Part shown: positions 1 through 64,000 of the stretch, one piece after another
Layout: every line of letters begins with the position of its first letter
Position numbering within the stretch: the stretch's first letter is position 1
Virus record (IMG/VR): IMGVR_UViG_3300048008_000449
Span: 124,001 to 188,000 of that record
Strand: one strand, 5' to 3'
DNA: 64,000 bases
Notes under the pieces: model-generated
Database searches by the model: none
The model's input: only the letters and a program-made list of their open reading frames with translations
What the model was told of the DNA's origin: nothing
Made by a program: the position numbers and the translations under genes

Positions 1-97
1 AAAACCCATTTACGAAAGGATTATTATTATCGTGTACTAACCATCCTATTGAAATTTTTTTGTTTTCTTTTAATAATTGATCTAACTGTTTACGCAT
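1..97 (-). CDS. 5' part of a hypothetical protein running off the window; probable paralog of 48503..49954 and 49947..51413
   Basis: Own translation MRKQLDQLLKENKKISIGWLVHDNNNPFVNGF; IGWL..N...F..GF matches ELCIGWLYNNN / ELGFGWLYNNS..FARGY. Confidence 0.55.
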   Translation of the reverse strand, partial: MRKQLDQLLKENKKISIGWLVHDNNNPFVNGF

Positions 98-100
98 AAA

Positions 101-481
101 TTAATCCCAATGCATCACGTTATGCTTTTGATGCTCGTATGTTTCTTTTAATTGTGTCATTACAGGAATAGAAAATCTAAAACTAAATCTATTAAAATTT
201 ACGGCTGCAAAGCTAGCAGGCTCACATTCAGGTCTTGGTCCTGATTTACTGTGATACCACCAAATCTTTCCATCGCCCTTCATTTCTAAACCTTGTATTC
301 CTTCACCTTTATCCCAATTTTCTAAAATATATTCAAAATCTTTTTGAAGTATTTCTCTCGCAATAACAACATAGTCTGTTACTTTAAAAGAGATCTTAAC
401 TCTACCTAAATCTTTAAATAAGTAAATTTTAATTGGATCTGAAAATAAAACTACTTCGTCTCTATCCTTTATTGTAGGCAT
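101..481 (-). CDS. hypothetical protein
   Basis: 126-aa ORF, GGAG RBS upstream, tightly packed on the coding strand. Confidence 0.7.
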   Translation of the reverse strand: MPTIKDRDEVVLFSDPIKIYLFKDLGRVKISFKVTDYVVIAREILQKDFEYILENWDKGEGIQGLEMKGDGKIWWYHSKSGPRPECEPASFAAVNFNRFSFRFSIPVMTQLKETYEHQKHNVMHWD

Positions 482-1211
482 CAGTTATCTCCTTTGCTAG
501 TTCTTTATTTATTTCTTGATGATTTTGAAAATCTTCATAGTATTGATGTATCCAATTTTGATCTGGACTATCAATTCCCACTGTATCCCATAATGTATTA
601 AGTCCATCTAATGTAGACCATTGACTTTGATTTAATGTAATATCACCTTCATCATCGTTAATTTCATTATTAAATTGTTTTTTAGCATTAAAATTAGAAA
701 CAATAGTTTCTGTTGATTGCCAAGCATGATCGTCTTTGCTGTAGTTTGCATTACGTTCATCTTCCATTAAGTAATTATACTCACGTGCTGCCCAACTAAC
801 AATGTTACCATCCCATTCGTCAATTCTTGTTCTAATCATTATTACTGGTATTCCTCTACTCCATTTCCAAATATCTTTATAATTTTGTGCATGTAGTAAT
901 ACGGCAATACTTTTTGTTTCAATTAAGTTTAATAATCCGTCTAATTGATCATTTGAAATATTCATAGTATTTCTAACGTTATAATTATACCATTGATTAT
1001 CAACATCTGATATATTCCAATAGTCATCATGTACACGTATTTTACCTAGCTCGCCTGGTTCATGGTCAATTTCTTTTCCATCTAGTTCGTAACTTGCCCA
1101 GTGTTCTCCTGCTTGGCTTTCTCCGTGTAACATAGGACTATTATTAAGCAAATATGGAACTTCCATTTGACTTATGCAACTATGACTGCATACTAAGTAT
1201 AGTGTATTCAT
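462..1211 (-). CDS. hypothetical protein, possibly degenerate sulfotransferase-like P-loop fold
   Basis: 249-aa ORF; N-terminal beta-loop-helix YLVCSHSCISQMEVPYLLNNSP. Confidence 0.6.
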   Translation of the reverse strand: MNTLYLVCSHSCISQMEVPYLLNNSPMLHGESQAGEHWASYELDGKEIDHEPGELGKIRVHDDYWNISDVDNQWYNYNVRNTMNISNDQLDGLLNLIETKSIAVLLHAQNYKDIWKWSRGIPVIMIRTRIDEWDGNIVSWAAREYNYLMEDERNANYSKDDHAWQSTETIVSNFNAKKQFNNEINDDEGDITLNQSQWSTLDGLNTLWDTVGIDSPDQNWIHQYYEDFQNHQEINKELAKEITDAYNKG

Positions 1212-1466
1212 TTAATCCTCTAAGTTTTTTCTTTTTTCTCGAATTGCTTCTTGCAAATCAAGTATTTGTTCATTTTCTATTAATCTAATAATTGTTTCAT
1301 TAACGCCTATTTCATGTTGTATCATTCCTAATTTAACCATTAACTTATCAATTTCCTTTGTGTAATAATCAAGTTCTTTTTGTTTACGAGCTCTTCTGTC
1401 GTAAATGTCTGATATATCAATTATTAACTTTGGTTTCTTATTACTGTTATGTCCTATTAAGCTCAT
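1212..1466 (-). CDS. hypothetical coiled-coil protein
   Basis: 84-aa ORF with GAGGTG RBS. Confidence 0.7.
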   Translation of the reverse strand: MSLIGHNSNKKPKLIIDISDIYDRRARKQKELDYYTKEIDKLMVKLGMIQHEIGVNETIIRLIENEQILDLQEAIREKRKNLED

Positions 1467-1489
1467 CTGTCACCTCTTCTAATAAAACA

Positions 1490-1570
1490 CAGGGTTAGCT
1501 GTCCGCTGGCACTGTCCTACGGTGTTGACATGCAAGCAATGAATCTCTGCCGGGCCATGTTTGCTACCTG
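1490..1570 (-). ncRNA. candidate structured RNA (multi-stem junction), family unknown
   Basis: GC-rich intergenic island; nested pairings CAGG/CCUG, UAGC/GCUA, UGGC/GCCA, GCAG(A)G/CUUGC, UGUC/GACA. Confidence 0.45.
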
Positions 1571-1576
1571 CTAGTA

Positions 1577-2284
1577 CTATTTACCAGTAAAAATACTGTA
1601 CCCAATTTTGTATTCAATACCTTGAGCATTAAAGTTTACTGCACTATGTAATTTACCCATATCAAATGTAATTGCATCGCCAGGTTGCCAACGTACAATT
1701 GATTCTACTGTAAGTCCGTGTAGAGCTTCGTATGGTACATGTGTTAGATATTCATCGTATATTTGTTTATTAAATGGAATATCTGTGAATCCTTCTATCT
1801 TAGAATAATCAGTTAAACTTTTATTATAAAAACTTTCAGGTACTTTTGGATATCCTCTAAAACACTTAATAGGGCCATCTAAATAATATTGATCAAATAC
1901 AACAAAATTAGTTGGCTTTGATATTTCTAAAGGAATAACTACTGTCTTAAAGATATCATATATCTTTTCGTGATAATCATCGTTATGAACTATGTGAGGT
2001 CTTTCTACTCTAAATATATTACTACCCCAAACCATATTGTCGCCAATTAAATTATCTACAAAATTTTGTACAGGAGTAAACCATGATTCATATTTCTGTC
2101 TGTCTGGGCTATAGTTCATTACTACAGGACCTTTTGATCCTATATCTTTGTATTTTACAATTTGCTCAGAGTTGTGATACTGATTAAGTAAGTAATCGAT
2201 AAATCCTTGATTAACTACACCTTTGTGTAATTTTGCTGTTTCGTATCTATCAGTAATAACTTTCTTTTGTTCAGCAGTTCTCAT
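1577..2284 (-). CDS. 2OG-Fe(II) oxygenase-like protein
   Basis: HxD (PHIVHNDD) and distal His (KLHSA) with DSBH-like spacing. Confidence 0.6.
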   Translation of the reverse strand: MRTAEQKKVITDRYETAKLHKGVVNQGFIDYLLNQYHNSEQIVKYKDIGSKGPVVMNYSPDRQKYESWFTPVQNFVDNLIGDNMVWGSNIFRVERPHIVHNDDYHEKIYDIFKTVVIPLEISKPTNFVVFDQYYLDGPIKCFRGYPKVPESFYNKSLTDYSKIEGFTDIPFNKQIYDEYLTHVPYEALHGLTVESIVRWQPGDAITFDMGKLHSAVNFNAQGIEYKIGYSIFTGK

Positions 2285-3060
2285 CCAACAAATGCTCTTT
2301 CTATTACAAATTCACCAGGTGTCTTGCTATCGCCTTCGTTAAATCCTATTCCCTCTAAATAATCTTTTAGTTCTAAATTCATTTCCATTGATCCACATAT
2401 CATAACTCTATCGTGTTCTGCATCAATTGGTGGTAACAATAATTTATCTTGTACTTTACCTTCATACATTGCTGTTGTTACTCTGCCTTCATTTTCATAA
2501 GGCTCACGTGTACATGTAAAATATGTTCTAAGTTTTCCTTCAGTAACTTCGCCAAAAATCTCATCAGTATTTAGGCTTTCAATAAGCTCTCTAAAAGGTA
2601 ATTCTTTTGCTGTTCTTGCACCCCATACTACAATTACCCTACTGTAATGTTCATACGTGTCTACGCCTCTTATAATGCTCATAAACGGTGCAATTCCGGT
2701 ACCTGTAGCTATTAGGTATAAGTTACGTCCAGGCTTTAAATTTGTGTGTACTAAGGTGCCTACTGCTTTACTATTCACTATTATTTCGTCACCTTCTTTT
2801 ACATGTTGTAATTTACTTGTTAATGGACCATCTTGTACTTTGATACTATAAAATTCCAATGTTTCTTGATGATTAGGACTTGCTACACTGTATGCCCTCA
2901 TTATAGGTTTATTCTTTTGTAATTTTTCTGACCAATTATCTAATCCAATCATTAAAAATTCACCGTCTCTAAAACGTGTACCTGGATCACGTGTTATTTC
3001 AAAATGCATTAATTGATCTGTATAGTGTGTTACGTTAAGTACTTTTTCTTTATTTGCCAT
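2281..3060 (-). CDS. fpr: ferredoxin--NADP+ reductase
   Basis: RAYSVAS FAD motif, GPLTSKL, ATGTGIAPF, MICGS, C-terminal GEFVIERAF. Confidence 0.95.
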   Translation of the reverse strand: MANKEKVLNVTHYTDQLMHFEITRDPGTRFRDGEFLMIGLDNWSEKLQKNKPIMRAYSVASPNHQETLEFYSIKVQDGPLTSKLQHVKEGDEIIVNSKAVGTLVHTNLKPGRNLYLIATGTGIAPFMSIIRGVDTYEHYSRVIVVWGARTAKELPFRELIESLNTDEIFGEVTEGKLRTYFTCTREPYENEGRVTTAMYEGKVQDKLLLPPIDAEHDRVMICGSMEMNLELKDYLEGIGFNEGDSKTPGEFVIERAFVG

Positions 3061-3061
3061 A

Positions 3062-3832
3062 TTATATCTTGTATACTAATTGAGTATATTCCTTAATTAC
3101 TTCTTTCCAATTTGCCAGTGGTTCTCCACCGATCTTTTTTAATAATAATGCATATTCGTCTTCATCAACATCAAATAATAATTTACCTGCGTCAATAACA
3201 TGTACGTCTAGCATTGTTTTTAATTCATCCATTTTTTCTCGCTGACCTTCTAATTGATCAATTAAGAATTTTTTATTCATTTCTACGCCAGTATCTTGGA
3301 ATGTTTCTGGTTCTCCGTTTTTATCTTTGTATGGTCTTAATCTTCTTGCTCTTTCTAAAAATATATCAAAATGTTCTGCACTAGATACATCAGGAAGATA
3401 TAAACATTTAGGTTGAACTGTTTCTAGCAATTGTTGAATTGCTCCTTCTTTCCAACCTTCTTTAACATTGTGTAATAAATTTGGCTTGCAACATATTTTA
3501 GTAAACGTTGCTGAGTTACGTTCATGTGGATGATTGGCTGCAGTAATTGCAGAAAATATAACATGTTCTTTCCATGACATTTTATCTTGATTATCATGTG
3601 TTGTATTTCTAGATGTACCAACTGCACCTTTCCATAAGTTGTGTCTTTCAACTGCAAGGTGTAATGTTTCGTCTGCTTTTTGCCCCCAAAACTTATCAAT
3701 ACGTTTATCAATTCCATAACAGTCTGCAGTTAAAAATTCATCATGTAAAGATATAAAATATAAAAAGAAGTTACCACTTAAACAAGCTGTATGCATTAGT
3801 AAGTGGCATTCAATATCTTCTGCTTTATTCAT
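3062..3832 (-). CDS. hypothetical protein, paralog of 3825..4517 (sulfotransferase-like fold?)
   Basis: Shared IECH..HT...GN.FL....LH N-terminus and KLLF..D..EY......G.EPL..WK C-terminus. Confidence 0.7.
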   Translation of the reverse strand: MNKAEDIECHLLMHTACLSGNFFLYFISLHDEFLTADCYGIDKRIDKFWGQKADETLHLAVERHNLWKGAVGTSRNTTHDNQDKMSWKEHVIFSAITAANHPHERNSATFTKICCKPNLLHNVKEGWKEGAIQQLLETVQPKCLYLPDVSSAEHFDIFLERARRLRPYKDKNGEPETFQDTGVEMNKKFLIDQLEGQREKMDELKTMLDVHVIDAGKLLFDVDEDEYALLLKKIGGEPLANWKEVIKEYTQLVYKI

Positions 3833-4517
3833 TTATAGTTTCCTTTGCGTACATTAATTTCTTTTTCCATTTATGTAAAGGTTCAGTACCTAAATGTTTT
3901 ATAACGTTTTCATACTCTTGCTGATCATATTTAAAAAGTAATTTATCAACATCAACTTCAACTACAGTATGGTTTTCTTTAATGATATTAATTGCTCTAT
4001 CACTTTTGTTTTTTTGTTCTATAGTGTTTCTATAAATTTCTTCGTATTGACTTTCGTCTACTGTATTCAATAACATTAATCGTCTTGTTATCTTATTATA
4101 AAATTCTGTATTTTCTAAAGGAGTGGATAAATGATATATTACATTAGTACTTATGATGTCCATATGACCTAAACTAACAAATCTTTGTGGTGAATGTATT
4201 TCTGGCTTTACTAGCAATTTAGTAAATTCTGTTTTATCTCGCCATTTAGTATTTGTTTGTTCTTGTAACACATTATTAACATGTGTTTCCCAAGACATAT
4301 CTTTAATAAACCATCTATGATAATCATCAGGTCTAAAATGAAAAAAGTCTCCTTGACCTTTATCGTTATATTCACCATCTTCTGTAATTTTCTTTACTGT
4401 GAATCGAGGACGCAAAGGCGCCATTGCAAAATCTTTATGTAGATTAAACAACCATAAAAATGTATTTCCGTAAAATCCTTGTGTATGTAAACATACGTGA
4501 CATTCAATTTGTTTCAT
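3825..4517 (-). CDS. hypothetical protein, paralog of 3062..3832
   Basis: Same motifs as above plus shared MSWE/KxHV block. Confidence 0.7.
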   Translation of the reverse strand: MKQIECHVCLHTQGFYGNTFLWLFNLHKDFAMAPLRPRFTVKKITEDGEYNDKGQGDFFHFRPDDYHRWFIKDMSWETHVNNVLQEQTNTKWRDKTEFTKLLVKPEIHSPQRFVSLGHMDIISTNVIYHLSTPLENTEFYNKITRRLMLLNTVDESQYEEIYRNTIEQKNKSDRAINIIKENHTVVEVDVDKLLFKYDQQEYENVIKHLGTEPLHKWKKKLMYAKETINE

Positions 4518-4518
4518 T

Positions 4519-4761
4519 CTATATCCAGTTTATAACACCACGGACAGCTAAAGCAAAGTACATTAGTTCCATTAATGCTCTTGGTATGTCTTTGTCTTTG
4601 TATCCCATATATACCCAGATGCTACAACTAAAACAGGCTATACCCCACCCCATCCATTGATACTCTGCTTGTCCACCACTAAGTAAAAAAGCACTTGCCA
4701 TAGCTAAAATAAAACCTAACCAACGAAAACCATCTATGTCTTTGTAGTATCTTATTTTCAT
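4519..4761 (-). CDS. small 3-TM membrane protein (PnuC-like half-transporter type)
   Basis: Start reassigned to MKIRYY because the longer ORF overlaps two tRNAs; three hydrophobic segments, ends GVINW. Confidence 0.6.
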   Translation of the reverse strand: MKIRYYKDIDGFRWLGFILAMASAFLLSGGQAEYQWMGWGIACFSCSIWVYMGYKDKDIPRALMELMYFALAVRGVINWI

Positions 4762-4778
4762 ACTGTTATTTATGTAAG

Positions 4779-4853
4779 TGGTAGTCCCTAGGAGAATCGA
4801 ACTCCTCTTTTCAGGATGAAAACCTGATGTCCTAACCGATAGACGAAGGGACC
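4779..4853 (-). tRNA. tRNA-Glu (UUC)
   Basis: GGTCCCT...AGGGACT-A-CCA cloverleaf; anticodon arm TCAGG-TTTTCAT-CCTGA; GTTCGATTC T-loop. Confidence 0.95.
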
Positions 4854-4855
4854 AT

Positions 4856-4932
<77 letters not shown>

Positions 4933-4944
4933 TTATTAGTTAGT

Positions 4945-4973
4945 ATTATAAGTTATCTTAGTATATTTGTCAA
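4945..4973 (-). promoter_or_regulatory. consensus sigma70 promoter for tRNA-Asp/Glu
   Basis: TTGACA-N17-TATAAT, ending 12 nt before tRNA-Asp. Confidence 0.9.
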
Positions 4974-5404
4974 CACCAAGATTCTTTTTTATCACCATAG
5001 TATTCTCTGGCAAATCCATTATCAATTAGCATGTGTCTAAGACTTTTGCCATCAATAATAATATCGCCTAATACTCTGCCACCAAACTTATCCCATTTAG
5101 CAATTGCTACTTGTAGCGTTGTAGATGCGTTAAGTTTATCTTTAGTGAATTGAGATGCTTTCTCACCCCATGCGGCTTCTCTTTCGCACTCAGCTCTCCA
5201 ACCTTTTTCAGGTGTATCAACACCATAAACACGAATGCTTAGTTCTTGTTTAAGTGGTGCTGGTAAAAAGTCTGCTCTAAATGCTACAGTATCACCATCA
5301 ATAACTCTTGTGATTTCGAAGTCATATACTTCCATTGCAATGTCTTTTGCAAAAGCCGGAAGTGTAATAACTGCACAAAATAATATTGTTATTAATTTTT
5401 TCAT
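4970..5404 (-). CDS. SNase/thermonuclease-family nuclease with signal peptide
   Basis: RVIDGDT, IRVYGVDTPE, DKFGGRVLG, LIDNGFAREY; MKK-hydrophobic-AFA signal peptide. Confidence 0.9.
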   Translation of the reverse strand: MKKLITILFCAVITLPAFAKDIAMEVYDFEITRVIDGDTVAFRADFLPAPLKQELSIRVYGVDTPEKGWRAECEREAAWGEKASQFTKDKLNASTTLQVAIAKWDKFGGRVLGDIIIDGKSLRHMLIDNGFAREYYGDKKESWC

Positions 5405-5438
5405 AATATTCTCCTATACAGTTATTTATATAATTAAT

Positions 5439-5858
5439 CTATCTATGATGTTTTAATTCATAATAGTTGCCAGTTTCATCATTAGGATTTTTACCTTGAT
5501 AATCTCTAACCGCAGCTTTAATTGCATCTTCTGCTAACACACTACAATGAATCTTAACTGGTGGCAACGCTAGTTCTTCAACTATCGTTGTATTTTTTAT
5601 TTCACCAGCTTCAATTAAATTCATACCTTTTAACATAGTTGTTACCATACTTGAACTAGCAATTGCACTACCGCAACCATATGTTTTAAATTTTGCATCT
5701 TCTATGATACCATCTGTTACTTTAATTTGTAACCGCATTACGTCACCACAAGCCGGAGCTCCTACCATACCTGTTCCTACGTCTGCGGCATTGGCATCCA
5801 TTTTACCTACATTTCGTGGGTTATTGTAGTGGTCTAACACTTTTTCTGAATATGCCAT
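5439..5858 (-). CDS. iscU: Fe-S cluster scaffold IscU
   Basis: YSEKVLDHY.NPRNVG, GAPACGDVM, GCGSAIASSS, LPPVKIHCS. Confidence 0.97.
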   Translation of the reverse strand: MAYSEKVLDHYNNPRNVGKMDANAADVGTGMVGAPACGDVMRLQIKVTDGIIEDAKFKTYGCGSAIASSSMVTTMLKGMNLIEAGEIKNTTIVEELALPPVKIHCSVLAEDAIKAAVRDYQGKNPNDETGNYYELKHHR

Positions 5859-5870
5859 AAGCCTATTCTC

Positions 5871-6755
5871 CTATAAATATTTTATAAATTGTGTATTGTA
5901 TAAACCTTTTTTACGTTTATACATTTTTACATAATCAAGTAAAAACTTTTTCAATCTAAACGAACTCATTATATCTAGATATTCTGTAATAACAATAGGG
6001 CTTGTATACCAATCGTCACCTACTACTATATGATCTACTTCATTATTTGCATACGAGAATTGCGTATCCTGCGAATATGCTTCTGTCAGTTCTTGACGTT
6101 TTTGTACAAATAGTCTTTCATGATCTTCTGGTTCTCCTAAAACAACTGAGGTGTCGTATTTGTTTAGATTGTCTGCTAAATCATGATGGGCAAAATTTAA
6201 CTGCCACATGTATTTTAGTTTACCATCTTCCCATGCTTTAAGATATTCATTGTGATACTTTCCAAACCATTCTTCTTTCCAACCTTCAATGTGACTATGT
6301 TCTTTAGCCCATGATTCTGATTGCTCAGTAACATCATCTGCTGTTTCAATCCATGCAAACGCATAGTTTGTAATATAGAAAAATAGTTGTTCTTCTATTG
6401 TATTGTCAACTAAGATTGTTTTATCTGCTTTAATAATATTATCTGGGTTAGCTAAGTTTCCACTATAGTTACTCCAAATAGCTGTATCAAAGTCTTTTAC
6501 CACATCTTCAAGTTTTGAAAATGGATCAACAGTTCCATGTTCAGTTTTATCTAACTCTTTAAAAGAATCATTAAACTGTGCATGTAACGGATGATTTCCA
6601 TCTTCAATAACTATTCCACCGATGTGATTATGTTGAGGTCGAAGATATCCATCTGTAAACGAATATACTTCTGGCCCAATATTCATTTCTTGTGAAAGCC
6701 ACCAATGTATTCCTGATGCACTTCCTAAATTGTTTTGATATATTGCTAGTTTCAT
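5871..6755 (-). CDS. hypothetical protein
   Basis: Start reassigned to MKLAIYQ because the upstream extension overlaps tRNA-Ala; AGGA RBS. Confidence 0.7.
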   Translation of the reverse strand: MKLAIYQNNLGSASGIHWWLSQEMNIGPEVYSFTDGYLRPQHNHIGGIVIEDGNHPLHAQFNDSFKELDKTEHGTVDPFSKLEDVVKDFDTAIWSNYSGNLANPDNIIKADKTILVDNTIEEQLFFYITNYAFAWIETADDVTEQSESWAKEHSHIEGWKEEWFGKYHNEYLKAWEDGKLKYMWQLNFAHHDLADNLNKYDTSVVLGEPEDHERLFVQKRQELTEAYSQDTQFSYANNEVDHIVVGDDWYTSPIVITEYLDIMSSFRLKKFLLDYVKMYKRKKGLYNTQFIKYL

Positions 6756-6768
6756 TAATTGTCCTATT

Positions 6769-6844
6769 TGGTGGAGGTAACCGGGATCGAACCGATGACC
6801 TATTGCTTGCAAAGCAATCGCTCTCCCAACTGAGCTATACCCCC
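6769..6844 (-). tRNA. tRNA-Ala (UGC)
   Basis: GGGGGTA/TACCTCC acceptor with G3:U70, anticodon loop TT-TGC-AA, CCA. Confidence 0.95.
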
Positions 6845-6851
6845 TTAATTT

Positions 6852-7058
6852 TTACTCTTCAAAGTATTTATTCAATACTTCTAGATGATCATCATATTTT
6901 GCAATCAAACCCAATTGTTCTTCAATTGCTTCAATAATATCTGGATGTTCGCCTATACCTACTGATTGATTTAAGTATACATGAACATTAGCTTTATGTT
7001 TTGCAATTTGTCCTTCGGCATGAGCTTTTAGTGCTCCTAATAAATGTTCTCTCATCAT
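6852..7058 (-). CDS. small hypothetical phage protein
   Basis: 68-aa helical ORF (VGIGEHPDI), AAGGA RBS. Confidence 0.75.
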   Translation of the reverse strand: MMREHLLGALKAHAEGQIAKHKANVHVYLNQSVGIGEHPDIIEAIEEQLGLIAKYDDHLEVLNKYFEE

Positions 7059-7145
7059 ACTTCCTTTCGTTGTACTCTTCTTTTGTATTTCCTAATATAT
7101 GGCAATATTTCAGCCCGGCAGTCCTGTTGCCGTCTCCTTTTGTGT

Positions 7146-7230
7146 TGGTGCCCTCGGAGAGACTCGAACTCTCACGTCTTGCGACACAGGTTCCTAAGAC
7201 CTGCGTGTCTACCAATTCCACCACAAGGGC
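7146..7230 (-). tRNA. tRNA-Leu (UAG)
   Basis: 85 nt with long variable arm, anticodon loop CT-TAG-GA, CCA. Confidence 0.95.
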
Positions 7231-7235
7231 CTTAG

Positions 7236-7311
<76 letters not shown>

Positions 7312-7334
7312 TTTATTAAGTTACGTTTTATTTA

Positions 7335-7511
7335 TCAACTAAAAACGGACTCTTTAATTTGAATGACTTGTGGAACAAGATCTATACCTAGCTTTGCCTC
7401 AAAATTGTCTGTCCAAGGATCAACTCTAGCTTCTTTAAGATGTTCTAACATATCTAGAATATCTTTATTGTCTATATCTTCATACCATAAGTCGGTTGAA
7501 GTATCACCCAT
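7335..7511 (-). CDS. small hypothetical protein (58 aa, absent from ORF track)
   Basis: MGDTSTDLWYEDIDNKDILDMLEHLKEARVDPW...; TAATG coupling to the upstream gene. Confidence 0.65.
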   Translation of the reverse strand: MGDTSTDLWYEDIDNKDILDMLEHLKEARVDPWTDNFEAKLGIDLVPQVIQIKESVFS

Positions 7512-7792
7512 TATTGTAATTCCGGAAACATTTGTTTCACGTAGTTTCTTACTATAACTTGTGTATCATTATCACAACTTTCAGTTACTACTGAATTAGT
7601 ACCTTTCACTCTAACTTCTTCTTTTGCTAGTTGTAGCAATTCGCGTTTGTTGAGCTTTTGTACCGTTGTTAAATCAACTGCGTTACTTGTAAGAGCACTA
7701 ATTACATAATTGCTTACATCTTGTTCACTCATTGGAACTTCAATTTTAGCTTTAATGCGTTTTACTCCGTCTTTATATTCTGTTGCTCTCAT
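7511..7792 (-). CDS. hypothetical protein
   Basis: 93-aa ORF downstream of a sigma70 promoter. Confidence 0.7.
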   Translation of the reverse strand: MRATEYKDGVKRIKAKIEVPMSEQDVSNYVISALTSNAVDLTTVQKLNKRELLQLAKEEVRVKGTNSVVTESCDNDTQVIVRNYVKQMFPELQ

Positions 7793-7857
7793 AATTATTC
7801 TTTAACCATTATTTGTGTTTCTATTAGCCTTTACTTTTACTTCTTCTATTAAGTACT

Positions 7858-7886
7858 AATATACTAGTAAGATGAGGTTTTGTCAA
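7858..7886 (-). promoter_or_regulatory. sigma70-type early promoter
   Basis: GG-TTGACA-N17-TATATT. Confidence 0.75.
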
Positions 7887-7931
7887 CCAAGAAATGTTAT
7901 TTTTTATAGATTATTTAAAGATTCTGGTAAA

Positions 7932-9452
7932 TTATGGGGTTTGTTGGAATTGTGATGGTACTAGTTGTACCCATGTTGTTCCATTCCAACCTTCAAACAT
8001 AGCTGTATCTGTATTGAAAAAGAATTGTCCTGGTACTGGACTAGTTGGTCTTTGTGCAGCAGTACCATTTTCCGCAATAGCTGGTGTTCCTGGTATTCCT
8101 GCTGGTCCTGCTGGTCCTTGTGGGCCAGTTGGTCCTTGTGGGCCTGCTACTGTACTATCTGCACCGTCTTGACCATTGATACCATTGATACCATTAGTAC
8201 CATTTGTTCCGTTAGCACCGGCTGGTCCTGCTGGTCCTTGTGGTCCTGTTGGTCCAGTTGGGCCTGTTGGTCCAGTTGAACCTGTTCCTGTTCCTGAATT
8301 ACCAGTAACTACTTCTTCATTTAAATTTGTAGTAGATGCAGGAGAAGGTGTAACTTTTGTTCCAGTTTCAGCTAATCCAGTCATACCTGGTTGTTGTTGT
8401 GCAATTCTAGGACTTCCAGAACTAGATTCTTGTACGGTTTGCGTACTACGTTCAGTGTAACCTATAACTCTATTACAATGATCGTATATTGGTTCTCTTT
8501 CAGACAATGGCACTGTTGGATCGCCATCGTTTTCTAATCTATTTAACATTTCAGGTTCAAGTAGATAATGGAATATATTATTTCCATCTTCGTCTACTTC
8601 ATAACCTTTTAAACTATTATAAACTGATTGTAAATTACTTGCATACTGTTGACTTTTTGCAAGTGTCATGTTATCTGTATCTATTGCAACACCAACACCT
8701 GTATTAATTCTTTCTTGAGGTGCAAATAAACTACCACCTTGTCCACCTGATTCTGTTCCTGCAAAATTATTTTCAAACTCAATTAAGTTTCCAATATCAT
8801 TTTTAAATGCATTCAAATCACTTATAATATTGTTTTTAACTGCTTCTGGTAAATTTGCTAGGTTGTTAAATTGTGATCCTAGTTTTTGTAATAGTCCACC
8901 TGTAAATAAGTTTGGGTTAAACTTACCATCTGTACCAATACATCCGCCAATATCGCTATCTGCCATTTGACCCAATGTATCAAGTATATCTTTACCTGCA
9001 CCTGTGAAACTTCCCATTGCATCTCTTAATACGTTTGGAATAGCACGTGGAACAACTGGTGTACCACAGAAGTTAATCATATTAGCAATAGCCGCAAATT
9101 CTGCTATAGCCGCATTTAATCTTCCTAGTGCGTTATCAATGTTAGTGTGTGCGATAAAGTCGTCTAATGCATTTTCTGCTTCTTGTAATGCATCTCTTAA
9201 ATCTTCTAAGCCTGCAGGTATCTCAGGTATTAGTCTACCTATGTTAACCTTTAAGCATATTTGTAAATTTGGGAGTTTTATGCCGTTTCCGGCCAATATA
9301 CTACAAATGATTTCTTTCAAGCTGTACGCTTGTGTTTGAGCTGTTATACTACCATTATTTAGGTCTATATCAGCACCAGTAGGAATATCAACAGTTGTTC
9401 TATTGATATAATCACTAGCGTCTTTCAAGCCATTTACAAAATCATTTGCCAT
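7932..9452 (-). CDS. virion/baseplate-associated protein with collagen-like segment
   Basis: Gly-X-Y run (GPT/GPQ/GPA/GTN/GIN); C-terminal GTAAQRP..P..G.FFFNT...FEGWNG..W fibre module; follows the PAAR gene. Confidence 0.7.
   Translation of the reverse strand: MANDFVNGLKDASDYINRTTVDIPTGADIDLNNGSITAQTQAYSLKEIICSILAGNGIKLPNLQICLKVNIGRLIPEIPAGLEDLRDALQEAENALDDFIAHTNIDNALGRLNAAIAEFAAIANMINFCGTPVVPRAIPNVLRDAMGSFTGAGKDILDTLGQMADSDIGGCIGTDGKFNPNLFTGGLLQKLGSQFNNLANLPEAVKNNIISDLNAFKNDIGNLIEFENNFAGTESGGQGGSLFAPQERINTGVGVAIDTDNMTLAKSQQYASNLQSVYNSLKGYEVDEDGNNIFHYLLEPEMLNRLENDGDPTVPLSEREPIYDHCNRVIGYTERSTQTVQESSSGSPRIAQQQPGMTGLAETGTKVTPSPASTTNLNEEVVTGNSGTGTGSTGPTGPTGPTGPQGPAGPAGANGTNGTNGINGINGQDGADSTVAGPQGPTGPQGPAGPAGIPGTPAIAENGTAAQRPTSPVPGQFFFNTDTAMFEGWNGTTWVQLVPSQFQQTP
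8083..8290 (-). repeat. collagen-coding 9-bp periodic repeats
   Basis: gctggtcctgctggtccttgtgg occurs at 8101 and 8221; accattgat tandem. Confidence 0.85.
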
Positions 9453-9453
9453 A

Positions 9454-9738
9454 TTATTGTCCTATGTACACATCTGGACTACCCGAGCTTGCGTCTGGTC
9501 CACAATGTGGTGGAATAGGACAAAGTGTGTCTGAACCGGCTGGATTGCCATTCAGTACAACTAATTTTCCGCCTACAAATACATTTTTACATCTAGCACC
9601 AAGACTACCGCCGCCGTGACTATTTGTGTCACCGTCAACGCTGATTGGTTGTGTATTTACATGGACATTCATATGTGCTAGTGCATTTGTACTTGCACCA
9701 CATAGTCTAGAATCTCCGTTTCTATGTACTTGAGGCAT
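9454..9738 (-). CDS. PAAR-like spike tip protein (T4 gp5.4-like)
   Basis: R.GD..CGA, V.VN..P....GD..SHGGG, PPHC, GSPDVYIG. Confidence 0.85.
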   Translation of the reverse strand: MPQVHRNGDSRLCGASTNALAHMNVHVNTQPISVDGDTNSHGGGSLGARCKNVFVGGKLVVLNGNPAGSDTLCPIPPHCGPDASSGSPDVYIGQ

Positions 9739-10027
9739 TTGCTACTGTTAATCCTGTACTTTGTTTAATATACATGTCGCTGGCATCTTTTGCAGATTTA
9801 ACTACACATATAATATTATTTATCTTTAATTTGATCTTAGTATCTGGAGTAACTGTAAACATATAAGGTGCTAAAGCCATCCCATTCTGGGCGGCTATTA
9901 GTATGTAAGGCTTAGATACTGTAATATCAGTATCATTTTCTGAGTCTAAACGTGCGATCATTTCCTCACCTGAAGAAAGTTTTATGCTTACTACATCGCC
10001 GTTAGTGTATGGTGTTTCTATTAACAT
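9722..10027 (-). CDS. hypothetical protein (Sm-like beta fold)
   Basis: SIKLSSGEEMIARL pattern typical of small T4-like phage proteins. Confidence 0.7.
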   Translation of the reverse strand: MLIETPYTNGDVVSIKLSSGEEMIARLDSENDTDITVSKPYILIAAQNGMALAPYMFTVTPDTKIKLKINNIICVVKSAKDASDMYIKQSTGLTVANASST

Positions 10028-10030
10028 ATA

Positions 10031-10288
10031 TTATGCTCCTATTTTATGACCCGTTCCATTGTAACCTGTATCTTCAATGTATTGGACCATTTGGTCATAT
10101 CCGCCAACTTTATTACCGGATATAATTATTTGTGGGAATGTTCTGGCACCTGGAAAAGTTTCCATAACATCTTCCCTTGTAAAATCTTCGTCTAGTTGCT
10201 TATACTCATAAGCATATCCACGTGATTCACATAGTGATTTAGCCCTTACGCAATAAGGACATGCTGTCTTTCCGTAAATTATTATCAT
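10031..10288 (-). CDS. glutaredoxin (NrdC-like)
   Basis: CPYC, RTFPQI, VGGYD; adjacent to nrdB. Confidence 0.95.
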   Translation of the reverse strand: MIIIYGKTACPYCVRAKSLCESRGYAYEYKQLDEDFTREDVMETFPGARTFPQIIISGNKVGGYDQMVQYIEDTGYNGTGHKIGA

Positions 10289-11415
10289 TATAAACTCATT
10301 CCTGAAAATGTATCTTCTGATACGTCTTTTTTAACACCGCCAATAACATAACTACTAATTTCTGTTTCTTGAGGTGCTACTTGTACTTCTGCTCCACTAA
10401 TCCATTTAGCTGTCCATGGTAGTGGATTTGCTTGTGGTGTTGTGTATGGACATTTCATTCCTAATGCTGTCATACGTTTACAACAGATCCATTCAATATA
10501 ATCATGTAATAGTTGTGCATTAAGACCAATCATACTACCGTCTTTAAATAGATAGTTAGCCCATTCTTTTTCTTGCTCAACTGCATCAACAAACATTTGT
10601 GATACTTCTTCTTTACATTCTTCTTGAATCTTAGCAAAGTCTGGATCTTCTTTTGTTAATACTTTTGAAAGTAAATATTGTGTACTTGCTAAGTGAACAT
10701 TTTCATCACGTGCAATAAATTTAATAATTTTAGCATTACCTTCCATTTTCTTTAATTCTGCGAATGCCCAAGAGCAAGCAAAACTAACATAGAAACGAAT
10801 GCCTTCTAATACGTTAACACTATTTGCACACATCCAAATTTTCTTCTTTAGATCATACATATTAATTTCAACTGTTTTATTATTAACTTTATGTGTTCCT
10901 TCACCTAACAATTGATAGTACTGTGAATATTCAATAAGGTCATTGTAATATTTAGAAATGTCATCTGCACATTCTACAATTTCTTTACTATCTGCTAATT
11001 CATCAAATACTATTGTAGGATTATTATAGATATTACGAATAATATGTGTATAGCTACGTGAGTGAATTGTTTCACTGAATGTCCATGTGATAATCCAGTT
11101 TTCAAGTTCTGGTAAGCTAGTAATAGGACCAAATGCTTCAACAGGTGCTCTACCTTGTACACTATCTAAAAGTATCTGTCTTTTAAGATTACTTGTAAAA
11201 ATGTGCTGTTCGTGATCAGTTAGATCTTTAAAATCTTTTGAATCTTTACTTACATCAACTTCTTCAGGTCTCCAAAAGAAACCTAATTGTTTATCTGTAA
11301 GTTTATCAAACTGTTTATACTTAACAGTATCGTATCGCTGAAATCCAAGATCTCCATCTAGAAATGCATTTGCTTCAGTATGGTATTTTTCGTTATTTAC
11401 GTTTAATATTGACAT
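10288..11415 (-). CDS. nrdB: ribonucleotide reductase class Ia beta subunit
   Basis: FFWRPEEVD, LLDSVQGR, ETIHSRSY, LEGIRFYVSFA, IARDENVH, VAPQETEISSY. Confidence 0.98.
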   Translation of the reverse strand: MSILNVNNEKYHTEANAFLDGDLGFQRYDTVKYKQFDKLTDKQLGFFWRPEEVDVSKDSKDFKDLTDHEQHIFTSNLKRQILLDSVQGRAPVEAFGPITSLPELENWIITWTFSETIHSRSYTHIIRNIYNNPTIVFDELADSKEIVECADDISKYYNDLIEYSQYYQLLGEGTHKVNNKTVEINMYDLKKKIWMCANSVNVLEGIRFYVSFACSWAFAELKKMEGNAKIIKFIARDENVHLASTQYLLSKVLTKEDPDFAKIQEECKEEVSQMFVDAVEQEKEWANYLFKDGSMIGLNAQLLHDYIEWICCKRMTALGMKCPYTTPQANPLPWTAKWISGAEVQVAPQETEISSYVIGGVKKDVSEDTFSGMSL

Positions 11416-11427
11416 GTTGTTTAATCC

Positions 11428-13752
11428 TTATATCACACAACTTTCGCAGTAGTCGTCATACTCTTCGTCCGTGCTAAATTCTTCTCTACCAAGCATCTGC
11501 TCAGCATTCTTCTTATCAAAGTCAATTTCACCTTGACCATCATATGTGTTAAAATAGTATAATTGTTTTCCACCGTACTTGTAAAACATTACAAGATGTT
11601 GTAGCATAACACTCATTGGAATCTTTTCTTCTTCATAAAATTCCGGGTTGTAGCTTGTATTTACACTAATACCTTGATCAATATATTTTTGTAATACTGC
11701 CATAATTTTTAAATATCCTTCTGGGCTTTTTTGACCCCATAACAGATCGTATTTATTCTTTAACCTAGGATAACCAGGCACAACTTGTTTTAGTACTCCA
11801 TGTTTGCTTTGTTTAACACTTACAAATGCACGTGGTGGTTCAATACCATTAGTACTGTTACTAATTTGTGCTGATGTTTCAGCAGGCATTAATGCCATTA
11901 ATGTACTGTTACGTATTCCTGTTTTTTGTAACTGTTTACGCAGACTTTTCCAAGGCATACGTTCTTTATGTGGAACTAACTCATCTAGTTCTTTTTTGTA
12001 TGTTTGGTTAGGTGTAATACCTTGTCCATATTTTGTTTCGTTAATTCCTGAAATATTACCTTTTTCAATTGCTAAATCTGCACTTGCTTTAATTAAGTAA
12101 TAACTCCATGCTTCTGTCCATGTGTCAACTAATGCTAATCCTTTTTTATCAATATCTTGATAATTTAAATCATTCTTAGCCAACCAATATGCAAAGTTAA
12201 TAATACCAATACCTAATGGACGTCTTTTCATTGTACTAAGTTCTGCCGCTAATACTGGATAATTTTGATAATCCAATAGCTCGTCTAAGCCACGTACTGC
12301 TAATCTACATATACGTTCAAAGTCCTCAGGTGTTCTAACGTTACCCCAATTAATCGCACTTAATGTACATAAACTAATTTCACCTTCTTCATCATTAAAC
12401 GAAGAAAGAGGTTTTGTAGGTAAATTAATTTCACAACACAAATTGCTTTGTTTTACTGGTGCAACTTCTTCTAAAAATGCTCCATGTGTATTTGCATGAT
12501 CTACATTTTGTAAATAAATTCTTCCTGTGTTTTTACGTTCTTCCATAAACATACCAAACAATTCAGATGCTGGTAGTACTTTTTTCCTAGTAACTGTTCT
12601 TTCTGCATTCTCATATAATTCTTTAAATTTATCTTGATCGTTAAAAAATGCCTCATATAATCCAGGAACATCACTAGGTGAGAAAAGTGTAATGTCTTTA
12701 CCAGTTAATAGACGTTCGTACATAAGTTTATTAAATTGTACACCATAGTCCATATGTCTAACACGATTATCTTCTGTGCCTTTATTGTTCTTTAATACTA
12801 ATAGTTCTTCTGCTTCTAAGTGCCAAATTGGATAGTATAGTGTTGCCGCTCCACCACGAACGCCACCTTGGCTACATGATTTAACTGCACTTTGAAATAA
12901 TTTATAAAATGGAATAACACCTGTATGTGTTGCATCGCCTCGTCTAATAGGACTTCCTATTGAACGAATACTACCTGCTCCAATTCCAATACCTGCTTTT
13001 TGGCTAACATATTTTACAACACTAGCACTTGTAGCATTAATACTATCTAAGCTATCATCTGTTTCGATTAATACACAACTACTAAATTGTCTTTGAGGTG
13101 TTCTAAGTCCTGCCATAATAGGTGTAGGTAAACTAATATCAAAGTTACTAATAGCATCATAATATTCTTTTACATATTTCATTCTAGTTTCTTTTGGATA
13201 CGAACTAAACAATGTAGCTGAAATCATCATATATGCAATCTGTGGAGTTTCAAATATTTGTCCTGTTACTCTATTCTGAGCTAGATACTTACCACGGAAT
13301 TGTTCCATTCCAACGTAAGAAATATTTTCATCACGATCATGTTTAATGTAACTGTTTAATTGATCAATTTCTTCTTCTGTATAAACGGAGAAAAAACTTT
13401 CGTCGTATATTCCTAGTTCAACATTCTTACGTGCAATATCACTTAGATGATCTGGATCAAATGAATTGTAAACGTTTTTTCTTAGATGATAATTGATTAA
13501 TCTACCTGCTACCCATTGATAATTTGGTGTTTGTTCGTTAATAAGATCGGCTGCGGCTTTGATTAATGTTTCTTGTATATTTGTACTTTCAATTCCATCA
13601 TAAAACTGTAAATGACTTTTAATTTCTACTTCACTAGCACTAACACCGGTAATACCTTCACATGCGTAAAATACAACTTTGTGCATTTTTTCTAAATCAA
13701 GTACTTCTGTAGTACCATCTCTTTTTATAATTTCTATTTGATCTTTGCTCAT
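11428..13752 (-). CDS. nrdA: ribonucleotide reductase class Ia alpha subunit with ATP cone
   Basis: IKRDG ATP cone, QFSSCVL, CSQGGVRGG, QSNLCCEI, C-terminal CESC; uninterrupted. Confidence 0.98.
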   Translation of the reverse strand: MSKDQIEIIKRDGTTEVLDLEKMHKVVFYACEGITGVSASEVEIKSHLQFYDGIESTNIQETLIKAAADLINEQTPNYQWVAGRLINYHLRKNVYNSFDPDHLSDIARKNVELGIYDESFFSVYTEEEIDQLNSYIKHDRDENISYVGMEQFRGKYLAQNRVTGQIFETPQIAYMMISATLFSSYPKETRMKYVKEYYDAISNFDISLPTPIMAGLRTPQRQFSSCVLIETDDSLDSINATSASVVKYVSQKAGIGIGAGSIRSIGSPIRRGDATHTGVIPFYKLFQSAVKSCSQGGVRGGAATLYYPIWHLEAEELLVLKNNKGTEDNRVRHMDYGVQFNKLMYERLLTGKDITLFSPSDVPGLYEAFFNDQDKFKELYENAERTVTRKKVLPASELFGMFMEERKNTGRIYLQNVDHANTHGAFLEEVAPVKQSNLCCEINLPTKPLSSFNDEEGEISLCTLSAINWGNVRTPEDFERICRLAVRGLDELLDYQNYPVLAAELSTMKRRPLGIGIINFAYWLAKNDLNYQDIDKKGLALVDTWTEAWSYYLIKASADLAIEKGNISGINETKYGQGITPNQTYKKELDELVPHKERMPWKSLRKQLQKTGIRNSTLMALMPAETSAQISNSTNGIEPPRAFVSVKQSKHGVLKQVVPGYPRLKNKYDLLWGQKSPEGYLKIMAVLQKYIDQGISVNTSYNPEFYEEEKIPMSVMLQHLVMFYKYGGKQLYYFNTYDGQGEIDFDKKNAEQMLGREEFSTDEEYDDYCESCVI

Positions 13753-13810
13753 CTGTATCCCGTTCTTGTTAAAAATAGTTATGTATTTAACATGTAATGT
13801 TGTTCAATAA

Positions 13811-14245
13811 CTATTTGCTTAATGTACTAATATCTATATCCTTTAGTACATCAAGTGTGTCGATTAGTTTTAGGTTGTCAATTATATCATAATTATAGTT
13901 TAAAATATAACAATTGTCAACTGAAACAATCAATTTAATCTCACTTTTTTCTACACTCTGTACTAGTAATATTTTACATGGAATACCACTGTAGTACAAT
14001 GTATAAGCAATGCCTAACGAAACAACGTTCTCGTCATATTCGTTTGCATGTAGTAAGTCCCATGGGTTTGGCCATGTGCTTTCATTATAAGGATCGATTA
14101 CCCTAACACTGATAGGTGCCATCTTCCAGAATTGTGTTACAACCTCAAGTTTAGGAAGTAAGTCGTCTAAAGCCTCTATCTCTTTTCTCAGAGTTCTCCA
14201 AGTACGGAGACGCGACTTTACTGGTAGTTGCCATATATCTTTCAT
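13811..14245 (-). CDS. hypothetical protein (possible inactive transglutaminase-like fold)
   Basis: WPNPWDLL..N.Y......LGIAYTL. Confidence 0.65.
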   Translation of the reverse strand: MKDIWQLPVKSRLRTWRTLRKEIEALDDLLPKLEVVTQFWKMAPISVRVIDPYNESTWPNPWDLLHANEYDENVVSLGIAYTLYYSGIPCKILLVQSVEKSEIKLIVSVDNCYILNYNYDIIDNLKLIDTLDVLKDIDISTLSK

Positions 14246-14332
14246 TAATATGTTAACAGGTCAAAAAAAACTTGTCTGGTATTAAAATGTAACGTCGACA
14301 TGTTTCTTTTGTTGTTCCTTGTATTAATATAT

Positions 14333-15022
14333 TTATGACAGGTTATAGAATTTCTCTAAACGTTGGGCCCATTTCATTTCCCAATTTTTAAAGTCTTCTG
14401 GACCACTTTCGAACAGTTGCCATTGACAATCACCACTACACATAAAGATAGCAATACGATCAATTGTAGTATTGTACATTTCGTTATGTGCGTTTGCATA
14501 GGCGGCACCTTGTAAGAAATAATCTTCAATCCATTCACGTTTTTTAGGCTTATTAGTCTGCTTAAAGTCCATAATAGTTGGATGTCCTTTATAAACACCA
14601 ACTAAGTCAGTTGTGCCAGCATATAATCCAGCCGCACATAAATTAACTTCAGTTCCCCATATCTCACTAACATCATCTTCAATATTATCCACAACAACCT
14701 GTGCCATTGCCTTAGCTTGTTTGTGTACTATATTATTTCCAGGGTTGTATGTTTCATACTCGCCTAATGCCCAATGTTCTAATATATTGTGCATAACTGT
14801 ACCTCTATTGGCAGCAGTTGTTGTAATGCGTTGTGCTTCTTCTGTACCTACTCTTTTTCTCCATGCCGCCAATCCTGCACGTTTTTCTGCAGGCTGTGTA
14901 GCACTTAAAATAGTGGTAACACTTGGAACAGGATCGCCCCAAGGATTCTCATATAGACGTTTTCCGTCTACACTAGTTCGTTTTAATTCTTTATATGGAT
15001 ATGGACTTTTAATCTTTAACAT
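14333..15022 (-). CDS. PD-(D/E)XK exonuclease
   Basis: PSVTTIL, RGT.MH, YAGTTDLVG, IMDFKQT, YFLQ..AYA. Confidence 0.9.
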   Translation of the reverse strand: MLKIKSPYPYKELKRTSVDGKRLYENPWGDPVPSVTTILSATQPAEKRAGLAAWRKRVGTEEAQRITTTAANRGTVMHNILEHWALGEYETYNPGNNIVHKQAKAMAQVVVDNIEDDVSEIWGTEVNLCAAGLYAGTTDLVGVYKGHPTIMDFKQTNKPKKREWIEDYFLQGAAYANAHNEMYNTTIDRIAIFMCSGDCQWQLFESGPEDFKNWEMKWAQRLEKFYNLS

Positions 15023-15028
15023 GCATTA

Positions 15029-15057
15029 AGTATACTACTGTTGTGATAAGATGTCAA
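15029..15057 (-). promoter_or_regulatory. sigma70 promoter, probably leaderless exonuclease mRNA
   Basis: TTGACA-N17-TATACT-N6-ATG. Confidence 0.8.
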
Positions 15058-15796
15058 TGGTTTCTTCAGTTAAAATAAAATTATTTAACACCCATGTATT
15101 ACTAAACAACGACCAGTGGTTATCATCCGGTGCTACTGTTAATCCATTTCTAAATGCTATTTCCATATGGACTTTTGTATCTTTTGTAAATACCCACTCG
15201 CCTTCATCTATAAATTGTTTATATAATTCAACTTCTGCTGTACGTAATTGTGGCTTATCTACCATACGTAATAATTCTAACTTAATAATATGTTCAAAGT
15301 TATATAATGTATCCATGTTATCGTACCATTTATCGTTCCATGAATGATATACATCTGATACACTTTTACGTGCTAATGATTCAGTAATGTTTGATTGTAC
15401 ATTTTTTGGAAAATTATCATTTGGGGAATTTCTAAACATACCTGCATTTCTATGTATTGAATACCATATATGAGGTGGGCCATCTAACGTAGAGTAATTA
15501 TTATCAATTTTTTGTTCTTCAAATTCAAAGTCTCCAGTACTACCAACTTCAAATACTCTTTGCTTGAATGTTCTATTAGTAAAGATAATATCAATGCCAC
15601 GTAGCTTTGCATCAAGTAAACACCATTCATAGTAGTCGTGTCCACGACCTCCTATTGCGTAATTATAATATTGATGTTGTGGGAATTTTTGTGCTAGTTG
15701 ATAAGTCCAACTATTCTTTTCTACTTTGTCTTGCCAATATGCTGAAAAACTATCGCCTATAAAAGCAATCTTTTTGCCTACCAATAAATGTACCAT
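15035..15796 (-). CDS. SGNH/GDSL hydrolase-like protein
   Basis: FIGDSFS, NYAIGGRG, DDNHW. Confidence 0.7.
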   Translation of the reverse strand: MVHLLVGKKIAFIGDSFSAYWQDKVEKNSWTYQLAQKFPQHQYYNYAIGGRGHDYYEWCLLDAKLRGIDIIFTNRTFKQRVFEVGSTGDFEFEEQKIDNNYSTLDGPPHIWYSIHRNAGMFRNSPNDNFPKNVQSNITESLARKSVSDVYHSWNDKWYDNMDTLYNFEHIIKLELLRMVDKPQLRTAEVELYKQFIDEGEWVFTKDTKVHMEIAFRNGLTVAPDDNHWSLFSNTWVLNNFILTEETIDILSQQ

Positions 15797-16386
15797 TTTA
15801 ATGTCTTACTGGTATTTGCATTTGTGAGTCTTTCAATTTTATATCCTAAATTTTGAAAATGTTTAATTACTGTTTCCATTTGACTTTGTAATCCACGATC
15901 TGTAAGTGTACCTTGCCATACATTAAAATAGTTGACACTAGTTGGGTTTGTAATACTATACGTTCCTGGTGCAAATCCTAAATTTGCTGTTCCTGCACCA
16001 ATATCATAATTCCATGATGCAAATGAACCTTCAATTGTTAGTACTAAGTATCCTGCGTCTTTGCTTGCTGTTAATCCTGCTAATCCTGCATCGTTAATAT
16101 CTGCAACAATAGAATTAAGATTTGTTCCACTTGTTCCAAGTGTTATTGTTTGATTATTAAAAATAAGTGTGTCACCTACAGTTATTGTGGGGTTATTAAC
16201 TGTACCAATTTTTTGTATGCTAGGAGTTGAGTTTGTCATTGTAGTTGTGTCTGATACAGTACCTTCAAATTTACCTAATGCACTCTGTGAAATAACAACT
16301 TCCATGATAGCTTGTGTTTCTTTGTACACAATCATATCTTGTGATGCTTTAGCTCTTGCTTGGGCTGCGTTTAATCCTACACTCAT
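15778..16386 (-). CDS. putative structural protein
   Basis: Thr/Gly-rich insert (ITLGTSGTNLNSIVADIN.AGLAGLTAS) resembling flagellin-type insertion domains; in a late operon. Confidence 0.55.
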   Translation of the reverse strand: MSVGLNAAQARAKASQDMIVYKETQAIMEVVISQSALGKFEGTVSDTTTMTNSTPSIQKIGTVNNPTITVGDTLIFNNQTITLGTSGTNLNSIVADINDAGLAGLTASKDAGYLVLTIEGSFASWNYDIGAGTANLGFAPGTYSITNPTSVNYFNVWQGTLTDRGLQSQMETVIKHFQNLGYKIERLTNANTSKTLKWYIYW

Positions 16387-16709
16387 TTGTTTAACTCTTT
16401 GTCTACTTGCTTCTTAGCCATTGCTTTTACTTGTTTCTTATTCTTTTCTGGATCTACTTTATTCATATTGCTAGCACCCATGCTGGCAGTATTAAAATAT
16501 ACTATACCATCTTTGATGTTATTAACAATAGGGAGGTTTTGAATTTCATCAAATAGTGATTCACCATCTGCATCTATTCCCATCGCCACCAACTCTTTAA
16601 CTAGCGAGTCTAGAGGAATACTCTCCACACCTTCGCTACTTAGAATTGAAAGTAGATCAATTACCTTTGCATCTACTTGTGATATTTCAAATAGATCAGC
16701 GTATCTCAT
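16383..16709 (-). CDS. hypothetical protein, putative head-associated
   Basis: MRYADLFE N-terminus; late operon. Confidence 0.65.
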   Translation of the reverse strand: MRYADLFEISQVDAKVIDLLSILSSEGVESIPLDSLVKELVAMGIDADGESLFDEIQNLPIVNNIKDGIVYFNTASMGASNMNKVDPEKNKKQVKAMAKKQVDKELNK

Positions 16710-16713
16710 AGCT

Positions 16714-17478
16714 TTACTTCTTCAATGCCGCAAATGCTTGTTTTAATACTTCTTTGTTGACTTTGCCGTCTGCTTGTGCTTCTTTTACCATACGTAGTGC
16801 ATTTAGATATGAATCTTCTTTCATCTCTCTGCCGTCTACATCGGTTTCAGCTGACGCTGCATCTGCACCTTCAAAATCATCTTCTGCAGGCTCAACTGGT
16901 GCATCCGTGTCCATTGCTGGATCTGCTGGTGCATCAAGTTCAGGACCTGTGTCCATTGACATATCTGTTTCTGGTGCTTGGCCTTGTGCTACTAAAACTG
17001 CATCAGCAACTTGCTGATTTGCTGTCTTAACTGCTTCAAGTGCTGAACTAATTGCTGTTTCAGCTGATACATTAAATGCATCTGCTTCTGCTACACCAAC
17101 TTCTTCTTTCATTGCGTTAGTGATGCTCATTAATTCTTCTACTTGCATGCTAGCTAAATTTTCAGCCATTTTTTGTAGATCGTCTGCCATTTGCTTTGCC
17201 GCTAGAAGTACTTCAGCTTGATCAAGTTCGCCTTCCATTACTGGATTCTTTTCCATAACTGTGTTTATACCTTCTAATACTAACAATAACTTCTGATATT
17301 GTTTATCGTTAACCTCAACGCCGTTTTCACGTAATGCGTTGATTTTCTTTTCAGTAACTGTTTTTACTTTGGTTAGTTTTGCATTACCTGCACCAAAGTC
17401 AAACTGCATACCGAATACTTCTTTTAGAACACTATCTAACTTGGTTAGTTTGTTCACTTGTAATTGTTTTAATTCCAT
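16714..17478 (-). CDS. acidic coiled-coil protein, putative prohead core/scaffold-type
   Basis: Start set to ATG (MELKQL); acidic Pro/Ala linker; ATAAATA upstream at 17514. Confidence 0.6.
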   Translation of the reverse strand: MELKQLQVNKLTKLDSVLKEVFGMQFDFGAGNAKLTKVKTVTEKKINALRENGVEVNDKQYQKLLLVLEGINTVMEKNPVMEGELDQAEVLLAAKQMADDLQKMAENLASMQVEELMSITNAMKEEVGVAEADAFNVSAETAISSALEAVKTANQQVADAVLVAQGQAPETDMSMDTGPELDAPADPAMDTDAPVEPAEDDFEGADAASAETDVDGREMKEDSYLNALRMVKEAQADGKVNKEVLKQAFAALKK

Positions 17479-17522
17479 GTTCAATACCCCACTAGGTTTT
17501 TTATATTATATTGTATTTATGC

Positions 17523-18140
17523 TTAAAGGCTACTTTTGATTTGATTTTTGATACTTTTCATCTTTTGCAGTGCAGATCCTTGTTTTGCCATAGCAATATC
17601 TATCTTACTTGACTCTGTTAGCGTTTTTGCCTTCATTTTAAACGTGGCTGCTTCTGCTAAAGCACTAGAATATCTGTTATCTAAATCCAATAATCTTTCA
17701 ACCTTACTGTCTTTTTCAAATAATAAACCTTTTACAATACCCATCGCTGTCTCGAACAGTGCTATTTGATTGTATATAATTTCGTCACCTTCTTTAATAT
17801 TATAGAACGTTTTTGTCATACCAGGAATAAGAGTAGCTTTTTCTAATACAACTTCATAATCACCTACTGTAACACTATTACCTTTTTTAGTCACTGCTGA
17901 TAATGTAATATCATTATGTGATTCTTGAATAACTTCTTCAGTAGCTTTATGTGTAGCTTCGTCAAGTTTTTGTAATATTTCTAGCATGCCTTGTGCGTCT
18001 TTGCTTACTCCTGCAATAACGTTTGGCGTTGGTGTATTTCTTTGTGATTTTAATTTTTGATGTGCTGTTGGTTCTTGATTTGCGGCTTCATTAAGTTTGT
18101 TAATGATATCCATCATTCCTTGTGTTTCTGGTGTTGGCAT
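17523..18140 (-). CDS. hypothetical protein
   Basis: 205-aa ORF; internal duplication QGMMDIINKLNEA / QGMLEILQKLDEA. Confidence 0.7.
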   Translation of the reverse strand: MPTPETQGMMDIINKLNEAANQEPTAHQKLKSQRNTPTPNVIAGVSKDAQGMLEILQKLDEATHKATEEVIQESHNDITLSAVTKKGNSVTVGDYEVVLEKATLIPGMTKTFYNIKEGDEIIYNQIALFETAMGIVKGLLFEKDSKVERLLDLDNRYSSALAEAATFKMKAKTLTESSKIDIAMAKQGSALQKMKSIKNQIKSSL

Positions 18141-18349
18141 TATAGGCTCCCTTTCATTCGTTCAAAATATACTTTGTTATTCTCCACTATTTTCTTAACA
18201 ATATTTTTGTTAACTAGGCTTTGAATTAGGTAACACTCACGTTCAGATAAATCTTCTTTGCATGTACGTTCTAATAAATTTTCGTACATCTCGCTTTCGT
18301 GAAGTGATAAAAATGTTGGGATTCCGCCTGGAGTTTCAATGCTTTTCAT
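18140..18349 (-). CDS. hypothetical protein (possible winged helix)
   Basis: 69-aa ORF, TAATG-coupled on both sides. Confidence 0.7.
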   Translation of the reverse strand: MKSIETPGGIPTFLSLHESEMYENLLERTCKEDLSERECYLIQSLVNKNIVKKIVENNKVYFERMKGSL

Positions 18350-18858
18350 TATGCTATCCCGGCTGCCTTTTTTAGGCGTTCAATTTCTTGTGCGTTATAC
18401 GCTGACTGGTTACTGTTATTTGCAATACCTTGTGCGTTTTGATTTCTTTGATCATCATCTGGATCTGATTTACTGCTAGTTCTTGGTCCAGGATCTCCTG
18501 TTGGTACTTTCCTAGAACCTGCTGTGTATCTCTGACTGCCTCTAGAATCTCTATTTGCATCTTGATTAGAAATAGTTGCACGTCTTTGGTCTACACCTGA
18601 TCCTTGTGATCTAATTGTTGCTCTACTTGGTTGGGCTGTTTGTGTTGTTCCATATGCTTCTGAAACTGCACTTAAATCTATAATTTCTGAAAACCCATCG
18701 CCGTCATCGCTTTTCATTGTGCTTAATAGTTTTAAAGTTTGTGAAAAAGATAAACCTTTTAGTTGACTAACAACTTGTTCCTTTGTTAGTTCCATTCCAA
18801 ATTTTACGTTTGCAAAATCTATTACTGTATCAATAGTACTGTTATTTAAAATATTCAT
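18349..18858 (-). CDS. hypothetical protein
   Basis: 169-aa ORF, low-complexity C-half ending EIERLKKAAGI. Confidence 0.7.
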   Translation of the reverse strand: MNILNNSTIDTVIDFANVKFGMELTKEQVVSQLKGLSFSQTLKLLSTMKSDDGDGFSEIIDLSAVSEAYGTTQTAQPSRATIRSQGSGVDQRRATISNQDANRDSRGSQRYTAGSRKVPTGDPGPRTSSKSDPDDDQRNQNAQGIANNSNQSAYNAQEIERLKKAAGIA

Positions 18859-19142
18859 CCTCTTGCCTTATTTAACCTTGCAACAATACGACTAGCTGGG
18901 CTAAGTCTTTTTGTTCTTTGCGCCTTTTTATTCATCCTAGCACCTTTGGCGGCTTTTGTTCTTTTTAAAATAAATCTCTTCTTAAGATTTATTGGGGCTG
19001 CACATTGACTAGGATTTGCAACAACCCTTCCTTTACGTGGACCTACAGTGCAACGAAACTTTCTCGTTACTGATTTGCCACGTTTAGCAAAAACTACTTT
19101 TGCTTCTGTAACAACTGTATTATATGCCTCGTTCAGTAACAT
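18855..19142 (-). CDS. small basic protein, putative prohead core/internal protein
   Basis: Short leader ending VVTE-A followed by a very Lys/Arg-rich body. Confidence 0.6.
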   Translation of the reverse strand: MLLNEAYNTVVTEAKVVFAKRGKSVTRKFRCTVGPRKGRVVANPSQCAAPINLKKRFILKRTKAAKGARMNKKAQRTKRLSPASRIVARLNKARG

Positions 19143-19145
19143 TTA

Positions 19146-19430
19146 CTATCCACCTACCAGTGGTGTTACTGTTTGTAAATTTAGTAGTAGTAATACTACA
19201 GTAGAAAGCAATCCTGCAATAACCGTAGCGGCAGCACCAATAACTAGTTTATTACTAGATAAGGTTGAAGCAGTTTGTTTTTCTGCCATCTTGCCCATTG
19301 TTTCTGTCAAAGAGTCTACTTTAGACTCTAGTCTATTTAATTTTTCTTCTAACACGCGATATCTCTCTGCACATAAATCTACATGTGCTTCTAGATTTTC
19401 ACGCTCAAGTCTTGACTGGTTCATTGCCAT
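19146..19430 (-). CDS. coiled-coil protein with C-terminal TM helix (XhlA/holin-like topology)
   Basis: Heptad region then LVIGAAATVIAGLLSTVVLLLL; TATAAATA upstream at 19502. Confidence 0.6.
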   Translation of the reverse strand: MAMNQSRLERENLEAHVDLCAERYRVLEEKLNRLESKVDSLTETMGKMAEKQTASTLSSNKLVIGAAATVIAGLLSTVVLLLLNLQTVTPLVGG

Positions 19431-19504
19431 ATTTTGCTCTCGCAATCTTTAGCAGCGTCTTATAGAGCTGATTTAATTATATACATTCGTTGTACATATA
19501 CTAT

Positions 19505-19960
19505 TTATATGTTTTGGCGATAGTTAAAGTACGTGTTTTTACTTGCTGTACTTGTATCTACTATCTCAGGATTAATATTTGCTGTTTCATCTAATATTGT
19601 ATGAACTGGCATTTTATCAAAATCCTGTACTAACATATGAATACTGTTTTCTTCATATTTCCATGCATCTGCTGTTTCACTAGCAAACTTTAATACCCAA
19701 ACATCCTGTACTCCAGAAAAGTTTGAACCAAAATCATAGTCATCTAAATTCTGTGCGTCTAAAAACTCAACTGAACTTAATACTGGTTGAGAACGTAAAC
19801 TTATACTTTGAATGAAAGTATTTAAATTTTGTGCTTGATAGTATCCTTTTGCATCTACTTTAGGACTAACAACACCTGAATCTGTGATATCTATTAATGT
19901 ATAAACTGTATAGAAGTCAGTCGACCCTGTTAAAACCTCATTCGGTCTACTTACACCCAT
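19505..19960 (-). CDS. hypothetical protein
   Basis: 151-aa ORF. Confidence 0.7.
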   Translation of the reverse strand: MGVSRPNEVLTGSTDFYTVYTLIDITDSGVVSPKVDAKGYYQAQNLNTFIQSISLRSQPVLSSVEFLDAQNLDDYDFGSNFSGVQDVWVLKFASETADAWKYEENSIHMLVQDFDKMPVHTILDETANINPEIVDTSTASKNTYFNYRQNI

Positions 19961-19962
19961 TA

Positions 19963-20718
19963 TTACATGCCTGTAAGTTTACCAGCAGTATAACCTGCCG
20001 CAAACGCCGCTGCACCACGTGCAATACGTTTCCCAATACCTGATTTTTCTTTATCACCAAGTTCTAATCCTGATTCTGCTGAATATTTAGAAAATATAGG
20101 AAACAAGTCACTGCGTCTAGCATTTAGTCTAAAATGTTTATTAATTTGTGTTGCCGCTAATTGTTGTTGATTTGTTGTTAAATTAGTCCAGTCACCTACT
20201 AAACGTCTTGCCGCTCTTAGTTTAGGATCTTGTATTGCTAGATCCTTTTCTAATTTGTAGAAAAACGCTTGTGCTTGTCCTGGGTTAACTTTACCAGTTT
20301 CAATCTGCTTCATAAACATTCTAATTTTACGCTGATCAATATTTACTTTATTTAAAAGTAATTTATCAGCTTCTGAATTTACTAGTCCTTCTGGTTTTAA
20401 AATTGTATGTAATGACTGATACATATCAGTTCCACTTGGACTAGGTCTATTGTAATTTCCAAATCTATTTGTATTTTTTGCATAATTTTTTGCAACAGGT
20501 GCATACTTGTAATCATTTGACATAGCATATAAACTTAACATGCTTACAAAAAAATGATCTGTAACTGTTCTAGCACCTTCTTTACTAATTTGATGTTTTG
20601 ACTTAAACATACGTGCTTCACCTAGTGAATTCATAAATGAATATTGGTTAGTAGTATCATCCATTGTATGTCCGCCTTCCATAGCCGCATATTGTTGCAA
20701 TGTATATTTTTTAGTCAT
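19963..20718 (-). CDS. hypothetical protein with C-terminal Gly/Ala amphipathic tail
   Basis: Ends RIARGAAAFAAGYTAGKLTGM. Confidence 0.7.
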   Translation of the reverse strand: MTKKYTLQQYAAMEGGHTMDDTTNQYSFMNSLGEARMFKSKHQISKEGARTVTDHFFVSMLSLYAMSNDYKYAPVAKNYAKNTNRFGNYNRPSPSGTDMYQSLHTILKPEGLVNSEADKLLLNKVNIDQRKIRMFMKQIETGKVNPGQAQAFFYKLEKDLAIQDPKLRAARRLVGDWTNLTTNQQQLAATQINKHFRLNARRSDLFPIFSKYSAESGLELGDKEKSGIGKRIARGAAAFAAGYTAGKLTGM

Positions 20719-20911
20719 TTTTGTTCTCCGTTGCTATCATTAAACATGTTTCGCTTGCATAAGTTTTAAAATAACGTGGAGCGAAAGCATGTACAAATAC
20801 TGCCATTGATGCTCTTTTTAAACTCCATGCAATACTTATTGCATGTTTAAAATGTTGCCAACGTGTCATGTTAGCTTCTTCTAAATGTAGTTTACATTGT
20901 TTACTGTACAT
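20711..20911 (-). CDS. small hypothetical protein
   Basis: HLEE..MT.WQHF..A......VHA..P pattern. Confidence 0.7.
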   Translation of the reverse strand: MYSKQCKLHLEEANMTRWQHFKHAISIAWSLKRASMAVFVHAFAPRYFKTYASETCLMIATENKND

Positions 20912-22104
20912 TAATTATTCCTTGCCATGTTTGCCGCTGTAAAGCCTGCTCTATTAACAAGTTTAACATCTTTGTCAACTACATAACCTTCTCCGCCACG
21001 TTGTCCATTTGTATATGATTCTACATCTGCGTCTTGTGCGTCTAAAGTTTTGATGACTGTATTTTTAACTTTCATAATTCCTTTAATAAAATTAAAAGTT
21101 GCATTAAACCCATCTATGTTACTATTTATGTATTCTAAAAGACGAGCTTGTTTTGGTTTTGATAATTTACTTCCTTCAACATACTTTTGAAATGTACTTC
21201 CTAAATTATCTAAGTTACCTGCTTTTACACTATTATTAATATAAGCATAAAGTATCTTACCAAAGTCTGCCATTTTTAATTCTGCTGGTACTGCAAACAA
21301 TTTATCTATTGCTTGTGCATTTTTATCTAAATAATTCTCTAATTCGTCTATTGCTGGAATATCTACACCTGGTGATTTTTGTACCATTACAGGTGGCATA
21401 ATATATGTTGGTCCACCTTGGAATTGTGACATATCAACTTTACTCTTTTCGCCATCAAGTCCAATTGACATGTGTACTACGACACCTACGTCACTGTCTG
21501 TTATTTTCTTTCCAACTTCGCTATCTACTTTAACCTGATATGTTGTTGTATTAGGAGTGAATATATATTTGTTTTCTTTTACGTCTGGCGTTGTAAACCA
21601 TAGTAAGTCACCCATTACATATCCTCTAAAATCACTTGGTACAGTTGCTTCTACTTTATCCCAGATACTTCTCATTTTACCTGCGAATGCTTTATAGTTT
21701 GCCGCTTTAGTAGCATCAGGATTGCTTGCACCAGGACGATTGAATAACATTTTTTCTAAGCCTTCAGCACTAGTTGGTTTACCATCATATCCTTTAGCAG
21801 TAAATCCACTCTTATCTGTTAATATAAACTCGCCTTGTTCATTACGACCAAATATAACGGCCGGAGATCCATCCCATTTAATAGTTACTGTGTTAGGTTG
21901 TTGTTCTACTTGATGTAGTGTAGCAATTGCTTTTCTTGCACCCGCTGAAGCATCCCATAGAATTAAGTCTTCTAAATGCTGAATACGTGCATCTTCACGT
22001 AGCTTTTTAGCTTCTGGTTGGAATAAATCTTTTCCAATTAATCTATGTAGTCTAGAATTTCTAGGCTTACGCTTTTTGCTTCCTACAATATCTGTTATTT
22101 TCAT
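20911..22104 (-). CDS. phage protein with RNA-ligase-like nucleotidyltransferase motifs
   Basis: TIKWDG (motif I), GDLLW (III), GEGYV (IV), VKLVNR (V). Confidence 0.6.
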   Translation of the reverse strand: MKITDIVGSKKRKPRNSRLHRLIGKDLFQPEAKKLREDARIQHLEDLILWDASAGARKAIATLHQVEQQPNTVTIKWDGSPAVIFGRNEQGEFILTDKSGFTAKGYDGKPTSAEGLEKMLFNRPGASNPDATKAANYKAFAGKMRSIWDKVEATVPSDFRGYVMGDLLWFTTPDVKENKYIFTPNTTTYQVKVDSEVGKKITDSDVGVVVHMSIGLDGEKSKVDMSQFQGGPTYIMPPVMVQKSPGVDIPAIDELENYLDKNAQAIDKLFAVPAELKMADFGKILYAYINNSVKAGNLDNLGSTFQKYVEGSKLSKPKQARLLEYINSNIDGFNATFNFIKGIMKVKNTVIKTLDAQDADVESYTNGQRGGEGYVVDKDVKLVNRAGFTAANMARNN

Positions 22105-22349
22105 TTAGGACCTCTAATCTTCTTAACTCCACGGTTAAAACGTTCTGCATCTCTATTCTTAATACTTAACATAATACGTTTAGTAAGATCTTGAGCAGTA
22201 TCTACATCATAATTAGAATCAATCATCTCAAGAATATTAATAATACTACTTATTGCATTATTACCTTTACTCTCCAGAATGCTAGTCTTGTCTTTTCTAG
22301 GGGCAAGTGAGTTAATTTCCTCTAATAGACTTCGAGTACGTTTTTTCAT
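22101..22349 (-). CDS. hypothetical protein
   Basis: 82-aa ORF with GGAG RBS, after ATAAATA at 22381. Confidence 0.75.
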   Translation of the reverse strand: MKKRTRSLLEEINSLAPRKDKTSILESKGNNAISSIINILEMIDSNYDVDTAQDLTKRIMLSIKNRDAERFNRGVKKIRGPK

Positions 22350-22387
22350 TTTTTTTCTCCGTAATAAGTTTACTTTGTAGTATTTAT

Positions 22388-23791
22388 CTAACTATTACTT
22401 CTTTTGAGCATACTGCGAAGTTTATCATGCCCTGTTATAGTGTTTTCAACAACACTATTCTCAGCAATGTTCTTTTCTTGGTGTGTTGTTTTGTTTTGTG
22501 CCTTAATTTTCTCAAACATAGCACTAGGTTGATTCATTGTAGATCCTGCTTCATCGTCATCTAAGTCCTCAATACGTAAGCCTGATATATCAAATTTTAA
22601 GTCTACTTTTTGTCCAACACCGCTACTACTACGTGTTTTCATAAACTGAATTTGATAACGCCCACGTTCACGCATAGCTTGGCTTGTAAAAATACCAATT
22701 ACGTTATCCGCTGTTTGAATCTTACTTAAACCACCAGCAATATGAGAATGATCAAATTCTACTTCTTCTACAGCCGCTCTGTTTAGCTGTGATGCTGTAG
22801 CAAATAGTAAATCATGTTCTACTGCAAAGTTACGCAATTCTTCAGATACAAACTTATCTTTAATAAACAAATCACTAGGATTAACTTTGCTCTGTGCTGG
22901 CATCATTAAGTCTAAGTAATCTATACAAATTGCATCAATTTTAATATCGTTCTTAACTTCATATTCACGTAAGTAACTAGTAATAGCATTGATTGTAATA
23001 CCATTTGGTAATTGTACAATTTGTAATTTACCTGCATTTTTACCTTGCATACGTACTTTTAAATCTACGTCATCTGCATTTTTAAATACGTCACGTGTAT
23101 TCATTCCTGTTAACATACTATCTAATCGCATACTACATAGTTCTTCACTAAGTTCTAAACTAATGTATACAACATTCAAGCCTGCTAGTGCCCAATTTAA
23201 TCCTAAGTTTTGTAAGAACAAACTCTTACCACCACCTGATGGTGCAGCAAATATATTCAATTCACCTCTATTAAATCCACCATATAGTTTCTTATCAATT
23301 TCTGCCCAACCTGTACTTGTACCGCCACGCTGATTACGTACTCTTTCAATACGTTCTGCAGGAGATTCCCAATAGTCTGTTCCCATATGTTTAGCAAGTC
23401 CAATTTGTACTGCTTCTTTTACCATACGTTCTACTGGTCCATAATCACCCTTTTCCAATAAATCTGCACTTTTTAAAATTGCCGCTTCTAATGCTTTATG
23501 TTTACAAAATACTTCAAACTCATCAATAAACCATTTCTTATGTCTATCATCTACGTCTTTTAATTCTTGTAATTCTAATCCTGTTGTTGCTACAATTTGT
23601 TCTAATGTAGGTAATGCACTATATCCAGTTGCATGTTCTTTTATAAACTCTACACCTTTACGTAATTCTCTATCAAAGTATTCAGGATCTAATATGCCGT
23701 TTACCCTAGCAAATAAGTCTTTATCTTGTGCTAAAAATTCTACAAACAATCGTTGTAGATCTATATTATATTCTTTTGCTTGTTCTGTCAT
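22388..23791 (-). CDS. replicative DnaB-like helicase (T4 gp41-like)
   Basis: APSGGGKS Walker A, ISLEL, IDYLDLM, TASQLNR, KTR; ATGA-coupled to primase. Confidence 0.93.
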   Translation of the reverse strand: MTEQAKEYNIDLQRLFVEFLAQDKDLFARVNGILDPEYFDRELRKGVEFIKEHATGYSALPTLEQIVATTGLELQELKDVDDRHKKWFIDEFEVFCKHKALEAAILKSADLLEKGDYGPVERMVKEAVQIGLAKHMGTDYWESPAERIERVRNQRGGTSTGWAEIDKKLYGGFNRGELNIFAAPSGGGKSLFLQNLGLNWALAGLNVVYISLELSEELCSMRLDSMLTGMNTRDVFKNADDVDLKVRMQGKNAGKLQIVQLPNGITINAITSYLREYEVKNDIKIDAICIDYLDLMMPAQSKVNPSDLFIKDKFVSEELRNFAVEHDLLFATASQLNRAAVEEVEFDHSHIAGGLSKIQTADNVIGIFTSQAMRERGRYQIQFMKTRSSSGVGQKVDLKFDISGLRIEDLDDDEAGSTMNQPSAMFEKIKAQNKTTHQEKNIAENSVVENTITGHDKLRSMLKRSNS

Positions 23792-24801
23792 TTGCAATAC
23801 TTTCTCATTAATAGTTCAATTTTAGTTGAATTCTTTTCAGCACTATCTATTATACTTGTTATTGTATACAATCTTCCGTATTTTGTCAAGGCATCACTTG
23901 CATCTTTACAATCTTTCCACTCGGGAAATGCTACCATCCAACCATTTTTTATAGCTGATTTACACATTAATTTACCAGCTTCATCTGCGTCTGGTAATAC
24001 TATAATTTGTTTTTCTAAGCTATGTAATATGTCTGCTTGTTCGTCATTTATATTATTACTACCAATTGCACAACCATCTGTAACAATAGCATCAAGTTGG
24101 CCTTCAGTTACAATAACAAACTGTTTATCACTGGTTTGTTTATCTAACCCATATACAAAGTCTTTTTTAGGTTGCTGATTATAGTATTTAGGCATTCCGT
24201 CAGGAATATTGTTTCCTGCCCATCTTGCTGTATAACCAACTACTTTACCTTTATATGTAAATGGTAATATAAATCTTTTATTTACTCTTCCATGCTGTTT
24301 ACTAGGACTCCACATAAATCTAGAATCTGTTACATCGAATCCTCGATCTGTTAAGTATGCTACTGCTTCTGTCCAATCTGCATTTGGCTCTGTAAATTCC
24401 ATAAAAGGTTTTGCATCATCAGGAAGTTTTTTCTCATCCCAATCAATAACTAAATTTTTACGTTTTTCAGTTTTTATTAATAATGTTTCTACGTCTTGTT
24501 CACGTAATAGTTCTAACTGTATACGTTGTATATCACTCTCATCAGCACCAAGTGTAACTAACAAGTTTTTTAACCTTACTGTAATTTTACTTTGTGGACT
24601 CCAACCTGTTTTATAGTTGCAATTAAAACAATTATACTGAAATTTATCATCATCAAATAAGAACCCACCTCTGCCTTTCTTATCTGGTCTTGCTTGTCCA
24701 TTACGTACACACATAGGACAGTTACCGCTAATCCAACCACTAGGGCTAGACCGCCAATTAACCGGAACCAGAGTTCTCACGTATTCATTCATTAAAGCCA
24801 T
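23788..24801 (-). CDS. DNA primase (T4 gp61-like)
   Basis: Zn finger CPMC...CFNC; TOPRIM motifs VTEGQLDA, PDAD, KDASDA. Confidence 0.93.
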   Translation of the reverse strand: MALMNEYVRTLVPVNWRSSPSGWISGNCPMCVRNGQARPDKKGRGGFLFDDDKFQYNCFNCNYKTGWSPQSKITVRLKNLLVTLGADESDIQRIQLELLREQDVETLLIKTEKRKNLVIDWDEKKLPDDAKPFMEFTEPNADWTEAVAYLTDRGFDVTDSRFMWSPSKQHGRVNKRFILPFTYKGKVVGYTARWAGNNIPDGMPKYYNQQPKKDFVYGLDKQTSDKQFVIVTEGQLDAIVTDGCAIGSNNINDEQADILHSLEKQIIVLPDADEAGKLMCKSAIKNGWMVAFPEWKDCKDASDALTKYGRLYTITSIIDSAEKNSTKIELLMRKYCK

Positions 24802-24807
24802 GTGTAT

Positions 24808-24836
24808 ATATTACACTCTAACTATAACTTTGTCAA
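24808..24836 (-). promoter_or_regulatory. sigma70 promoter, probably leaderless primase mRNA
   Basis: TTGACA-N17-TAATAT-N6-ATG. Confidence 0.7.
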
Positions 24837-25644
24837 GTGTTCCTGTAGGTTGAGTGTGTTTTGTTCTAATATATTTGACATTTGTACGGAATGTCCATGG
24901 ATCTATGCCAGTGTGCCCGTTATATGGGTAGAATGGTTGTGTATATGTACCTAATGTAATATCAAACCAATCATCTTCTGTTGGGTTATCGCTTAATGCA
25001 CCCTGTACCCAAAAGTTACCAGTATATCCTGTTCCGTAAACAGCAATAGTAATAAGACCGTTTGGCTTATTATAATAACCAGTTGCACGTAATGCACTAC
25101 TAAAGTAATATGTGTCTGTGTTGATTATTTGTGTAGTAAATGAATCATTAATTTGTGTAGTAAGTGGTAATGCATCGCCTTCTTCTGAACACTCAACTGT
25201 ATAATTAGGTCTCATATTCAAATCACAATACATAGGAACTACTAAGCCCTTGTCAGTTGTGTAACTAAAAACTAAGTCATATAACCCTTGTGAAAATAAA
25301 CTACTTTCACCACTAGTTATTACTACTTTCACAGATCCTGCATCATAATCAGTTATTATTGCTTTTTTACTTATTACTGTTGATCTATCGCCTCTGTCAA
25401 TTAATGATACTTGCATTGTTGTACCATGAAGCATAATAGGTTTTCTATCTTGATTTTTTACAAAGAAGAAAAACTCAGTATCAAACCCACGAAATAGTTT
25501 TAAAAATCTATAATTAACTGGACTATTAACGGCAGTACCTTTAGCACTTGCATATTTTCCTAATCCTGGTGCTGAACCATGATCCTCTAATGCGTATAAT
25601 TCGCCTGTTTGGTTTATATTATATGTTGTTCCGTAATTTGACAT
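24811..25644 (-). CDS. putative structural protein (beta-rich)
   Basis: 277-aa ORF; GGAG RBS; ATAAATA at 25664. Confidence 0.65.
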   Translation of the reverse strand: MSNYGTTYNINQTGELYALEDHGSAPGLGKYASAKGTAVNSPVNYRFLKLFRGFDTEFFFFVKNQDRKPIMLHGTTMQVSLIDRGDRSTVISKKAIITDYDAGSVKVVITSGESSLFSQGLYDLVFSYTTDKGLVVPMYCDLNMRPNYTVECSEEGDALPLTTQINDSFTTQIINTDTYYFSSALRATGYYNKPNGLITIAVYGTGYTGNFWVQGALSDNPTEDDWFDITLGTYTQPFYPYNGHTGIDPWTFRTNVKYIRTKHTQPTGTLDKVIVRV

Positions 25645-25707
25645 GTGTTAGACTCCTGTATTGTATTTATCAAATACTACCAGATTTTGAAAGCATAAAT
25701 AGATGTA

Positions 25708-26079
25708 ATGCAAACGAAACATCAGAAACTCTTGGACGAATATCCGTTCCTTACTGTAGTAGAGTATGCTAGCAATGAGTATCTTGGTATAATTCAAAAC
25801 ATAGATAACCATGTTGCTAGTATGTATGTCTACGATCGATTAAACGAAACCTCAGAAAAAGCAAAGTTCTTAGCACTTGGCGAAGAATGGTGGTGGGAAA
25901 CTAATAGAAAGTTACCTATTAATATTGCATTACTTAATAGATGGAATTTCCAATATTGTGTACAAAGTTTTAATGTTAAACAAATGGACGTAATTGCAGG
26001 GCCTGAAGTAAGATTAAGTAATAGCATTACTAAACGTATCAAACGCAGAAGTATTAATCTTGTAAAGAAAAACCAGTAG
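25708..26079 (+). CDS. hypothetical protein (isolated plus-strand gene)
   Basis: 123 aa, LGEEWWWETNRKLPINI; own ATAAATA at 25695. Confidence 0.75.
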   Translation: MQTKHQKLLDEYPFLTVVEYASNEYLGIIQNIDNHVASMYVYDRLNETSEKAKFLALGEEWWWETNRKLPINIALLNRWNFQYCVQSFNVKQMDVIAGPEVRLSNSITKRIKRRSINLVKKNQ

Positions 26080-26638
26080 CAAGCATATTTAATTGTAATA
26101 CAATAGCCATTGCATATGCATGGGCATGTGCTTTCTTAAAATAGTAGTCGCCATTTGTAGGCTTTATCCATACTTCATTATTAATGGTATTCCAATCTTT
26201 ACCAATTAAATATCTTTTGGCTGGTCTAATTACTGCTAATACTGCGGCCATTTGTTCTACACTCTTAGGTTTCATCTGCCCAACAACACCAAAGTGTTTA
26301 TGAATATGAAAACATTGTTCTACAACTTCTTTGTGTTCTAACAATTCCCACATTGGTTCCATTGCTAGTAAATCATCTAATTGTTTCTTAGATTCAATCT
26401 TTTTATATAAGCCAACGTTAAGTATATCAATTTTAAAATATCCCATACTTTCAGCTTCTTTGTGATCAATTGTAGACATACCTGTAAATGGATTGCTAGG
26501 AATGTCATGGAAGTATATACCAGTATTGTGCTTAACTTGCTTGTTATCACGTGCAATCATTGCTGGTATTCCATTAATAATATTAAGTAGCTTATCTCTA
26601 TTTGCTACATCAATATCAATATCTGTGTTTACTATCAT
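26054..26638 (-). CDS. miniature DNA polymerase III alpha (DnaE)-like catalytic core
   Basis: DIDID, HNTGIY, GYFKIDIL, KP..VEQMAAVLAVIRP, YFKKAHAHAY in DnaE order. Confidence 0.8.
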   Translation of the reverse strand: MIVNTDIDIDVANRDKLLNIINGIPAMIARDNKQVKHNTGIYFHDIPSNPFTGMSTIDHKEAESMGYFKIDILNVGLYKKIESKKQLDDLLAMEPMWELLEHKEVVEQCFHIHKHFGVVGQMKPKSVEQMAAVLAVIRPAKRYLIGKDWNTINNEVWIKPTNGDYYFKKAHAHAYAMAIVLQLNMLATGFSLQD

Positions 26639-26721
26639 TTTGGATCCTCGTTGTTCATTTTATACAATAAAAAAATTGGTATTATAAAACAACATAATAC
26701 AAAAAGCAAAGACCATATCAT
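26635..26721 (-). CDS. 28-aa membrane micropeptide (absent from ORF track)
   Basis: MIWSLLFVLCCFIIPIFLLYKMNNEDPK; ATGA overlaps with both neighbours. Confidence 0.6.
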   Translation of the reverse strand: MIWSLLFVLCCFIIPIFLLYKMNNEDPK

Positions 26722-27389
26722 ATAGTTGCTTGCTCCATTATTTCTTTTACCCATTTAGTATCTTGTGGGTTTACTTTCATTGCACGTTCCCAATAATCTA
26801 TTTCTAAATAATCAGTAACCATTTTAATTTGTTCAGGATTAAATCTATCAATTAATCCTTGCGCCGCATTACTATTAAATAGTACCCATGGCGAAATCTT
26901 TCCACTACAAATATGAAATACTGCTAAATTAGGTGATACTATTTCAAAATAATTATTATATGTTGTATTGTTTTCTTTTGCCCAGTTTTGTAAAAATAGT
27001 ATTGTACGTTCTACTGCCCTATCTACTGTCTCAGTTCTTAAACGTTCTTTCATCCATGATGTAAACTGTTTATCTTTACACCAATGGTCAAGTCTTACTT
27101 GGTTTCTTACTAACCAAGTTGCGTAAGCCGGAACATCATCGATACCAATGTCGCGACAATAATAACCAAACTTACAGAAGCCAATATAGTATTGACTCTT
27201 TGCAAAATCTTCGTAGCTTTTTTCATTCTTTGAATTTGTTCCTATTTTATAAAATAATTGAAATGCTCTAAAACCAAGTTGAACATGTTGTTCTCCTTTT
27301 TGCATAAATCTACGTTTCTGTTCACACATATGAACAGCTAGTGTACTTTCTTTTTTAAATGTTTTAGAACAGTATCCGCATTTATACAT
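26718..27389 (-). CDS. zinc-finger protein
   Basis: N-terminal YKCGYCSKTF......HMC C2H2/C2HC-type finger. Confidence 0.75.
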   Translation of the reverse strand: MYKCGYCSKTFKKESTLAVHMCEQKRRFMQKGEQHVQLGFRAFQLFYKIGTNSKNEKSYEDFAKSQYYIGFCKFGYYCRDIGIDDVPAYATWLVRNQVRLDHWCKDKQFTSWMKERLRTETVDRAVERTILFLQNWAKENNTTYNNYFEIVSPNLAVFHICSGKISPWVLFNSNAAQGLIDRFNPEQIKMVTDYLEIDYWERAMKVNPQDTKWVKEIMEQATI

Positions 27390-28050
27390 TAACAGTTTCC
27401 TTTTTCCAGAAAGGATCAGTCCAATTCTCTTTTAAGTTTTCTGGTCTACTAACTTTCATAGTATATAACGAGTTATTAATCAAGTCAACATATTTTTCTG
27501 TTGGTTGTCCAGTCCATGGAGCACCTATACATAATGTGACTTTTTCTTCTGTACCTGGCTCAAGTGCATGTGGATGACTACCATCCAATACATATGTAGT
27601 ATAATTTTGTGGAATATAAACTTTATTATCTTTCTTATCTATAAAATACAATTTATCAACATTACCGTTTAACACGATTCTAAATTTATGTTGCAGTGAT
27701 CCTATTTCATCAACCTTACTATCTAAATGTACATTTAATCCATAGTTTGCTGGCGTTCTTAAAATAGTAACTCTGCCAACTGGTTCCATCCATGGAAATA
27801 CTTTTTCTTTTAAAAGTTTTTGTGTAAATGTCCAATTCTGTGCAGGTTTGGTATATGCAAACTCTCCATATCTTGTATTTTTGCCTTCTGCTTGTCCGCC
27901 AAGTTGACCTTCTGCATTAAATACAGGTAGCATCTTGCATCCACGAAATTCGTTATAATGCCAGTAACTATCATCAACTGACATTACTTCATTATACATA
28001 GCTTTTCTATCTTCATCTGTTATATTTAGATCTAAAGCCGTAAACGTCAT
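27382..28050 (-). CDS. 2OG-Fe(II) oxygenase (Asp/Asn beta-hydroxylase-like)
   Basis: GRVTIL...LNVHLD...SHPHAL...KVTLCI. Confidence 0.7.
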   Translation of the reverse strand: MTFTALDLNITDEDRKAMYNEVMSVDDSYWHYNEFRGCKMLPVFNAEGQLGGQAEGKNTRYGEFAYTKPAQNWTFTQKLLKEKVFPWMEPVGRVTILRTPANYGLNVHLDSKVDEIGSLQHKFRIVLNGNVDKLYFIDKKDNKVYIPQNYTTYVLDGSHPHALEPGTEEKVTLCIGAPWTGQPTEKYVDLINNSLYTMKVSRPENLKENWTDPFWKKETVNV

Positions 28051-28505
28051 TTTAATAATTCTTTTATTTGTTTTTTATCTAGCCCGTACTCTTCAAAAAG
28101 ATCTTTCCAATCATCTTTTGTTTTAGTACTAATAAATATCTCTACTTCATCATCATTTAAATGACTATAATTTTCAACTACCCACTTTTGAATCTTATTC
28201 TTTTTCATTGCCTTACCTGGTGGTAGCCATGGATGAAATGTAGTCTTACCTAATCCAACTAATTGCATCAGTTGATACTGCAATTGTGGATGTTTACGTA
28301 ATTTGTTAAAGTGTACATTAACTACTTCATTAGTCCATTCTAAATAATGTTCAGTAAACATCTTGTCTCCACAACTACTAGTATAACGCATAAGTAGCCA
28401 TAAGCCAAGTTTGTTTTTCTCTTCATCAGTTAAACTATCATACCAAGTTCTATCTTTAGTATCAATAGATCTCATCTCTTCTTTGATGTTTAGTTTATTT
28501 GACAA
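28047..28505 (-). CDS. possible clamp-loader small subunit (T4 gp62-like)
   Basis: LLMRYTS..N.VN...LQYQL...KTTFHPWL pattern; replication context. Confidence 0.5.
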   Translation of the reverse strand: MSNKLNIKEEMRSIDTKDRTWYDSLTDEEKNKLGLWLLMRYTSSCGDKMFTEHYLEWTNEVVNVHFNKLRKHPQLQYQLMQLVGLGKTTFHPWLPPGKAMKKNKIQKWVVENYSHLNDDEVEIFISTKTKDDWKDLFEEYGLDKKQIKELLK

Positions 28506-28716
28506 TTATTACTTCCCCTTCAGTTTCTATCCAAACTTTTGCACCACACGGTAATGGTTTATCTGGACTATAAACAACTTTACTATCACCTTTAATATGT
28601 ACTTCATGTGCATAGTCATTGCTCTTAGATGTTTTACATGTTAACACAGGCTCTCTATCACCAGACTTAGCGTTACGTTTAATTATATGCTGATTAACGT
28701 GTATTCTAGTTTTCAT
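28495..28716 (-). CDS. small hypothetical protein
   Basis: Start set to MKTRIHVNQH; YSPDKPLPCGAKVWIET. Confidence 0.75.
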   Translation of the reverse strand: MKTRIHVNQHIIKRNAKSGDREPVLTCKTSKSNDYAHEVHIKGDSKVVYSPDKPLPCGAKVWIETEGEVIIVK

Positions 28717-28720
28717 TGTA

Positions 28721-29221
28721 CTACCAAAGCTCGCTAATGTCAAGTACCTCAGGTAACTTGTTTGATTCTTTTACAAATAATACACAAGGTGCATTTGGTC
28801 CATCATGTAGTGGTACATTTAGTAAATGGCCGAATTTAAGTTTAGGTGCATACCATTTAACATCAGTATAAATGTTAGTAATGCTTACATCCAAGTACTT
28901 AGGTGTAAAACCAGTTACTGGATTAAATGCAAATACACTAAAACCTCTATCATTTAAACTCATTAAACTTAATACTTCTGGATCTCCTACTGTAGGATCG
29001 CAAATTACAACACTCCAATCTAATGGCATAGTAATTTGATATTCACCAATTTTTAATACTGCCGCTGGTGCATAAAAACTTTCCAAGAACACTAATGGGA
29101 TGAAGTAGTAATCAATAAAACCTGGATTACTGTAATCTAAAATACTGTATCTTAAATCATCTATAGTATCTGGTATGTCATCTAGTTCATACGTTTCGTT
29201 TTCAACTGTTAATATTTTCAT
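28721..29221 (-). CDS. hypothetical protein
   Basis: 166-aa beta-rich ORF directly after uvsW; AAGGA RBS. Confidence 0.75.
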   Translation of the reverse strand: MKILTVENETYELDDIPDTIDDLRYSILDYSNPGFIDYYFIPLVFLESFYAPAAVLKIGEYQITMPLDWSVVICDPTVGDPEVLSLMSLNDRGFSVFAFNPVTGFTPKYLDVSITNIYTDVKWYAPKLKFGHLLNVPLHDGPNAPCVLFVKESNKLPEVLDISELW

Positions 29222-29230
29222 TATTTTTCC

Positions 29231-30682
29231 TTATTGCCAATCAACTTTTTCAATGCTGAATGGATAGTTTGCTTCTTTATAAAACTTCTTACGCTCTGTT
29301 AAGTGTTTTTTGCTAAATTTTGCTGTACTGGTGATGTCCCATATTTGAACATTATCTTTATCTTCTGCTTTACGTATTCCACGACCAATACTTTGAATGA
29401 CTCTAACAAAACTCTTTCCAGGTTCTATTAGTACCAGATTAAAAATACGTGGAATGTTAATTCCTACTGCCGCAACTCCATAAGTTGCTACTACAATTTG
29501 ATTAGTTCCTTCATTAATATTATCATACTGATCTTTACGATCTGTAGTTTTCATTTCTCCACTAACAAAGTTAGCTTGTGGAAGATTATCACAAATTAAT
29601 CCACCTGCTTTAATCCTATCTACTAATACAAGTGTATTGCCTGATGCTGATACTTTTTCAATTAATCCACTTACATATTGCATACGATCTTTATCTGTAG
29701 TAAGATAAGTTAATTCGCTTTGATAATTATTATACTCTGCAAATTCTTTCATTTGCACAACGTTAACATGACATTGACTAAGCACATCCATGCCTTGTAG
29801 TTCGCTTGCACTAAGTTTATTAGTTACATCACCTAAGCATGCTTGCAAACTAACTTTCTCATGATCTGCTTTAGGTATAGTACCTGTTAATCCCCAACGT
29901 AGTGGAATGTTTGCAAATTCTTTAGTAAGTAATTCTTTTAACACATCTGCTTTTGCTTGGTGCACCTCATCTACTATTACACATACAACGTCTTCAGCAA
30001 AGTCTGCTAAACTTAGGTCTGATTCACCTTCTCTAAATCTTTTCTTAATACTATTCAAACTTTGCCATGTACAAATAGTATGAGTTTTTCCTAATTCTTT
30101 TTTATCGCCAAAGTAAACACCAACGTCTAATCCTAGATTGTTATAATCATCAAATGTTTGACGTACTAAATCTTTGTTTGGTACAATAACAATTGATCTT
30201 CCATATGTTTCCACACGTTCGCTAAGTGCCGCGGTTATTAATGTTTTACCTGCACCTGTTGCAATTTCTTGTAAACAATGTGGAGTCTCTAAAAACTTAT
30301 TAACAATCTCAATCTGATAATCACGCAATGTTACTGGCTCACCTGCAACCGGATGTTTTTCTGGCCATAATTTATGTTGAAATGTAGTTTTATCAACTGT
30401 TGGAAAATTAAAATCAAACTTATTTCTTAAGTCATCAATATCAATTTCATATCCATTATCCATAATAGTAGGAAGTACTCTATCAAGTAAATTAATATAA
30501 GTAACACCACCTACTGTAAAGTAACTTTGACATCCATCCCATCTACCTAATTTATATGCTGGCACATGGTATGCATATGGTAAAAAGAACTTTAATTCTT
30601 TCTCACATTTACGGCGGGTATTAACATCAAGACCTTCTATCTTGCAGTTAACTTCATCTTTTAAAACAATTTTACATTTCAT
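29231..30682 (-). CDS. uvsW: SF2 DNA helicase UvsW-like
   Basis: LRDYQ, ATGAGKT, DEVH, GLTGT, QSIGRG; start reassigned to MKCKIV. Confidence 0.92.
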   Translation of the reverse strand: MKCKIVLKDEVNCKIEGLDVNTRRKCEKELKFFLPYAYHVPAYKLGRWDGCQSYFTVGGVTYINLLDRVLPTIMDNGYEIDIDDLRNKFDFNFPTVDKTTFQHKLWPEKHPVAGEPVTLRDYQIEIVNKFLETPHCLQEIATGAGKTLITAALSERVETYGRSIVIVPNKDLVRQTFDDYNNLGLDVGVYFGDKKELGKTHTICTWQSLNSIKKRFREGESDLSLADFAEDVVCVIVDEVHQAKADVLKELLTKEFANIPLRWGLTGTIPKADHEKVSLQACLGDVTNKLSASELQGMDVLSQCHVNVVQMKEFAEYNNYQSELTYLTTDKDRMQYVSGLIEKVSASGNTLVLVDRIKAGGLICDNLPQANFVSGEMKTTDRKDQYDNINEGTNQIVVATYGVAAVGINIPRIFNLVLIEPGKSFVRVIQSIGRGIRKAEDKDNVQIWDITSTAKFSKKHLTERKKFYKEANYPFSIEKVDWQ

Positions 30683-30688
30683 ACTAGT

Positions 30689-30717
30689 ATAATACATTAA
30701 CTTAGACAAAAAGTCAA
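30689..30717 (-). promoter_or_regulatory. sigma70 promoter, probably leaderless uvsW mRNA
   Basis: TTGACT-N17-TATTAT-N6-ATG. Confidence 0.7.
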
Positions 30718-30727
30718 GTTAAAGCCT

Positions 30728-31060
30728 TTATAATGTTAAATATTTTAAGAGTAAAAATAGACATATCATAGTTACTATAATAGAAACTATCAATGATAAC
30801 CAGAATCCTTGATGCATAATCAAATACGCAAACACAGGAAAGAATATTAAACTTACTAAAACAAAATAAACAGTTTCTTTTGCTAACTGTGAAAATACCT
30901 CAGGCTGAATTCCGCTATAATGCATAAAGAATATGCTTACAATACTGCTTAGTGGTATTCCTAATATAAGAGCACCAATAGTCGGGTTGCCTCGTTCTGC
31001 GGCAGTTACAACACCTGCTATTACTAGTCCACCTATAACTGCTTTAAGTAAGAATTCCAT
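30728..31060 (-). CDS. 4-TM membrane protein (DUF3147-like)
   Basis: KAVIGGLVIA.V...A.R..P..GALI.GIPL.S. Confidence 0.7.
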   Translation of the reverse strand: MEFLLKAVIGGLVIAGVVTAAERGNPTIGALILGIPLSSIVSIFFMHYSGIQPEVFSQLAKETVYFVLVSLIFFPVFAYLIMHQGFWLSLIVSIIVTMICLFLLLKYLTL

Positions 31061-31078
31061 AATATTATTTATGTCATA

Positions 31079-31101
31079 AAAAAAGCCCCGAAGGGCTTTT
31101 T
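31079..31101 (-). terminator. intrinsic terminator
   Basis: AAAAGCCC-cgaa-GGGCTTTT hairpin flanked by A/T tracts. Confidence 0.85.
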
Positions 31102-31114
31102 CTAAAATTTATTT

Positions 31115-31981
31115 TTATGCTCTTCGCATACATGTAACTTCTGCAGTACGTTTCCACTTATCAGCACCAAAGCTCTTTTTAAGATCTGCAAGTTTAGTTA
31201 CCATTCTCAAACTAACTTCTCGCATTTTTTCTTTGTTAGAACACATGAAGTCCATTAAGTCATCTTGCTCTTCTGTTGTAAACTGATATTCATTAAGCAT
31301 ACCATCTGCAACAATCTGCTTACAACGTAGAACTTTTTCTCGCATTGTATCCATTGTAAGATCTAAGTAATGACATCTTGACATAATAGCCGCTAAGTGA
31401 TCAGCAATTTTACCACGCACATTATCAAACTTAAGGTTAGTAATAAAGATAACACTACCTTGGAATTCAAAAGTATCTGGAATACCTTCACGTCTTAGTA
31501 ATGCACTATCTGTATTCCAACTTAGTTTACGTTTCTTACATGAATCAAGTGCCGCTTTAAGCAAGTTAAGACTTGTCTCATCATACAATACTGTATCACA
31601 ATCGTCTAACACAAGAACACTATTTTTGTCTGCGTTATTGTAAAGTACTTTGTACAAACCAATTGCACTAGAAGCACCTTTAATAACTTCATAACGTAAT
31701 TTGTTACCTGCAATAGCATCAAACAAATTATTCTTTTCTAGAACTTGTTCAACACCAAAACTTTTACCAACACCTGGAGGGCCTGTTACAACCATACCAC
31801 GTACAACACCATCGATAGATGCTTGTGTCATATCGTCTAAGATGCTAAAACGCTCTCGCATACGTTCTATGATCATCTCATCTGTTTCTTTTGGATTGTC
31901 CTTTGCCTTACTTGGTAGGACCTCAATAATAGTCTCGCCTTTAGTGTTTTTACGAGCTTGTTTTAGTTGCATATTAGCCAT
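31115..31981 (-). CDS. AAA+-type ATPase
   Basis: GPPGVGKS, VLVLDDCD, IFITN, SRC. Confidence 0.85.
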   Translation of the reverse strand: MANMQLKQARKNTKGETIIEVLPSKAKDNPKETDEMIIERMRERFSILDDMTQASIDGVVRGMVVTGPPGVGKSFGVEQVLEKNNLFDAIAGNKLRYEVIKGASSAIGLYKVLYNNADKNSVLVLDDCDTVLYDETSLNLLKAALDSCKKRKLSWNTDSALLRREGIPDTFEFQGSVIFITNLKFDNVRGKIADHLAAIMSRCHYLDLTMDTMREKVLRCKQIVADGMLNEYQFTTEEQDDLMDFMCSNKEKMREVSLRMVTKLADLKKSFGADKWKRTAEVTCMRRA

Positions 31982-32000
31982 TTATAACTCCTGTTTTTTA

Positions 32001-32045
32001 TTAACTATACTTACAGTATACAGTAAGACTTCTTGCTTGTCAACC
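32001..32045 (-). promoter_or_regulatory. early promoter cassette, copy 1
   Basis: GGTTGACA-AGCAAGAAGTCTTACTG-TATACT-GTAAGTATAGTTAA. Confidence 0.85.
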
Positions 32046-32140
32046 TATATACGTCAACTTTTTTAATTTTTTTTTGGTTTGTTTATTCATAGAATTGGGC
32101 CCAATATAAAAAGGGCCCAATAATGTATATTTTGTGCTAA

Positions 32141-32401
32141 CTACGCCGCTACTCTTTTTTTAGCGATTGTGTACTCTACTGCTGGTCTGCCTTGCATGCC
32201 AGATTCGATCGCTGTAGCTTTGATGTTAAAGCCTTCAGCTCTTAATTCTGAAAGTCTTGCACCTGGAGATGCGATGTCTAATTTATCTCTTAGAACATCC
32301 ATAGTAAACGTTTTACCAGTTCCCCAAAATTTAGCTAGGATTTGTTGATTCTGTGTTCCTTCTTTAAAGAACTTAGTTCCTACTGCTTTTGCTTTTCTCA
32401 T
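32141..32401 (-). CDS. winged helix-turn-helix protein
   Basis: FTMDVLRDKLDIASPGARLSELRAEGFNI...Y. Confidence 0.75.
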   Translation of the reverse strand: MRKAKAVGTKFFKEGTQNQQILAKFWGTGKTFTMDVLRDKLDIASPGARLSELRAEGFNIKATAIESGMQGRPAVEYTIAKKRVAA

Positions 32402-32489
32402 AATATAACTCCTTTTTTTATTATTGTTATTAGTTATTATTAAGTATAATATATATGAGTTTTGCTATTTGTCAACCTTTAAAAAACCC

Positions 32490-33194
32490 TTATATTTCAA
32501 GGATTTTAACCCGGTTAACCATAGTTTCTTTAGCATTTGTGTACTTTGATAGCTCATGTTTGTTAACAGTAGCCCTAATTTTAATGTTTCTACCGTTTAT
32601 AATGCTACTAATATCTGGCTGATCTCTCCACCAAAACTTAATTAAGTCTTTTTTAGCATATACAGTAGTAATCATGTAAATATTGCTAGTTTGTATGAAT
32701 TTAACATCCATTACTTCTACTGATAAATCGTAACGTTTACCTCTATCTCCAAAGTACTGGCTACTATGCTTTAGCGAAGATAACTTATCTTCAACTTCTT
32801 CACGTTTTTTGTCAATATTTACACTATGTGGTAAACTAGCTATAATACTAACAGTAAATTTGTTAACATTTGCTTCAGATAGAGATTTAACAACGTTAGC
32901 CTCAAAACTATTAAGGTTGTTAGTCATTTTCTTAATCATAAGTTTACCATTAATAACAGTAATCAAATCATTAGCTTTTGTAATTTGTTCTTCTGTAAAA
33001 TTCATTTTAGGATTTTCAATAATATCAACAATACATGATTTATTATCTTCAATTATGACTGGATTTTCAGGATCTGAGTGATCTGTATATCCTTGTCCAC
33101 TTTTAATAAAACCCTGTGTTTCATGAACTTGTATAGCCGCGGCCATAACATCCACAACTGTAATACTTGGCCAAGGTGTTCTATTCTTAGACAT
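32490..33194 (-). CDS. hypothetical protein with probable C-terminal OB fold
   Basis: IKIRATVNKH...ETMVNRVKI. Confidence 0.7.
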   Translation of the reverse strand: MSKNRTPWPSITVVDVMAAAIQVHETQGFIKSGQGYTDHSDPENPVIIEDNKSCIVDIIENPKMNFTEEQITKANDLITVINGKLMIKKMTNNLNSFEANVVKSLSEANVNKFTVSIIASLPHSVNIDKKREEVEDKLSSLKHSSQYFGDRGKRYDLSVEVMDVKFIQTSNIYMITTVYAKKDLIKFWWRDQPDISSIINGRNIKIRATVNKHELSKYTNAKETMVNRVKILEI

Positions 33195-33210
33195 AATTGT
33201 TACTCCATTT

Positions 33211-33256
33211 AATTAATATACTTACAGTATACGGCAAGAAGTCTTACTTGTCAACC
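33211..33256 (-). promoter_or_regulatory. early promoter cassette, copy 2
   Basis: GGTTGACA-AGTAAGACTTCTTGCCG-TATACT-GTAAGTATATTAA. Confidence 0.85.
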
Positions 33257-33258
33257 TT

Positions 33259-33717
33259 TTAAAGTGAAATGTCTTCTAATCCTGCCGCTCTAAGTTTTAC
33301 TACATTATTAATCTGAAACTGTTTAGCTTCTAATGCTTTAATCACGCCAATATACCTATTTCTAACCAAACTAAAGTCATTAATCAGATATTGTAAATCT
33401 ACTACATTTTGTTCACCGTCAACATACTTGTCTGCATCACGTGAACTAAGTGCTTTATTGTAGTTTTCTAAAAACTTACGAAATGTTTGGGATCGTAATT
33501 TACGCATCTCAGTATTTAAAAACTCTAGTATAGCTTCAACTTCTTGTAATTGGTTAAATCTATGTTCTACAATTCCTGGCATATCTCTACTTTGCTTTTC
33601 GAGGTTACCTTTCATACTGCATTCGAATCTTGCTTGATCAATTTCTTTTTCAAAGTGAGAGATAGCTGAAACTATCTCTCCAAGATTTGCGGTTACTTTA
33701 CGATACCATACACTCAT
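33259..33717 (-). CDS. uvsY: recombination mediator UvsY-like
   Basis: Helical; DADKYVDGE...KQFQINNVVKLR; downstream of uvsX. Confidence 0.75.
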   Translation of the reverse strand: MSVWYRKVTANLGEIVSAISHFEKEIDQARFECSMKGNLEKQSRDMPGIVEHRFNQLQEVEAILEFLNTEMRKLRSQTFRKFLENYNKALSSRDADKYVDGEQNVVDLQYLINDFSLVRNRYIGVIKALEAKQFQINNVVKLRAAGLEDISL

Positions 33718-33986
33718 TAGTAATCTTCATCCTCGTCGTCTTCATTATAGTCGCCGAAAATATCTTCATCTTCTTCTTCGAGCTCTAGATACTCATCAAT
33801 TGCATCACTAAGGTATTCGCAATGATCAGCTATCTCTTTTACTGCTGGTTTAATATCAAATCCATGATCAACTAGAGCCGCAATTACTTTACTTGCAAAT
33901 TCAGGTTTATCTTTATCATTAATTAAAACAGTTGCTTCATCGTAAATATTAAAAACAAACTCAAAATCTCCATCAGTTAGATTCAT
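33717..33986 (-). CDS. small acidic hypothetical protein
   Basis: Very acidic C-terminus; between uvsX and uvsY. Confidence 0.7.
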   Translation of the reverse strand: MNLTDGDFEFVFNIYDEATVLINDKDKPEFASKVIAALVDHGFDIKPAVKEIADHCEYLSDAIDEYLELEEEDEDIFGDYNEDDEDEDY

Positions 33987-35082
33987 TAACAGCCTCCGGT
34001 GTTGTTATAGTTTCATTATTAGCCATATCTTCTTCTGCCGCATCAGCAATTTCATTGTTGTATTCATTCATTACAACATCCAATGCACCGTCTTTGTTTG
34101 CATTCCAAGGTTTACGGAACATTTTAATTACTTCGCCTGTTGTTGGGCTAGTGTATTCTAAACTGTTTCCACTTTTCTTTAGCAAACCTTTTGCTTCAAA
34201 GAATTCAGTTAAGCCACTGTATGGACTCATACCTGTTTCATATGGGATTTCTACTTGCACACTTTCAAAGGGCTTAGAATATCTTGTTTTCATTACTTTA
34301 CAAGCCGCTCTAATACCAAATACTTGTGATGTTTTATTACCATCTGCATCAACTTTTAATTTAAGTTTACGCATTGCAATAACAATACTACTTGCATAGA
34401 TAAAGCCTTGTCCACCTGAGATCTTATCATCTGGATCAAACATATCTTGCGATGCATATGTATGGTTAGTTGCTAGTAATCCTACATTATATTCACCAAA
34501 CATGTTAACTGTGTTACGTACTAATGATGTTAGTGCTTTAGGCTTACGACCCATGTCACCTTTCATGTCACCTTTTTGAAACTGATCTACATCAGTAGGT
34601 GTTAGTAGCATACCCAATGAATCTACTACAAATAATACTTTAGGACGCTCATCTGGTTCTTTTTCAGCATATTCTGCTTTGTAGTCTTTCATGAAATCAC
34701 TAATAGTTCTAGCAACGTCATCAATCATTGACATGTTTAGTTTAAGTAGTTTTTCTGGTGTTGTGTCTACATCTAATGCATGTAGCCAACTTTCATCTAG
34801 TGCATTTTCACTATCAATAAGGATAACAAAAATACCTTGATCTTGTGCCGCTTTAACTACGTTACCTGCGGCAATGTAACTTTTACCTGCACCGGACTCT
34901 CCGGCTAGTACTGTTACTTTACCTAGTGGAATTCCTTTATTGAAATCATCACTAATTAGTTTATTTAATGTGTAATTTCCTGTACTAATCCATGTATCAG
35001 GGTCGTTGAATCCAACACTTAAACCTGGTACACTTTTTGTAATACTTTTACGGAATTTACTTACGTCAAATGGTCTTGCCAT
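33973..35082 (-). CDS. uvsX: RecA-like recombinase UvsX
   Basis: WISTG, AGESGAGKS, IDSENALD, VVDSLG, ISGG.G..YASS. Confidence 0.93.
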   Translation of the reverse strand: MARPFDVSKFRKSITKSVPGLSVGFNDPDTWISTGNYTLNKLISDDFNKGIPLGKVTVLAGESGAGKSYIAAGNVVKAAQDQGIFVILIDSENALDESWLHALDVDTTPEKLLKLNMSMIDDVARTISDFMKDYKAEYAEKEPDERPKVLFVVDSLGMLLTPTDVDQFQKGDMKGDMGRKPKALTSLVRNTVNMFGEYNVGLLATNHTYASQDMFDPDDKISGGQGFIYASSIVIAMRKLKLKVDADGNKTSQVFGIRAACKVMKTRYSKPFESVQVEIPYETGMSPYSGLTEFFEAKGLLKKSGNSLEYTSPTTGEVIKMFRKPWNANKDGALDVVMNEYNNEIADAAEEDMANNETITTPEAVNESN

Positions 35083-35145
35083 AATGTTTTTTCTCCTCTG
35101 TTATAAGTGAGGGCACTAAGGACACCCTCACTCAATTTATATTAC

Positions 35146-36159
35146 TTATTGTTTACGGTTTCTAATTGCCGCTAAAATGTCCTGAGCACTCGGTGCATCA
35201 CCTGCAGGTGCGCCGGCTGTTGCCATTTCTGGTTCCGCTGGTGCTTGTGCTACTGGTTCCGCTACTGTCTCAGTTACAACTGCCGCTTCAGCCACTGGTG
35301 CCGCTGGTGCTGGCGCCGGAGTTGGTGCAGGTGTAGGAGCAGGAGCTGGTGTTGCGCCTGTTGCTGGTGCATCTACGCCATATGGACGATAGTATTGACC
35401 AAAACGTGCAGGATCATATAATTGACCATCAACACTTGCTTCAAACATTTCAAAGATTGCGTTCAATGCTTCTGCATCTGGTTTCTTAGGCAAGAAGTCA
35501 TTTAGATTAAACAAGCCATGTGTTGCAATTGCATCACGCTCTGCTTGATCTAATCCACGTTCTCTACGAGCCCAATTTGATGTAGAATAATCTGCATACT
35601 GACCTTTTGTAGATTTTACAATCTTAAAGTCTGTACCAGCTTCATAATCAGTAGGAATCTCTTGAAACTCAGGATCCATAAGTGCTGAACTAATGATTTT
35701 ATAAATTTGAGGTGAAATTACAAAACGTCTGATAGGATTCTCAGGTACTGAGTCTTCCTGCATTTCGCTTTGTGCTACAAATCCTTGAAAAATGTATGAA
35801 CGTTTTTTCCAATACTTACGTCCCATATCTTCCATAGTAGGATCTTTAAACCAAGGACGAATTTCAGCATGTACTGGGCATTGCTCTCCCCACATTTCCA
35901 CACATGGAACTTGTACTGTTACTGGTTTGTTTTCGTCTTGACCTTTTACTCCTGGAAATTGAAGACGGATCATTTGACGCTCTTTCCAAAAGAACGTATT
36001 GTTCTCGTCTGCGTCTGGTAAGAATCGTAATGTTGCTGATGTGCCTTCTGGAATATTCCAGTGTGCGAAGATGGCGTTGTCGCCTCCTTGACTGCTAGAG
36101 CTTGAGCCCTTTGTTTCTTGTGCCTGCAGTTTTGCACGGATTTCTGCTAAAGATGCCAT
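35146..36159 (-). CDS. single-stranded DNA-binding protein (T4 gp32-like)
   Basis: LRFLPD, C....GEQCPV, YWKKR, GTDFKI.K...YADYSTS.W; Pro/Ala tail. Confidence 0.88.
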   Translation of the reverse strand: MASLAEIRAKLQAQETKGSSSSSQGGDNAIFAHWNIPEGTSATLRFLPDADENNTFFWKERQMIRLQFPGVKGQDENKPVTVQVPCVEMWGEQCPVHAEIRPWFKDPTMEDMGRKYWKKRSYIFQGFVAQSEMQEDSVPENPIRRFVISPQIYKIISSALMDPEFQEIPTDYEAGTDFKIVKSTKGQYADYSTSNWARRERGLDQAERDAIATHGLFNLNDFLPKKPDAEALNAIFEMFEASVDGQLYDPARFGQYYRPYGVDAPATGATPAPAPTPAPTPAPAPAAPVAEAAVVTETVAEPVAQAPAEPEMATAGAPAGDAPSAQDILAAIRNRKQ

Positions 36160-36270
36160 AATAATTTTCTCCTATATTAGCCTTTATTAGTAGTAGAACA
36201 TAAGCTCTACTTTGTGTTAACAACTAACCTCTCGTTAGTTATTTTTGTTTTTGCCTTTGTTAGCCTTTAC

Positions 36271-36299
36271 AGTATACATTTTATAGTACTTACTGTCAA
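36271..36299 (-). promoter_or_regulatory. sigma70 promoter of the gp32-like gene
   Basis: TTGACA-N17-TATACT followed by an ~105-nt leader. Confidence 0.85.
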
Positions 36300-36317
36300 G
36301 TACTTTTTACCGAAAAA

Positions 36318-37598
36318 TTATGAAATTTTTCTACGTAAATCATTTACAACTGATTCAGCAATATTTTCTACTGGTTCAGATTGTTTTGCTGGCATTTTAT
36401 TGTTCTTATCTAAATAAGTTACAATTTTTGCCAATAACATAACAGTCTTTTGTGGCATGTTATGTAATTCTGTTCCTAAGTGACTTAGCAAGTTAAATGC
36501 TTCGTCGTTCTTGCTAGACATAGCAAGATAAGATAGCATGCTACTTAATTTTGCCATAGCTCCCATTCCACCTGAATATTTAATTGGATCTTCGTTATCT
36601 GGGTGTTCTGGATCGTTAGGGTCAATATTAAGTTTAAAATCTTCTTTATTTTTGATCATATCATACAGTCTGCTAAGATGTTCTTTTGTTAGATCTGTCA
36701 TACTATCTCTCTCCTTCACAATACGTGCTACGGTTTCTAATACTGCTTCCATATTTGCAGTTTCGAATGTATTGTACATGAATTTTTCAGTAATGTCAAC
36801 CTCTTTATCTGAATTTTCTACAATCTTAGTAGAAGAACCCTGAAAGTTGTTATAACCTCTAGAGGTTTGAAGACTGTGTACTGTTTGTTTTAATTCTTTT
36901 AATTTTAATTTAACGGTTTCAACAATATCAATGTTTCCTTCGTTAACTAATTTATTCGTACGTACATGACGTACAAATTGATTGCATTCTGCTACTTCTT
37001 TGCAGATACCTAAAATGGACTCACCTATTGTGTCATAAGGATTCCCGCCCATACTTACATGTTTAGCCATTGCCTTAGCACCAGCTAAATATTTGTGTGG
37101 AAAGCTAAATCTTTCACCTGCAGAGTTCTCAATAAAGAGTGCTTTGATATTACGTGATCTGCTTCCACGTACTTCTTCATTAACACCTTTTGAATGTTTA
37201 ATGATGAGTCTAGTTGACTCTGGTAATTGTATATAACTTGTTTTTAAACTTCCTGTTGCACGTGAATAGCCTTCTTTAACTGTTTCACTTGCGAAGTCTT
37301 TTGGTGCTATATTTTTATCAAATTTTCTTATTGTATATTCTGCCATAGCGTTATGTCCTGCTTTCTTAATACTATCTAAAAGATCTTTGTGCTTATCAAA
37401 ACTAAAATCTGCTCCTGCTTGTACAACAACTTCCACGTCATCATTTTCTGTTCTTATAGTGACTAGAAAATCTTGATCGTAAGCGTAAAATCTCGCTGAC
37501 TGATCTGCGTCTAAAGTTTTGTTACCTTCAAAATCAAACAAACGTAACTTAATATTTGCTCCTTTGATAATGTTAAAAATTTCTGTTGATAATTGCAT
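36318..37598 (-). CDS. hypothetical protein, likely virion/head associated
   Basis: 426 aa; ATAAATA at 37620; follows terminase. Confidence 0.65.
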   Translation of the reverse strand: MQLSTEIFNIIKGANIKLRLFDFEGNKTLDADQSARFYAYDQDFLVTIRTENDDVEVVVQAGADFSFDKHKDLLDSIKKAGHNAMAEYTIRKFDKNIAPKDFASETVKEGYSRATGSLKTSYIQLPESTRLIIKHSKGVNEEVRGSRSRNIKALFIENSAGERFSFPHKYLAGAKAMAKHVSMGGNPYDTIGESILGICKEVAECNQFVRHVRTNKLVNEGNIDIVETVKLKLKELKQTVHSLQTSRGYNNFQGSSTKIVENSDKEVDITEKFMYNTFETANMEAVLETVARIVKERDSMTDLTKEHLSRLYDMIKNKEDFKLNIDPNDPEHPDNEDPIKYSGGMGAMAKLSSMLSYLAMSSKNDEAFNLLSHLGTELHNMPQKTVMLLAKIVTYLDKNNKMPAKQSEPVENIAESVVNDLRRKIS

Positions 37599-37636
37599 CT
37601 TTATAGTATTCCTTTAATGTATTTATCAAATAAGTG

Positions 37637-39193
37637 TTATAGTAAGCTAAAAGGCATGGGTTCCATACCGTCATCATCGTCAAAATCTTCGTTTAAGTAC
37701 TCAAATGCACTTTCTTCATATTTTGATACTTCCATACTCATTCTTACTATTAAAACTAGTGCCATTACAAGGTCATCGTTTTCACCATCTTTGGCTGCAT
37801 AACTATTGCCTCTAGCGATAAATGTTTTTAATTCTCTTAATAGCGGTTTACTTGCTATTTCTAATTTTTCTGTTTCTACCCAATGCTTTAATTTACTACA
37901 TGCTGATATTTTACTTTTGTGTGTAGTAGTAAATCCTCGTCTATAACGTTTAGCATTACCATGTGATTTTGTTTCACTTAAAAATGTACCTGGAAAGTTT
38001 TCTTCTCCAGTTTCTTCAACAACTACTAATGCTGCTTCTCCTAGTGTATTGTTTTCCATACTGTAATATATTTCACAATCACCGTTTGTTTCACTTTCAA
38101 TATATTGTGATATTTCTCTTAATATTTTTACTTGACCTTGAACCGTAGTTCTGTTATGCATCCACTCTGCAACTTGTTTCATTCCTGGCATACTGTATAC
38201 TTGAATAGCACTATTGTCGCCGCCGGTACCTAAACTAGGATCTAATGCTATTATATATAGTTTTCCTTTTGCTACCGGTGCATACCAACGTACTTGTCCT
38301 GCTTTAGCATAAGGATCACGTGCTTCCATATTACTAAGTCTAATACTATCAATAAGTGTTTCATCAAACGCAATAAATTCACAGTTATGTTCACGTCTAA
38401 ATCTTTCTTCACCAATTTTACCTTGTTCAATTTCTGCCCATTCCCAATCTCTATCTGGATGTACTTCCCATGAAGCTAGATAATGTGCAAATCCGTTAAT
38501 ACCTTGTTTTGTTTCATTTCCATGTTCATCTTGATTTTTATTAGCATCTCTCCAAATTTGTGCAAATTGATCATCATCCATGTTTGGTGTTGAAGTAATA
38601 ATACATTTACCACCTGTTGCTAGTGTAGGTGAAAGTGAAGTCCAAAATTCTTTAGCAATATTTGGTCTAACAAATGCAAACTCGTCTAAGTATGCTAACG
38701 ATATAGATAAACCACGTCCAGTATTTTCTGTTGTTGACTGTGCTACAATACGTGAGCCGTTATCAAATTCCAACGATCCTTTGTTATATGCAGTAACACC
38801 AGCTCTAATAAAATCAGGCAGTGTTTCGTATGCAAAACGTATACGTTGCATAATTTCACTTGCACCTGAATATTTGTGTGCCGCGATAAGAATAGTTTGA
38901 TCTGGATTAAACATTGCATACCATAGCAAGTATCCTGCCGCACAGGTACTTTTACCTGTTTGTCGTGCAAGCATACTAATACTATATCTATTATTATGAT
39001 ATGTATCTACTAGTTCTTCTTGGAAATCATATAGTGCAAACTTCATACGACCTTTAGTAGGATGCTGAATATAACAGTGTTCCTTCATAAAGTGTTTAGG
39101 ATCTTGAGTACATAGAGCAAGTTCTTGAATTTGCTCTTCTGTGTAACGTTCTTTTCTATAAGGGGTTTTGGTTAATTTTGTATCTACTGCCAT
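37637..39193 (-). CDS. terL: terminase large subunit (T4 gp17-like)
   Basis: LYDFQ, ARQTGKS, LDEFAF, ITSTPN, ALDPSLG, DDLVMAL. Confidence 0.96.
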   Translation of the reverse strand: MAVDTKLTKTPYRKERYTEEQIQELALCTQDPKHFMKEHCYIQHPTKGRMKFALYDFQEELVDTYHNNRYSISMLARQTGKSTCAAGYLLWYAMFNPDQTILIAAHKYSGASEIMQRIRFAYETLPDFIRAGVTAYNKGSLEFDNGSRIVAQSTTENTGRGLSISLAYLDEFAFVRPNIAKEFWTSLSPTLATGGKCIITSTPNMDDDQFAQIWRDANKNQDEHGNETKQGINGFAHYLASWEVHPDRDWEWAEIEQGKIGEERFRREHNCEFIAFDETLIDSIRLSNMEARDPYAKAGQVRWYAPVAKGKLYIIALDPSLGTGGDNSAIQVYSMPGMKQVAEWMHNRTTVQGQVKILREISQYIESETNGDCEIYYSMENNTLGEAALVVVEETGEENFPGTFLSETKSHGNAKRYRRGFTTTHKSKISACSKLKHWVETEKLEIASKPLLRELKTFIARGNSYAAKDGENDDLVMALVLIVRMSMEVSKYEESAFEYLNEDFDDDDGMEPMPFSLL

Positions 39194-39224
39194 AATATTA
39201 TTTATCTACGTAGTTAACAAAGAA

Positions 39225-39251
39225 AAACAGCGTAGACTAGCTACGCTGTTT
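39225..39251 (-). terminator. intrinsic terminator
   Basis: AAACAGCGTAG-actag-CTACGCTGTTT with T tract on the minus strand. Confidence 0.85.
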
Positions 39252-39269
39252 AAAGGGGATGTTATATTA

Positions 39270-40961
39270 TTATTTTTTATTTTTAGACGCTTTATATGCT
39301 TCTTTGATATCTTCAACTTTATGTTCTTTTAAGCCTACTTTCATATCTTCTGCATCTAAGTATCTTTTTAAACTTAGGTTCACGCTTTGTGCAAAGTTTT
39401 CGTATGGCTCACCATGTGATGTAGCTTCTTCTTCAGCTGCGCCTTCTGGTGTGTTTGCCCATTCGTTTAATTTTTCATTAATTTTTTCTTCGCTTAATCC
39501 TGCGTTCTTTAATAAGTTTATTAATTGTGTCGTGTCCATAGTTGGTGCCTCATTAACTTGTTCTTCTTTAGATTCTTTCATTTCGCTCATGCATGCCTCA
39601 CACATTTCTTTTAGTTTGTCTTGATCACAATCTGAATATTTTTTGCAAATTTCTGTTAGTGTCATTCCATCTTTACAACATTGCATTACGTCTGCTTTTA
39701 ATGGCATTTTGTCGTCTGCTTCATTTACAGATTCATCTGCTTTGTCGTCATCTTTAGAACCTTTTTTCTTAGCTAACATTTTTTCGAATGCTGCTTTTTG
39801 TGCTGGGCTTTGTGCTTCATTAACTTCTTCTTCTTTTACCCAATGATCGCCTGCCGCATCATGTGAATCATGTGTGCATTCACAACCTGGTTTAGGAGCA
39901 TCAATTTTACATCCGCAATCACTGCATACGCCTGATGCTTCAGTTACTTCCGCTTCCATTAAACCTAGCTCTTTTAATCTAGCTTCAATTGCTGGTCTTG
40001 CGTCTGCATCTGGTCCCATGTCAACTGACATTTGGTGGAATGTATCAAATAACTCATCGTCGCCTAATAAACCATACATTACATCACAAGCATTGTCACC
40101 GTCTTCACCTACTAATAATGGTTCTGCCATTATTTCTTTTAATTTTTCTACTTGTTCTGGTGATTCTGGAACTGCCCATGTACCTTCTTTAACAGGAGTT
40201 TGTTTTGCACCTGTTCCTGATAGATCTAAAATTCTACCTAATGCTTCTGCAAACTCATCATTTACTGAGTCAGATAATTTGTCTCTGCCCCATTTAAATT
40301 TACCGTCTTTTGGATTTGGTTTCATCCTAGTAATAATATCTTTGTTTACACCTAATCCATCATTTTTACGTGCATCTGCTTTTGCTTGATAAAATGGATT
40401 GTCTGCATGTGTGTATGAACTATCGCCTGATACTTTACGTACTGCATCTTGTGGCATTGTAGCATTACTCTTGCCCACTTTAATAGCGTTTGCTGTACTT
40501 GCTACTTTATTGTAACGATCCTGATAATTTTCTACTTGGTATGTTTTACCATCTACTTTAAATTCTTTTTTACCAGCTTTTCTAGCTTTTTCTAATTCAC
40601 CTGAAAATTCGTTGCCTTCATCTACATCTGCTTCATCAATTTCTGCTTCATCAATTTCTGCTTCTACAGATTCTTCTGGATTTTCTACACCATTACCAAA
40701 ATCATGAACTCTACGATACTCGTCTACAAAGTCCTTAATCGTATCACCGTCTAAATATCTAATTAGATCACTGTATACTGGATGCTCTGCTTCACAACCT
40801 AATTCATCACATAAATCATAAATTGGATCTGCAAACTCGCCTACTGCTTCTGTTGTTGGTATATTTTCTTCTGGTATGTTTTCTTCTACTGCTGGAGCCT
40901 GGCTTTGAGCTCTGTCTGTGCCGTGGCTAGCAAGTTTTAATATTCTGTCTAAATCACTCAT
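39270..40961 (-). CDS. large acidic modular protein, putative prohead core/internal protein
   Basis: Repeated (V/I/L)xE-(A/G) sites, EAEID and EENIP repeats, two Cys clusters. Confidence 0.6.
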   Translation of the reverse strand: MSDLDRILKLASHGTDRAQSQAPAVEENIPEENIPTTEAVGEFADPIYDLCDELGCEAEHPVYSDLIRYLDGDTIKDFVDEYRRVHDFGNGVENPEESVEAEIDEAEIDEADVDEGNEFSGELEKARKAGKKEFKVDGKTYQVENYQDRYNKVASTANAIKVGKSNATMPQDAVRKVSGDSSYTHADNPFYQAKADARKNDGLGVNKDIITRMKPNPKDGKFKWGRDKLSDSVNDEFAEALGRILDLSGTGAKQTPVKEGTWAVPESPEQVEKLKEIMAEPLLVGEDGDNACDVMYGLLGDDELFDTFHQMSVDMGPDADARPAIEARLKELGLMEAEVTEASGVCSDCGCKIDAPKPGCECTHDSHDAAGDHWVKEEEVNEAQSPAQKAAFEKMLAKKKGSKDDDKADESVNEADDKMPLKADVMQCCKDGMTLTEICKKYSDCDQDKLKEMCEACMSEMKESKEEQVNEAPTMDTTQLINLLKNAGLSEEKINEKLNEWANTPEGAAEEEATSHGEPYENFAQSVNLSLKRYLDAEDMKVGLKEHKVEDIKEAYKASKNKK

Positions 40962-41451
40962 TGCCTTTTTCCTTTTCTTTTTTGAGTTTCGCTAACTCTT
41001 TAATAAATTTGTTGTTATATGCATCTCCAAAATGATCTTCAGCTTTGATTCCTGCTTTTTCATCTTTGCTGTATTCTGGCTCTGCTAATACACTCTTAAC
41101 TTCACCACCTTGTGGCGGTATTGCTTCATCTGGCTCATGTTCGCCTTTTACTTTAAGTACGCCATCAGCTAGACCAATCATATTACGGATGTCATTTTGT
41201 ATTTGCCATCCACTTGCAATAATGTTAGTTTCAAATTCGTATGTAAATACTTCGTACCCTCTAGCTTTAGGAAAATCACGTGGTGTACTTTGTAACATTG
41301 TTTTCTTCGCAGCACCGAGTCCTTTAGAGTCGTATTTTCCGAGGTGCTTCTCTATACGATCTTGTTGATCGTTGTTAAGTTCATGAATAGTTTTAATTTT
41401 AAACTTCCATGTTTTTTTAGCTTCCGTTAAGTATTCTGTGTACGATTTCAT
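40954..41451 (-). CDS. hypothetical head-associated protein
   Basis: N-terminus MKSYTEYLTEA resembles the T4 capsid-targeting sequence. Confidence 0.65.
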   Translation of the reverse strand: MKSYTEYLTEAKKTWKFKIKTIHELNNDQQDRIEKHLGKYDSKGLGAAKKTMLQSTPRDFPKARGYEVFTYEFETNIIASGWQIQNDIRNMIGLADGVLKVKGEHEPDEAIPPQGGEVKSVLAEPEYSKDEKAGIKAEDHFGDAYNNKFIKELAKLKKEKEKGNE

Positions 41452-41474
41452 TGCTGTGTATTCTCCTATTAATA

Positions 41475-42020
41475 CTATTTATCTTTTTCGGGCAAGTTCT
41501 TCATGATTTCGGCTAACATATCTGTTCTATTGCCGATAATACGCCCTTCTGCACCTTCTTCTTCGTCTAAGCCTAATTCACTGTTTTTTTGTGCTACATA
41601 TGCATCAATTTTTTGACTGTCTTTTTCAAGTCTAGCTTGTCGCATTTGTAACTCAATCATTTTCATTTTTTTATCCATTTTAGCTTGTTTTGCTTGTAAC
41701 GCTGCTGATATCATTTTTGCCGCACTATCAAATATTGGAGCAGCATGTCTATCTTCTACATTCTTACCTAAATCAACTAATTCGTCAAATGTTTCCATAG
41801 CTTTTGTAGCATATGCGTCCATTTCTCTATCTAATTGTTCTAAACCCTCAACTGTAGGTAATGCAACATTAGCACGTTCTACCATGCTCATTTCGCCTTT
41901 ATATTCAGCTATTTCATTTTTAATATCTTCAGTTGTAGGTTCTGTATGCTCTGCTTCTTCTTCAGGCATTAGATCATCTAAATTAGGTAAATTTAGTTCT
42001 TCTTCTAATTTTTTTGTCAT
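41475..42020 (-). CDS. probable terminase small subunit (gp16-like)
   Basis: Helical 181 aa, DRHAAPIFDSA..MI, C-terminal NRTDML; near gp4 and terL. Confidence 0.55.
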   Translation of the reverse strand: MTKKLEEELNLPNLDDLMPEEEAEHTEPTTEDIKNEIAEYKGEMSMVERANVALPTVEGLEQLDREMDAYATKAMETFDELVDLGKNVEDRHAAPIFDSAAKMISAALQAKQAKMDKKMKMIELQMRQARLEKDSQKIDAYVAQKNSELGLDEEEGAEGRIIGNRTDMLAEIMKNLPEKDK

Positions 42021-42061
42021 ATTAAGTTTCCAATTATACTAGTACTTATCCTTTTAAAATT

Positions 42062-42511
42062 CTACTTTTTTCTCTTTTTCTTAGAATTTTGAGGCTTGTT
42101 AAATATCTGATGTTCAGTTATAACTCTAAAGCCCATGCCTTGTGATTTACACCAAGCATGACACGCTGCCCATTTTGCTTGATTAACTACGGCAGCAGCT
42201 TTCTGTGCTTGTGTTCTTGCTTCTGCTATTGTTTGACTAGCAGGTTTTATTTCAACCATTTCAGCATGATTTTTTCCATTCTTATCTTTATATACAATAA
42301 GTAAATCAGGAACATATGTTGTTTGTTTTCCTGTTAATGGATTCTTATATGGAATTCTATGTGTTTCACTTCCCCAACCTAATATAGCTGGATGATTATC
42401 ACACATACGCATAACTGCAAGTTCCCATCCACTTCTATATTGTGGTGCTCTTTTACCTATATACTTGTCTGGCTGTTGTGGAACAAATTGTCCCCTTTGA
42501 AATTTTGGCAT
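42062..42511 (-). CDS. head completion protein (T4 gp4-like, TnsA-type nuclease fold)
   Basis: P.KY.G....YRS.WE..M..CD......W.SE...IPY..P.......Y.PD, EIKP, N.AKW.A. Confidence 0.9.
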   Translation of the reverse strand: MPKFQRGQFVPQQPDKYIGKRAPQYRSGWELAVMRMCDNHPAILGWGSETHRIPYKNPLTGKQTTYVPDLLIVYKDKNGKNHAEMVEIKPASQTIAEARTQAQKAAAVVNQAKWAACHAWCKSQGMGFRVITEHQIFNKPQNSKKKRKK

Positions 42512-43356
42512 TAACCTGCGCCGTTTGTAGGAGCAGGTACTTTATAAGATACACCATCAATATTTCTAATTTTTTCACCTTTTTTCAAAGTGCCGTCCCA
42601 TCTTTCTAATTGTGGCTTATTAGATAAAACCTTTGGTTTCTTTTCTTTTGGTACTTGAGCTGTATCAAGTTTTTCAAGAGACTGATCAATTACATAATTA
42701 TTTTCAGTTGTTTCGGATTCTGGAACGTCATTAAAACCAGCGTCTGGTGTTACAGTGTCATCCATAACAGGTGGTGGTGGAGATGTTCCATCACTTATAA
42801 TATTGTAACCTTCATATGCAAACGATACTCTAAATACCGATGCTGAACTATCAGCATAGTCAAGTGTATCAGTGTCAACGTTTGTAATGTATGGATTAAA
42901 TATTTCTATTATGTTTGATCTATTAGCCGTATCTTTTCTTTTAATTGTTAACGTAGTAATAAAATTTCTACTCTGTGGTAATTCTAATCCTTTTGGAGAT
43001 TGTAACCAAGAAGCATAATCATCTTCATTCATTGGACCAGCAAAATAATATCTTGCATAGTCTTTTAGAAAGTCTTCCATATAATGGTCTTTAGTATCAT
43101 ACGCTGTTAGAGTAATAGGAGTATAATCTATTCCAGTCTGTACAATATTTTTACTATTATATTTGTTTAATGTCTGCGTTCTGTATGTAAACGTAGGCAT
43201 TTGAATGTTAGCAATTCGTGTTAAATCTAGAGGTTGTGGACTTCCTACATAATTCAAGGATACAGTAAACGAATACTTGTTTCTTGGTATTGCGTCTATT
43301 TCACCTTGAGCTGAAGATTGTCCATATAAGTAATAACCTGCGTCACCGATTGCCAT
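42511..43356 (-). CDS. tail-tube-like baseplate junction protein (gp48/gp54-type)
   Basis: Tail-tube fold pattern (MP.F....LN.YN...Y.PI.L..YD; LDY.DS....V.F.YE); follows gp19. Confidence 0.7.
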   Translation of the reverse strand: MAIGDAGYYLYGQSSAQGEIDAIPRNKYSFTVSLNYVGSPQPLDLTRIANIQMPTFTYRTQTLNKYNSKNIVQTGIDYTPITLTAYDTKDHYMEDFLKDYARYYFAGPMNEDDYASWLQSPKGLELPQSRNFITTLTIKRKDTANRSNIIEIFNPYITNVDTDTLDYADSSASVFRVSFAYEGYNIISDGTSPPPPVMDDTVTPDAGFNDVPESETTENNYVIDQSLEKLDTAQVPKEKKPKVLSNKPQLERWDGTLKKGEKIRNIDGVSYKVPAPTNGAG

Positions 43357-43374
43357 TTTAGAGTCCTTTACTTA

Positions 43375-43983
43375 TTAAAGAGTAGAACCAGTATTGCTAA
43401 TATCGTTTGATGCTGATCCACTACTTAACTGGTCTGAACCATCAATAGTATGCAGTGCGTTATCAAAACGAACTGATAGTGTAACTTGTACCATGCTTGA
43501 ATCTGCGTAGTTTAAATCACCATACTGTACGTTAGTAATAAAGCAACCTTGTAATTCCCATGCATCAAAAGTTGCTGGTGATGTACTACCATTTGCACCA
43601 TCTAGTGTTTCAATCTTAACACCAAATTTGTATGCACTACCTGAGATTGCACTTGATTGATCTGCATGATCAACTTGTTTGTTTAGTTGGTTACCTAGCT
43701 TTTTAATAACATTTGATTTCATATCATCACGGAACACAATTGTTACTGGATCCCATGTATGCTTACCTGCAAGGTATATCTTTGAGTTGTACGAATCAAC
43801 TACAACTTCTTCATGTGTTAAATTTGGTCTGCCTGTGCTAATAACATTTTGTGTAACTTCATCAGTTCCACCTGTTCCACCTAAGTTACTAAATGTAACT
43901 CGGAAACGATATTGTAGCTTTGGCATAAGTGTAGTTCCTGAACTTGCATCAGTTGGTACACCAAAATTTGTAATTACGGCCAT
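43375..43983 (-). CDS. tail tube protein (T4 gp19-like)
   Basis: YRFRV.F, RPNL, YLAGKHTWDP, WELQGCF, GDLNY; downstream of sheath. Confidence 0.88.
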   Translation of the reverse strand: MAVITNFGVPTDASSGTTLMPKLQYRFRVTFSNLGGTGGTDEVTQNVISTGRPNLTHEEVVVDSYNSKIYLAGKHTWDPVTIVFRDDMKSNVIKKLGNQLNKQVDHADQSSAISGSAYKFGVKIETLDGANGSTSPATFDAWELQGCFITNVQYGDLNYADSSMVQVTLSVRFDNALHTIDGSDQLSSGSASNDISNTGSTL

Positions 43984-44053
43984 TTGTTTTTCTCCTATAA
44001 TACTATACTGTAGTATCTTCTTGTTATATTGTATTTATCAAATCAACACTCAA

Positions 44054-44087
44054 AAAGATAGGTCACTTCTAAAAGTAACCTATCTTT
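44054..44087 (-). terminator. inverted repeat, likely terminator
   Basis: AAAGATAGGTcACTT / AAGTaACCTATCTTT. Confidence 0.75.
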
Positions 44088-44106
44088 AGTATTTTTTATT
44101 GGTTGA

Positions 44107-44406
44107 TTAAACAACCCAGCCTTCTTGAGCGATAGTTTCGCCTAGTTGACCTGCTGATTGTCCTAAATGGACACTTGAATCTGATGCTAAAATATACTCT
44201 TTGAATTCTGCAACTTTTTCTGCAGTTTCAAATTGATATTTAATCCATATTTTAGTGTCAATTAGTTTGTATTCCATAACGACATCAATTTCACCTGGTG
44301 TGAAACCTAAAATTGCGTCAGAAATAGCTTGGTGAGCTGAAGATGCTTTGAACTGCTCTATTGAAGTCCAATCACCTGGTACTCTTCTAATTTTATTAGT
44401 TTCCAT
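44107..44406 (-). CDS. hypothetical protein
   Basis: 99 aa, AGGAG RBS. Confidence 0.75.
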   Translation of the reverse strand: METNKIRRVPGDWTSIEQFKASSAHQAISDAILGFTPGEIDVVMEYKLIDTKIWIKYQFETAEKVAEFKEYILASDSSVHLGQSAGQLGETIAQEGWVV

Positions 44407-44417
44407 AATAGTTCTCC

Positions 44418-45083
44418 TTAGTTACGGCTACAATCAACACCTTTACGGTCGCCCGCTGGGTGTGAGTATGGTAGCACATCAAGTAACCATTTTACTGTTT
44501 CTTCACGCTTGTCGTCATCGAGACTTAGTGCCGCACTTAAATGATATACTCCGTCAACAAAAGAAAATCCATAATGAACTTTTCTTGTGTTAATTGCGTA
44601 CCATCTACGTGCTTCTGGTTTAAAAATTTTACCATCTACAACAAAATGAAATTCTGCTGAGTTAGTGTGGTTTAAGTGACAAATCATTCTAAATGAATCA
44701 CCTGTGATTCCGTCTGGAGTAACTTGTCTCCATTTATCTCTGTGAGGAGCTAAGAAATCACCTTTATCGTATATTAATGAACCCAATGATTCAGTGTGTT
44801 CTGGTATGTTCCATGATTCTGGAATTACATTATATTCGTATCCTGCTTTAGGACCGTTATAATCATCGTTCACACGTGAACGTAGGATTTTTGATGGATC
44901 AGCATTTAGTGTGTCAATTTGTTCAATTGCATTATCTGGCACCCATGCATCTAGTTCGATGATGTCGCCTGCTGCGCCAAAAAGAAAATTAGTATCAAAT
45001 TTCATGCTAGTAGTTACTTCAGGGTTAAATCTGTGTTCACTCATGTTAGTAGCAATGATTTTAGCTTGTTCTAGTTTTACCAT
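44418..45083 (-). CDS. 2OG-Fe(II) oxygenase-like protein
   Basis: FLAPHRD, FR.ICHLN, INTRKVHYG. Confidence 0.65.
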   Translation of the reverse strand: MVKLEQAKIIATNMSEHRFNPEVTTSMKFDTNFLFGAAGDIIELDAWVPDNAIEQIDTLNADPSKILRSRVNDDYNGPKAGYEYNVIPESWNIPEHTESLGSLIYDKGDFLAPHRDKWRQVTPDGITGDSFRMICHLNHTNSAEFHFVVDGKIFKPEARRWYAINTRKVHYGFSFVDGVYHLSAALSLDDDKREETVKWLLDVLPYSHPAGDRKGVDCSRN

Positions 45084-45173
45084 GGTGTTATCCTTTTTTA
45101 TATAAATTATAGCTCATTAGCTGAACTATGTGCATTGCAATGTGCAACTGTATTTATCAGTTAATGTTAAATT

Positions 45174-45203
45174 AAAAAAGGCTACTATATCTCTATAGTA
45201 GCC
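45174..45203 (-). terminator. intrinsic terminator after tail sheath
   Basis: GGCTACTATA-tctc-TATAGTAGCC plus T6 on the minus strand. Confidence 0.88.
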
Positions 45204-45232
45204 CTTAATATTATTAGTTATGTATTAACGTC

Positions 45233-47650
45233 TTACGAAAGATCGCCAGTGTTTACAATTCTAATTGGAATGTAAATAAATTCTGCTGATTTTGTAGGCT
45301 CAATTGCTACGTCAACATAAAATTCATTTGCATCAATTCTTGCTGGTGTGTTATTTGTTGTATCACACACAACTGCAAAATCGTAAATACCACGCTGTTG
45401 TAAAATGTTAGCTAGGAAACCATCAAATACTGCTTTAGCATTTGCACGTGTTCCTGCATCATTTGGTTCAAATAAGAACGGTCTTGAAATAACTGCAAAA
45501 CGCTCTCTTAGATAAGCTGTAAGTCTAGCTACGTTCACTCTGTCTAATGCTGAAGCAGTTGTATGAAGTGATTTTTGACCAAATACAACAACGCCCTCTG
45601 CCGGGAATCTTGCAATTGGGTTCAATTTGTTATCATACATTGCATCTCTAGAACCTTGTGTTAGTGCTACTTTAACGAACTCGTCTTCGCTGTTTAAGTA
45701 ACCAACGTTTGATGCGTTTTGTACAACACCACGTGTTAAACCTGCTGGTGCAAACCATTGGAATGACACATTATCACTGTATGCATATGTGTATAATGCA
45801 ATGTGTGATGCTGGTGCAACAACGCTATCGCCTGTTACTGGATTTGTAGTTAATGCGTGTGGGTAGTAAACTGCTGAATAAGTATTCTTAGTTACTAGTC
45901 CTTTTTCACCATTTTCAGTTGCCGCTGTTCCTTGAATCCAAGAAACTGCTTCTGTTGCATTTAAACGGAATGGAGCATCAACAATAACAAATGCTGTTTC
46001 GTCTTTGTCGCTGTTTAGTGTTACCATTTCGTCGTATAGTTCTGGATATGCTGGAGCTGCAATTAAACGGAATTGAACTGTGTCTTCACGTAGTTCTGGT
46101 TTAGCTGCTGATGCTTGCATAGCTGTTGTGACAACTTTACGCTGAGCTAATCTACCAAATGAACCACTGCCATCGGCTGCATTGCTTGCTTTGTTACGCC
46201 ATTTCCAAGGTGTTGCTAGTGAACTATCATATTCTCTAACTGTGCTTGAAGATCTACACATGTTAATACCAGTTATTCCAACTGGATGTATTAGTGGATC
46301 TGGAGCACCTGCTAATAGAGTTGCTTCAAAGGCACCTGCTGCTGTAGCGTTGGCAGTAATGTCGCCAAATACTATACCTGCACTTGTGCTTTGATCTGTA
46401 CCATCTTTTAATATCCATGCTGTACCGTTATGTCTGTAAATTACAGGATAACCGTCTGCATCTGTATCTACCCAGTAATCACCATCTGATAGTGATCCAC
46501 CGGATCCGTCTGTAGTTGGAGCAATAGTTACATACTGTACATCAGAAACTTTTTGCCATTTCTGTGTTCCACTATCGCTTACTACTTCGTAAATTGCTAA
46601 GTCGTTAACATCTGGATCAAACCAAAGTGTACCATCTACTGGAGCACCTGTTGGTTGAGTTACTGATGCGTTCATTACAAATCCGCCTGTTGCTGTAGTT
46701 GGGTCTGTTGAGATGTCATCCCAATCATTACCAATACTGTCATAACGTTTAATTGAAATGTCTGAAGTAGCAGTGTCTAGCCAAATGTCGCCATCTGTTA
46801 ATGTACGTGATGTTGCTGATGAACCATCTGCAAACGTATCACTTGTAGCACCAGTTGGTGCTGAAGCTTGTGCGTATGTTGCTTTTTCAGAAACAAATGC
46901 GTCAGCTACTGTTGTAAATAATTTAAGATCTACATTTAATCCGCTACCCGGTGTTGTTGTTTTAATCCATACATCACCTACTGATGGGCCTGCTGGCGCT
47001 GAGTAGTGTGGTGCGAATGTTGGTGTAACTGCTACCCATGCTGGGTTAGAGTCACCTACATAGTATTCAATTTTTGTGTCTGTTGTAGAATTTGCAACTG
47101 CTACAAGGTATTCACCTTGAGTTGCTGATGTGCTTGGAGCACTTCCATCTGTAAGTTCTACTGTTGGAGTTTTTTCTACCCAGCCTGCTGCTGAATATTC
47201 GAATATACCCCAACTTGAAGTTGAAGGGCTTACCCAATATGTATTATTTGCAGGATTACCTGTTGGTTCTGCTGAAAGTGGTCTCAATGCTGTTAAGTCT
47301 ACATCAGAACGTACAATGTACGCCGCTGAACTTTGACCTAAAAATGAGTATGCTGCCAATAAACCGTATTCGTTAGTTTCATCACCTTGTGATACTGTGC
47401 CACTTACCTTACGGAAGTCGACATTACCAAAATATTGAGTTAATTCTCTTTGTGATGTAACTAGAACAGGTTGGTTTGAATTTGCAGACTTTGTAAATTT
47501 TGCAATACCATCGGTTTCAGTTAGGGTTGGATCAACCTTGTCCTGACCAGTGGCAATGAAAATCATTGGTACAGTACCGGCACCGGCTGGACCGTAAACT
47601 GATTCGTCTGTTACTGTTACCTGGACGCCAGGTGAAACAAGATTTGCCAT
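45233..47650 (-). CDS. tail sheath protein (T4 gp18-like)
   Basis: LVSPGV.V...DES, WFAPAGLTRG, NPI, GQKSL, DRVNVARL, LFEPND, EFIYIP. Confidence 0.95.
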   Translation of the reverse strand: MANLVSPGVQVTVTDESVYGPAGAGTVPMIFIATGQDKVDPTLTETDGIAKFTKSANSNQPVLVTSQRELTQYFGNVDFRKVSGTVSQGDETNEYGLLAAYSFLGQSSAAYIVRSDVDLTALRPLSAEPTGNPANNTYWVSPSTSSWGIFEYSAAGWVEKTPTVELTDGSAPSTSATQGEYLVAVANSTTDTKIEYYVGDSNPAWVAVTPTFAPHYSAPAGPSVGDVWIKTTTPGSGLNVDLKLFTTVADAFVSEKATYAQASAPTGATSDTFADGSSATSRTLTDGDIWLDTATSDISIKRYDSIGNDWDDISTDPTTATGGFVMNASVTQPTGAPVDGTLWFDPDVNDLAIYEVVSDSGTQKWQKVSDVQYVTIAPTTDGSGGSLSDGDYWVDTDADGYPVIYRHNGTAWILKDGTDQSTSAGIVFGDITANATAAGAFEATLLAGAPDPLIHPVGITGINMCRSSSTVREYDSSLATPWKWRNKASNAADGSGSFGRLAQRKVVTTAMQASAAKPELREDTVQFRLIAAPAYPELYDEMVTLNSDKDETAFVIVDAPFRLNATEAVSWIQGTAATENGEKGLVTKNTYSAVYYPHALTTNPVTGDSVVAPASHIALYTYAYSDNVSFQWFAPAGLTRGVVQNASNVGYLNSEDEFVKVALTQGSRDAMYDNKLNPIARFPAEGVVVFGQKSLHTTASALDRVNVARLTAYLRERFAVISRPFLFEPNDAGTRANAKAVFDGFLANILQQRGIYDFAVVCDTTNNTPARIDANEFYVDVAIEPTKSAEFIYIPIRIVNTGDLS

Positions 47651-47744
47651 ATTATAGCTCCTTTTCTATTTTAGAATATTATCTAAATTGTTATCTACAT
47701 GTATTTATTTAGATTTTGGAAAAACAGCGGTTTATAGAGTTAAC

Positions 47745-48527
47745 TTAGCCTTTAATTTCAGCTAAAAGCTGATCAAAACTTTCACATAGAATGTTTTCAA
47801 AATTATCACCCCAATGACCGTGAATAATCATATGAATTCTGTTTTCTGTACCAGTATTATGAACAGAATGCAATCTACCTATATCGATTGCTCTAGCATC
47901 ACCTGGTTCCCAAGGTACCATTCCTGCATCTTGCATGCAAAACTTTACTCCTGGTGGATTACTAAGTGCTACGTTAAAGGCTGCTAAGTGTCTTTCTTTA
48001 TAATCTAGATGTGGACTAATAAATCCACCCGGTTCTAGTAACATAAATCTAACTCTTTGATATTTTTTAAAAGGCCAGTGATTTTTAAGCCAATTAACTG
48101 TTACTGGGCACTTGTCTGCGATTTCTGTCCAACCAAATTCTGGTGCTTCGTCTTCTTTCCAAGCACCTTCTTCAACATAGTAATCATTGGGTTGTGTTTT
48201 ATCCCATCCTTGACCATGTACAACTATACTGCTCCAACCGGGATTTATATCGCCTCGGTGTTTTACATACTCACCTAAAAATTGCTCTGCTTCTTTTGCC
48301 ATTTGGTAGTATGGTACATCTAATTGCATTTTTAATGTAGGACAATTAGCTTGTTTCATTATCCATCTAGAGTATGGTATTTTTTGTTTTTTATCTGTTT
48401 TCCAATTTAAGAATTCTTCAGGAGGTAATGCCATATTTTCATAGTGAGAAATATCGCCATTCTCTTCAAAAAACTTTGTTACTTTTGCTAATTGTCTAAT
48501 TCTTATTTCTTCTTTGTCTTGTTCCAT
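47745..48527 (-). CDS. aspartyl/asparaginyl beta-hydroxylase-family 2OG-Fe(II) oxygenase
   Basis: RVRFMLLEPGGFISPHLD...HSVHNTGTENRIHMIIHG. Confidence 0.85.
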   Translation of the reverse strand: MEQDKEEIRIRQLAKVTKFFEENGDISHYENMALPPEEFLNWKTDKKQKIPYSRWIMKQANCPTLKMQLDVPYYQMAKEAEQFLGEYVKHRGDINPGWSSIVVHGQGWDKTQPNDYYVEEGAWKEDEAPEFGWTEIADKCPVTVNWLKNHWPFKKYQRVRFMLLEPGGFISPHLDYKERHLAAFNVALSNPPGVKFCMQDAGMVPWEPGDARAIDIGRLHSVHNTGTENRIHMIIHGHWGDNFENILCESFDQLLAEIKG

Positions 48528-49954
48528 TTAAATAACTTTCCTATATTCCACGGTGCAATTTTATCCCACTCTGGCATTCTATCAATGTGATGTTGTATCC
48601 AATTATATCCACCAGCTTCTGTAGCTGGACAAGTTGAGTACACTAACATATCGTTATCACTGTTATAATTATATTTATATATAGCATGTAATAATTCTCT
48701 ATGGATTTTATATCTTTCTTCTAATGTATACCATTTAGCTGTAACTTCATAATGAAATATATTACTTAGGTGTACATAGGTTGATCCTTGTCTCTGTGGT
48801 CGACATTTTATTGCAAATTTATCATGCTTATGTGTATTAAGCAAATTCTGATGATAATAATTTATGTTTAGTTTTGGAAATACTGTGCGATACCATTCTA
48901 GAAATCCTTCTTTATATATTTCATCTAGATGTTCTTCTGTATATTTTATTTGCTTAATACCTTTGAAGTATTCAAATTTACTATCATACTTTCCTACTCT
49001 ACTATCCATAAAGTTATTTGCAAACTGCGTAAAGTTAGTTCCATCCCATTCTTCAATTATCTGTTGCATACACCCTAGTGCATGTCTACTTACATCATAT
49101 ATCCATAATGTATCACCTTCTACTAATCCTTTGTCAAATGCAAAGAATATAGGAGATATTCCAGATGCTGGAGCAACTACTTTAGTAAATTTCTTAACTG
49201 GTGTGTCTTTTGGTGGTACAACATTTCTTCCATTTTCTGTATTAGCTATAAAGAAAATGTTTGGATTTGAAATTGTTAATGTTTCATGTATATTTCTAAA
49301 ACCGTCTTGCTTAACTTCACCATATGTATAACCTTTTGATGACCTTACATCTTCATTCCATGATATTATTTTGTGATTATCTCTTAGAAGGTGTTCTATT
49401 ATATTCCACCCGCCTTGTTTTCCTGTATATGTTCTTAAATTATTACCAGGTCCTATCCAATATGGTGTATATCCATCATGATGATTGTTTTCACTACGTA
49501 TTGGTTCTGGAAGTTGATATGGTTCAACATTATCTTCATGATTACCCCACTCTGGCTTACCTGCTGACTGCCACCATTCTAAGTCAATTAAAAAACATTG
49601 TGGATGTATTGAATAATAATCATCTCCTTTATCTAATACATGTCCAATAAGTTTAGCATCTATATTTTCTTCGTAAAATTTAGGAAATCTTTCTTCAAAG
49701 TCGTGTAATATAACACCCTGTTTAAATACAACCATCTTTTTAAAACCATTGCTAAGTGCTTTTTCAAATAAATCTACAATTTTTTCTTCTGCATATTGTT
49801 TATTACAAAAGAATGATAATTCTATAGACCAAAAGTCAAGTGTTGCTTTTGAAAAATGCGTTAAATAGTCAGACTTTATATTATTATTGTAAAGCCAACC
49901 TATACATAATTCATTGCTTTCAGTTTTTTGTCTCCACCAATCTTTTTTAAACAT
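48503..49954 (-). CDS. two-domain hypothetical protein with putative SAM-binding Rossmann C-domain; paralog of 49947..51413
   Basis: VVAPASG, IYDVS, HLSNIFHY; N-domain GHVLDKGDDYYSIHPQ. Confidence 0.65.
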   Translation of the reverse strand: MFKKDWWRQKTESNELCIGWLYNNNIKSDYLTHFSKATLDFWSIELSFFCNKQYAEEKIVDLFEKALSNGFKKMVVFKQGVILHDFEERFPKFYEENIDAKLIGHVLDKGDDYYSIHPQCFLIDLEWWQSAGKPEWGNHEDNVEPYQLPEPIRSENNHHDGYTPYWIGPGNNLRTYTGKQGGWNIIEHLLRDNHKIISWNEDVRSSKGYTYGEVKQDGFRNIHETLTISNPNIFFIANTENGRNVVPPKDTPVKKFTKVVAPASGISPIFFAFDKGLVEGDTLWIYDVSRHALGCMQQIIEEWDGTNFTQFANNFMDSRVGKYDSKFEYFKGIKQIKYTEEHLDEIYKEGFLEWYRTVFPKLNINYYHQNLLNTHKHDKFAIKCRPQRQGSTYVHLSNIFHYEVTAKWYTLEERYKIHRELLHAIYKYNYNSDNDMLVYSTCPATEAGGYNWIQHHIDRMPEWDKIAPWNIGKLFKWNKTKKK

Positions 49955-51413
49955 TTTTATTCCACTTTAATAACTTCTGTAAGTAATTATCAGGAATTTC
50001 TGTAAATTTATCCATTTCTTGTTTATCAATCCATACTAGATTTGGATGTGTAAGAGTTCCACGTGATGATAACACTAAAACGTTATTCTGATATGAGCTA
50101 TCTTTAATCTTGCCCATTAATTCATTATGTAATTCCCATCGTTGCTGTAAACTATAATAAAACGAAGTAGGTAAGTAATGAAATATGTTACTTAGATAAC
50201 AAAATGTTATTGGATGACGTAATCTATCTGTTTTAAAAGAATTAACAAATCCTTGATATGTATTTGGATCAAAAATGTTAATTGGCAAATAAACTACTTC
50301 AATCTCTGGTAATACTTCAGTTATCCATTTTTGAAATCCACGTTCATTTAATTTATCAAATACTTCTTGTGTATGTGGTAACTTATTTTTTCCTCTAAAT
50401 ATATCTCTTTGGTATTTTTCATCTGGTGCTAATTTATTCATTAAGTCAGTAGCAAATTTTTCGTAATTAGTACCGTCCCATTGTTCAATAATTGTTTTTG
50501 TAATATTAATAGCAAATTTACTAATATCGTAAACAAGTATCTTACTGTATTTGTCACATCCTAGTTCAAATGCATATATTAATGGTGTTAATCCTGCGGC
50601 CGGTACAACTAGTGTATCCCATTTTTCGTCCCATTCTGGATATTGTAATTTTCTTCTTTCAACTTCAAGATGAATATCTCTCAATGGCTCAGTATTAGCA
50701 ATAAAGAATATGTCTAAATCAATCTGTTCCATAACACCTGATAAATGTCTTGGTCCATCTTCTTTTACTTCTGGATAAGAATAATGTTTCTCATCTCTAA
50801 TATTTTTATTCCACGATAGAATTCGTTGTTGGTCATCTAATAAAGACTTTACTAAATTCCAACCTGTATGTTTTGCATTATATGTTTTAGTATTTTTACC
50901 TGGTCCAATCCAATGAGGGGTATAATCATCATGCCAATTTGATATACTTCTAGCAGGTTCAATTGTTTCTAATGATTTAGCTTCTGGTGAACCCCAAGCT
51001 GGCTTGCCTGCTTTTACCCACCATTCAACATCAAGCATAAATGCTTGTGGATGTAAAGAATAATATTCATCGCCTTTATCAACTATATGTCCAATAAATG
51101 TTGCATCTTTATTTTCTTCATAAAATTTTACAAACTGTTCTTTAAAATTAGATAAAGGAGTTGTTCCTTGTTTGAACACTAATATCTTTTTATATTTCTT
51201 CTCAACTGCATCTTCTAACAAACCTTCTATAGTATCATTGGCCATTTGTTCGTGGAAATAGAATCCCAATTCCATTGACCAATAATCTGTTAAGTTTTTA
51301 GTGTATCCTCGAGCGAAGTCATCTTTAATGCTATTGTTATATAGCCAGCCAAACCCTAATTCTTTTGATTTACTTTTATGTTGCCACCATTGATGCCCAA
51401 ACATGTTTAACAT
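49947..51413 (-). CDS. two-domain hypothetical protein, paralog of 48503..49954
   Basis: LVVPAAG, VYDIS, YLSNIFHY; GHIVDKGDEYYSLHPQ; YTP.WIGPG; FFIANTE. Confidence 0.65.
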   Translation of the reverse strand: MLNMFGHQWWQHKSKSKELGFGWLYNNSIKDDFARGYTKNLTDYWSMELGFYFHEQMANDTIEGLLEDAVEKKYKKILVFKQGTTPLSNFKEQFVKFYEENKDATFIGHIVDKGDEYYSLHPQAFMLDVEWWVKAGKPAWGSPEAKSLETIEPARSISNWHDDYTPHWIGPGKNTKTYNAKHTGWNLVKSLLDDQQRILSWNKNIRDEKHYSYPEVKEDGPRHLSGVMEQIDLDIFFIANTEPLRDIHLEVERRKLQYPEWDEKWDTLVVPAAGLTPLIYAFELGCDKYSKILVYDISKFAINITKTIIEQWDGTNYEKFATDLMNKLAPDEKYQRDIFRGKNKLPHTQEVFDKLNERGFQKWITEVLPEIEVVYLPINIFDPNTYQGFVNSFKTDRLRHPITFCYLSNIFHYLPTSFYYSLQQRWELHNELMGKIKDSSYQNNVLVLSSRGTLTHPNLVWIDKQEMDKFTEIPDNYLQKLLKWNKNV

Positions 51414-51441
51414 ATATATTTCCTTTATAGTATATGTTTAT

Positions 51442-52074
51442 TTATTCTATAATTTTTTGCAGAGTTTGAGACTTAAAATTTTCTAATGTAGATGTGTTAG
51501 TTAAGTTAATATCAAAATTCCAACCTGCCCAACTCCATTCGCTTTTATGTACATCAGGAAAAACAACAGACATACTGTTATGTTCAACATTATTTGCACC
51601 TGCTTGATTAATACTAGAAGCAGTAGCCCACCATAATGGTTTCTCATTTCTCCAAACAACTGCTGTTGTTCCACCTAATTTTTTAATTGCTTTAAGTTCA
51701 TTAAAAAATCTACAGTCACTAATAACAACATTTTTTGTACACATCTCAATTTGACGTTCACATGCCGCAACCCAGATATCTGGATGGAAATGTGTTCTCA
51801 AAACATCAGTGCCTACGTGTTGTAATGCAAATCTTGGAGTAAAATTAGGAATATCTAAACGCTCAGCCCACCACTCATCAACAGTTTCTCTCCATACTCT
51901 ACTTTCTGATGTATTTCCTTCTAGTAGGATTCTGTCCCAACCAAATATATTTGCACATGCATCTTTTAATACTCCTGCAAAACTAATACGTTGAAAGCCT
52001 TCTTCGATGAGAAAACCTGCGGCGGTGTCTTTTCCGTGACCAATAAGGCCACATATACCAATTACTTTTTTCAT
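51442..52074 (-). CDS. deoxynucleoside monophosphate kinase (T4 gp1-like)
   Basis: GICGLIGHGKDT, SFA..LK, TPR..LQ.VGT, VISDCRF.NE, H.SE. Confidence 0.92.
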   Translation of the reverse strand: MKKVIGICGLIGHGKDTAAGFLIEEGFQRISFAGVLKDACANIFGWDRILLEGNTSESRVWRETVDEWWAERLDIPNFTPRFALQHVGTDVLRTHFHPDIWVAACERQIEMCTKNVVISDCRFFNELKAIKKLGGTTAVVWRNEKPLWWATASSINQAGANNVEHNSMSVVFPDVHKSEWSWAGWNFDINLTNTSTLENFKSQTLQKIIE

Positions 52075-52080
52075 AAATTT

Positions 52081-52109
52081 ATTATAGTGGGTTTTTAATT
52101 ATTTGTCAA
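52081..52109 (-). promoter_or_regulatory. consensus sigma70 promoter, probably leaderless dNMP kinase mRNA
   Basis: TTGACA-N17-TATAAT-N6-ATG. Confidence 0.85.
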
Positions 52110-52734
52110 TAACAAAGTTATTGTTTCTAAGTTTTTCAACTACGTCTTCAAACTTCTCACCTAATACTTTAATTCTTAGGTAAATTCTTTCTCTTTTAAT
52201 AGTAGGTACACCGTGTACAGTCATTCCATTAAATAATGTAGGGTGCTTATTGCTATAGTAGTGATTATATTCAATATCTAAATCATTCCATCCATATTTC
52301 TTTTCATAGTTAACATTTCTTTCTGGGGTAACTCCAACTCTACTATAAAAACTAATTGGTTCGCCTGCATCTTCTGGCATAATAGGAAACATTATTCCAC
52401 ACCACATGTAATGATCAGTATGAGGGTGAAAGCTATAACCTGGATCGTAATGTAATAAATCAATGTCACGTGGAGCAATAGGTTGTTTGAAGTTAAACAT
52501 ATTAACGTATTTTTCTATTACTGGATAATCAAGTAAGTTTTTGCCTTCAGTTTTTTGTACTGCAATAGCGTTCATACCTGTTCTGCCTTTGAACTCTCTC
52601 TTTTCTGGAGAAAGGTATTGCATATAATCTCCAAATTGCATTATATTATGTTTATGTTGATTTACAAAATCTAATAGTTCTAACCTATCGTATGTTACTT
52701 CGTCGATAGTACAGTGGTGATTACCAAGTTGCAT
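52099..52734 (-). CDS. 2OG-Fe(II) oxygenase-like protein
   Basis: YDPGYSFHPHTD, TVHGV, ERIYLRI. Confidence 0.7.
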   Translation of the reverse strand: MQLGNHHCTIDEVTYDRLELLDFVNQHKHNIMQFGDYMQYLSPEKREFKGRTGMNAIAVQKTEGKNLLDYPVIEKYVNMFNFKQPIAPRDIDLLHYDPGYSFHPHTDHYMWCGIMFPIMPEDAGEPISFYSRVGVTPERNVNYEKKYGWNDLDIEYNHYYSNKHPTLFNGMTVHGVPTIKRERIYLRIKVLGEKFEDVVEKLRNNNFVIDK

Positions 52735-52737
52735 TTT

Positions 52738-53475
52738 TTACCCTATTACAAAGCCAAGTCCTGTACTTCCATCGTTGTATAATGTTAGTTCAGTTTCTAA
52801 TTTATCAATTTCTGCTTGTGCGTCTGCTCTAAGTTGATCTGCGTTCATTGTAGTACCACCTTGTGGTCCTGCAATCTGTGTAAATTTACCACGTGCTTCT
52901 GATAAGATCATTTTAGCATGAGCAAATGCATAATCTTTTAACCAAGGTCCTGCATATGTATCTTCTAATAAACTTTCTGTTGGTCTATAATTGTAGCAAT
53001 GCAATACTGCATTGTCATTTGCTTTAATTTTACGCTGTAAAATTAATTTTTTATCTTGAGGTCTCCAAGTAAACATTATTTCAGCACCAAATAGTCTACC
53101 CATTGTTTCTCTATTCTGTTGTAAGAAATCAAATGATGCTAATCCACCATTTCTACTACTTCCTAATAGGTACGTATTAATGTAAGCGGCTTGGAATGGT
53201 TCTATATCGTTACCTGTTCCACTACTTACACCAGTTGTTCTACGATAAATGTCACGAACTTCCATTACTTCTTCAGGTAAAGTATATTCACTTTGATCCT
53301 TTATCATATCTAATATAATAAAGCTCTCCTCAACTGCGTTTTCTGCACGTTGTCTATACTTTGATAAAGATTTGTCTATTGCTAGCTCATAATGTTCCGG
53401 ATCTAGCTCAACATCAATCATTCCACCACCTAGGCGAAGTTCTATTTCTTTTTGAAGTTTGTTTGATGCACTCAT
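52738..53475 (-). CDS. neck protein (T4 gp13-like)
   Basis: LRLGG..IDVEL, WLKDYA.A..K..L...RGKF..I.GP.GG..MN. Confidence 0.88.
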   Translation of the reverse strand: MSASNKLQKEIELRLGGGMIDVELDPEHYELAIDKSLSKYRQRAENAVEESFIILDMIKDQSEYTLPEEVMEVRDIYRRTTGVSSGTGNDIEPFQAAYINTYLLGSSRNGGLASFDFLQQNRETMGRLFGAEIMFTWRPQDKKLILQRKIKANDNAVLHCYNYRPTESLLEDTYAGPWLKDYAFAHAKMILSEARGKFTQIAGPQGGTTMNADQLRADAQAEIDKLETELTLYNDGSTGLGFVIG

Positions 53476-53513
53476 TTACGTTATTCTCCTGCTGTATGTA
53501 TTTATCATAACAA

Positions 53514-54233
53514 CTAGAAATTTATTGTACGTTTACCAATCCTGACAGGGTTATTTAAACACTCTTCTAGATATTTTCTAGCTACATTTTGCCATATTGG
53601 GTACTGCTCGTCTTTAATATCATCAATAAACAGTAATTGTTCAAAATTTGTATCTTTATATAATGAACAATAATGTTTAATATATGTAGTGTCTACTAGT
53701 TTAAGTTCGTCTTTAAATGAACTTGTATTAATTATGCCAGGTGTGTGATCGGTATATGTTAATCCATTCCAAGCATCATTGACATTTTGAAAACGAGTAT
53801 ATGGCTGATCAGCATCTGGATAATTATAGTCTATGTATATAATTTCATTTACTGCTTGGCGTTGTGCCCATCTTGCAAACAGTCTGCTTTTACCAGGATG
53901 AACATTAACTCTACCAGGAATCCAATATGCAACTGGCTTGTAAATTATATCTTGATCTGCCATATGCAAATTCTGTACTACATATCTGCATTGCTGTCCT
54001 GTCTGCATATGGAAAAAATTTTTACTATTGTTAATATAGTATTCGTAATGTTCATCTATTTCTTTCCAATTTTTTCTTACAAACCTTACCCAAGGTGCAA
54101 GAGTAGAGTATAATATTTCTGGAATACTTAGACTATAATTTCTAATATTAGATGCGTCGAAATAACCTATGTTTCCGCCGCATTCTATATGATTGTCATA
54201 CCATTTTACAAAGTCATTATATGCATTATCCAT
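53514..54233 (-). CDS. hypothetical protein
   Basis: 239 aa; VHPGKSR weakly ParB/Srx-like. Confidence 0.65.
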   Translation of the reverse strand: MDNAYNDFVKWYDNHIECGGNIGYFDASNIRNYSLSIPEILYSTLAPWVRFVRKNWKEIDEHYEYYINNSKNFFHMQTGQQCRYVVQNLHMADQDIIYKPVAYWIPGRVNVHPGKSRLFARWAQRQAVNEIIYIDYNYPDADQPYTRFQNVNDAWNGLTYTDHTPGIINTSSFKDELKLVDTTYIKHYCSLYKDTNFEQLLFIDDIKDEQYPIWQNVARKYLEECLNNPVRIGKRTINF

Positions 54234-54237
54234 GCAA

Positions 54238-55530
54238 TTATTTATTAAATGTTGCTAGTAGTATAACTTCGCCGTTTACTCGACCGTTTAGTTTAGTTTC
54301 TGTTGTCTTTAATGTTTCGAACAACTTTTCTGTTTTAGATCTTGTAGCTTTTTTAACTTCTGGTAAGAATTCAGCAGGTTTACGAACAGTACGTTGTACA
54401 CTTTTGTCTTCATCGTAACCTATTATAGTAGTTCCTTTAACACTTAGTCCACTACCTTCACGTTTTAATCCCATAGGATCTACATTCTTAGCATAATACA
54501 TTCCTATCTTACGGTTCTTAGTGTTAAAAACCACCAGTATTCGGGCGTAAACAATATCTGCTGGTGTTATGCTACCTAAACCATAATCAGTGTCTGTTTG
54601 CTTAAATTTGAGCTTCTTAACAATATCTTCTGGACTCTTTGTACGAGTCTTACGTGGCTTACGATTTGCTTTACTTTCTGCTTCAACAATATCACATGCA
54701 TCTACTATTTTACGATATACTTCTAATAGTGCTTTTTTCTGTTGAGCATTAAGGTGATTATATCCTTCTTCTAATTGTTCACGCCAGTCATCAATTTTAT
54801 CTTTAGGAATTTTAGTATTAAGTTCTGTGTATTCTTCTAATCCGTGAATATACCCTTTACGTATAATACGTGCATGAGCTTGCTTAACACCTGCTCTACG
54901 AAACATCTCAACTGGAGCAAAGTCTTTTACAAATTTTAAATCATAACCTGAGTTAACCCAGTCGTCTAAAAATTGTTCAACTTCATCAGTCATTTGCATT
55001 GCGGCTTTATGAAGCAAATCTTGTATTGTAGGTTTATATACATTCGCTGTTCGTTTAGCTTCTGCTTCTGCTAATTTTTCAGCTTCTTCTACAAACGTTG
55101 AACCTTCTTCAATTGCATTAGTAATACGTGATTTAATATATGTAGAAATTGGCTGAGGTGTACCGCCTGTACCAGGAAGACTTTCCCAATATGCATTCCA
55201 TGCTAGGTGTATATCAGGACAACCCATTGTAAGCATACGACAGTAATATCCTGTTACTGCACTAAGTGATTGGCTTTTTGCTGCCTTTACACATTTAATA
55301 TCTTTTTTTGTATAATCATTTGCAAGCATCCAATCATATGCATACTCAACTAAATCGCTTGCTTTATAATTACGATAATAATATTCAGTTGCATGTTGTC
55401 TTTTAACATGATATTCTTTACCAGACCAACCGTCTGCACCCTCCCATGAAGGATCTTGTAATGAACCTTTACGGATTCGTTGTGAAGGTGCTCTTGCTTT
55501 TTTCTTTTTAGTAGCTTTGGGTAATGCCAT
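54238..55530 (-). CDS. hypothetical protein
   Basis: 430 aa, basic patches, GGAG RBS. Confidence 0.8.
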   Translation of the reverse strand: MALPKATKKKKARAPSQRIRKGSLQDPSWEGADGWSGKEYHVKRQHATEYYYRNYKASDLVEYAYDWMLANDYTKKDIKCVKAAKSQSLSAVTGYYCRMLTMGCPDIHLAWNAYWESLPGTGGTPQPISTYIKSRITNAIEEGSTFVEEAEKLAEAEAKRTANVYKPTIQDLLHKAAMQMTDEVEQFLDDWVNSGYDLKFVKDFAPVEMFRRAGVKQAHARIIRKGYIHGLEEYTELNTKIPKDKIDDWREQLEEGYNHLNAQQKKALLEVYRKIVDACDIVEAESKANRKPRKTRTKSPEDIVKKLKFKQTDTDYGLGSITPADIVYARILVVFNTKNRKIGMYYAKNVDPMGLKREGSGLSVKGTTIIGYDEDKSVQRTVRKPAEFLPEVKKATRSKTEKLFETLKTTETKLNGRVNGEVILLATFNK

Positions 55531-55533
55531 TGC

Positions 55534-55671
55534 TTATACTCCGTGATAATCTTCGAACATATGACGATCTAGTTCGTCTGCTTTATTTTGATACTTATCA
55601 ATTAAAGACAAAACTTCGTCGGTTTGAGGTAATTTTTTTAATTCTTCGATGAATTCTAACAACTCCATCAT
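55534..55671 (-). CDS. small acidic hypothetical protein (45 aa, absent from ORF track)
   Basis: MMELLEFIEELKKLPQTDEV...; AGGAG RBS and TTGACA...TATACT upstream. Confidence 0.65.
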   Translation of the reverse strand: MMELLEFIEELKKLPQTDEVLSLIDKYQNKADELDRHMFEDYHGV

Positions 55672-55710
55672 AGTATGATTACTCCTGTGAATGTTCTAAG
55701 TATACGGCTT

Positions 55711-56070
55711 CTAGTTTATAGTGTCAACCGGTTTGAATCCAAAATTAGCAACTACATGTTGAGAACCCGATGAATCTTCAACAATATCTCCAACACTAAC
55801 ACTATACATACGAGATAAACGTTCTATATTTTCTTCAGGACCCATGTTACCTGTGTGAAACACGCCTTCTAATCCATCAGCGGTAATGTTACTAACATGT
55901 GTATAGTAGCCTCGGTTAAAAGCATCAGCGGCAACTGTACCAATTTCATTTTTACTAAAGTTCATGTCTAGCTTTAATGATTGTTTATGAACAGCATCGT
56001 GTCCTTCAGCATTAACTAGATCTATTTCGGCATCTGTTAAATGAATTTGGTATAATTTATATGTTTGCAT
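55711..56070 (-). CDS. early hypothetical protein
   Basis: SVSVGDIVE motif; AAGGAG RBS; early promoter cassette upstream. Confidence 0.75.
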   Translation of the reverse strand: MQTYKLYQIHLTDAEIDLVNAEGHDAVHKQSLKLDMNFSKNEIGTVAADAFNRGYYTHVSNITADGLEGVFHTGNMGPEENIERLSRMYSVSVGDIVEDSSGSQHVVANFGFKPVDTIN

Positions 56071-56082
56071 TTCTGACTCCTT

Positions 56083-56130
56083 TAATTAACTATACATACA
56101 GTATACGATAAGACGTCTTGGTTGTCAACC
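56083..56130 (-). promoter_or_regulatory. early promoter cassette, copy 3
   Basis: GGTTGACA-ACCAAGACGTCTTATCG-TATACT-GTATGTATAGTTAA. Confidence 0.85.
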
Positions 56131-56183
56131 TTTAGTCGTCAGAAAAAACCCAATAAAATCAATGGGTTATAATTTTTTTAAAT

Positions 56184-57389
56184 TTATTTTGATTTATAGT
56201 GAATTAATTTGTCATAATATAGTGCTAAAGTAGCCCATATTGCGTCTGGGTACAAGTTAGTATATTTGTTTCCCATTTTATGATAATTTTCCCATACTGT
56301 TTTACTTACATCAAACTTACTGTAATATTTCCAAAAATCAGTATCTGTTCTATCACTTAACATGTAATGATGTTTTATATATGTACTATTATCATTCCAA
56401 ACATTACGCATTGCTCTATTGTAAGTTTTAGCCCCATATCCACGTTTTAAGCACCGTACAAGCGTTGTTATACTGAATTGCGTCATAAACAGTGCATTAC
56501 TTTCTAAAGGGTCTATAAAGCCGTTACTGAGCCCTACTGCAACTACATTATTGTGCCAGGGATTAGCTAAGACACTAGGATTCCATTTTAACAGTCTAGG
56601 TGTTTTTCCCATAAAGGGAGTTCTGTGTGCATTTACTTTATTAAACTCTGCAAGTGCATCTTCGTCAGTTTGATGTTTGCTACTAAACACATATCCTGTT
56701 CCAATTCTATTTGTTAAATCAATTATAAATTGCCAACCATTACTACGTGCTACGCTTTGAGTGTATCCTTGTACATCATTATCTTGCAATTCAAAAGGAC
56801 AAACCCATGCTCTATCTACTAAATGATTTTCTAATTGTACTTCAGTATTGTCTTTTACAAATTTTCTACGAAACCCTGTGCAGTCTATATATAAATCATA
56901 TCCCTCTGGTAACTCGTCTAATGTGTCTATAATGTGAGTTACATTTTTACAATTATTTTTAACTATGTCTCCGGCTTTTTCAGCATCTAAGTGATATGCA
57001 GTTGCTTGCCAGCCACCTTTGTGATATAGTTGATCATTAATGTTATGCTTATCAACAATACCACTATCGTATTGTTGTTTCCATTTATCAAAAACATTAT
57101 TATCATTAAACCAAAAGGTGAATGCAAACGGATCGCCATTTGGCTTATTCCATTGACTCTTTATGTTTCCAAATTTCTTTTGTGCATTACTTTTTTCCAT
57201 CCATTCGTCTTCTGACATTCCCATGTCTTCAAAGAATTGTGCAATCTGTGGTAATGTACTTTCGCCTACGCCTATAATAGGAATATCACTACTTTCAATA
57301 AGTGTAATATCATAATCTGGAAATTGTTTTTCTAAGTATCCTGCGGCCCACCATCCAGTAGTTCCGCCTCCAATAATACAAATTTTCAT
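56184..57389 (-). CDS. flavin-dependent (tryptophan-halogenase-family) enzyme
   Basis: IIGGGTTGW, IGVGEST, KFG, YHLDA, YIDCTGF, GWQFII, GFIDPLES. Confidence 0.88.
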   Translation of the reverse strand: MKICIIGGGTTGWWAAGYLEKQFPDYDITLIESSDIPIIGVGESTLPQIAQFFEDMGMSEDEWMEKSNAQKKFGNIKSQWNKPNGDPFAFTFWFNDNNVFDKWKQQYDSGIVDKHNINDQLYHKGGWQATAYHLDAEKAGDIVKNNCKNVTHIIDTLDELPEGYDLYIDCTGFRRKFVKDNTEVQLENHLVDRAWVCPFELQDNDVQGYTQSVARSNGWQFIIDLTNRIGTGYVFSSKHQTDEDALAEFNKVNAHRTPFMGKTPRLLKWNPSVLANPWHNNVVAVGLSNGFIDPLESNALFMTQFSITTLVRCLKRGYGAKTYNRAMRNVWNDNSTYIKHHYMLSDRTDTDFWKYYSKFDVSKTVWENYHKMGNKYTNLYPDAIWATLALYYDKLIHYKSK

Positions 57390-57415
57390 AGTTGTTCCTT
57401 ATATGTATTATTTAT

Positions 57416-57446
57416 AATAACGCAGGCGTATTTTACCTGCGTTATT
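57416..57446 (-). terminator. inverted repeat between sbmA and halogenase, abutting a late promoter TATAAATA (57409-57416)
   Basis: AATAACGCAGG-N9-CCTGCGTTATT. Confidence 0.7.
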
Positions 57447-57452
57447 AAATTT

Positions 57453-58424
57453 TTATTTTTCTTCAATTAGTCTTTCAAACTCTCTCAAACGTTTATATAC
57501 GCTTGCTAGTTCAATAATAGTAGGCCATGCTTTAAGTATATATTGCATTGAACCTTCTACTCTACCAAAAGCTCTAATAATTTGTTGCATCACACCTAGT
57601 GTTACAACACCTGCTACAATAGCTGGTGCTAAAAATACATAAGCTGATAATACATTTGCTTGTAAATATGAAATTCTACCTATATTAAAATACAAGTATC
57701 TAATATAAGATTTAAAGTGAATACTTCTTACATCTTGAAATAATTCATCAATTCTTTTAGGACGAATTGTCACATCATCTTCTGCAATTACAAGTATTTT
57801 TCTGTAAGCTGCTTCTTTCTTTTGTAAATCATATTCTACTCCAACTAGACGTAATAACCAACCTAATCCAATTAAGAATATTGTTCCTCCAATACTCCAA
57901 ATTAACGCACCAGTTACTAGTCCATATTGCCAATCACCAAAGAAGAAGATTGGAATACCAACTGATAGTCCTAATAGAATAGGAACAAATTGTACTAGAA
58001 CCATTACTGATTCAATTAAACTTGTACCAAGTCCTTCCATGATACGACTAAACTTAATAGTATCTTCTTGTACACGTTGAGCTGCACCTTCAATAGTACG
58101 TGCTTTGTCGTATACACTATGATACCATTCAACCATTGCTGCTCTCCATCTAAACAAATAGTGTGCAGTAAAGTAACTAACAACTACGGCAATCAAAACA
58201 TAAATTGCAGCCAAGTAAATAAAAGTTCCTAAACTACTCCAATATTCTGTAATTGTAATAGCGTTTGGTGCACCAAGTGCTTTTTGAATCATATCGTAAA
58301 ACTGCCCAAACCATTCATTAATTTTAACGTCAATTTGAACTTGTACCCATAATGAACTTAGGATAATAGCTGAACCCAGCCACGACCACAATGCCCATTG
58401 TTTTTGTGTGAAAAATCTAAACAT
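57453..58424 (-). CDS. sbmA: SbmA/BacA-family peptide transporter
   Basis: INEW...FYD.IQ.AL, HY.FRWR.AM, IEGAAQRVQEDT.KF, Q.KEAAYRK.LV.AED, QI..AFG.V..S.QY....W.TIIEL.SVYKRL..FE; no NBD. Confidence 0.92.
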   Translation of the reverse strand: MFRFFTQKQWALWSWLGSAIILSSLWVQVQIDVKINEWFGQFYDMIQKALGAPNAITITEYWSSLGTFIYLAAIYVLIAVVVSYFTAHYLFRWRAAMVEWYHSVYDKARTIEGAAQRVQEDTIKFSRIMEGLGTSLIESVMVLVQFVPILLGLSVGIPIFFFGDWQYGLVTGALIWSIGGTIFLIGLGWLLRLVGVEYDLQKKEAAYRKILVIAEDDVTIRPKRIDELFQDVRSIHFKSYIRYLYFNIGRISYLQANVLSAYVFLAPAIVAGVVTLGVMQQIIRAFGRVEGSMQYILKAWPTIIELASVYKRLREFERLIEEK

Positions 58425-58468
58425 TTTCTTTTCCTTATATAAAATGCAGAATTAACTACATACATATC

Positions 58469-58507
58469 TATTTATGGCAACTATAGTATGACTAATTTGC
58501 ATAAATA
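58469..58507. promoter_or_regulatory. back-to-back late-type promoters (ATAAATA) driving sbmA and the gp14/gp15 operon
   Basis: CATAAATAG on minus at 58469-58475 and CATAAATAC on plus at 58501-58507; the same motif lies upstream of most structural genes. Confidence 0.7.
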
Positions 58508-58528
58508 CAATATAACAAGGAAACCTGC

Positions 58529-59596
58529 ATGCCAAGATTAAGTTTATATAAACCATTTAAAGGTAACGACTATAAGTTTATGGATCACGCAATACGTGAA
58601 CAATTCGATATAGGTGGTACTGGAATACACGTACACAAATACCTAGGACCGGATCCTAAGAACGATAGTAAAGATCCTAGCGAGCCTAATTATGGCAGTG
58701 GTATGGAAATAGATAATATTACAGGAGAAGAAATTAATCCTGAAGGTTTAATTGACGAAACAAACATACAAGACTTATTGTTTATGGAAAACAGAGATCG
58801 TAAATACGATCCTGACGTATTTGAACTACGTGGTGTATATAATGTTAGTGATAATGATTTTGATTTAACACAATTTGGTTTATTTTTAACAAATGATACA
58901 TTGTTTATTAGTTTTCATATTAACGATATGGTAGAACGTTTAGGGCGTAGACTTATGCCAGGTGATGTAATTGAATTACCACATTTACGTGATGAACTTT
59001 TACTTACTAACGCTAGAGATGCTATTAATAAATTTTATGTAGTGCAAGATGCCGCTAGAGGAAGTGAAGGATTTTCACAAACTTGGTATCCACACATTTG
59101 GCGTGTTAAAGTAGCACCATTAACAGATACACAAGAATACGCAGATATACTTGGAACTGCTAATGATCCAGATAGTCTTAAAAATGATATAAGTGCATAC
59201 AAAACAGAACTTAACATTAGTAATGCTATTGTAAAGAGTGCTGAAGCTGCTGACCCACTAGGATTACCATTAGCTGACCATTTATTTGGTGTAGAGACTG
59301 AAGATAAAACATATAAGCATGGTGAGACATTAGAACAAGGCGATCAGTTTCCAGTAAGTCCAAACGAAGGTGAGTATTTTGTAAGAACAGACTTTACACC
59401 TAATAGACTTTTTGTCAGAAGAGGCAATAAATGGCATAGATTATATGATAATGTTACTGATCAAACATGGAGTGATAGAACATATAATGCTAGTAGCTTT
59501 ATTAATAACAATGCTACTACAGTTATCGACGATAAAGAGTTTCCTGAAAAGCAAGCACTTAGTCAAGTTATTAAACCAAAGAGTGATTTTGAATAA
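58529..59596 (+). CDS. neck protein (T4 gp14-like) with C-terminal extension
   Basis: DLTQFGLFL.ND.LFI.F, GR.LMPGDVIELPH; precedes the gp15-like gene. Confidence 0.7.
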   Translation: MPRLSLYKPFKGNDYKFMDHAIREQFDIGGTGIHVHKYLGPDPKNDSKDPSEPNYGSGMEIDNITGEEINPEGLIDETNIQDLLFMENRDRKYDPDVFELRGVYNVSDNDFDLTQFGLFLTNDTLFISFHINDMVERLGRRLMPGDVIELPHLRDELLLTNARDAINKFYVVQDAARGSEGFSQTWYPHIWRVKVAPLTDTQEYADILGTANDPDSLKNDISAYKTELNISNAIVKSAEAADPLGLPLADHLFGVETEDKTYKHGETLEQGDQFPVSPNEGEYFVRTDFTPNRLFVRRGNKWHRLYDNVTDQTWSDRTYNASSFINNNATTVIDDKEFPEKQALSQVIKPKSDFE

Positions 59597-60951
59597 TGGC
59601 ACAACAATATTTTTACGATAAACAAATTAGAAGATACATTCAACAGTTTATAAGACTGTTTAGTGGATTCAGTGTTGAAATGGGTAAAAACGAAGAAGAC
59701 TTATCTGTATTTCAACAAGTTCCTGTACGTTATGGAGACATTAATAGAATGGCTGCACACATAACAAGAGAAAACAGTGAAAACATTATTAATACTGTTC
59801 CGTTTATAAGTTGTTACGTAACTTCATTAGATATGTTACCAGAAAGACGTACATATCAAGATCATGTTGATAAAGTTCAAGTATTTGAAAAGAAATACGA
59901 TGACACAACTGGTGAATATATAAATGAAAGAGGAAATAGTTATACTGTTGAAAGACATGCACCTGTTCCTTATATGTTACAAATGAATTGTGATATTTGG
60001 ACTTCAAACACAGACCAAAAATTACAATTAATGGAACAAATACTAGTATTATTTAATCCTACACTAGACATAAGAACAAACAATAGTCCAATTGACTGGA
60101 CTGCATTGAGTCATGTAGAATTAACTAATACAACATGGAGTACAAGAAGTGTGGGATCAAGCATAGATGATATTATTGATGTTGCTACTTTAAGTTTTAA
60201 TATACCAGTACATATTAATCCTCCAGCTAAAGTTAAACAGCAAAAATTAATTCATACAATTATAAGTGAACTGTATAACTTAGACGATACAAATTTAGAT
60301 TTGTTTAGAGAAGAGCAATCCTTTGATAAACAAACGTTGCAATATACAATTGTAACATACGAAGATAGAAAAGTGAAATACGAAGATGGTAATTTACAAT
60401 TATTAAACGCTAATGGGCAAAAACTTGATAACGATGGTTTAATACTAGACTGGTCTAAAGAGTTAAAACCTTTTGGTGAATTACGAACTGGAATAAGTCA
60501 ATTAAGACTTAGAAAAAATACAGACGTAAGTGACAAATCAGATGATATAATTGGTAAACTTGATTTCCATCCTAGTGACTCAAATCTATTAACAGTTGAC
60601 GTAGATCAGTCAACATTACCAACAAATACACTCACAGCCGTAAATGCTATTTTAGATCCAGTTAAAAATTATCCTGGAGATGGAACAGTTCCAGCCGCAT
60701 CATTAGGACAAAGATATATATTAATTAATGATGTACCTAGTAATCAATGGTTAAATGTTGTTGCCCACAGATATGATATTATTGAATATAATGGATCAAC
60801 TTGGAATGTAAGTTTTGATTCTTCTACAAATACAGATACTCAATATGTAACTAACGTAGCAAGCAACGACCAGTTAGAATGGAACGGTAAAGAGTGGGTT
60901 AATAGCTATGAGGGAATTTACAATGCAGGATTCTGGAGACTCTATCTTTAA
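59596..60951 (+). CDS. tail terminator/sheath stabiliser (T4 gp15-like) with C-terminal extension
   Basis: YFYD.QIRRYI.QF..LF, VPVRYG, PVPY, QL.EQIL..FNP. Confidence 0.85.
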   Translation: MAQQYFYDKQIRRYIQQFIRLFSGFSVEMGKNEEDLSVFQQVPVRYGDINRMAAHITRENSENIINTVPFISCYVTSLDMLPERRTYQDHVDKVQVFEKKYDDTTGEYINERGNSYTVERHAPVPYMLQMNCDIWTSNTDQKLQLMEQILVLFNPTLDIRTNNSPIDWTALSHVELTNTTWSTRSVGSSIDDIIDVATLSFNIPVHINPPAKVKQQKLIHTIISELYNLDDTNLDLFREEQSFDKQTLQYTIVTYEDRKVKYEDGNLQLLNANGQKLDNDGLILDWSKELKPFGELRTGISQLRLRKNTDVSDKSDDIIGKLDFHPSDSNLLTVDVDQSTLPTNTLTAVNAILDPVKNYPGDGTVPAASLGQRYILINDVPSNQWLNVVAHRYDIIEYNGSTWNVSFDSSTNTDTQYVTNVASNDQLEWNGKEWVNSYEGIYNAGFWRLYL

Positions 60952-61000
60952 TATCGACGACCCGTGTGACGATGTAAGTCATTGGATAGGAAAAATATGA
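60923..61000 (+). CDS. candidate 25-aa micro-ORF
   Basis: MQDSGDSIFNIDDPCDDVSHWIGKI; GAGG RBS; ATGA-coupled to the NUDIX gene. Confidence 0.4.
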   Translation: MQDSGDSIFNIDDPCDDVSHWIGKI

Positions 61001-61431
61001 TAATAGCAAGTGGTTGTTTATTTTTAAGCACAGACACAGGAAGAATAATGCTTCAACAACGAAGCGGTGAAGTTAATCACCCACGAACATGGGGTTTCTT
61101 TGGAGGCAAGGCTGAAAAAGGTGAAAGACCAACTGAAGCACTATTGCGTGAAATAGAAGAAGAGCTTGGATTAGTTCCAGATATAAAAAAAGTTATTCCT
61201 GTTAATAAATTTACTAGTCCTAATAAGAAATTTGTTTACCATACATTTTTAGTCACAGTTGAAGAGGAGTTTATTCCTGTTCTTAATAACGAAAGTGATG
61301 GTTATTGCTGGATTAAAATTGGCAACTGGCCTAGACCGTTGCACCCTGGTGCAAAAATACAATGTAATTCAAAACAGTTTGTTAAAAAAATAAAAACAGT
61401 ATACGAACAGTTTACTACATCGCTGGATTAA
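60997..61431 (+). CDS. NUDIX hydrolase
   Basis: GGKAEKGE.P.EALLREIEEELG Nudix box; start set to ATG (MIIASG). Confidence 0.92.
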   Translation: MIIASGCLFLSTDTGRIMLQQRSGEVNHPRTWGFFGGKAEKGERPTEALLREIEEELGLVPDIKKVIPVNKFTSPNKKFVYHTFLVTVEEEFIPVLNNESDGYCWIKIGNWPRPLHPGAKIQCNSKQFVKKIKTVYEQFTTSLD

Positions 61432-62131
61432 TAATACCCATTTCTTTTCTACTGAATATATTATTTAAAAATGAATTAAATACTTCTTCACTATCATATT
61501 GATGAATATCACTAAAATCTGGATCAATTTCATACATTTCAGAATTTGTTCTCATGCTATGTGAGAAACCCAATGCAGTTGCAGTTTCTTTCCAACCATA
61601 ATAACGTTTTAAATTAAAATTATTTTTTATTTCATTACATTCTATAGTAATTTGTTGTAGCATTCTTTCGTCATTTTTATACCAAGTATATATTGGATAT
61701 GTAATATCCCACCCACCTACATGTTTCCACCAATTAAAGCATTCTTGTGGTGTATCATAAAAAGACCAAAACCTTGCTTTTGGAAATAGTTGTTTTAATA
61801 ATGGCAAATGATAGCTAAACCAATGACTTTTAATAATTTTAGTTCCATAATTCCAATCAGTAAATGGTGCTTTAAATTCTTGTATTATTTCTTCTTTAGT
61901 TAATGTATCTAATATATCAAACTTATGTCCTACTGGATTATCAGGACCCCAATAAGCACCTCGATGCCATCCAACAACTTGTCCGTCAACTTTTTTTCTA
62001 TATACAAAGTTATTCTTATTATCAGACAAATTAATATCTTTACATATAAGACTAAGCATACGAATTGCTCCACTCCATCTAGATCCTGGAGCTCCTGTAA
62101 CTATAATTAAATCTTCACCTTGATATTCCAT
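61415..62131 (-). CDS. P-loop/sulfotransferase-like hypothetical protein
   Basis: IIVTGAPGSRWSG, KIIKSHW, LKQLFP.ARF. Confidence 0.55.
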   Translation of the reverse strand: MEYQGEDLIIVTGAPGSRWSGAIRMLSLICKDINLSDNKNNFVYRKKVDGQVVGWHRGAYWGPDNPVGHKFDILDTLTKEEIIQEFKAPFTDWNYGTKIIKSHWFSYHLPLLKQLFPKARFWSFYDTPQECFNWWKHVGGWDITYPIYTWYKNDERMLQQITIECNEIKNNFNLKRYYGWKETATALGFSHSMRTNSEMYEIDPDFSDIHQYDSEEVFNSFLNNIFSRKEMGIINPAM

Positions 62132-62940
62132 TAGTTTCCTTTATTAATTTCTTTTAAAATTTTGTTTGTAAGGTATTCATGTGTCTTAGGTCCTGGGTGT
62201 GTTTGGTCTCTTCCTAAATCTATCATTTCTTCTTTACTGTACTGTATTGATTTAATGTGTGTTGGTTCATAATCATAAAACCAATGCTTTCTTCTTTCGT
62301 TTGGTTCTAATATATAATACTGTGCATTTGGAAATGATTGTAGTAACGCTAGTTCAAACATTTTAAATATTTTACCATTGCTTTGTTTAAAAGTTTCTCT
62401 AACAAGTTTTCTAACTTTTTCATCTTTTTCTTTTCTTAACCAAAATCGCATAAGCCAATTAGTATCATTAACACCCCAAAAATCAGTAAGTATAACATAT
62501 TTTGGATTAAGTTTAAAATCAAATAGATTATCTGCCATATCAGTTAATGTATCAAAATCACTTATATTAAAATGATTTAATGATAATTTTTTAGAAAGCA
62601 AATATGGTATACTCATTTCATATGGTATTCCAGTTCCTAATAATAAACTTCCGCCGGCAAATACTATACCAACATCAGTTAAATCATCTGGACCTCTATA
62701 TCCATATTTGTTCCATTTATAACTAAAGTCTAAATTAGTATCATTATCCCAATCAAGTTCTTGTATTGCATTAAAAGTAAAATGATCAGTTCCATTTTCT
62801 CCTACTTTGCATTTGTTTCCTGTATCATGCCGGCCATAATATTTTATTGTTTCATTTGGCAATCTTGGCTGTTTTTCAGCTTTTTCTTTTTGATTATAAA
62901 AGAACTTTGGATCTACCTCAGGAAAGTCGTTTTCTATCAT
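62131..62940 (-). CDS. SGNH-like hypothetical protein
   Basis: Y.WN.YGYRG, FAGGSLLLGTG, RDQTHPG. Confidence 0.6.
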   Translation of the reverse strand: MIENDFPEVDPKFFYNQKEKAEKQPRLPNETIKYYGRHDTGNKCKVGENGTDHFTFNAIQELDWDNDTNLDFSYKWNKYGYRGPDDLTDVGIVFAGGSLLLGTGIPYEMSIPYLLSKKLSLNHFNISDFDTLTDMADNLFDFKLNPKYVILTDFWGVNDTNWLMRFWLRKEKDEKVRKLVRETFKQSNGKIFKMFELALLQSFPNAQYYILEPNERRKHWFYDYEPTHIKSIQYSKEEMIDLGRDQTHPGPKTHEYLTNKILKEINKGN

Positions 62941-63890
62941 ACTTTAATAACTCTATTAGGATCTGGATTATCAATCATGTGTTGTACTTTATCATTAATG
63001 AATCCAGTAAATTGGAAAGTAACTCTTGGTGTATATCCAAAGTTAGCTGTTCCATGTGGCATATTACACCAATCGTATGTTATACATTCGCCTGCTTTAT
63101 ACTGATGATAATATGTATTACCAAATTGCCATACATGTCCATAATCCCAATCTTGTAGCATAACTAAAAACCTTCTTAATTTTAAAGGATTTTTATCAGC
63201 GCCAGCTTTAGTCCATACTTCACGCCATCCTGGTCTTGCATATCTCATTTGTTGATCAATATGAATAGGAGTAACTTGTCCTAGTCTTTGAATATGTAAT
63301 CTGGATTGATGAACATCTACTCCTAATGCATCTATCATTCTAAGTAGTATTGCATACTCTGGTGATTCATTACGCTTTGCGAAATAGTTTTTTCCATCTT
63401 TATCAAATCTTGCTCTAACAACCATGTCATGATACATACTACTTACGTCTTCTTTACCAGAAGCAAGTAGAACGTCTTGTATTTCTCCGTCATGTAAATC
63501 TTTATCTTGTTTACTTAGATTACGCTGTCTATAATTTCCTATAGTCATTTCTGTTGCAGTTTTTAGTGCATGCTGTACTGCTTCACTAAAATCTCCTTCA
63601 AATCTACAAGGTACTACAAATGTTTCTTCATGTGGATCAGCAAAAGTATCAAAGTGCCAATCGGCACGTAATTTATTATGCTCCCATCTGCTTGGAACTC
63701 CATCTACTTTAAAAATGTTATCCATTTTGTCATGTTTTTCCATCTGTTCATTACTATACATTTCATCTTTATATGCTGAATCAATTTGGGTATTACCTTC
63801 TTGATGTTTATGTTCTGCTTTTTTAACTGCATCTACAAGGTCATCTATTTTATCGCCACTATAATAATTTTTATCTGTTTTTTGTTTCAT
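62937..63890 (-). CDS. 2OG-Fe(II) oxygenase-like protein
   Basis: GQVTPIHID, RRFLVMLQDW, MPHGTAN.G..PRVTFQFTG. Confidence 0.7.
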   Translation of the reverse strand: MKQKTDKNYYSGDKIDDLVDAVKKAEHKHQEGNTQIDSAYKDEMYSNEQMEKHDKMDNIFKVDGVPSRWEHNKLRADWHFDTFADPHEETFVVPCRFEGDFSEAVQHALKTATEMTIGNYRQRNLSKQDKDLHDGEIQDVLLASGKEDVSSMYHDMVVRARFDKDGKNYFAKRNESPEYAILLRMIDALGVDVHQSRLHIQRLGQVTPIHIDQQMRYARPGWREVWTKAGADKNPLKLRRFLVMLQDWDYGHVWQFGNTYYHQYKAGECITYDWCNMPHGTANFGYTPRVTFQFTGFINDKVQHMIDNPDPNRVIKV

Positions 63891-63891
63891 G

Positions 63892-64000
63892 TTAATGTTC
63901 TTTACAGTTTGGTAACATACTAATAATTGTCTTTAAGTTATTTTCAGTTAAAAACACACTCATCAATATATGATATATGTCGTCTGACATAGCAAAGCTA
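63892..64000 (-). CDS. 3' end of a gene, probably another oxygenase related to 44418..45083
   Basis: SFAMSDDIYHILMSV...IISMLP vs GFSFVDGVYHLSAAL...LLDVLP. Confidence 0.5.
   Translation of the reverse strand, partial: SFAMSDDIYHILMSVFLTENNLKTIISMLPNCKEH

What the first reader, a model, noticed from the sequence alone, without database searches (positions are those of the whole stretch)
462..64000. Dispersed phage-encoded tailoring-enzyme set: candidate virion or small-molecule modification system
Seen: six complete HxD...H oxygenase-like genes (1577, 27382, 44418, 47745, 52099, 62937) plus a partial seventh (63892). Also a flavin halogenase, two full and one partial SAM-fold paralogs, up to five sulfotransferase-like and two SGNH-like proteins, Fpr, IscU and SbmA. 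They sit singly or in small cassettes between core T4-like genes, several behind the late ATAAATA motif. Established: marine T4-like phages are known to carry multiple 2OG-Fe(II) oxygenases and PrnA-like halogenases, mostly with unknown substrates. Inference: hydroxylation, halogenation, methyl/sulfo/acyl transfer and reductant supply together look like a scattered biosynthetic or post-translational pathway. It could act on virion proteins, host surface polymers or a peptide/small molecule.
Basis: partly seen in the sequence, partly recalled or inferred. Interest (0 to 1): 0.75.

Follow-up and report, generated by a model that had tools for sequence, protein, structure and literature searches.

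The report
Scattered tailoring enzymes in marine jumbo phage
A fragment of an uncultured marine jumbo phage does carry many hydroxylase, transferase and halogenase-type genes wedged between its core genes, but they look like several small modules gathered at different times, not one pathway, and similar gene sets are already described in marine phages.

Summary
All six complete HxD...H ORFs and the seventh, cut by the window end, are Fe(II)/2-oxoglutarate oxygenase-like, with evidence from strong (47745, 52099) to weak (44418). Also confirmed: a Trp-halogenase-family flavoprotein, SbmA, IscU, an Fpr-like reductase and two SGNH-motif proteins. The "SAM-fold paralogs" are 480-aa fusions of a GT-A glycosyltransferase fold and a methyltransferase fold. 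Only one of "up to five" sulfotransferases is supported (61415).

The phage is not a classical T4-like cyanophage. It is a 205-kb fragment (CheckV 56% complete) on the PA5oct/RaK2 jumbo branch. Its SbmA is about 85% identical to the SAR11 chromosomal gene.

In 320 related IMG/VR loci the tailoring genes are accessory (5-80% occupancy) between fully conserved core genes. On a gp15 tree each shows only 1-4 changes, so co-occurrence reflects shared ancestry. Two tight modules stand out: [GT-A/MTase x1-2 + AspH-like hydroxylase], behind a late-type ATAAATA motif, and [sulfotransferase-like + SGNH + two AspH-like].

Best reading: several independent "hydroxylate, then decorate" modules acting on proteins or glycans. 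Fpr and IscU more likely serve the 13+ radical SAM genes outside the window. One scattered pathway is not supported, and no substrate is known.

The parts
1..97 (-). First 32 codons of a third paralogue of the GT-A/MTase family; the gene continues upstream of the window (G000:C1:122997-124097)
   Evidence: BLASTP to 48503, E 6e-30
1577..2284 (-). 2OG-Fe(II) oxygenase-like protein of the DUF6445/PhyH-like type
   Evidence: HND at residue 100 and a downstream LHS motif. Atlas features and structure of the nearest cluster point to DUF6445, 2OG-FeII_Oxy_3/5 and PhyH, TM about 0.6. No Pfam or PHROG hit.
2281..3060 (-). Fpr-like ferredoxin/flavodoxin-NADP reductase-family flavoprotein
   Evidence: Pfam NAD_binding_1 E 4e-11 with a weak FAD_binding_6 hit. 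NCBIfam PRK10926 E 3.6e-33, below the curated cut-off.
5439..5858 (-). IscU Fe-S cluster scaffold
   Evidence: Pfam NifU_N E 2e-50. Present in 3 of 17 relatives that cover the site.
7932..9452 (-). Collagen-like (GXY repeat) fibre protein; a candidate substrate, by inference only
   Evidence: Pfam Collagen E 4e-7. GPT/GPQ/GPA repeats at residues 391-457 and a C-terminus shared with a second fibre-like ORF. Present in 91% of relatives.
15035..15796 (-). SGNH/GDSL-type hydrolase-like protein, near-core in the lineage
   Evidence: Invariant G14, S16, G50, D225 and H227; N74 nearly invariant. Pfam Lipase_GDSL_2 only E 0.0098. Occupancy 79%.
27382..28050 (-). AspH-like (Asp_Arg_Hydrox-type) oxygenase-like protein; a rare single insertion
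   Evidence: Atlas feature score 0.95 to viral Asp_Arg_Hydrox clusters. Occupancy 5%.
44418..45083 (-). HxD...H protein of family A1 (with 63892 and G63826), weakly AspH-like
   Evidence: Invariant H114, D116, R132, H170 and H181. Profile against PDB hits 'beta-hydroxylase' 7v4f/7v4o at E about 0.01. hhalign to 63892, E 3e-59. Occupancy 25%.
47745..48527 (-). Aspartyl/asparaginyl beta-hydroxylase-family 2OG oxygenase; last gene of the late operon 49947-48503-47745
   Evidence: Pfam PF05118 E 5.8e-11. Invariant H173, D175, H220, R230 and H232. Paralogue G12323 sits next to two more GT-A/MTase genes.
48503..49954 (-). Two-domain protein: N-terminal GT-A glycosyltransferase fold plus C-terminal class-I SAM methyltransferase fold
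   Evidence: 39% identical to 49947. See the 49947 entry for the model and fold searches.
49947..51413 (-). Two-domain GT-A/MTase protein, first gene of the operon, with ATAAATA 32 nt upstream
   Evidence: AF2 model pLDDT 92. Residues 8-231 match GT-A folds (LH3 GT domain, PBCV-1 A64R, ColGalT1, Mimivirus R699; Z about 9). Residues 232-473 match MTase folds (6ulo Z 10.7, EgtD, NNMT). AFDB finds GT2-like hits and an AspH-domain fusion. Invariant G274 and D296. Promoter motif.
52099..52734 (-). 2OG-Fe(II) dioxygenase with a prolyl-hydroxylase/PKHD-like fold
   Evidence: Model pLDDT 94. Foldseek PDB and Swiss-Prot searches. Invariant H105, T106, D107, H174 and R187. Occupancy 40%, 4 changes on the gp15 tree.
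56184..57389 (-). Flavin-dependent halogenase-family protein (PrnA-like) with a degenerate WxWxIP motif; TATAAATA 27 nt upstream
   Evidence: Pfam Trp_halogenase E 1e-72. GGGTTG, the conserved Lys region and PLES are kept; WQFIID replaces WxWxIP. Occupancy 39%, 1 change on the tree.
57453..58424 (-). SbmA/BacA-family inner-membrane transporter, host-derived
   Evidence: Pfam SbmA_BacA E 2e-138. NCBIfam PRK12369 over its cut-off. 83-86% identical to chromosomal genes of Pelagibacter and other marine Alphaproteobacteria.
61415..62131 (-). Divergent sulfotransferase-family protein with an invariant GAPGSRWSG loop; first gene of a five-gene accessory island
   Evidence: 12 of 54 distant homologues hit Pfam Sulfotransfer_3, best E 4e-7. 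The island is gained or lost as a unit: 23/0/0/49 with 62131.
62131..62940 (-). Second SGNH-like protein
   Evidence: Invariant G96, S98, N158, D245 and H248; the window copy reads GVND at block III. Best PDB profile hit is a lysophospholipase L1-like esterase at E 0.27.
62937..63890 (-). 317-aa protein with a C-terminal AspH-like DSBH domain
   Evidence: Atlas features and structure. Invariant H210, D212, H279 and R289.
63892..64000 (-). 3' part of a 192-aa family-A1 HxD...H gene, cut by the window end (complete in the genome to 64470)

Best explanation
The window is part of an uncultured marine jumbo myophage on the PA5oct/RaK2-like branch, whose host is probably a SAR11-like alphaproteobacterium. 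Over time it has gathered several separate accessory enzyme modules between its core replication and virion genes. They are not one pathway.

Two modules are best defined:
1. A late-transcribed operon of one or two GT-A/methyltransferase fusion proteins followed by an AspH-family Fe(II)/2OG hydroxylase.
2. A five-gene island with a sulfotransferase-like protein, an SGNH-like protein and two AspH-like proteins.

Both suggest the same chemistry. An oxygenase installs a hydroxyl group on a cytoplasmic macromolecule. The neighbouring transferase then glycosylates, methylates, sulfates or (de)acylates it.

The most likely substrates are proteins made late in infection, such as collagen-like fibres or other virion proteins, or host surface-glycan precursors. 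The single oxygenases (1577, 27382, 44418, 52099) and the halogenase-family flavoprotein are further independent additions.

SbmA is a captured host transporter. Fpr and IscU most plausibly keep the phage's many radical SAM enzymes, encoded outside the window, supplied with electrons and Fe-S clusters.

Shown: folds and families, gene order, promoter motif, and distribution among relatives. Inferred: enzyme activities, the order of reactions, and every substrate.
For: - Families and folds.
- Catalytic residues are invariant in family alignments.
- Accessory position between fully conserved core genes, with occupancy of 5-80%.
- GT-A/MTase is never found without the AspH gene (23/8/0/34), and the five-gene island behaves as a unit.
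- The cassette [GT-A/MTase x2 + AspH] is duplicated elsewhere in the genome.
- Domain fusions in cellular proteins link AspH with Sulfotransfer_3, and AspH with the MTase-like domain.
- ATAAATA is shared with the sheath, terminase and virion genes and precedes the 49947 operon, 53514, the halogenase and SbmA.
- By eye, the AspH-like and GT-A/MTase sequences printed show no long hydrophobic stretch. No transmembrane predictor was run.
- Host origin of SbmA.
- 13 N-twitch radical SAM genes plus 5 weaker ones in the same genome, and 3-10 in three of five relatives' contigs.
- The Fe-S gene plus radical SAM association is described for marine phages (PMC5332604). AspH, radical SAM and glycosyltransferase genes are described in pelagimyophages (PMC7029224).
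- Identical fragments occur in marine metatranscriptome libraries.
Against: - No substrate was identified.
- The complex prediction for GT-A/MTase with AspH gave no answer.
- Evidence for 44418, 62937, 1577 and both SGNH proteins rests on weak or indirect matches.
- The halogenase, the island and 52099 co-occur strongly in raw counts. A functional link among them is therefore not excluded, only untestable with one independent contrast.
- The late timing of ATAAATA is inferred from the genes it precedes. It also precedes some non-structural genes.
- The record is only about 56% complete, so partners may lie in the unseen part.
- The metatranscriptome signal could be DNA carry-over.
Confidence: 0.5

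Rival explanations
1. One dispersed pathway. Hydroxylases, halogenase, methyl/sulfo/acyl/glycosyl transferases, Fpr, IscU and SbmA, perhaps with the radical SAM operon outside the window, jointly make or tailor one product. The product would be a RiPP-like peptide or small molecule, or a single heavily decorated virion component.
For: - Raw co-occurrence is strong: halogenase with the 61415 island 16/0/0/25, 52099 with halogenase 18/4/2/30.
- Radical SAM enzymes with SPASM or twitch domains include many peptide maturases.
- AspH-like clusters are sometimes linked to Nif11-type leader peptides.
- SbmA is a peptide transporter family.
- A flavin-dependent halogenase needs reduced flavin, which an Fpr-like protein could help supply.
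Against: - Occupancies differ widely, from 5% to 80%.
- Each gene shows only 1-4 changes on the gp15 tree and only one independent contrast exists, so co-occurrence equals clade membership.
- The genes are spread over more than 60 kb in different transcription units.
- No precursor-like small ORF was evident next to the oxygenases.
- SbmA is a recent host copy and an importer.
- The oxygenases belong to at least four unrelated families.
Confidence: 0.12
2. Host cell-surface remodelling. The glycosyltransferase, methyltransferase, sulfotransferase, SGNH and AspH-like enzymes alter host LPS, capsule or outer-envelope glycans during infection. The purpose would be superinfection exclusion or avoiding progeny adsorption to dead cells, as proposed for pelagimyophages. 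LpxO, the lipid A hydroxylase, belongs to the AspH family.
For: - GT-A matches include GT2 and GT25 LPS-type enzymes.
- The pelagimyophage literature proposes this role for glycosyltransferases in hypervariable islands (PMC7029224).
- SGNH enzymes commonly O-acetylate or de-O-acetylate glycans (general knowledge).
- The accessory, fast-turnover distribution fits arms-race genes.
Against: - By eye, no long hydrophobic (membrane) segment shows in the AspH-like or GT-A/MTase sequences; no predictor was run.
- The modules sit inside the virion gene block and use the same promoter motif as virion genes.
- The best structural matches for the GT-A domain include protein glycosyltransferases: LH3, ColGalT1, PBCV-1 A64R.
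- This overlaps with the best explanation, which leaves glycan substrates open.
Confidence: 0.2
3. Nucleic-acid modification. The oxygenases and the GT-A/MTase proteins hypermodify phage DNA bases (hydroxylate, then glycosylate or methylate) or repair alkylated DNA or RNA, as TET/JBP-type and AlkB-type 2OG enzymes do in other phages.
For: - A T4 gp1-like dNMP kinase (51442-52074) lies between 52099 and the GT-A/MTase operon.
- ALKBH6 is among the structural matches of 52099.
- The hydroxylase plus GT plus MTase logic resembles known DNA hypermodification (PMC5889632 for thymidine hypermodification).
Against: - None of the oxygenases matches TET/JBP or AlkB families. The best matches are AspH, PKHD/prolyl hydroxylase and PhyH-like.
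- No thymidylate-synthase-type hydroxymethylase or ThyX was found in the 205-kb record, though the record is incomplete.
- The MTase-fold matches are small-molecule or protein N-methyltransferases, plus one rRNA methyltransferase (AviRa).
Confidence: 0.08
4. Metabolic role without a macromolecular target. Multiple 2OG oxygenases serve to consume or sense 2-oxoglutarate and succinate, or otherwise shift host metabolism, as suggested for cyanophages.
For: The proposal was made for multi-copy 2OG-Fe(II) and PhyH-like genes of T4-like cyanophages (PMC3037559).
Against: - It does not explain the tight physical coupling to transferases.
- It does not explain the late-type promoter.
- The NtcA/2OG logic is specific to cyanobacteria, whereas the SbmA gene here points to an alphaproteobacterial host.
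Confidence: 0.05

Closest known systems
Multi-copy 2OG-Fe(II) oxygenase and PrnA-like halogenase genes of marine T4-like cyanophages (Sullivan et al. 2010, PMC3037559)
   Same: Several unrelated 2OG-oxygenase-superfamily genes and a tryptophan-halogenase-family gene are scattered as sporadic accessory genes among core myovirus genes. Their substrates are unknown.
   Different: This is a different phage lineage: the terminase is nearest PA5oct/RaK2-type jumbo phages, and the host signal is alphaproteobacterial. Most oxygenases here are AspH-type and escape Pfam and PHROGs. They are physically coupled to transferases. The halogenase WxWxIP motif is degenerate.
Pelagimyophage accessory gene sets (Zaragoza-Solas et al. 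2020, PMC7029224)
   Same: An aspartyl/asparaginyl beta-hydroxylase gene, radical SAM cassettes and glycosyltransferases in variable regions of large marine myophages of SAR11. That paper proposes surface modification, untested.
   Different: Those are HTVC008M-type T4-like phages of about 150 kb. Here no cultured phage in the collection has a homologue of the GT-A/MTase protein. The modules lie beside the sheath and gp15 genes rather than in a tail-fibre island.
Fe-S cluster auxiliary genes with many radical SAM genes in marine environmental viral genomes (Nishimura et al. 2017, PMC5332604)
   Same: IscU is carried together with many radical SAM genes in a large marine myophage. The paper reads this as phage-side supply of Fe-S clusters.
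   Different: This genome is not one of the paper's named genomes checked here: the sizes of OBV_N00005 and TARA_ERS488813_N000010 differ, and its length does not appear in the supplement. It adds an Fpr-like reductase. Its radical SAM genes are 13 paralogues of one NCBIfam family, N-terminal twitch.
Collagen lysyl hydroxylase/glycosyltransferase systems (human LH3 and ColGalT1; Mimivirus L230/R699) and PBCV-1 A64R capsid glycosyltransferase
   Same: These are the closest structural matches of the GT-A domain. The logic is the same: a 2OG hydroxylase coupled to a GT-A glycosyltransferase acting on a structural protein. The phage encodes collagen-like fibre proteins.
   Different: Similarity is at fold level only (Z about 9, 7-12% identity). 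The hydroxylase here is AspH-type, not lysyl-hydroxylase-type, and is a separate polypeptide. An MTase domain is fused instead. No evidence links the enzymes to the fibre proteins.
Bacterial multidomain proteins combining Asp_Arg_Hydrox with Sulfotransfer_3 and DUF4915 (TIGR03032-type)
   Same: The same pairing of an AspH-type domain with a Sulfotransfer_3-type domain as in the island 61415-63892.
   Different: In the phage these are separate genes, with an added SGNH-like gene. The bacterial proteins are themselves uncharacterised.

Membership tests
Fe(II)/2-oxoglutarate-dependent oxygenase superfamily (double-stranded beta-helix) | DSBH (jelly-roll) fold | tested here: met
   Met for 52099: model pLDDT 94, Foldseek prob 1.0 to many 2OG dioxygenases. 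Met for 47745 through Pfam PF05118. Only indirect (Atlas nearest clusters) for 1577, 27382 and 62937. Weak for 44418.
Fe(II)/2-oxoglutarate-dependent oxygenase superfamily (double-stranded beta-helix) | HxD/E...H iron-binding triad conserved across homologues | tested here: met
   Invariant H173/D175/H220 or H232 in 47745. H105/D107/H174 in 52099. H210/D212/H279 in 62937. H114/D116/H170 or H181 in 44418/63892. For 1577 and 27382 the motif is present in the single sequence only.
Fe(II)/2-oxoglutarate-dependent oxygenase superfamily (double-stranded beta-helix) | Basic residue (Arg/Lys) binding the 2OG C5 carboxylate after the distal His | tested here: inconclusive
   Invariant Arg lies near the distal His in the alignments: R230 (47745), R183/R187 (52099), R289 (62937). 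Its position in the active site was not checked in 3D.
Fe(II)/2-oxoglutarate-dependent oxygenase superfamily (double-stranded beta-helix) | 2OG-dependent turnover and substrate hydroxylation | not testable with these tools
   Needs enzyme assays.
Flavin-dependent (tryptophan-type) halogenases, Pfam PF04820 | Sequence-family membership and GxGxxG FAD-binding motif | tested here: met
   245.8 bits against a cut-off of 21. GGGTTG at residues 7-12.
Flavin-dependent (tryptophan-type) halogenases, Pfam PF04820 | WxWxIP signature motif | tested here: not met
   The window protein has WQFIID. 35 of 37 relatives have WQF(I/M/K)(I/V)(D/G/A), and only 2 have WMWEVP. It is therefore filed as a halogenase-family flavoprotein. 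Halogenating activity is uncertain.
Flavin-dependent (tryptophan-type) halogenases, Pfam PF04820 | Catalytic Lys and Glu (PrnA K79/E346 equivalents) | tested here: inconclusive
   A Lys in the conserved A-x-x-K-x-G-N-I-K-x-x-W segment aligns with the K of the canonical relatives. PLE(S/A) is conserved. Equivalence to PrnA residues rests on my memory of the motifs, not on a structural alignment.
SbmA/BacA transporters (PF05992) | Full-length match to the family model | tested here: met
   461.5 bits over profile positions 1-314 of 315. NCBIfam PRK12369 430.8 bits against a cut-off of 385.
IscU/NifU-N Fe-S scaffold (PF01592) | Full-length match to the family model | tested here: met
   170.6 bits over profile positions 1-124 of 127. 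The cluster-ligand cysteines were not inspected.
Ferredoxin/flavodoxin-NADP reductase (Fpr) | Two-domain FAD-binding plus NAD(P)-binding architecture at equivalog level | tested here: inconclusive
   NAD_binding_1 is clear and FAD_binding_6 weak. The best NCBIfam hit is PRK10926 at 114.8 bits, below the cut-off of 390. It is an FNR-superfamily member, but Fpr orthology is not shown. No flavodoxin or 2Fe-2S ferredoxin was found in the record.
GT-A fold glycosyltransferases | GT-A Rossmann-like fold | tested here: met
   Residues 8-231 of the 49947 model match LH3, A64R, ColGalT1, Fringe and R699 at Z 8-9.6. AFDB GT2-like hit E 5e-23. Z is middling by the tool's own notes.
GT-A fold glycosyltransferases | DxD metal/nucleotide-sugar binding motif | tested here: inconclusive
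   G108, H109, L111 and D112 are nearly invariant. In the two window copies a second Asp follows (D-K-G-D), which is not a canonical DxD. Not placed in 3D.
Class I SAM-dependent methyltransferases | Rossmann-like MTase fold with glycine-rich motif I and an acidic residue at the end of strand 2 | tested here: met
   Residues 232-473 match 6ulo (Z 10.7), EgtD, NNMT and PNMT. G274 in the stretch VVPAAGLTP and D296 in the stretch YDIS are invariant. SAM binding itself was not tested.
Sulfotransferases (Pfam Sulfotransfer_3) | Family membership with a 5'-PSB phosphate-binding loop | tested here: inconclusive
   61415 itself has no Pfam hit, but 12 of 54 homologues found by profile search do (best E 4e-7). 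The GAPGSRWSG loop is invariant. The 3'-PB motif was not identified. No other window ORF matches this family.
SGNH/GDSL hydrolases | Blocks I (GDS), II (G), III (GxND) and V (DxxH) | tested here: inconclusive
   15035: G14, S16, G50, D225 and H227 invariant, N74 nearly so. 62131: G96, S98, N158, D245 and H248 invariant; the window copy reads GVND at block III. Database support is weak: Pfam E 0.0098 and PDB profile E 0.27. No structure was predicted.
A single biosynthetic or post-translational gene cluster (co-inherited pathway) | Repeated, independent co-gain and co-loss of the member genes across relatives | tested here: not met
   Occupancies run from 5% to 80%. Each gene shows 1-4 changes on the gp15 tree and only one independent contrast is available. 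Only the two local modules behave as units.

The most novel reading that the evidence does not exclude
This uncultured marine jumbo-phage lineage runs its own protein or glycan decoration machinery late in infection. The chemistry would be hydroxylation followed by O-glycosylation/methylation or O-sulfation, using enzyme families absent from cultured phages. The targets would be its collagen-like fibres or other virion surfaces, a bacteriophage counterpart of giant-virus fibril glycosylation. This could act together with the 13-member N-twitch radical SAM set, which may represent a large, unexplored phage-encoded modification or natural-product chemistry.
Probability: 0.2. Interest if true: 0.8.

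Novelty: new variant of a known kind. Interest (0 to 1): 0.5.

Why it matters
Marine phages are known to carry many 2OG oxygenases, halogenases, radical SAM enzymes and Fe-S helpers, yet a substrate is known for very few of them. This window gives two compact gene modules to test: a hydroxylase with a GT-A/methyltransferase fusion, and two hydroxylases with a sulfotransferase-like and an SGNH-like protein.

The lineage is abundant: about 200 tail-sheath relatives were found in IMG/VR, and identical fragments occur in marine metatranscriptome libraries. That makes expression in E. coli and assays on phage fibre or capsid proteins practical. Results could show whether such phages chemically decorate their virions or their hosts.

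The analysis also shows that the apparent "pathway" is mostly a product of shared ancestry. The same caution applies to co-occurrence arguments for auxiliary genes in general.

Tried and rejected
- Megablast of 20 kb against GenBank phages found nothing.
- PHROGs found nothing for any oxygenase-like ORF, 48503, 3062 or 15035.
- Profile-profile comparison among the six oxygenase families showed no relationship beyond 44418/63892/G63826. "Six paralogues" is therefore rejected.
- Profile searches against PDB sequences were uninformative for 52099, 62937, 61415 and 15035.
- The complex prediction for GT-A/MTase with AspH returned no answer. It counts neither for nor against binding.
- A homologue search for 3825 gave only four unannotated hits. 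Scanning the sulfotransferase-like profile against all ORFs of the genome found only 61415. So 462, 3062 and 3825 stay unassigned.
- The canonical T4 late promoter TATAAATA is not enriched: 5 found against 13.9 expected. Only the 7-mer ATAAATA shows strand and position bias.
- I looked for a thymidylate-synthase-type hydroxymethylase, ThyX, flavodoxin and 2Fe-2S ferredoxin in the genome. None was found, but the record is only 56% complete.
- I checked whether the genome is one of the published Osaka Bay or Tara genomes with IscU or radical SAM genes. It is not.
- Fisher tests of co-occurrence looked impressive but were set aside after the tree-based count.
- Small ORFs next to the oxygenases (44107, 64436, 55711) show no obvious precursor-peptide features.

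Full report
**What the window is.** The 64-kb window is bases 124001-188000 of a single 204,772-bp linear virus record with 34% G+C. CheckV rates the record 56% complete, so the true genome is probably a jumbo phage of roughly 350 kb. Genes are almost all on the minus strand.

Core genes in the window include:
- UvsX, gp32-type SSB, large terminase, tail sheath, tail tube and virion proteins.
- RNR subunits.
- Helicases, primase, gp15, NUDIX and a gp1-like dNMP kinase.
- Five tRNAs.

The phage is only distantly "T4-like". There is no nucleotide match to GenBank phages. The terminase is nearest Pseudomonas phage PA5oct (55.6%), followed by Phosso, Atu_ph07, Vibrio 2.275.O and RaK2/121Q-type jumbo phages. 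IMG/VR holds many relatives, including 197 sheath relatives at 66-100% identity.

**Checking the gene calls: oxygenases.** All six complete ORFs carry HxD plus a distal His, but Pfam recognises only 47745-48527, as Asp_Arg_Hydrox at E 5.8e-11. PHROGs recognises none.
- 52099: I built an alignment of 30 homologues. The model is confident, pLDDT 94. It matches 2OG dioxygenases (AndA, PHD2, bacterial P4H, PiuC; Foldseek probability 1.0) and Swiss-Prot PKHD-type hydroxylases. H105, D107, H174 and R187 are invariant.
- 27382: the ESM Atlas places it among viral Asp_Arg_Hydrox clusters, score 0.95.
- 1577: it falls among clusters related to DUF6445, 2OG-FeII_Oxy_3/5 and PhyH.
- 62937: its C-terminal part sits near AspH-like clusters, more weakly.
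- 44418, the cut gene at 63892 and a third copy outside the window form one family. H114, D116, H170 and H181 are invariant. The only outside link is a weak profile match to a PDB "beta-hydroxylase", E about 0.01.

Profile-profile comparison shows no relationship between the families. These are at least four separate acquisitions, not paralogues.

**Checking the gene calls: the rest.**
- The halogenase is a solid Pfam Trp_halogenase member, E 1e-72. It has GGGTTG, a conserved Lys segment and PLES. The WxWxIP signature, however, reads WQFIID, and it is likewise degenerate in 35 of 37 relatives.
- SbmA (E 2e-138) and IscU (E 2e-50) are clear.
- The Fpr-like protein is an FNR-family flavoprotein below equivalog level.
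- The "SAM-fold paralogues" 48503 and 49947 belong to a six-member family in this genome. None of 38 database homologues has a Pfam domain.
- Their model (pLDDT 92) has two domains. Residues 8-231 form a GT-A fold matching the LH3 glycosyltransferase domain, PBCV-1 A64R, STIV A197, ColGalT1 and Mimivirus R699. Residues 232-473 form a class-I methyltransferase fold matching 6ulo, EgtD and NNMT.
- Full-length look-alikes exist only in uncultured phages and a few cellular proteins. No cultured phage has one.
- Both SGNH candidates keep invariant block I, III and V residues, though database support is weak.
- Of the proposed sulfotransferases only 61415 passes. A profile search found 232 relatives, and 12 of the 54 scanned hit Pfam Sulfotransfer_3. 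No other ORF of the genome matches that profile. 462, 3062 and 3825 remain unassigned.

**Promoter motif.** ATAAATA occurs 26 times on the gene-sense strand and 4 times on the other. It lies within 80 nt upstream of 21 of 80 genes. It is rarer overall than in shuffles, 30 against 46.5, so it is avoided inside genes and kept upstream. It precedes the sheath, terminase and virion genes, and also the 49947 operon, 53514, the halogenase and SbmA. The full T4 octamer TATAAATA is not enriched.

**Distribution among relatives.** I fetched 320 related loci around four anchor genes and mapped every ORF of the genome onto them. Core genes are present wherever their position is covered. The tailoring genes are accessory, with these occupancies:
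- 27382: 5%
- 53514: 10%
- IscU: 18%
- 3062: 17%; 3825: 25%
- 44418: 25%
- Block 61415-62131-62937-63892-64436: 26-36%
- Halogenase: 39%
- 52099: 40%
- 47745: 48%
- GT-A/MTase: 11% and 35% for the two copies
- SbmA: 80%

Two units are tight. GT-A/MTase never occurs without 47745 (23/8/0/34), and the five-gene block is all-or-none. Raw counts also tie the halogenase to that block (16/0/0/25) and to 52099.

On a gp15 tree of 93 sequences, however, the halogenase and the block each change state once, SbmA, 55711 and 53514 each twice, and 52099 four times. Only one independent contrast is available. The pattern is nested, clade-wise accretion. It gives no statistical evidence for functional coupling beyond the local modules.

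**Context outside the window.** The same record encodes 13 members of NCBIfam NF033640 (N-terminal twitch-domain radical SAM) over the curated cut-off, plus five weaker radical SAM matches. Many sit in a plus-strand operon at 1.7-24.6 kb. That operon also holds a second [GT-A/MTase x2 + AspH] cassette and aminotransferase-like, nitroreductase-like and GDSL-like genes. Three of five relatives' contigs searched carry 3-10 radical SAM genes.

This makes IscU and the Fpr-like protein most economically read as support for Fe-S enzymes: cluster supply and, by analogy with E. coli Fpr/flavodoxin, reductive activation. That last step is established knowledge, not tested here. No flavodoxin or ferredoxin was found in the incomplete record.

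SbmA is 83-86% identical to the chromosomal gene of complete Pelagibacter genomes and other marine Alphaproteobacteria. The flanks of those loci share nothing else with the phage apart from a weak match (about 35% identity, 5 loci) to one ORF outside the window. SbmA is therefore a captured host gene and a host clue.

**How it most likely works.** The recurring design is an oxygenase next to O-decorating enzymes. Cellular proteins show the same couplings: AspH with Sulfotransfer_3, and AspH with the MTase-like domain.

I read the window as several independent [quoted passage not shown] modules. Their targets would be cytoplasmic macromolecules late in infection. By eye, the printed sequences show no long hydrophobic stretch that would mark a membrane segment; no predictor was run.

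Virion proteins are the leading candidates, for example the collagen-like fibre 7932-9452, whose GPT/GPQ repeats resemble glycosylated bacterial collagen-like proteins. Host glycan precursors are the main alternative. All substrates are inferred. The complex prediction gave no answer. Marine metatranscriptome libraries contain identical fragments of the operon, but DNA carry-over cannot be excluded.

**Comparison with what is known.**
- Multi-copy 2OG oxygenases and PrnA-like genes in marine T4-like cyanophages: PMC3037559.
- IscU or A-type carrier genes with up to 12 radical SAM genes in marine viral genomes: PMC5332604.
- AspH as a core gene, with radical SAM cassettes and glycosyltransferases in pelagimyophages: PMC7029224.

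New here are the lineage (a jumbo-phage branch), the GT-A/MTase fusion family coupled to AspH, the sulfotransferase/SGNH/AspH island, and the size of the N-twitch radical SAM family.

**Verdict.**
- Observation: partly confirmed.
- Single-pathway interpretation: not supported.
- Module-level tailoring: supported.
- Novelty: a new variant of a known kind.
- Interest: moderate.

Noticed in passing
G000:C1:1700-24600 (+ strand), also 54405-55679, 67027-69400 and 95429-97814 (outside the window; loci L001-L005): There are 13 paralogues of NCBIfam NF033640 (N-terminal twitch-domain radical SAM) over the curated cut-off, plus 5 weaker radical SAM ORFs. None of 14 control genomes has a member over the cut-off. 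The left-end operon mixes them with AspH, GT-A/MTase, aminotransferase-like, nitroreductase-like and GDSL-like genes. This is a larger puzzle than the window itself.
   Followed up: partly
whole record G000: CheckV rates the 204,772-bp record 56% complete and linear, and a 221-kb relative 60%. The lineage is probably a jumbo phage of about 350 kb. The terminase is nearest PA5oct and RaK2-type phages.
   Followed up: partly
window 57453-58424: SbmA is 83-86% identical in amino acids to the chromosomal SbmA of complete Pelagibacter (SAR11) genomes and other marine Alphaproteobacteria. It is a recent host-to-phage capture and a host clue. A jumbo phage on such small cells would be notable.
   Followed up: partly
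window, 30 sites (for example 51439-51445, 57409-57415, 58469-58475, 47702-47708, 39199-39205): ATAAATA is strongly strand-biased (26 against 4), concentrated within 80 nt upstream of starts, and depleted overall against shuffles. It is a promoter-like element lacking the first T of the T4 late consensus.
   Followed up: yes
window 39270-40961: This 563-aa ORF lies between conserved virion genes. In relatives it aligns only in pieces (present at 40% or more coverage in 5 of 21). It looks like a hypervariable structural gene.
   Followed up: no
L084:6800-9310: A distant relative carries four tandem copies of the 44418-type HxD...H gene just upstream of its sheath gene.
   Followed up: no
window 7932-9452 and G000:C1:191335-192696: A collagen-like GXY fibre protein and a second fibre-like ORF share a conserved C-terminal segment of about 50 aa (…AQRP.SPV.GQF.FNTDT…).
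   Followed up: partly
alignment A10 (homologues of 61415): One distant homologue of the sulfotransferase-like family also matches the NCLDV major-capsid N-terminal domain (Pfam Capsid_N, E 8e-24). Several others are fused to methyltransferase domains.
   Followed up: no
window 53514-54233: This 239-aa accessory ORF (10% occupancy) has ATAAATA 12 nt upstream and a weak cupin-type Pfam hit (3-HAO, E 0.006). It may be an eighth cupin-like gene.
   Followed up: no
window 4779-7311: A cluster of five tRNA genes (Glu, Asp, Ala, Leu, Thr) lies next to the SNase-like, IscU and neighbouring accessory genes.
   Followed up: no
window 46900-52800: Four marine metatranscriptome libraries hold fragments 99-100% identical to the window. 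Assembler depth over the sheath reaches 58 in one run, against 2-8 over the AspH, GT-A/MTase and dNMP kinase genes. One 229-nt contig at 51117-51345 has depth about 54 and runs on into unrelated sequence.
   Followed up: partly

What the first reader, a model, noticed from the sequence alone, without database searches (positions are those of the whole stretch)
1490..1570. GC-rich intergenic element that folds into a multi-stem RNA
Seen: a 110-nt gap between otherwise abutting genes, much more GC-rich than its flanks. The minus strand reads CAGG-UAGC-aaaca-UGGC-ccg-GCAGAG-auucauug-CUUGC-a-UGUC-aacaccguag-GACA-gu-GCCA-gcggaca-GCUA-ac-CCUG. This gives nested helices closing a three-way junction, with a possible CCGU/GCGG pseudoknot. 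It ends about 15 nt before the GAGGUG RBS of 1212..1466. I could not match it to a riboswitch, ribozyme or tRNA I know. Inference: an unannotated cis-regulatory RNA, processing site or small RNA.
Basis: partly seen in the sequence, partly recalled or inferred. Interest (0 to 1): 0.6.

Follow-up and report, generated by a model that had tools for sequence, protein, structure and literature searches.

The report
Conserved phage late-mRNA leader RNA
The GC-rich gap holds a real, previously uncatalogued structured RNA, conserved in uncultured marine jumbo T4-like phages, that sits at the predicted 5' end of a late transcript and most likely controls a small operon encoding a coiled-coil protein and a sulfotransferase-like enzyme.

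Summary
Window 1490-1570 (minus strand) lies in a 110-nt gap and has 55.6% GC against 27-31% in the flanking genes. Its own folding energy is no better than that of shuffled sequences (z = +1.66).

About 33 distinct relatives from marine phage contigs share one architecture: a variable closing helix P1, then UGGC, CC, a variable hairpin P3, then A-GG-ACA, GCCA, GCGGAC and the return strand P1'. In a 25-sequence structural alignment 93.5% of cells pair, against 70.6% in shuffles and 28-50% when partners are slid. Thirteen of 20 pairs show compensatory changes.

No Rfam 15 family, tRNA or terminator scan matches it. It occurs once per genome. It always lies between a T4-late-type promoter box (NNTAAATA) and the next ribosome-binding site. 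P1 starts about 5-7 nt after the box, at the expected transcription start. It travels with an 84-aa helical protein gene and a 249-aa sulfotransferase-like gene.

Best reading: a new cis-acting, riboswitch-like leader RNA. Its ligand and output are unknown.

The parts
1578..1585 (-). T4-late-promoter-like box GGTAAATA; family consensus NNTAAATA, often TATAAATA or AATAAATA. It overlaps the stop codon of the upstream gene.
   Evidence: All 32 variants analysed carry TAAATA just upstream of P1. P1 starts 4-8 nt after it in 22 of 32. In the phage's own genome TAAATA lies within 60 nt upstream of 52 of 265 genes, against 4% of random windows. Function as a promoter is inferred.
1563..1570 (-). P1 5' arm (CAGGUAGC)
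   Evidence: Pairs with 1490-1499. All 8 modelled P1 pairs show compensatory changes. Self duplex -13.8 against cross-partner -6.6 kcal/mol.
1558..1562 (-). J1/2 junction (AAACA), A/U-rich and of variable length in the family
   Evidence: Alignment A11
1554..1557 (-). P2 5' strand UGGC (invariant in the main type)
   Evidence: Pairs with GCCA 1507-1510. Relatives show GC to GU changes and UGAC/GUCA in L343.
1552..1553 (-). CC, the proposed P2a partner of GG 1516-1517
   Evidence: CG in 19 sequences and UG in 6 at the second pair, with no double change. The pairing is plausible but not proven.
1520..1551 (-). P3 variable hairpin. The base pairs are G1551-C1521 and G1550-C1522. The window subtype carries a conserved insert (1524-1547) whose internal fold is unresolved.
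   Evidence: 5 of 6 modelled P3 pairs are compensatory across the family. The insert is shared by the window/L003, L040/L049, L305 and L335 and is unique in the genome.
1513..1518 (-). Conserved 3'-strand bulge A-GG-ACA (A, G, G, A invariant and C in 23 of 25)
   Evidence: Column counts of A11
1507..1510 (-). P2 3' strand GCCA
1500..1506 (-). Conserved junction GCGGACA (GGA invariant in the main type)
   Evidence: It is replaced by UAGGAAU (L025 type) or AAAWGUAC (L319/L328) in divergent subtypes.
1490..1499 (-). P1 3' arm (GCUAACCCUG), followed by UGUUUUAUU
1464..1476 (-). Shine-Dalgarno GAGGUG (1476-1471) and ATG (1466-1464) of the 84-aa gene, 13 nt downstream of P1'
1212..1466 (-). First downstream gene: an 84-aa conserved protein predicted as one long helix (likely coiled coil); function unknown
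   Evidence: 96 homologues, all unnamed. AlphaFold model with helix 19-83 and pLDDT 85.7.
462..1211 (-). Second downstream gene: a 249-aa protein with a sulfotransferase-like P-loop fold (a lead, not proven). This is the gene that most faithfully accompanies the element.
   Evidence: The ESM Atlas neighbours are named sulfotransferase. The Foldseek top hit is Stf0 at E = 0.011. The best VIA-align hits are tyrosylprotein and heparan N-sulfotransferases at Z 7.7-8.3 over residues 1-249. Co-occurrence is shown.

Best explanation
The element is a conserved, about 65-80-nt structured RNA that forms the extreme 5' end of a transcript started at a T4-type late promoter box. The transcript serves a small operon: an 84-aa coiled-coil protein (sometimes absent) and a 249-aa sulfotransferase-like protein. 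The phages are uncultured marine jumbo myoviruses distantly related to PA5oct and Rak2-like phages.

The fold is one long irregular hairpin. A closing helix P1 starts at about +1. It is followed by a 4-bp helix P2 (UGGC/GCCA), a probable 2-bp CC/GG step, and a variable distal hairpin P3. Two invariant purine-rich bulges (A-GG-ACA and N-GGA-C) lie on the 3' strand.

Most likely it is a cis-acting leader. The conserved bulges would form a specific binding pocket for a trans factor, either a small molecule (riboswitch-like) or a phage or host protein. The state of P1 would then set the fate of the mRNA, through 5'-end protection and, where a U-tract follows P1', read-through versus termination.

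Shown: the sequence family, the covarying helices, the strand, single copy per genome, position relative to the promoter box and RBS, and the gene association. Inferred: the transcription start, the cis-regulatory role, the existence and nature of a ligand, and the output mechanism.
For: Homologues in the same gap occur in IMG/VR and metagenome contigs.

Model R2 finds 26 of 26 true sites and nothing else in 131 kb. It finds 28 sites, all in the same place and orientation, in 179 kb.

Covariation: 93.5% of cells pair, against 70.6% in shuffles (0 of 500 reach it) and 28-50% when partners are slid. Thirteen of 20 pairs have double changes, 8 of 8 in P1 and 5 of 6 in P3. The top mutual-information pairs are the helix pairs. 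P1 arms pair with their own partner at -13.8 kcal/mol, against -6.6 with foreign partners.

53 of 459 cells are G-U, so the structure exists only on the minus (sense) strand.

There is one copy per genome.

NNTAAATA lies upstream in 32 of 32 variants despite at least 5 different upstream genes. P1 begins 4-8 nt after it in 22 of 32, the T4-type +1 position. The box is enriched upstream of this genome's genes, and exact TATAAATA is depleted elsewhere.

In one metatranscriptome, a contig with 0 mismatches at depth 20 covers 120..1594, while the upstream gene sits at depth 0-2.8.

The element stays with the 249-aa gene in 28 of 31 element-bearing loci, two of the three exceptions being loci cut short. 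That count includes loci that lack the 84-aa gene. By contrast, 7 of 9 element-less 84-aa loci lack the 249-aa gene.
Against: No ligand is known, and no conserved expression platform was found. The SD is not consistently sequestered: its unpaired probability ranges from 0.13 to 0.97 in a rough scan. P1 sequences show no systematic complementarity to the SD.

The simple scan calls no terminator in the window. The U-tract after P1' is present in only about half of the variants.

The window's own promoter box (GGTAAATA) departs from this genome's commonest NATAAATA context.

A second metatranscriptome contig (X15, 294..1737) runs through the element from the upstream gene. Contigs cannot show RNA ends.

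The family was not found in 185,579 prokaryote species by a strict pattern. That is unusual for a metabolite riboswitch.

The single-sequence fold is not significant.

Alignment A11 was fitted to the model, which inflates pair counts somewhat.
Confidence: 0.55

Rival explanations
1. It is specifically a metabolite-sensing riboswitch. The conserved bulges form an aptamer, P1 is stabilised by the ligand, and the output is termination at the P1'-U-tract or altered 5'-end decay. The ligand would possibly be tied to the sulfotransferase-like gene, for example PAPS, PAP or APS. This is a sub-case of the best explanation, scored separately.
For: The anatomy is classic for an aptamer: covarying P1 and P3 of variable length, invariant unpaired nucleotides, and an optional insert in the distal hairpin. 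It sits in a 5' leader and is tightly associated with one enzyme gene. Subtypes have altered core nucleotides (L025, L319/L328, L343). Textbook stem-plus-U-run shapes follow P1' in L319, L328 and L314.
Against: There is no bacterial counterpart and no Rfam relative. There is no consistent expression platform. AU-rich P1 helices in the L006-L009 group would make poor terminators. The ligand idea rests only on a weak fold assignment.
Confidence: 0.25
2. It is a protein-binding operator. A phage-encoded protein, or a host RNA-binding protein of the CsrA type that reads GGA motifs, docks on the two GGA bulges and represses or activates the late operon, as T4 does with the gene 32, RegA and gp43 operators.
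For: The distribution is phage-only. Two invariant (A/C)GGA(C/A) motifs lie about 12 nt apart on one strand, with an SD as a possible third site. T4-like phages are known for translational operators (established knowledge). The adjacent 84-aa protein is basic and helical.
Against: The element persists where the 84-aa gene is absent (L012, L040, L049), and half of the 84-aa genes lack the element. So simple autoregulation by that protein is unlikely. The GGA motifs lie in bulges, not in the hairpin loops typical of CsrA sites. No candidate protein was identified.
Confidence: 0.2
3. It is a passive 5'-terminal stabiliser and insulator. Its only role would be to base-pair the 5' end of the late mRNA, protecting it from RNase E or RppH-type decay, and perhaps to stop read-through from upstream genes.
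For: P1 starts at the predicted +1 with 0-3 unpaired nucleotides. That is the known requirement for 5' stem-loop stabilisers such as the ompA leader (established knowledge). A U-rich tail follows P1' in about half of the variants.
Against: A stabiliser needs no invariant internal bulges, no fixed P2, and no conserved order of elements across sequences whose P1 and P3 have completely diverged. Related phages manage with a 10-nt unstructured leader (L306).
Confidence: 0.12
4. It is an independent small RNA of about 70-85 nt, with both ends in P1. It would be made from the late promoter and ended at P1' by termination or processing, and would act in trans, for example as a decoy or sponge or against a host defence. 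The downstream mRNA would be mere read-through.
For: Both ends are paired, as in stable small RNAs. It is single-copy, has promoter-like and terminator-like flanks in several variants, and is far more GC-rich than its surroundings.
Against: There is no room for another promoter between P1' and the next SD (9-42 nt), so the operon must be read through it. The element moves with the downstream genes, not on its own. A metatranscriptome contig is continuous from the element into the genes. No terminator is called in the window.
Confidence: 0.1
5. It is a self-cleaving ribozyme or an RNase processing site.
Against: There is no match to any Rfam ribozyme model even at E <= 10 in 16 variants. The helix order is not that of hammerhead, twister, pistol, hatchet or HDV-like folds (comparison from memory). 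A promoter box directly upstream already explains the 5' end.
Confidence: 0.03

Closest known systems
Orphan riboswitch candidates of marine phages and metagenomes (manA, wcaG, glnA/Downstream-peptide and PhotoRC motifs; Weinberg et al. 2010, PMC2864571)
   Same: Short structured RNAs found by covariation. They sit in 5' leaders of phage auxiliary genes in marine T4-like phages, have conserved internal loops, and have no proven ligand (except glnA).
   Different: None of these Rfam models matches, even at E <= 10. The helix order and conserved letters differ. This family is confined to a PA5oct/Rak2-related jumbo-phage lineage and to one locus.
T4 translational operators (gene 32 leader pseudoknot; RegA and gp43 operators), from established knowledge
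   Same: Cis-acting RNA elements in leaders of T4-type phage mRNAs, recognised by a trans factor.
   Different: Those overlap or abut the RBS and are bound by known phage proteins. Here the SD is outside the element and no binding protein is known.
5'-terminal stabilising stem-loops (E. coli ompA leader type), from established knowledge
   Same: A helix that begins within a few nucleotides of the 5' end of the mRNA.
   Different: Stabilisers need no conserved bulges. This element keeps invariant unpaired nucleotides over wholly diverged helices.
T4-type late promoter TATAAATA (NATAAATA in marine T4-like phages), from established knowledge
   Same: The same 8-bp box, at the right distance (about 5-nt spacer) from the first nucleotide of P1. 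It is enriched upstream of genes in this genome.
   Different: The window's own copy reads GGTAAATA. No gp55-type sigma factor was sought in the genome, and no start site was mapped.
CsrA/RsmA-binding leaders and sponge RNAs (GGA motifs), from established knowledge
   Same: Two invariant GGA motifs spaced about 12 nt apart, upstream of an SD.
   Different: The GGA motifs lie in helix bulges rather than hairpin loops. The host is unknown, and the rest of the fold is far more constrained than CsrA sites are.

Membership tests
Any Rfam 15 family (4227 covariance models, including all riboswitch and ribozyme classes) | Score at or above the family's gathering threshold, or at least a recurrent weak hit at the element | tested here: not met
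   The window at gathering thresholds yields only 5 tRNAs. Window 1400-1650 at E <= 10 gives 0 hits. Fifteen loci holding variants, at E <= 10, give no hit on any element.
tRNA / tmRNA | Cloverleaf recognised by ARAGORN or RF00005 | tested here: not met
   ARAGORN finds 5 tRNAs at 4779-7311 and none at 1467-1576. Rfam agrees.
Intrinsic terminator | GC-rich stem with a short loop, followed by a T-run | tested here: not met
   No terminator-like site in window 1100-2400. P1 plus a U-run resembles one only in some relatives (L319, L328, L314).
Riboswitch (generic) | Conserved aptamer: covarying helices around invariant unpaired nucleotides | tested here: met
Riboswitch (generic) | Location in the 5' leader of the regulated gene, with a consistent gene association | tested here: met
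   It always lies between the promoter box and the next RBS. It is associated with the 249-aa gene in 28 of 31 element-bearing loci. The transcription start itself is inferred.
Riboswitch (generic) | Expression platform (alternative pairing that hides the SD or forms a terminator) | tested here: inconclusive
   No consistent SD sequestration (a rough scan). A U-tract follows P1' in about half of the variants. No terminator is called in the window.
Riboswitch (generic) | Direct, selective ligand binding | not testable with these tools
   Needs in-line probing or ITC.
T4-type late transcription unit | TATAAATA-type box about 6 nt upstream of the RNA start | tested here: inconclusive
   The box is present in 32 of 32 variants and correctly spaced to P1 and is enriched upstream of genes. 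However, the window's copy is GGTAAATA, RNA ends are not mapped, and contigs give only a depth step near 1594.
Small self-cleaving ribozymes (hammerhead, twister, twister-sister, pistol, hatchet, HDV-like) | Match to the family model or its conserved core | tested here: not met
   No Rfam hit at E <= 10. Cleavage itself is not testable here.

The most novel reading that the evidence does not exclude
A new riboswitch class that exists only in phages. It would be an aptamer at the very 5' end of a late mRNA of marine jumbo phages. It would sense a small molecule linked to the co-transcribed sulfotransferase-like enzyme (for example PAPS or PAP) or to the state of the infected cell, with P1 doubling as a 5'-end shield and attenuator. 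The subtypes (L025, L319/L328, L343) would represent changed specificity.
Probability: 0.2. Interest if true: 0.8.

Novelty: new member of a known kind. Interest (0 to 1): 0.55.

Why it matters
Structured leader RNAs with invariant pockets are the raw material from which new riboswitch classes and new phage regulatory circuits have been found.

This one is well defined: about 33 variants, a working covariance model, clear helices and clear invariant nucleotides. It is absent from Rfam. It belongs to abundant but uncultured marine jumbo phages, whose gene regulation is essentially unknown.

It also gives a concrete handle on late transcription in this lineage, because the promoter box is placed exactly one spacer upstream of P1. 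And it gives a handle on an unexplored phage sulfotransferase-like gene.

If it binds a metabolite, it would be a rare phage-restricted riboswitch. If it binds a protein, it would be a new operator-repressor pair. It is small enough (60-80 nt) for direct biochemical testing without a cultured host.

Tried and rejected
1. Single-sequence folding of both strands gave z = +1.66 and +1.23, which is not informative.
2. blastn of the locus and tblastn of the 84-aa protein against 50,697 phage records found no match. Only TerL finds isolates.
3. Pfam and PHROGs gave nothing on the flanking genes except an FAD/NAD oxidoreductase at 2281..3060.
5. A strict pattern in 185,579 prokaryote genomes gave 110 hits. 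The 17 hits in regions under 50% GC were inspected by eye and look like chance (coding-like, no P1 or P3). The other 93, in GC-rich DNA, were counted but not examined one by one.
6. MAFFT and RNAalifold alone recover only P2, because P1 and P3 vary in length. This was solved with a single-sequence CM (R1) followed by R2.
I switched to coordinates and character-class patterns.
8. I looked for tertiary or pseudoknot pairs by mutual information and by J1/2 against J2a/2 complementarity. Nothing was consistent (and inspection).
9. I tested the idea that the 84-aa protein autoregulates through the element. It is weakened by loci with the element but no 84-aa gene, and by the reverse case. The model of this protein is a single helix, so no fold search was run.
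10. A resemblance of the window's P1' and bulge letters to CRISPR I-F or I-E repeats was dismissed, because those letters lie in the variable P1 arm.
11. An automated leader and SD accessibility scan parsed P1 badly in several loci, so it is treated as rough only.
12. The PA5oct omics paper (PMC7318152) reports sigma70-like promoters and four ncRNAs, but nothing comparable to this element.

Full report
WHAT IS THERE. The window is bases 124001-188000 of a 204,772-bp IMG/VR virus record, estimated 56% complete. It has about 34% GC and nearly all its genes are on the minus strand. It encodes a T4-type large terminase, tail sheath, gp15-like sheath stabiliser, class I ribonucleotide reductase, DnaB-like helicase and five tRNAs. 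The nearest isolates by TerL are the jumbo phages PA5oct (55.6% identity) and the Rak2/GAP32 group.

The finding lies in the 110-nt gap 1467..1576. Upstream is ORF 1577..2284 (235 aa; no Pfam or PHROG hit; a DUF6445-like lead). Downstream is ORF 1212..1466 (84 aa). The element at 1490-1570 has 55.6% GC, against 27-31% in the flanks. Only 0.55% of 81-nt windows in the window are as GC-rich.

IS IT MORE THAN CHANCE? Not by its own folding energy. The MFE is -21.7 kcal/mol against a shuffle mean of -27.0, giving z = +1.66. The plus strand is no better. No tRNA or Rfam family matches, even at E <= 10.

The comparative evidence is decisive. I fetched relatives of the flanking proteins from IMG/VR and from metagenomes, and ran a DNA pattern scan. 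These gave about 33 distinct variants of one motif in the same place.

The shared architecture, 5' to 3' on the sense strand, is:
- P1, with free sequence and 5-19 bp.
- A short A/U-rich junction.
- UGGC, then CC(C/U).
- P3, a hairpin of free sequence and length.
- N-U-A-GG-A-C-N-A-NN, then GYYA, then (G/U)(C/A)GGA(C/A)N, then P1'.

A covariance model seeded from one sequence (R1) and rebuilt from 17 hits (R2) behaves cleanly. It finds 26 true sites and nothing else in 131 kb at E <= 1. It finds 28 sites in 179 kb of loci collected through the 84-aa protein, all just upstream of that gene and on its strand. Nine further loci carry divergent subtypes recognised by eye (L309/311/312/313/317, L319, L328, L343, L374). 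In total, about 37 of 79 loci hold an element.

STRUCTURE. On the 25 distinct rows of alignment A11, 93.5% of cells form standard pairs. The figure is 70.6 +/- 1.4% when 3' letters are shuffled (0 of 500 shuffles reach it) and 28-50% when partners are slid by 1-3 columns. Thirteen of 20 pairs show changes on both sides. The covariation score is 0.581 against 0.213.

Support differs by helix:
- P1: 8 of 8 pairs are compensatory.
- P3: 5 of 6 pairs are compensatory.
- P2 (UGGC/GCCA): only GC to GU changes within this set. The divergent L343 has UGAC/GUCA.
- CC/GG step: only C to U changes, which keep a wobble pair.

The highest mutual-information column pairs are exactly the helix pairs, and no tertiary pair stands out.

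Independently of the fitted alignment, each 5' flank pairs with its own 3' flank at -13.8 kcal/mol on average, against -6.6 +/- 3.2 with the flanks of unrelated variants. Constrained MFE folds of all 32 variants give the same P1-P2-P3 layout.

Fifty-three of the 459 cells are G-U. These would be A-C mismatches on the other strand, so the fold belongs to the minus-strand RNA.

P1 and UGGC/GCCA are right. The rest is not supported across the family:
- The fourth helix (UGUC/GACA), and therefore the three-way junction, uses the invariant GGACA bulge. Most members have no UGUC. It is possible only in the window's own subtype (window/L003, L040/L049, L305, L335). That subtype carries a conserved 24-nt insert in P3, whose internal fold four sequences cannot resolve.
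- The CCGU/GCGG pseudoknot loses its middle pair in most relatives.

CONTEXT. The element is single-copy in its genome and in three other large contigs.

Every one of 32 variants has NNTAAATA a few nucleotides upstream. Ten read TATAAATA, the T4 late-promoter consensus (a familiar fact, not tested here). This holds although the upstream gene differs in at least five ways, and although the box sometimes overlaps a stop codon in three different reading contexts. P1 starts 4-8 nt after the box in 22 of 32 variants, most often at 5 nt. In the rest, MFE merely extends P1 into AU-rich sequence. That is where a T4-type late transcript would start.

In this genome, TAAATA lies within 60 nt upstream of 52 of 265 crude gene calls, against 4% of random windows, mostly as NATAAATA and 15-30 nt from the start codon. 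Exact TATAAATA is depleted, with 5 in the window against 13.9 expected. The window's own box, GGTAAATA (1585-1578), is a weaker match.

Metatranscriptome contigs give only soft support. In run X16, a contig identical to the window at depth 20 spans 120..1594, while the upstream gene sits at depth 0-2.8. In run X15, a contig runs from 294 to 1737. Contigs cannot show RNA ends, and DNA may be present in such libraries.

Only 9-42 nt, including the SD, separate P1' from the next start codon. There is no further promoter box in between, so the operon must be transcribed through the element.

GENES SERVED. The 84-aa protein has 96 unnamed marine homologues and is predicted as one long helix, residues 19-83, with pLDDT 85.7.

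The next gene (462..1211, 249 aa) has no Pfam or PHROG hit. Three weak but concordant leads point to a sulfotransferase-like P-loop fold:
- ESM Atlas neighbours named sulfotransferase.
- Foldseek best hit Stf0 at E = 0.011.
- VIA-align best hits tyrosylprotein and heparan N-sulfotransferases, Z 7.7-8.3 over the whole length, with kinases covering only residues 1-214 (the tool itself warns that Z in this range is middling).

A tblastn table of all loci shows how the genes travel with the element. The 249-aa gene follows the element in 28 of 31 element-bearing loci, including L012, L040 and L049, where the 84-aa gene is missing. Two of the three exceptions (L315, L314) are loci cut short. L020 has lost the gene. 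Conversely, 7 of 9 lineages in which the 84-aa gene has no element also lack the 249-aa gene. L306/L021 have both genes behind a bare promoter box and a 10-nt leader. The element therefore behaves as an optional module of the leader of this operon.

HOW IT LIKELY WORKS. The firm points are these. It is an RNA-level element on the sense strand. Its helices are free to change, but two 3'-strand bulges and P2 are fixed. Its first nucleotide coincides with the predicted +1. It cannot be bypassed by the downstream genes.

That combination fits a cis-acting leader with a specific binding pocket. I put about 0.55 on a cis-regulatory leader overall. Within that, roughly 0.25 goes to a small-molecule riboswitch and 0.2 to a protein operator.

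A purely passive 5' stabiliser or insulator (0.12) explains the position of P1 but not the invariant bulges. An independent small RNA (0.1) fits the paired ends and the U-rich tails. It does not fit the lack of a downstream promoter or the linkage to the operon. A ribozyme or processing site is unlikely (0.03).

I found no conserved SD-sequestering alternative (a rough scan) and no terminator call in the window. Several relatives have a stem-plus-U-run after P1' (L319, L328, L314). The output step therefore remains inferred.

COMPARISON AND NOVELTY. It works like the orphan riboswitch candidates of marine phages (manA, wcaG, glnA/Downstream-peptide; PMC2864571). It also partly resembles T4 translational operators and 5' stabilising hairpins. 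It is a member of none that could be tested: no Rfam model matches any of 16 variants at E <= 10. A strict pattern found no convincing copy in 185,579 prokaryote species, where the low-GC hits inspected look like chance. It is a new family of a known kind of element.

LIMITS:
- Alignment A11 is model-fitted.
- The transcription start, ligand and output are inferred.
- The fold assignment of the 249-aa protein is weak.

Noticed in passing
window 4779-4932 and 6769-7311 (minus strand): Five phage tRNA genes (Glu-TTC, Asp-GTC, Ala-TGC, Leu-TAG, Thr-TGT). Metatranscriptome contigs pile up here at very high depth, with many loose ends, probably from conserved tRNA sequence of other organisms.
   Followed up: no
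whole genome G000; window sites 5423-5430, 19502-19509, 48672-48679, 57409-57416 (minus strand) and 5872-5879 (plus strand): Exact TATAAATA is under-represented, with 5 in the window against 13.9 expected and 11 in 204 kb, 10 of them on the coding strand. The relaxed box NATAAATA sits 15-30 nt upstream of about a fifth of genes. This suggests a T4/cyanophage-like late promoter in a PA5oct-related jumbo phage, whereas PA5oct itself is reported with sigma70-like promoters.
   Followed up: partly
window 462-1211 (minus strand): A 249-aa protein with no Pfam or PHROG hit folds confidently (pLDDT 89) into a sulfotransferase-like P-loop fold. The usual PAPS-binding loop letters are not obvious at the N-terminus (LVCSHSC).
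   Followed up: partly
window 1524-1547 (minus strand); also L040, L049, L305, L335: A 24-nt insert in the distal hairpin is almost invariant across variants whose P1 has fully diverged, and it is unique in the genome. It contains UGUC, which could pair with the invariant GGACA bulge and so act as a built-in competitor. This is untestable with four sequences.
   Followed up: partly
window 1577-4517 (minus strand): A run of five similar-sized genes (230-259 aa) lies upstream of the element. They have no family hits except an FAD/NAD(P)-binding oxidoreductase at 2281..3060. The 235-aa protein is a DUF6445-like lead. This may be an auxiliary modification cluster.
   Followed up: no
L382 (G000:114001-126000), just outside the window: Downstream of the operon lie unnamed genes of 126 aa and 366 aa. 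Further on are an LPD29-domain protein, an ATP-dependent DNA ligase, an HD phosphohydrolase and a ClpP-like prohead protease.
   Followed up: no
window 7932-9452 (minus strand): A 506-aa protein with collagen-like triple-helix repeats, matching tail-fibre PHROGs.
   Followed up: no
L319, L328, L025/L309-L313, L343, L374: Divergent subtypes of the element keep P1, P2 and P3 but replace the GCGGAC junction (by AAAWGUAC, UAGGAAU or CGUAAAU) or change P2 to UGAC/GUCA. Model R2 does not detect them. They may be specificity variants.
   Followed up: partly

What the first reader, a model, noticed from the sequence alone, without database searches (positions are those of the whole stretch)
15022..52109. 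Systematic leaderless sigma70 transcripts for DNA-metabolism genes
Seen: four genes have TTGAC(A/T)-N17-TAnnnT followed by exactly 6 nt and then ATG, with no room for a Shine-Dalgarno. They are the exonuclease (15022), primase (24801), uvsW (30682) and dNMP kinase (52074). Established: sigma70 transcription starts about 7 nt after the -10 box, i.e. on the A of ATG. Inference: a leaderless class of replication mRNAs. This could keep them translated when SD-led translation is impaired, and hints at a host rich in leaderless mRNAs.
Basis: partly seen in the sequence, partly recalled or inferred. Interest (0 to 1): 0.6.

Follow-up and report, generated by a model that had tools for sequence, protein, structure and literature searches.

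The report
Leaderless genes in marine jumbo phage
In this uncultured marine jumbo phage and its many relatives, a set of genes sits so close behind its promoter that the mRNA should begin at the start codon itself, a known but uncommon way to express genes, here conserved across a whole phage clade and not limited to replication genes.

Summary
Four minus-strand genes (exonuclease, primase, UvsW-like helicase, dNMP kinase) carry TTGAC(A/T)-N17-TAnnnT-N6-ATG, against 0.04 matches expected by chance.

- **In the 204.8-kb contig:** spacing 6 is the only spacing that lands on real ORFs (6 of 6). Promoter-to-start distances fall into two groups: 6 nt with no Shine-Dalgarno (SD), or 25-37 nt with an SD.
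- **In IMG/VR relatives:** 109 distinct upstream sequences keep the geometry while the spacer and N6 letters vary. All 109 start with ATG and none has an SD. Of the 105 at exactly 6 nt, 103 have a pyrimidine at -1, the usual start-site signature. Orthologues that lost the geometry gained an SD, sometimes with TTG or GTG starts.
T4-late-like ATAAATA boxes lie exactly 5 nt before ATG at 10 genes, including the large terminase (TerL). The class is therefore not specific to sigma70 or to DNA metabolism.
- **Host claim:** the closest cultured relative, Pseudomonas phage PA5oct, keeps the layout at primase and exonuclease. Its host is not rich in leaderless mRNAs, so that inference is not supported.

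No 5' ends could be mapped, because the metatranscriptome data were short contigs only. Verdict: very probably real leaderless transcripts, a new member of a known kind, of moderate interest.

The parts
15020..15057 (-). Exonuclease leaderless promoter. -35 TTGACA at 15057-15052, 17-nt spacer (its last 3 nt are the stop codon of the upstream ORF), -10 TATACT at 15034-15029, N6 at 15028-15023, ATG at 15022-15020.
   Evidence: Conserved in 42 of 43 distinct orthologue upstream sequences.
14333..15022 (-). Exonuclease gene, 229 aa.
   Evidence: phrog_298, E 3e-57, aligned from residue 8. The next in-frame starts are at codons 50 and 76.
24799..24836 (-). Primase leaderless promoter. -35 TTGACA at 24836-24831, -10 TAATAT at 24813-24808 (its TAA is the stop codon of the upstream virion-protein gene), N6 at 24807-24802, ATG at 24801-24799.
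   Evidence: Conserved in 30 of 31 distinct orthologue upstream sequences, down to 48-50% protein identity. PA5oct gp261 has the same geometry with a GTG start.
23788..24801 (-). DNA primase gene, 337 aa, followed by a DnaB-like helicase gene (22388-23791).
   Evidence: phrog_47 and Toprim_2. DnaB-like helicase is phrog_19.
30680..30717 (-). UvsW-like helicase leaderless promoter. -35 TTGACT at 30717-30712, -10 TATTAT at 30694-30689, N6 at 30688-30683, ATG at 30682-30680.
   Evidence: Kept in 14 of 34 distinct orthologue upstream sequences. Two orthologues switched to a promoter plus a 23-26-nt leader carrying AAAGGA. The upstream in-frame TTG and ATG lie inside the promoter and are not conserved; 10 of the 14 have an in-frame stop within 45 nt upstream.
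29231..30682 (-). SF2 helicase of UvsW type, 483 aa.
   Evidence: phrog_16; phrog_16259 aligned from residue 1; ResIII plus Helicase_C.
52072..52109 (-). dNMP kinase leaderless promoter. -35 TTGACA at 52109-52104, -10 TATAAT at 52086-52081, N6 at 52080-52075, ATG at 52074-52072.
   Evidence: Kept in 23 of 43 distinct orthologue upstream sequences. A further 13 have an SD instead, 7 of them with the promoter moved to 23-24 nt upstream and 4 with a TTG start.
51442..52074 (-). dNMP kinase gene, 210 aa.
   Evidence: phrog_139 aligned from residue 1; PF21448. There is an in-frame TAA three codons upstream and no other start codon in the first 80 codons.
39193..39251 (-). Start region of the large terminase (TerL). 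Terminator hairpin at 39251-39225, late-type box ATAAATA at 39205-39199, N5, then ATG at 39193. No SD.
   Evidence: Among TerL orthologues, 22 distinct sequences have TAA[A/G]TA-N5-ATG without an SD, and 16 are SD-led (3 with GTG).
37637..39193 (-). Large terminase gene, 518 aa.
   Evidence: phrog_36964, E 6e-133; Terminase_6N and Terminase_6C.
30728..31072 (-). 110-aa ORF with the late-type box ATAAATA at 31072-31066, N5, then ATG at 31060. A hairpin followed by a T-run lies directly upstream.
   Evidence: The box and hairpin are conserved in 10 distinct relatives, with N5 or N4 letters that vary.
53514..54245 (-). 239-aa ORF with ATAAATA at 54245-54239, N5, then ATG at 54233. No SD (+3.0 kcal/mol).
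4519..4773 (-). 80-aa ORF with ATAAATA at 4773-4767, N5, then ATG at 4761, directly after tRNA-Glu.
25695..26079 (+). Plus-strand 123-aa ORF (phrog_11637) with ATAAATA at 25695-25701, N6, then ATG at 25708. No SD.

Best explanation
These are promoters placed so that host RNA polymerase starts transcription on the A of the ATG, giving leaderless mRNAs that ribosomes translate from a 5'-terminal AUG without a Shine-Dalgarno.

Two promoter types use the layout:
- **Sigma70-type:** TTGACA-N17-TAnnnT, then 6 nt. This serves the exonuclease, primase, UvsW-like helicase and dNMP kinase, plus two further genes outside the window.
- **T4-late-like:** an ATAAATA box, then 5 nt. This serves the large terminase and about nine other genes.

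**Shown:** the geometry, its statistics, the absence of an SD, its conservation, and repeated switching between this form and an SD-led form in relatives.

**Inferred:** the actual 5' ends and the mode of translation.

**Inferred consequence:** these genes lie on the same strand as genes of another temporal class (replication genes between virion genes). An SD-less AUG is poorly used when it sits inside a read-through transcript. The layout would therefore tie translation of each gene to firing of its own promoter.
For: **1. Chance is excluded.** There are 4 hits against 0.04 expected in the window. In five other long relatives there are 17 hits against 0 for the reversed-pattern control, and 21 against 2 for the late-type pattern.

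**2. Only one spacing lands on genes.**
- k=6: 6 of 6 hits lie on ORFs of at least 168 aa.
- Late-type k=5: 10 of 10 hits lie on ORFs of at least 68 aa.
- Other short spacings almost never lie on an ORF.

**3. The distance from box to called start falls into two groups, with a gap between.**

| Promoter type | Close group | SD in close group | Far group | Duplex energy in far group |
|---|---|---|---|---|
| sigma70-type | 6 nt | none (-3.4 or weaker) | 25-37 nt | -4.0 to -8.4 kcal/mol |
| late-type | 5 nt | none (+0.3 or weaker) | 18-31 nt | -4.8 to -8.0 kcal/mol |

**4. Comparative evidence from IMG/VR orthologues.**
- Of the distinct upstream sequences, 109 keep the sigma70 geometry.
- Each gene shows 11-24 different N6 strings and 12-36 different spacers.
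- None of the 109 has an SD, and all 109 start with ATG.
- Orthologues without the geometry have an SD (14 strong), and 4 of those use TTG.
- For the terminase, 22 are leaderless (all ATG) and 16 are SD-led (3 GTG).

**5. The base at -1 is a pyrimidine.** This holds in 103 of 105 leaderless-type sequences, against 19 of 42 non-leaderless orthologues (Fisher p = 2e-13) and 65 of 143 SD-led genes of this genome. A pyrimidine at -1 with a purine at +1 is the known preference of bacterial transcription start sites (general knowledge).

**6. The starts cannot be elsewhere.** In-frame stops lie just upstream. No SD-led start lies downstream. Family profiles align from residues 1-8.

**7. The 5' ends look open.** The first 40 nt of the 16 candidates are less structured than those of SD-led genes (median -1.6 against -2.7 kcal/mol, p = 0.0065).

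**8. The layout persists in PA5oct** at primase (N6 then GTG), exonuclease (N7 then ATG) and the structural gene gp262 (ATAAATA-N5-ATG).
Against: - No transcript 5' end was observed. The only RNA data were Logan contigs of 151-417 nt from marine metatranscriptomes, and none lies at the predicted starts.
- The host and its RNA polymerase are unknown.
- The ATAAATA box is called a late promoter by analogy with T4 and by its position before virion genes. No gp55-like factor was found in this contig, which CheckV rates as 56% complete.
- The orthologue sequences are related to each other, so the counts overstate the number of independent events.
- The 5' end of the dNMP kinase mRNA is predicted to be structured (-9.5 kcal/mol).
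- In PA5oct the primase would start with GUG, which is a poor leaderless start in E. coli (general knowledge).
Confidence: 0.8

Rival explanations
1. The promoters are real, but transcription starts 1-5 nt before the ATG, giving very short leaders rather than strictly leaderless mRNAs.
For: - Start-site choice by bacterial RNA polymerase varies by 1-2 nt (general knowledge).
- A few relatives have N7 or N4 instead of N6 or N5, and the PA5oct exonuclease has N7.
- One uvsW clade at 58% identity has a -10-like box 11-12 nt upstream of the ATG with no SD.
Against: - The spacing is exactly 6 in 105 of 109 sequences, and the pyrimidine at -1 with A at +1 points to the A itself.
- Such mRNAs would in any case use SD-independent initiation near the 5' end, so the biology is nearly the same.
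Confidence: 0.1
2. The genes are translated mainly from long read-through transcripts by SD-independent means (A/U-rich sites bound by protein S1, or termination-reinitiation after the upstream gene). On this view the promoter geometry is incidental or serves only transcription.
For: - The upstream same-strand genes end only 9-45 nt before these ATGs.
- The intergenic letters are A/T-rich.
Against: This does not explain any of the following:
- why the -10 box is fixed at exactly 6 nt while its surrounding letters vary;
- why distances of 8-24 nt are absent;
- why the start is always ATG;
- why -1 is a pyrimidine;
- why loss of the geometry comes with gain of an SD.

The terminase and the 110-aa ORF also have terminator hairpins directly upstream, which argues against read-through there.
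Confidence: 0.05
3. The sites are chance promoter-like matches, or the start codons are mis-called and the true SD-led starts lie downstream.
For: In A/T-rich DNA, loose promoter-like matches are as common as in shuffled sequence: 95 found against 86 expected with the loose consensus.
Against: - The strict pattern gives 4 hits against 0.04 expected, and 17 against 0 in relatives.
- No SD-led start lies downstream. For the dNMP kinase no alternative start codon exists.
- Protein conservation, with synonymous changes, begins at these ATGs.
Confidence: 0.02

Closest known systems
Leaderless cI mRNA of phage lambda, transcribed from promoter PRM
   Same: A sigma70 promoter is placed so that transcription starts on the A of the AUG. 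There is no Shine-Dalgarno, and translation begins at a 5'-terminal AUG (general knowledge; Shean and Gottesman 1992, as listed in PMC12340547).
   Different: Lambda has a single regulatory gene of this type. Here there are at least 16 genes per 205 kb, spread over two promoter types, including replication enzymes and the terminase, and conserved across a large clade.
Thermus phage phiYS40, whose middle and late transcripts are leaderless
   Same: A large lytic phage in which whole temporal classes of transcripts lack leaders (as summarised in PMC3594737).
   Different: - In phiYS40 most middle and late transcripts are leaderless, the host phylum (Deinococcus-Thermus) uses that mode widely (PMC12340547), and host IF2 and IF3 levels are reported to shift.
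- Here only a minority of promoters are of this type: 4-6 of about 30 sigma70-type, and about 10 of about 30 late-type.
- Most genes here have strong SDs, and nothing is known about initiation factors.
-10 box adjacent to the ORF in Deinococcus-Thermus, and leaderless genes of mycobacteria
   Same: A TAnnnT box lies 6-7 nt before the start codon with no SD (PMC12340547, PMC4633059).
   Different: - Those promoters usually lack a strong -35 box, GTG starts are common, and the mode is a genome-wide host habit.
- Here the -35 box is a perfect TTGAC(A/T), the start is always ATG, and the rest of the genome is SD-led.
T4 late promoters (TATAAATA box, gp55-dependent)
   Same: The same core box stands before virion genes, with the start expected 6 nt after the box (general knowledge). 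ATAAATA precedes the sheath, adaptor and virion-protein genes here.
   Different: - T4 itself has only 2 ATAAATA-N5-ATG matches in 169 kb and no sigma70-type match.
- The first T of the box is often C, G or A here.
- No gp55 homologue was found in this partial contig.
Pseudomonas phage PA5oct (Arenbergviridae)
   Same: It is the closest cultured relative: terminase 55.6% and tail sheath 38% identical. It shares the synteny of replication genes set between virion genes, and the leaderless-type geometry at primase, exonuclease and gp262.
   Different: - Its published analysis reports 32 TTGAC/TATAATA promoters but no leaderless transcripts (PMC7318152).
- Its primase uses GTG and its exonuclease N7.

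Membership tests
Bacterial leaderless mRNA | The primary 5' end coincides with the first base of the start codon (5'UTR of 0 to a few nt). | tested here: inconclusive
   Metatranscriptome contigs laid on 24742-30741 were short and did not reach the predicted starts. The feature is inferred only from promoter geometry and the pyrimidine at -1.
Bacterial leaderless mRNA | No Shine-Dalgarno before the start codon. | tested here: met
   Anti-SD duplex energies run from 0.0 to +3.0 kcal/mol, with -3.4 for primase, against -4 to -8.4 for leadered genes. None of the 109 orthologue sequences has an SD.
Bacterial leaderless mRNA | AUG start codon (5'-terminal AUG recognition). | tested here: met
   All 131 leaderless-type orthologue sequences start with ATG (109 sigma70-type and 22 late-type). 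Of 30 SD-led ones, 7 use TTG or GTG. Exception: the PA5oct primase has GTG.
Bacterial leaderless mRNA | Translation initiation on 70S ribosomes, dependent on IF2 and antagonised by IF3. | not testable with these tools
   Needs biochemistry.
Sigma70-type promoter | -35 TTGACA and -10 TATAAT hexamers with a 17±1 bp spacer. | tested here: met
   The -35 is 6/6 or 5/6 with a 17-bp spacer at all four sites. The same architecture precedes about 25 SD-led genes of the genome.
Sigma70-type promoter | Promoter activity with host RNA polymerase. | not testable with these tools
   The host is unknown. No 5' ends were seen in the RNA data.
T4-type late promoter | TATAAATA-like box about 6 nt before the start site, located before late (virion) genes. 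| tested here: met
   ATAAATA precedes the terminase, sheath, head-tail adaptor and virion-protein genes.
T4-type late promoter | A phage gp55-like late sigma factor. | tested here: inconclusive
   T4 gp55 and its weak PA5oct match found nothing in this contig, which is only about 56% complete.
phiYS40-like leaderless programme | Most middle and late transcripts are leaderless. | tested here: not met
   Only about 16 candidate genes among about 279 are of this type, and most promoters carry 18-37-nt leaders with an SD.

The most novel reading that the evidence does not exclude
A large clade of abundant marine jumbo phages, reaching as far as PA5oct, uses leaderless starts from two promoter classes as a way to gate translation by promoter.

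- Early and late genes are interleaved on one strand.
- An SD-less AUG is read only when it is the 5' end of the transcript.
- Each such gene would therefore be translated only when its own promoter fires, and would stay silent on read-through transcripts of the other temporal class.
- Lineages switch repeatedly between this form and an SD-led form.
- The ribosomal protein bS21 encoded by the phage might tune the balance between the two initiation modes.
Probability: 0.3. Interest if true: 0.7.

Novelty: new member of a known kind. Interest (0 to 1): 0.55.

Why it matters
- **Annotation.** Gene callers that rely on an SD or on the longest ORF mis-place these starts. The PA5oct primase and terminase appear to be annotated from upstream codons that lie inside the -10 box or inside a terminator.
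- **A predictive rule.** A box at 6 nt (or 5 nt) with no SD and an ATG start could be used to annotate uncultured phage genomes.
- **Biology.** A widespread group of marine phages, together with a phage-therapy candidate, would express core replication and packaging enzymes by SD-independent initiation. If translation is tied to one promoter, that would explain how early and late genes can share a strand without cross-talk.
- **Testability.** PA5oct is culturable, so the prediction can be tested directly.

Tried and rejected
- **RNA evidence.** The run search found only marine metatranscriptomes holding 5-13% of the sampled words, all kept as Logan contigs. I laid 4 runs on 24742-30741, which is 6,000 letters. 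This gave 26 short pieces and none at the predicted starts. It shows that identical sequence occurs in RNA libraries, but nothing about 5' ends.
- **DNA similarity.** Megablast against named phages found nothing.
- **Late sigma factor.** T4 gp55 and its weak PA5oct match found nothing in the contig. The contig is partial, so this is uninformative.
- **Host identification through the phage bS21.** Homologues are unnamed metagenome proteins. The host remains unknown.
- **Strict pattern in PA5oct.** It gave 2 hits, neither at an annotated start. The orthologues nevertheless turned out to have the geometry, with GTG or N7, once I looked at them directly.
- **Papers not available.** The PA5oct supplementary promoter table is not held, and the phiYS40 paper is not held.
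- **Literature searches.** Searches for leaderless transcripts in T4-like, jumbo or marine phages found no report for this clade.
- **Downstream SD-led starts.** Rejected.

Full report
**What the window is**

The window lies in a single 204,772-bp virus record from IMG/VR. It has 34% G+C, is linear, and CheckV rates it about 56% complete. The phage is uncultured and marine. Seawater metatranscriptomes hold identical pieces of it, and IMG/VR holds hundreds of related contigs.

It belongs to the T4 superfamily. The closest cultured relative is Pseudomonas jumbo phage PA5oct, with the large terminase (TerL) 55.6% and the tail sheath 38% identical. Nearly all genes in the window are on the minus strand. 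Replication genes are interleaved on that strand with virion genes. These include a virion protein just before the primase, a head-tail adaptor two genes before the dNMP kinase, and the terminase and sheath nearby.

**The observation**

All four sites are real, on the minus strand, and exactly as described.
- TTGACW-N17-TANNNT-N6-ATG has 4 matches in the window against 0.04 expected.
- The four ORFs are an exonuclease, a Toprim primase, an SF2 helicase of UvsW type and a dNMP kinase.
- None has a Shine-Dalgarno (SD), and none has a usable start elsewhere. The kinase ORF is closed by a TAA three codons upstream and has no other start codon in 80 codons. The exonuclease's next candidates are at codons 50 and 76. 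Family profiles align from residues 1-8.
- The promoters are packed into the ends of the upstream genes. At the primase, the TAA stop of the upstream gene is the first half of the -10 box.

**Is it more than chance, and is the spacing special?**

Across the whole contig, the sigma70-type pattern with k nucleotides before the ATG gives 6 hits at k=6, all on ORFs of 168-483 aa. For k = 0-5 and 7-10 together it gives 10 hits, of which only one lies on an ORF of at least 60 aa. The two extra hits are a DNA-polymerase-III-alpha-like piece of 168 aa and an unknown 170-aa ORF.

I then took every strict promoter that has a called gene start downstream. The distance from the -10 box to the start falls into two groups:
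- 6 nt, with anti-SD duplex energy of -3.4 kcal/mol or weaker;
- 25-37 nt, with energies of -4.0 to -8.4 kcal/mol.

Nothing lies between. This is what one expects if a gene must either start at the 5' end of its mRNA or have a leader long enough to hold an SD.

**A second promoter class shows the same layout**

Among the SD-less genes, many have a T4-late-like box, (C/G/A)ATAAATA, just before the ATG.
- Of the 82 ATAAATA boxes in the contig, 10 have ATG exactly 5 nt downstream, and all 10 open ORFs of 68-1,085 aa.
- These include the large terminase (window ATG at 39193), a ligase-like protein, a radical-SAM protein, a P-loop kinase-like protein, and window ORFs starting at 31060, 54233 and 4761.
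- In T4 the box occupies -13 to -6 (general knowledge), so N5 puts the A of the ATG at +1.
- The distances again fall into two groups: 5 nt with no SD (duplex energy +0.3 or weaker), against 18-31 nt with an SD (-4.8 to -8.0).
- The leadered ATAAATA boxes precede the sheath, adaptor and virion-protein genes, which supports reading the box as the late promoter.
- The terminase and the 110-aa ORF have terminator hairpins directly upstream of the box.

**Comparative test**

I fetched up to 80 related loci for each of five genes from IMG/VR and compared the distinct upstream sequences.

| Gene | Distinct upstream sequences | With leaderless geometry | Notes |
|---|---|---|---|
| Primase | 31 | 30 | down to 48-50% protein identity |
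| Exonuclease | 43 | 42 | |
| dNMP kinase | 43 | 23 | 13 others SD-led |
| UvsW-like helicase | 34 | 14 | 2 switched to a weak-SD (AAAGGA) leader; 1 other has a strong SD |
| Large terminase | 45 | 22 (TAA[A/G]TA-N5-ATG) | 16 SD-led, 3 of them GTG |

- The spacer and N6 letters differ widely, with 11-24 different N6 strings per gene. Selection therefore acts on the geometry rather than on the sequence.
- None of the 109 sigma70-type sequences has an SD, and all start with ATG.
- Where the geometry is lost, an SD appears. Some dNMP kinase orthologues keep the promoter but move it to 23-24 nt upstream with a GGAG in the new leader, and four of these use TTG. Others have only a GAGG or AGGA motif.
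- In the orthologue sets the promoter-to-start distances are 4, 6-7, 20-26 and 39 nt, with none from 8 to 19.
- Five other long relatives give 17 sigma70-type hits against 0 for the reversed control, and 21 late-type hits against 2.
- T4 gives 0 and 2.

**A start-site signature**

If the A of the ATG is +1, the base before it should be a pyrimidine, which is the known preference of bacterial RNA polymerase (general knowledge).
- It is T or C in 103 of the 105 sequences whose -10 box lies at exactly 6 nt.
- It is T or C in only 19 of 42 orthologues without the geometry (Fisher p = 2e-13).
- It is T or C in 65 of 143 SD-led genes of this genome.

The first 40 nt of the 16 candidate mRNAs are also less structured than those of SD-led genes (p = 0.0065). 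The dNMP kinase is an exception.

**What could not be shown**

No 5' ends were seen. The RNA runs are kept only as short contigs, and none covers the predicted starts. No gp55-like factor was found in this partial contig. The host is unknown.

The phage does encode a ribosomal protein bS21. However, its nearest match among species genomes is only 43% identical.

**Mechanism**

The best-supported reading has three steps:
1. The host polymerase starts on the A of the ATG, either with its primary sigma factor or with a late factor.
2. The mRNA is leaderless.
3. It is translated from its 5'-terminal AUG.

Steps 1 and 3 are inferred. The geometry, the absence of an SD, the ATG rule, the -1 pyrimidine and the switch-like evolution are shown.

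A further inference follows from the gene order. Each leaderless gene follows a same-strand gene of another class, and an SD-less AUG inside a read-through transcript should be poorly used. The layout would therefore tie translation to the gene's own promoter. This is untested.

It is not supported.
- Most genes here are SD-led.
- PA5oct, whose host is P. aeruginosa, has TTGACA-N17-TATAAT followed by N6-GTG at its primase and N7-ATG at its exonuclease, and ATAAATA-N5-ATG at gp262.
- In P. aeruginosa only 55 proteins were predicted to come from leaderless mRNAs, among 2,187 primary and secondary start sites (PMC8244752).

**Comparison with what is known**

Leaderless phage mRNAs are established. 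Examples are lambda cI and the phiYS40 middle and late classes (PMC3594737). The arrangement of a -10 box adjacent to the ORF is common in Deinococcus-Thermus and in mycobacteria (PMC12340547, PMC4633059).

My literature searches found no report of it for T4-superfamily, jumbo or marine phages. The PA5oct transcriptome paper lists promoters but no leaderless transcripts.

I therefore file this as a new member of a known kind. It has two notable traits: it uses two promoter classes, and it is conserved across a clade with repeated switching to SD-led forms.

Noticed in passing
window 33254-33226, 32043-32015, 56128-56100; also genome positions 122924, 121979, 121732, 119935 and 49088 (minus strand): A second, highly uniform promoter class. 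It has TTGACA, a spacer holding a near-perfect palindrome (AGTAAGAyGTCTTACT), TATACT, then a conserved leader starting GTAAGTATAGTTAAT and a strong GGAG. It mostly stands before small ORFs. The palindrome between the hexamers looks like an operator for a dimeric regulator.
   Followed up: no
G000:C1:112132-112380, minus strand (outside the window): The phage encodes a ribosomal protein bS21: PF01165 at 50.8 bits, above the curated cut-off. Its relatives are unnamed metagenome proteins, some on contigs over 300 kb. The best match among species genomes is only 43% identical (Aureimonas). It may bear on the choice of translation initiation mode.
   Followed up: partly
L401 (PA5oct NC_071039 128573-130732), positions 260-305: The annotated terminase start of PA5oct lies inside a terminator hairpin. 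The ATG homologous to this phage's terminase start lies 27 nt downstream, right after the T-run, with no SD. In the same way, the PA5oct primase is annotated from a GTG that abuts the -10 box.
   Followed up: partly
L132-L160 (uvsW relatives at 57-59% identity): A separate clade has a TATAGT or TATAAT box 11-12 nt before the ATG, with no SD and no clear -35 box. This could be a very short leader or another promoter type.
   Followed up: no
window 4779-7311 and 4973-4945: There are five tRNA genes (Glu, Asp, Ala, Leu, Thr). A perfect TTGACA-N17-TATAAT promoter ends 12 nt before tRNA-Asp, and a late-type leaderless ORF starts directly after tRNA-Glu.
   Followed up: no
window 28743-28495 and 30709: Two ORF-finder starts (TTG) are simply the TTG of a TTGACA -35 box. 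Longest-ORF calling over-extends genes at these promoters.
   Followed up: partly
window 25450-25651, 27844-28029, 28218-28721, 30034-30456: Contigs from two marine metatranscriptome runs match these stretches without a single difference. This phage, or a near-identical strain, is therefore present in RNA libraries from seawater. DNA carry-over cannot be excluded.
   Followed up: partly
orthologue sets L001-L400: The same gene switches between the leaderless and SD-led forms in different lineages. For example, the virion-protein gene before the primase is SD-led here (ATAAATA-N19) but leaderless-type in PA5oct (ATAAATA-N5). This is a natural series for studying how the two initiation modes interconvert.
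   Followed up: partly
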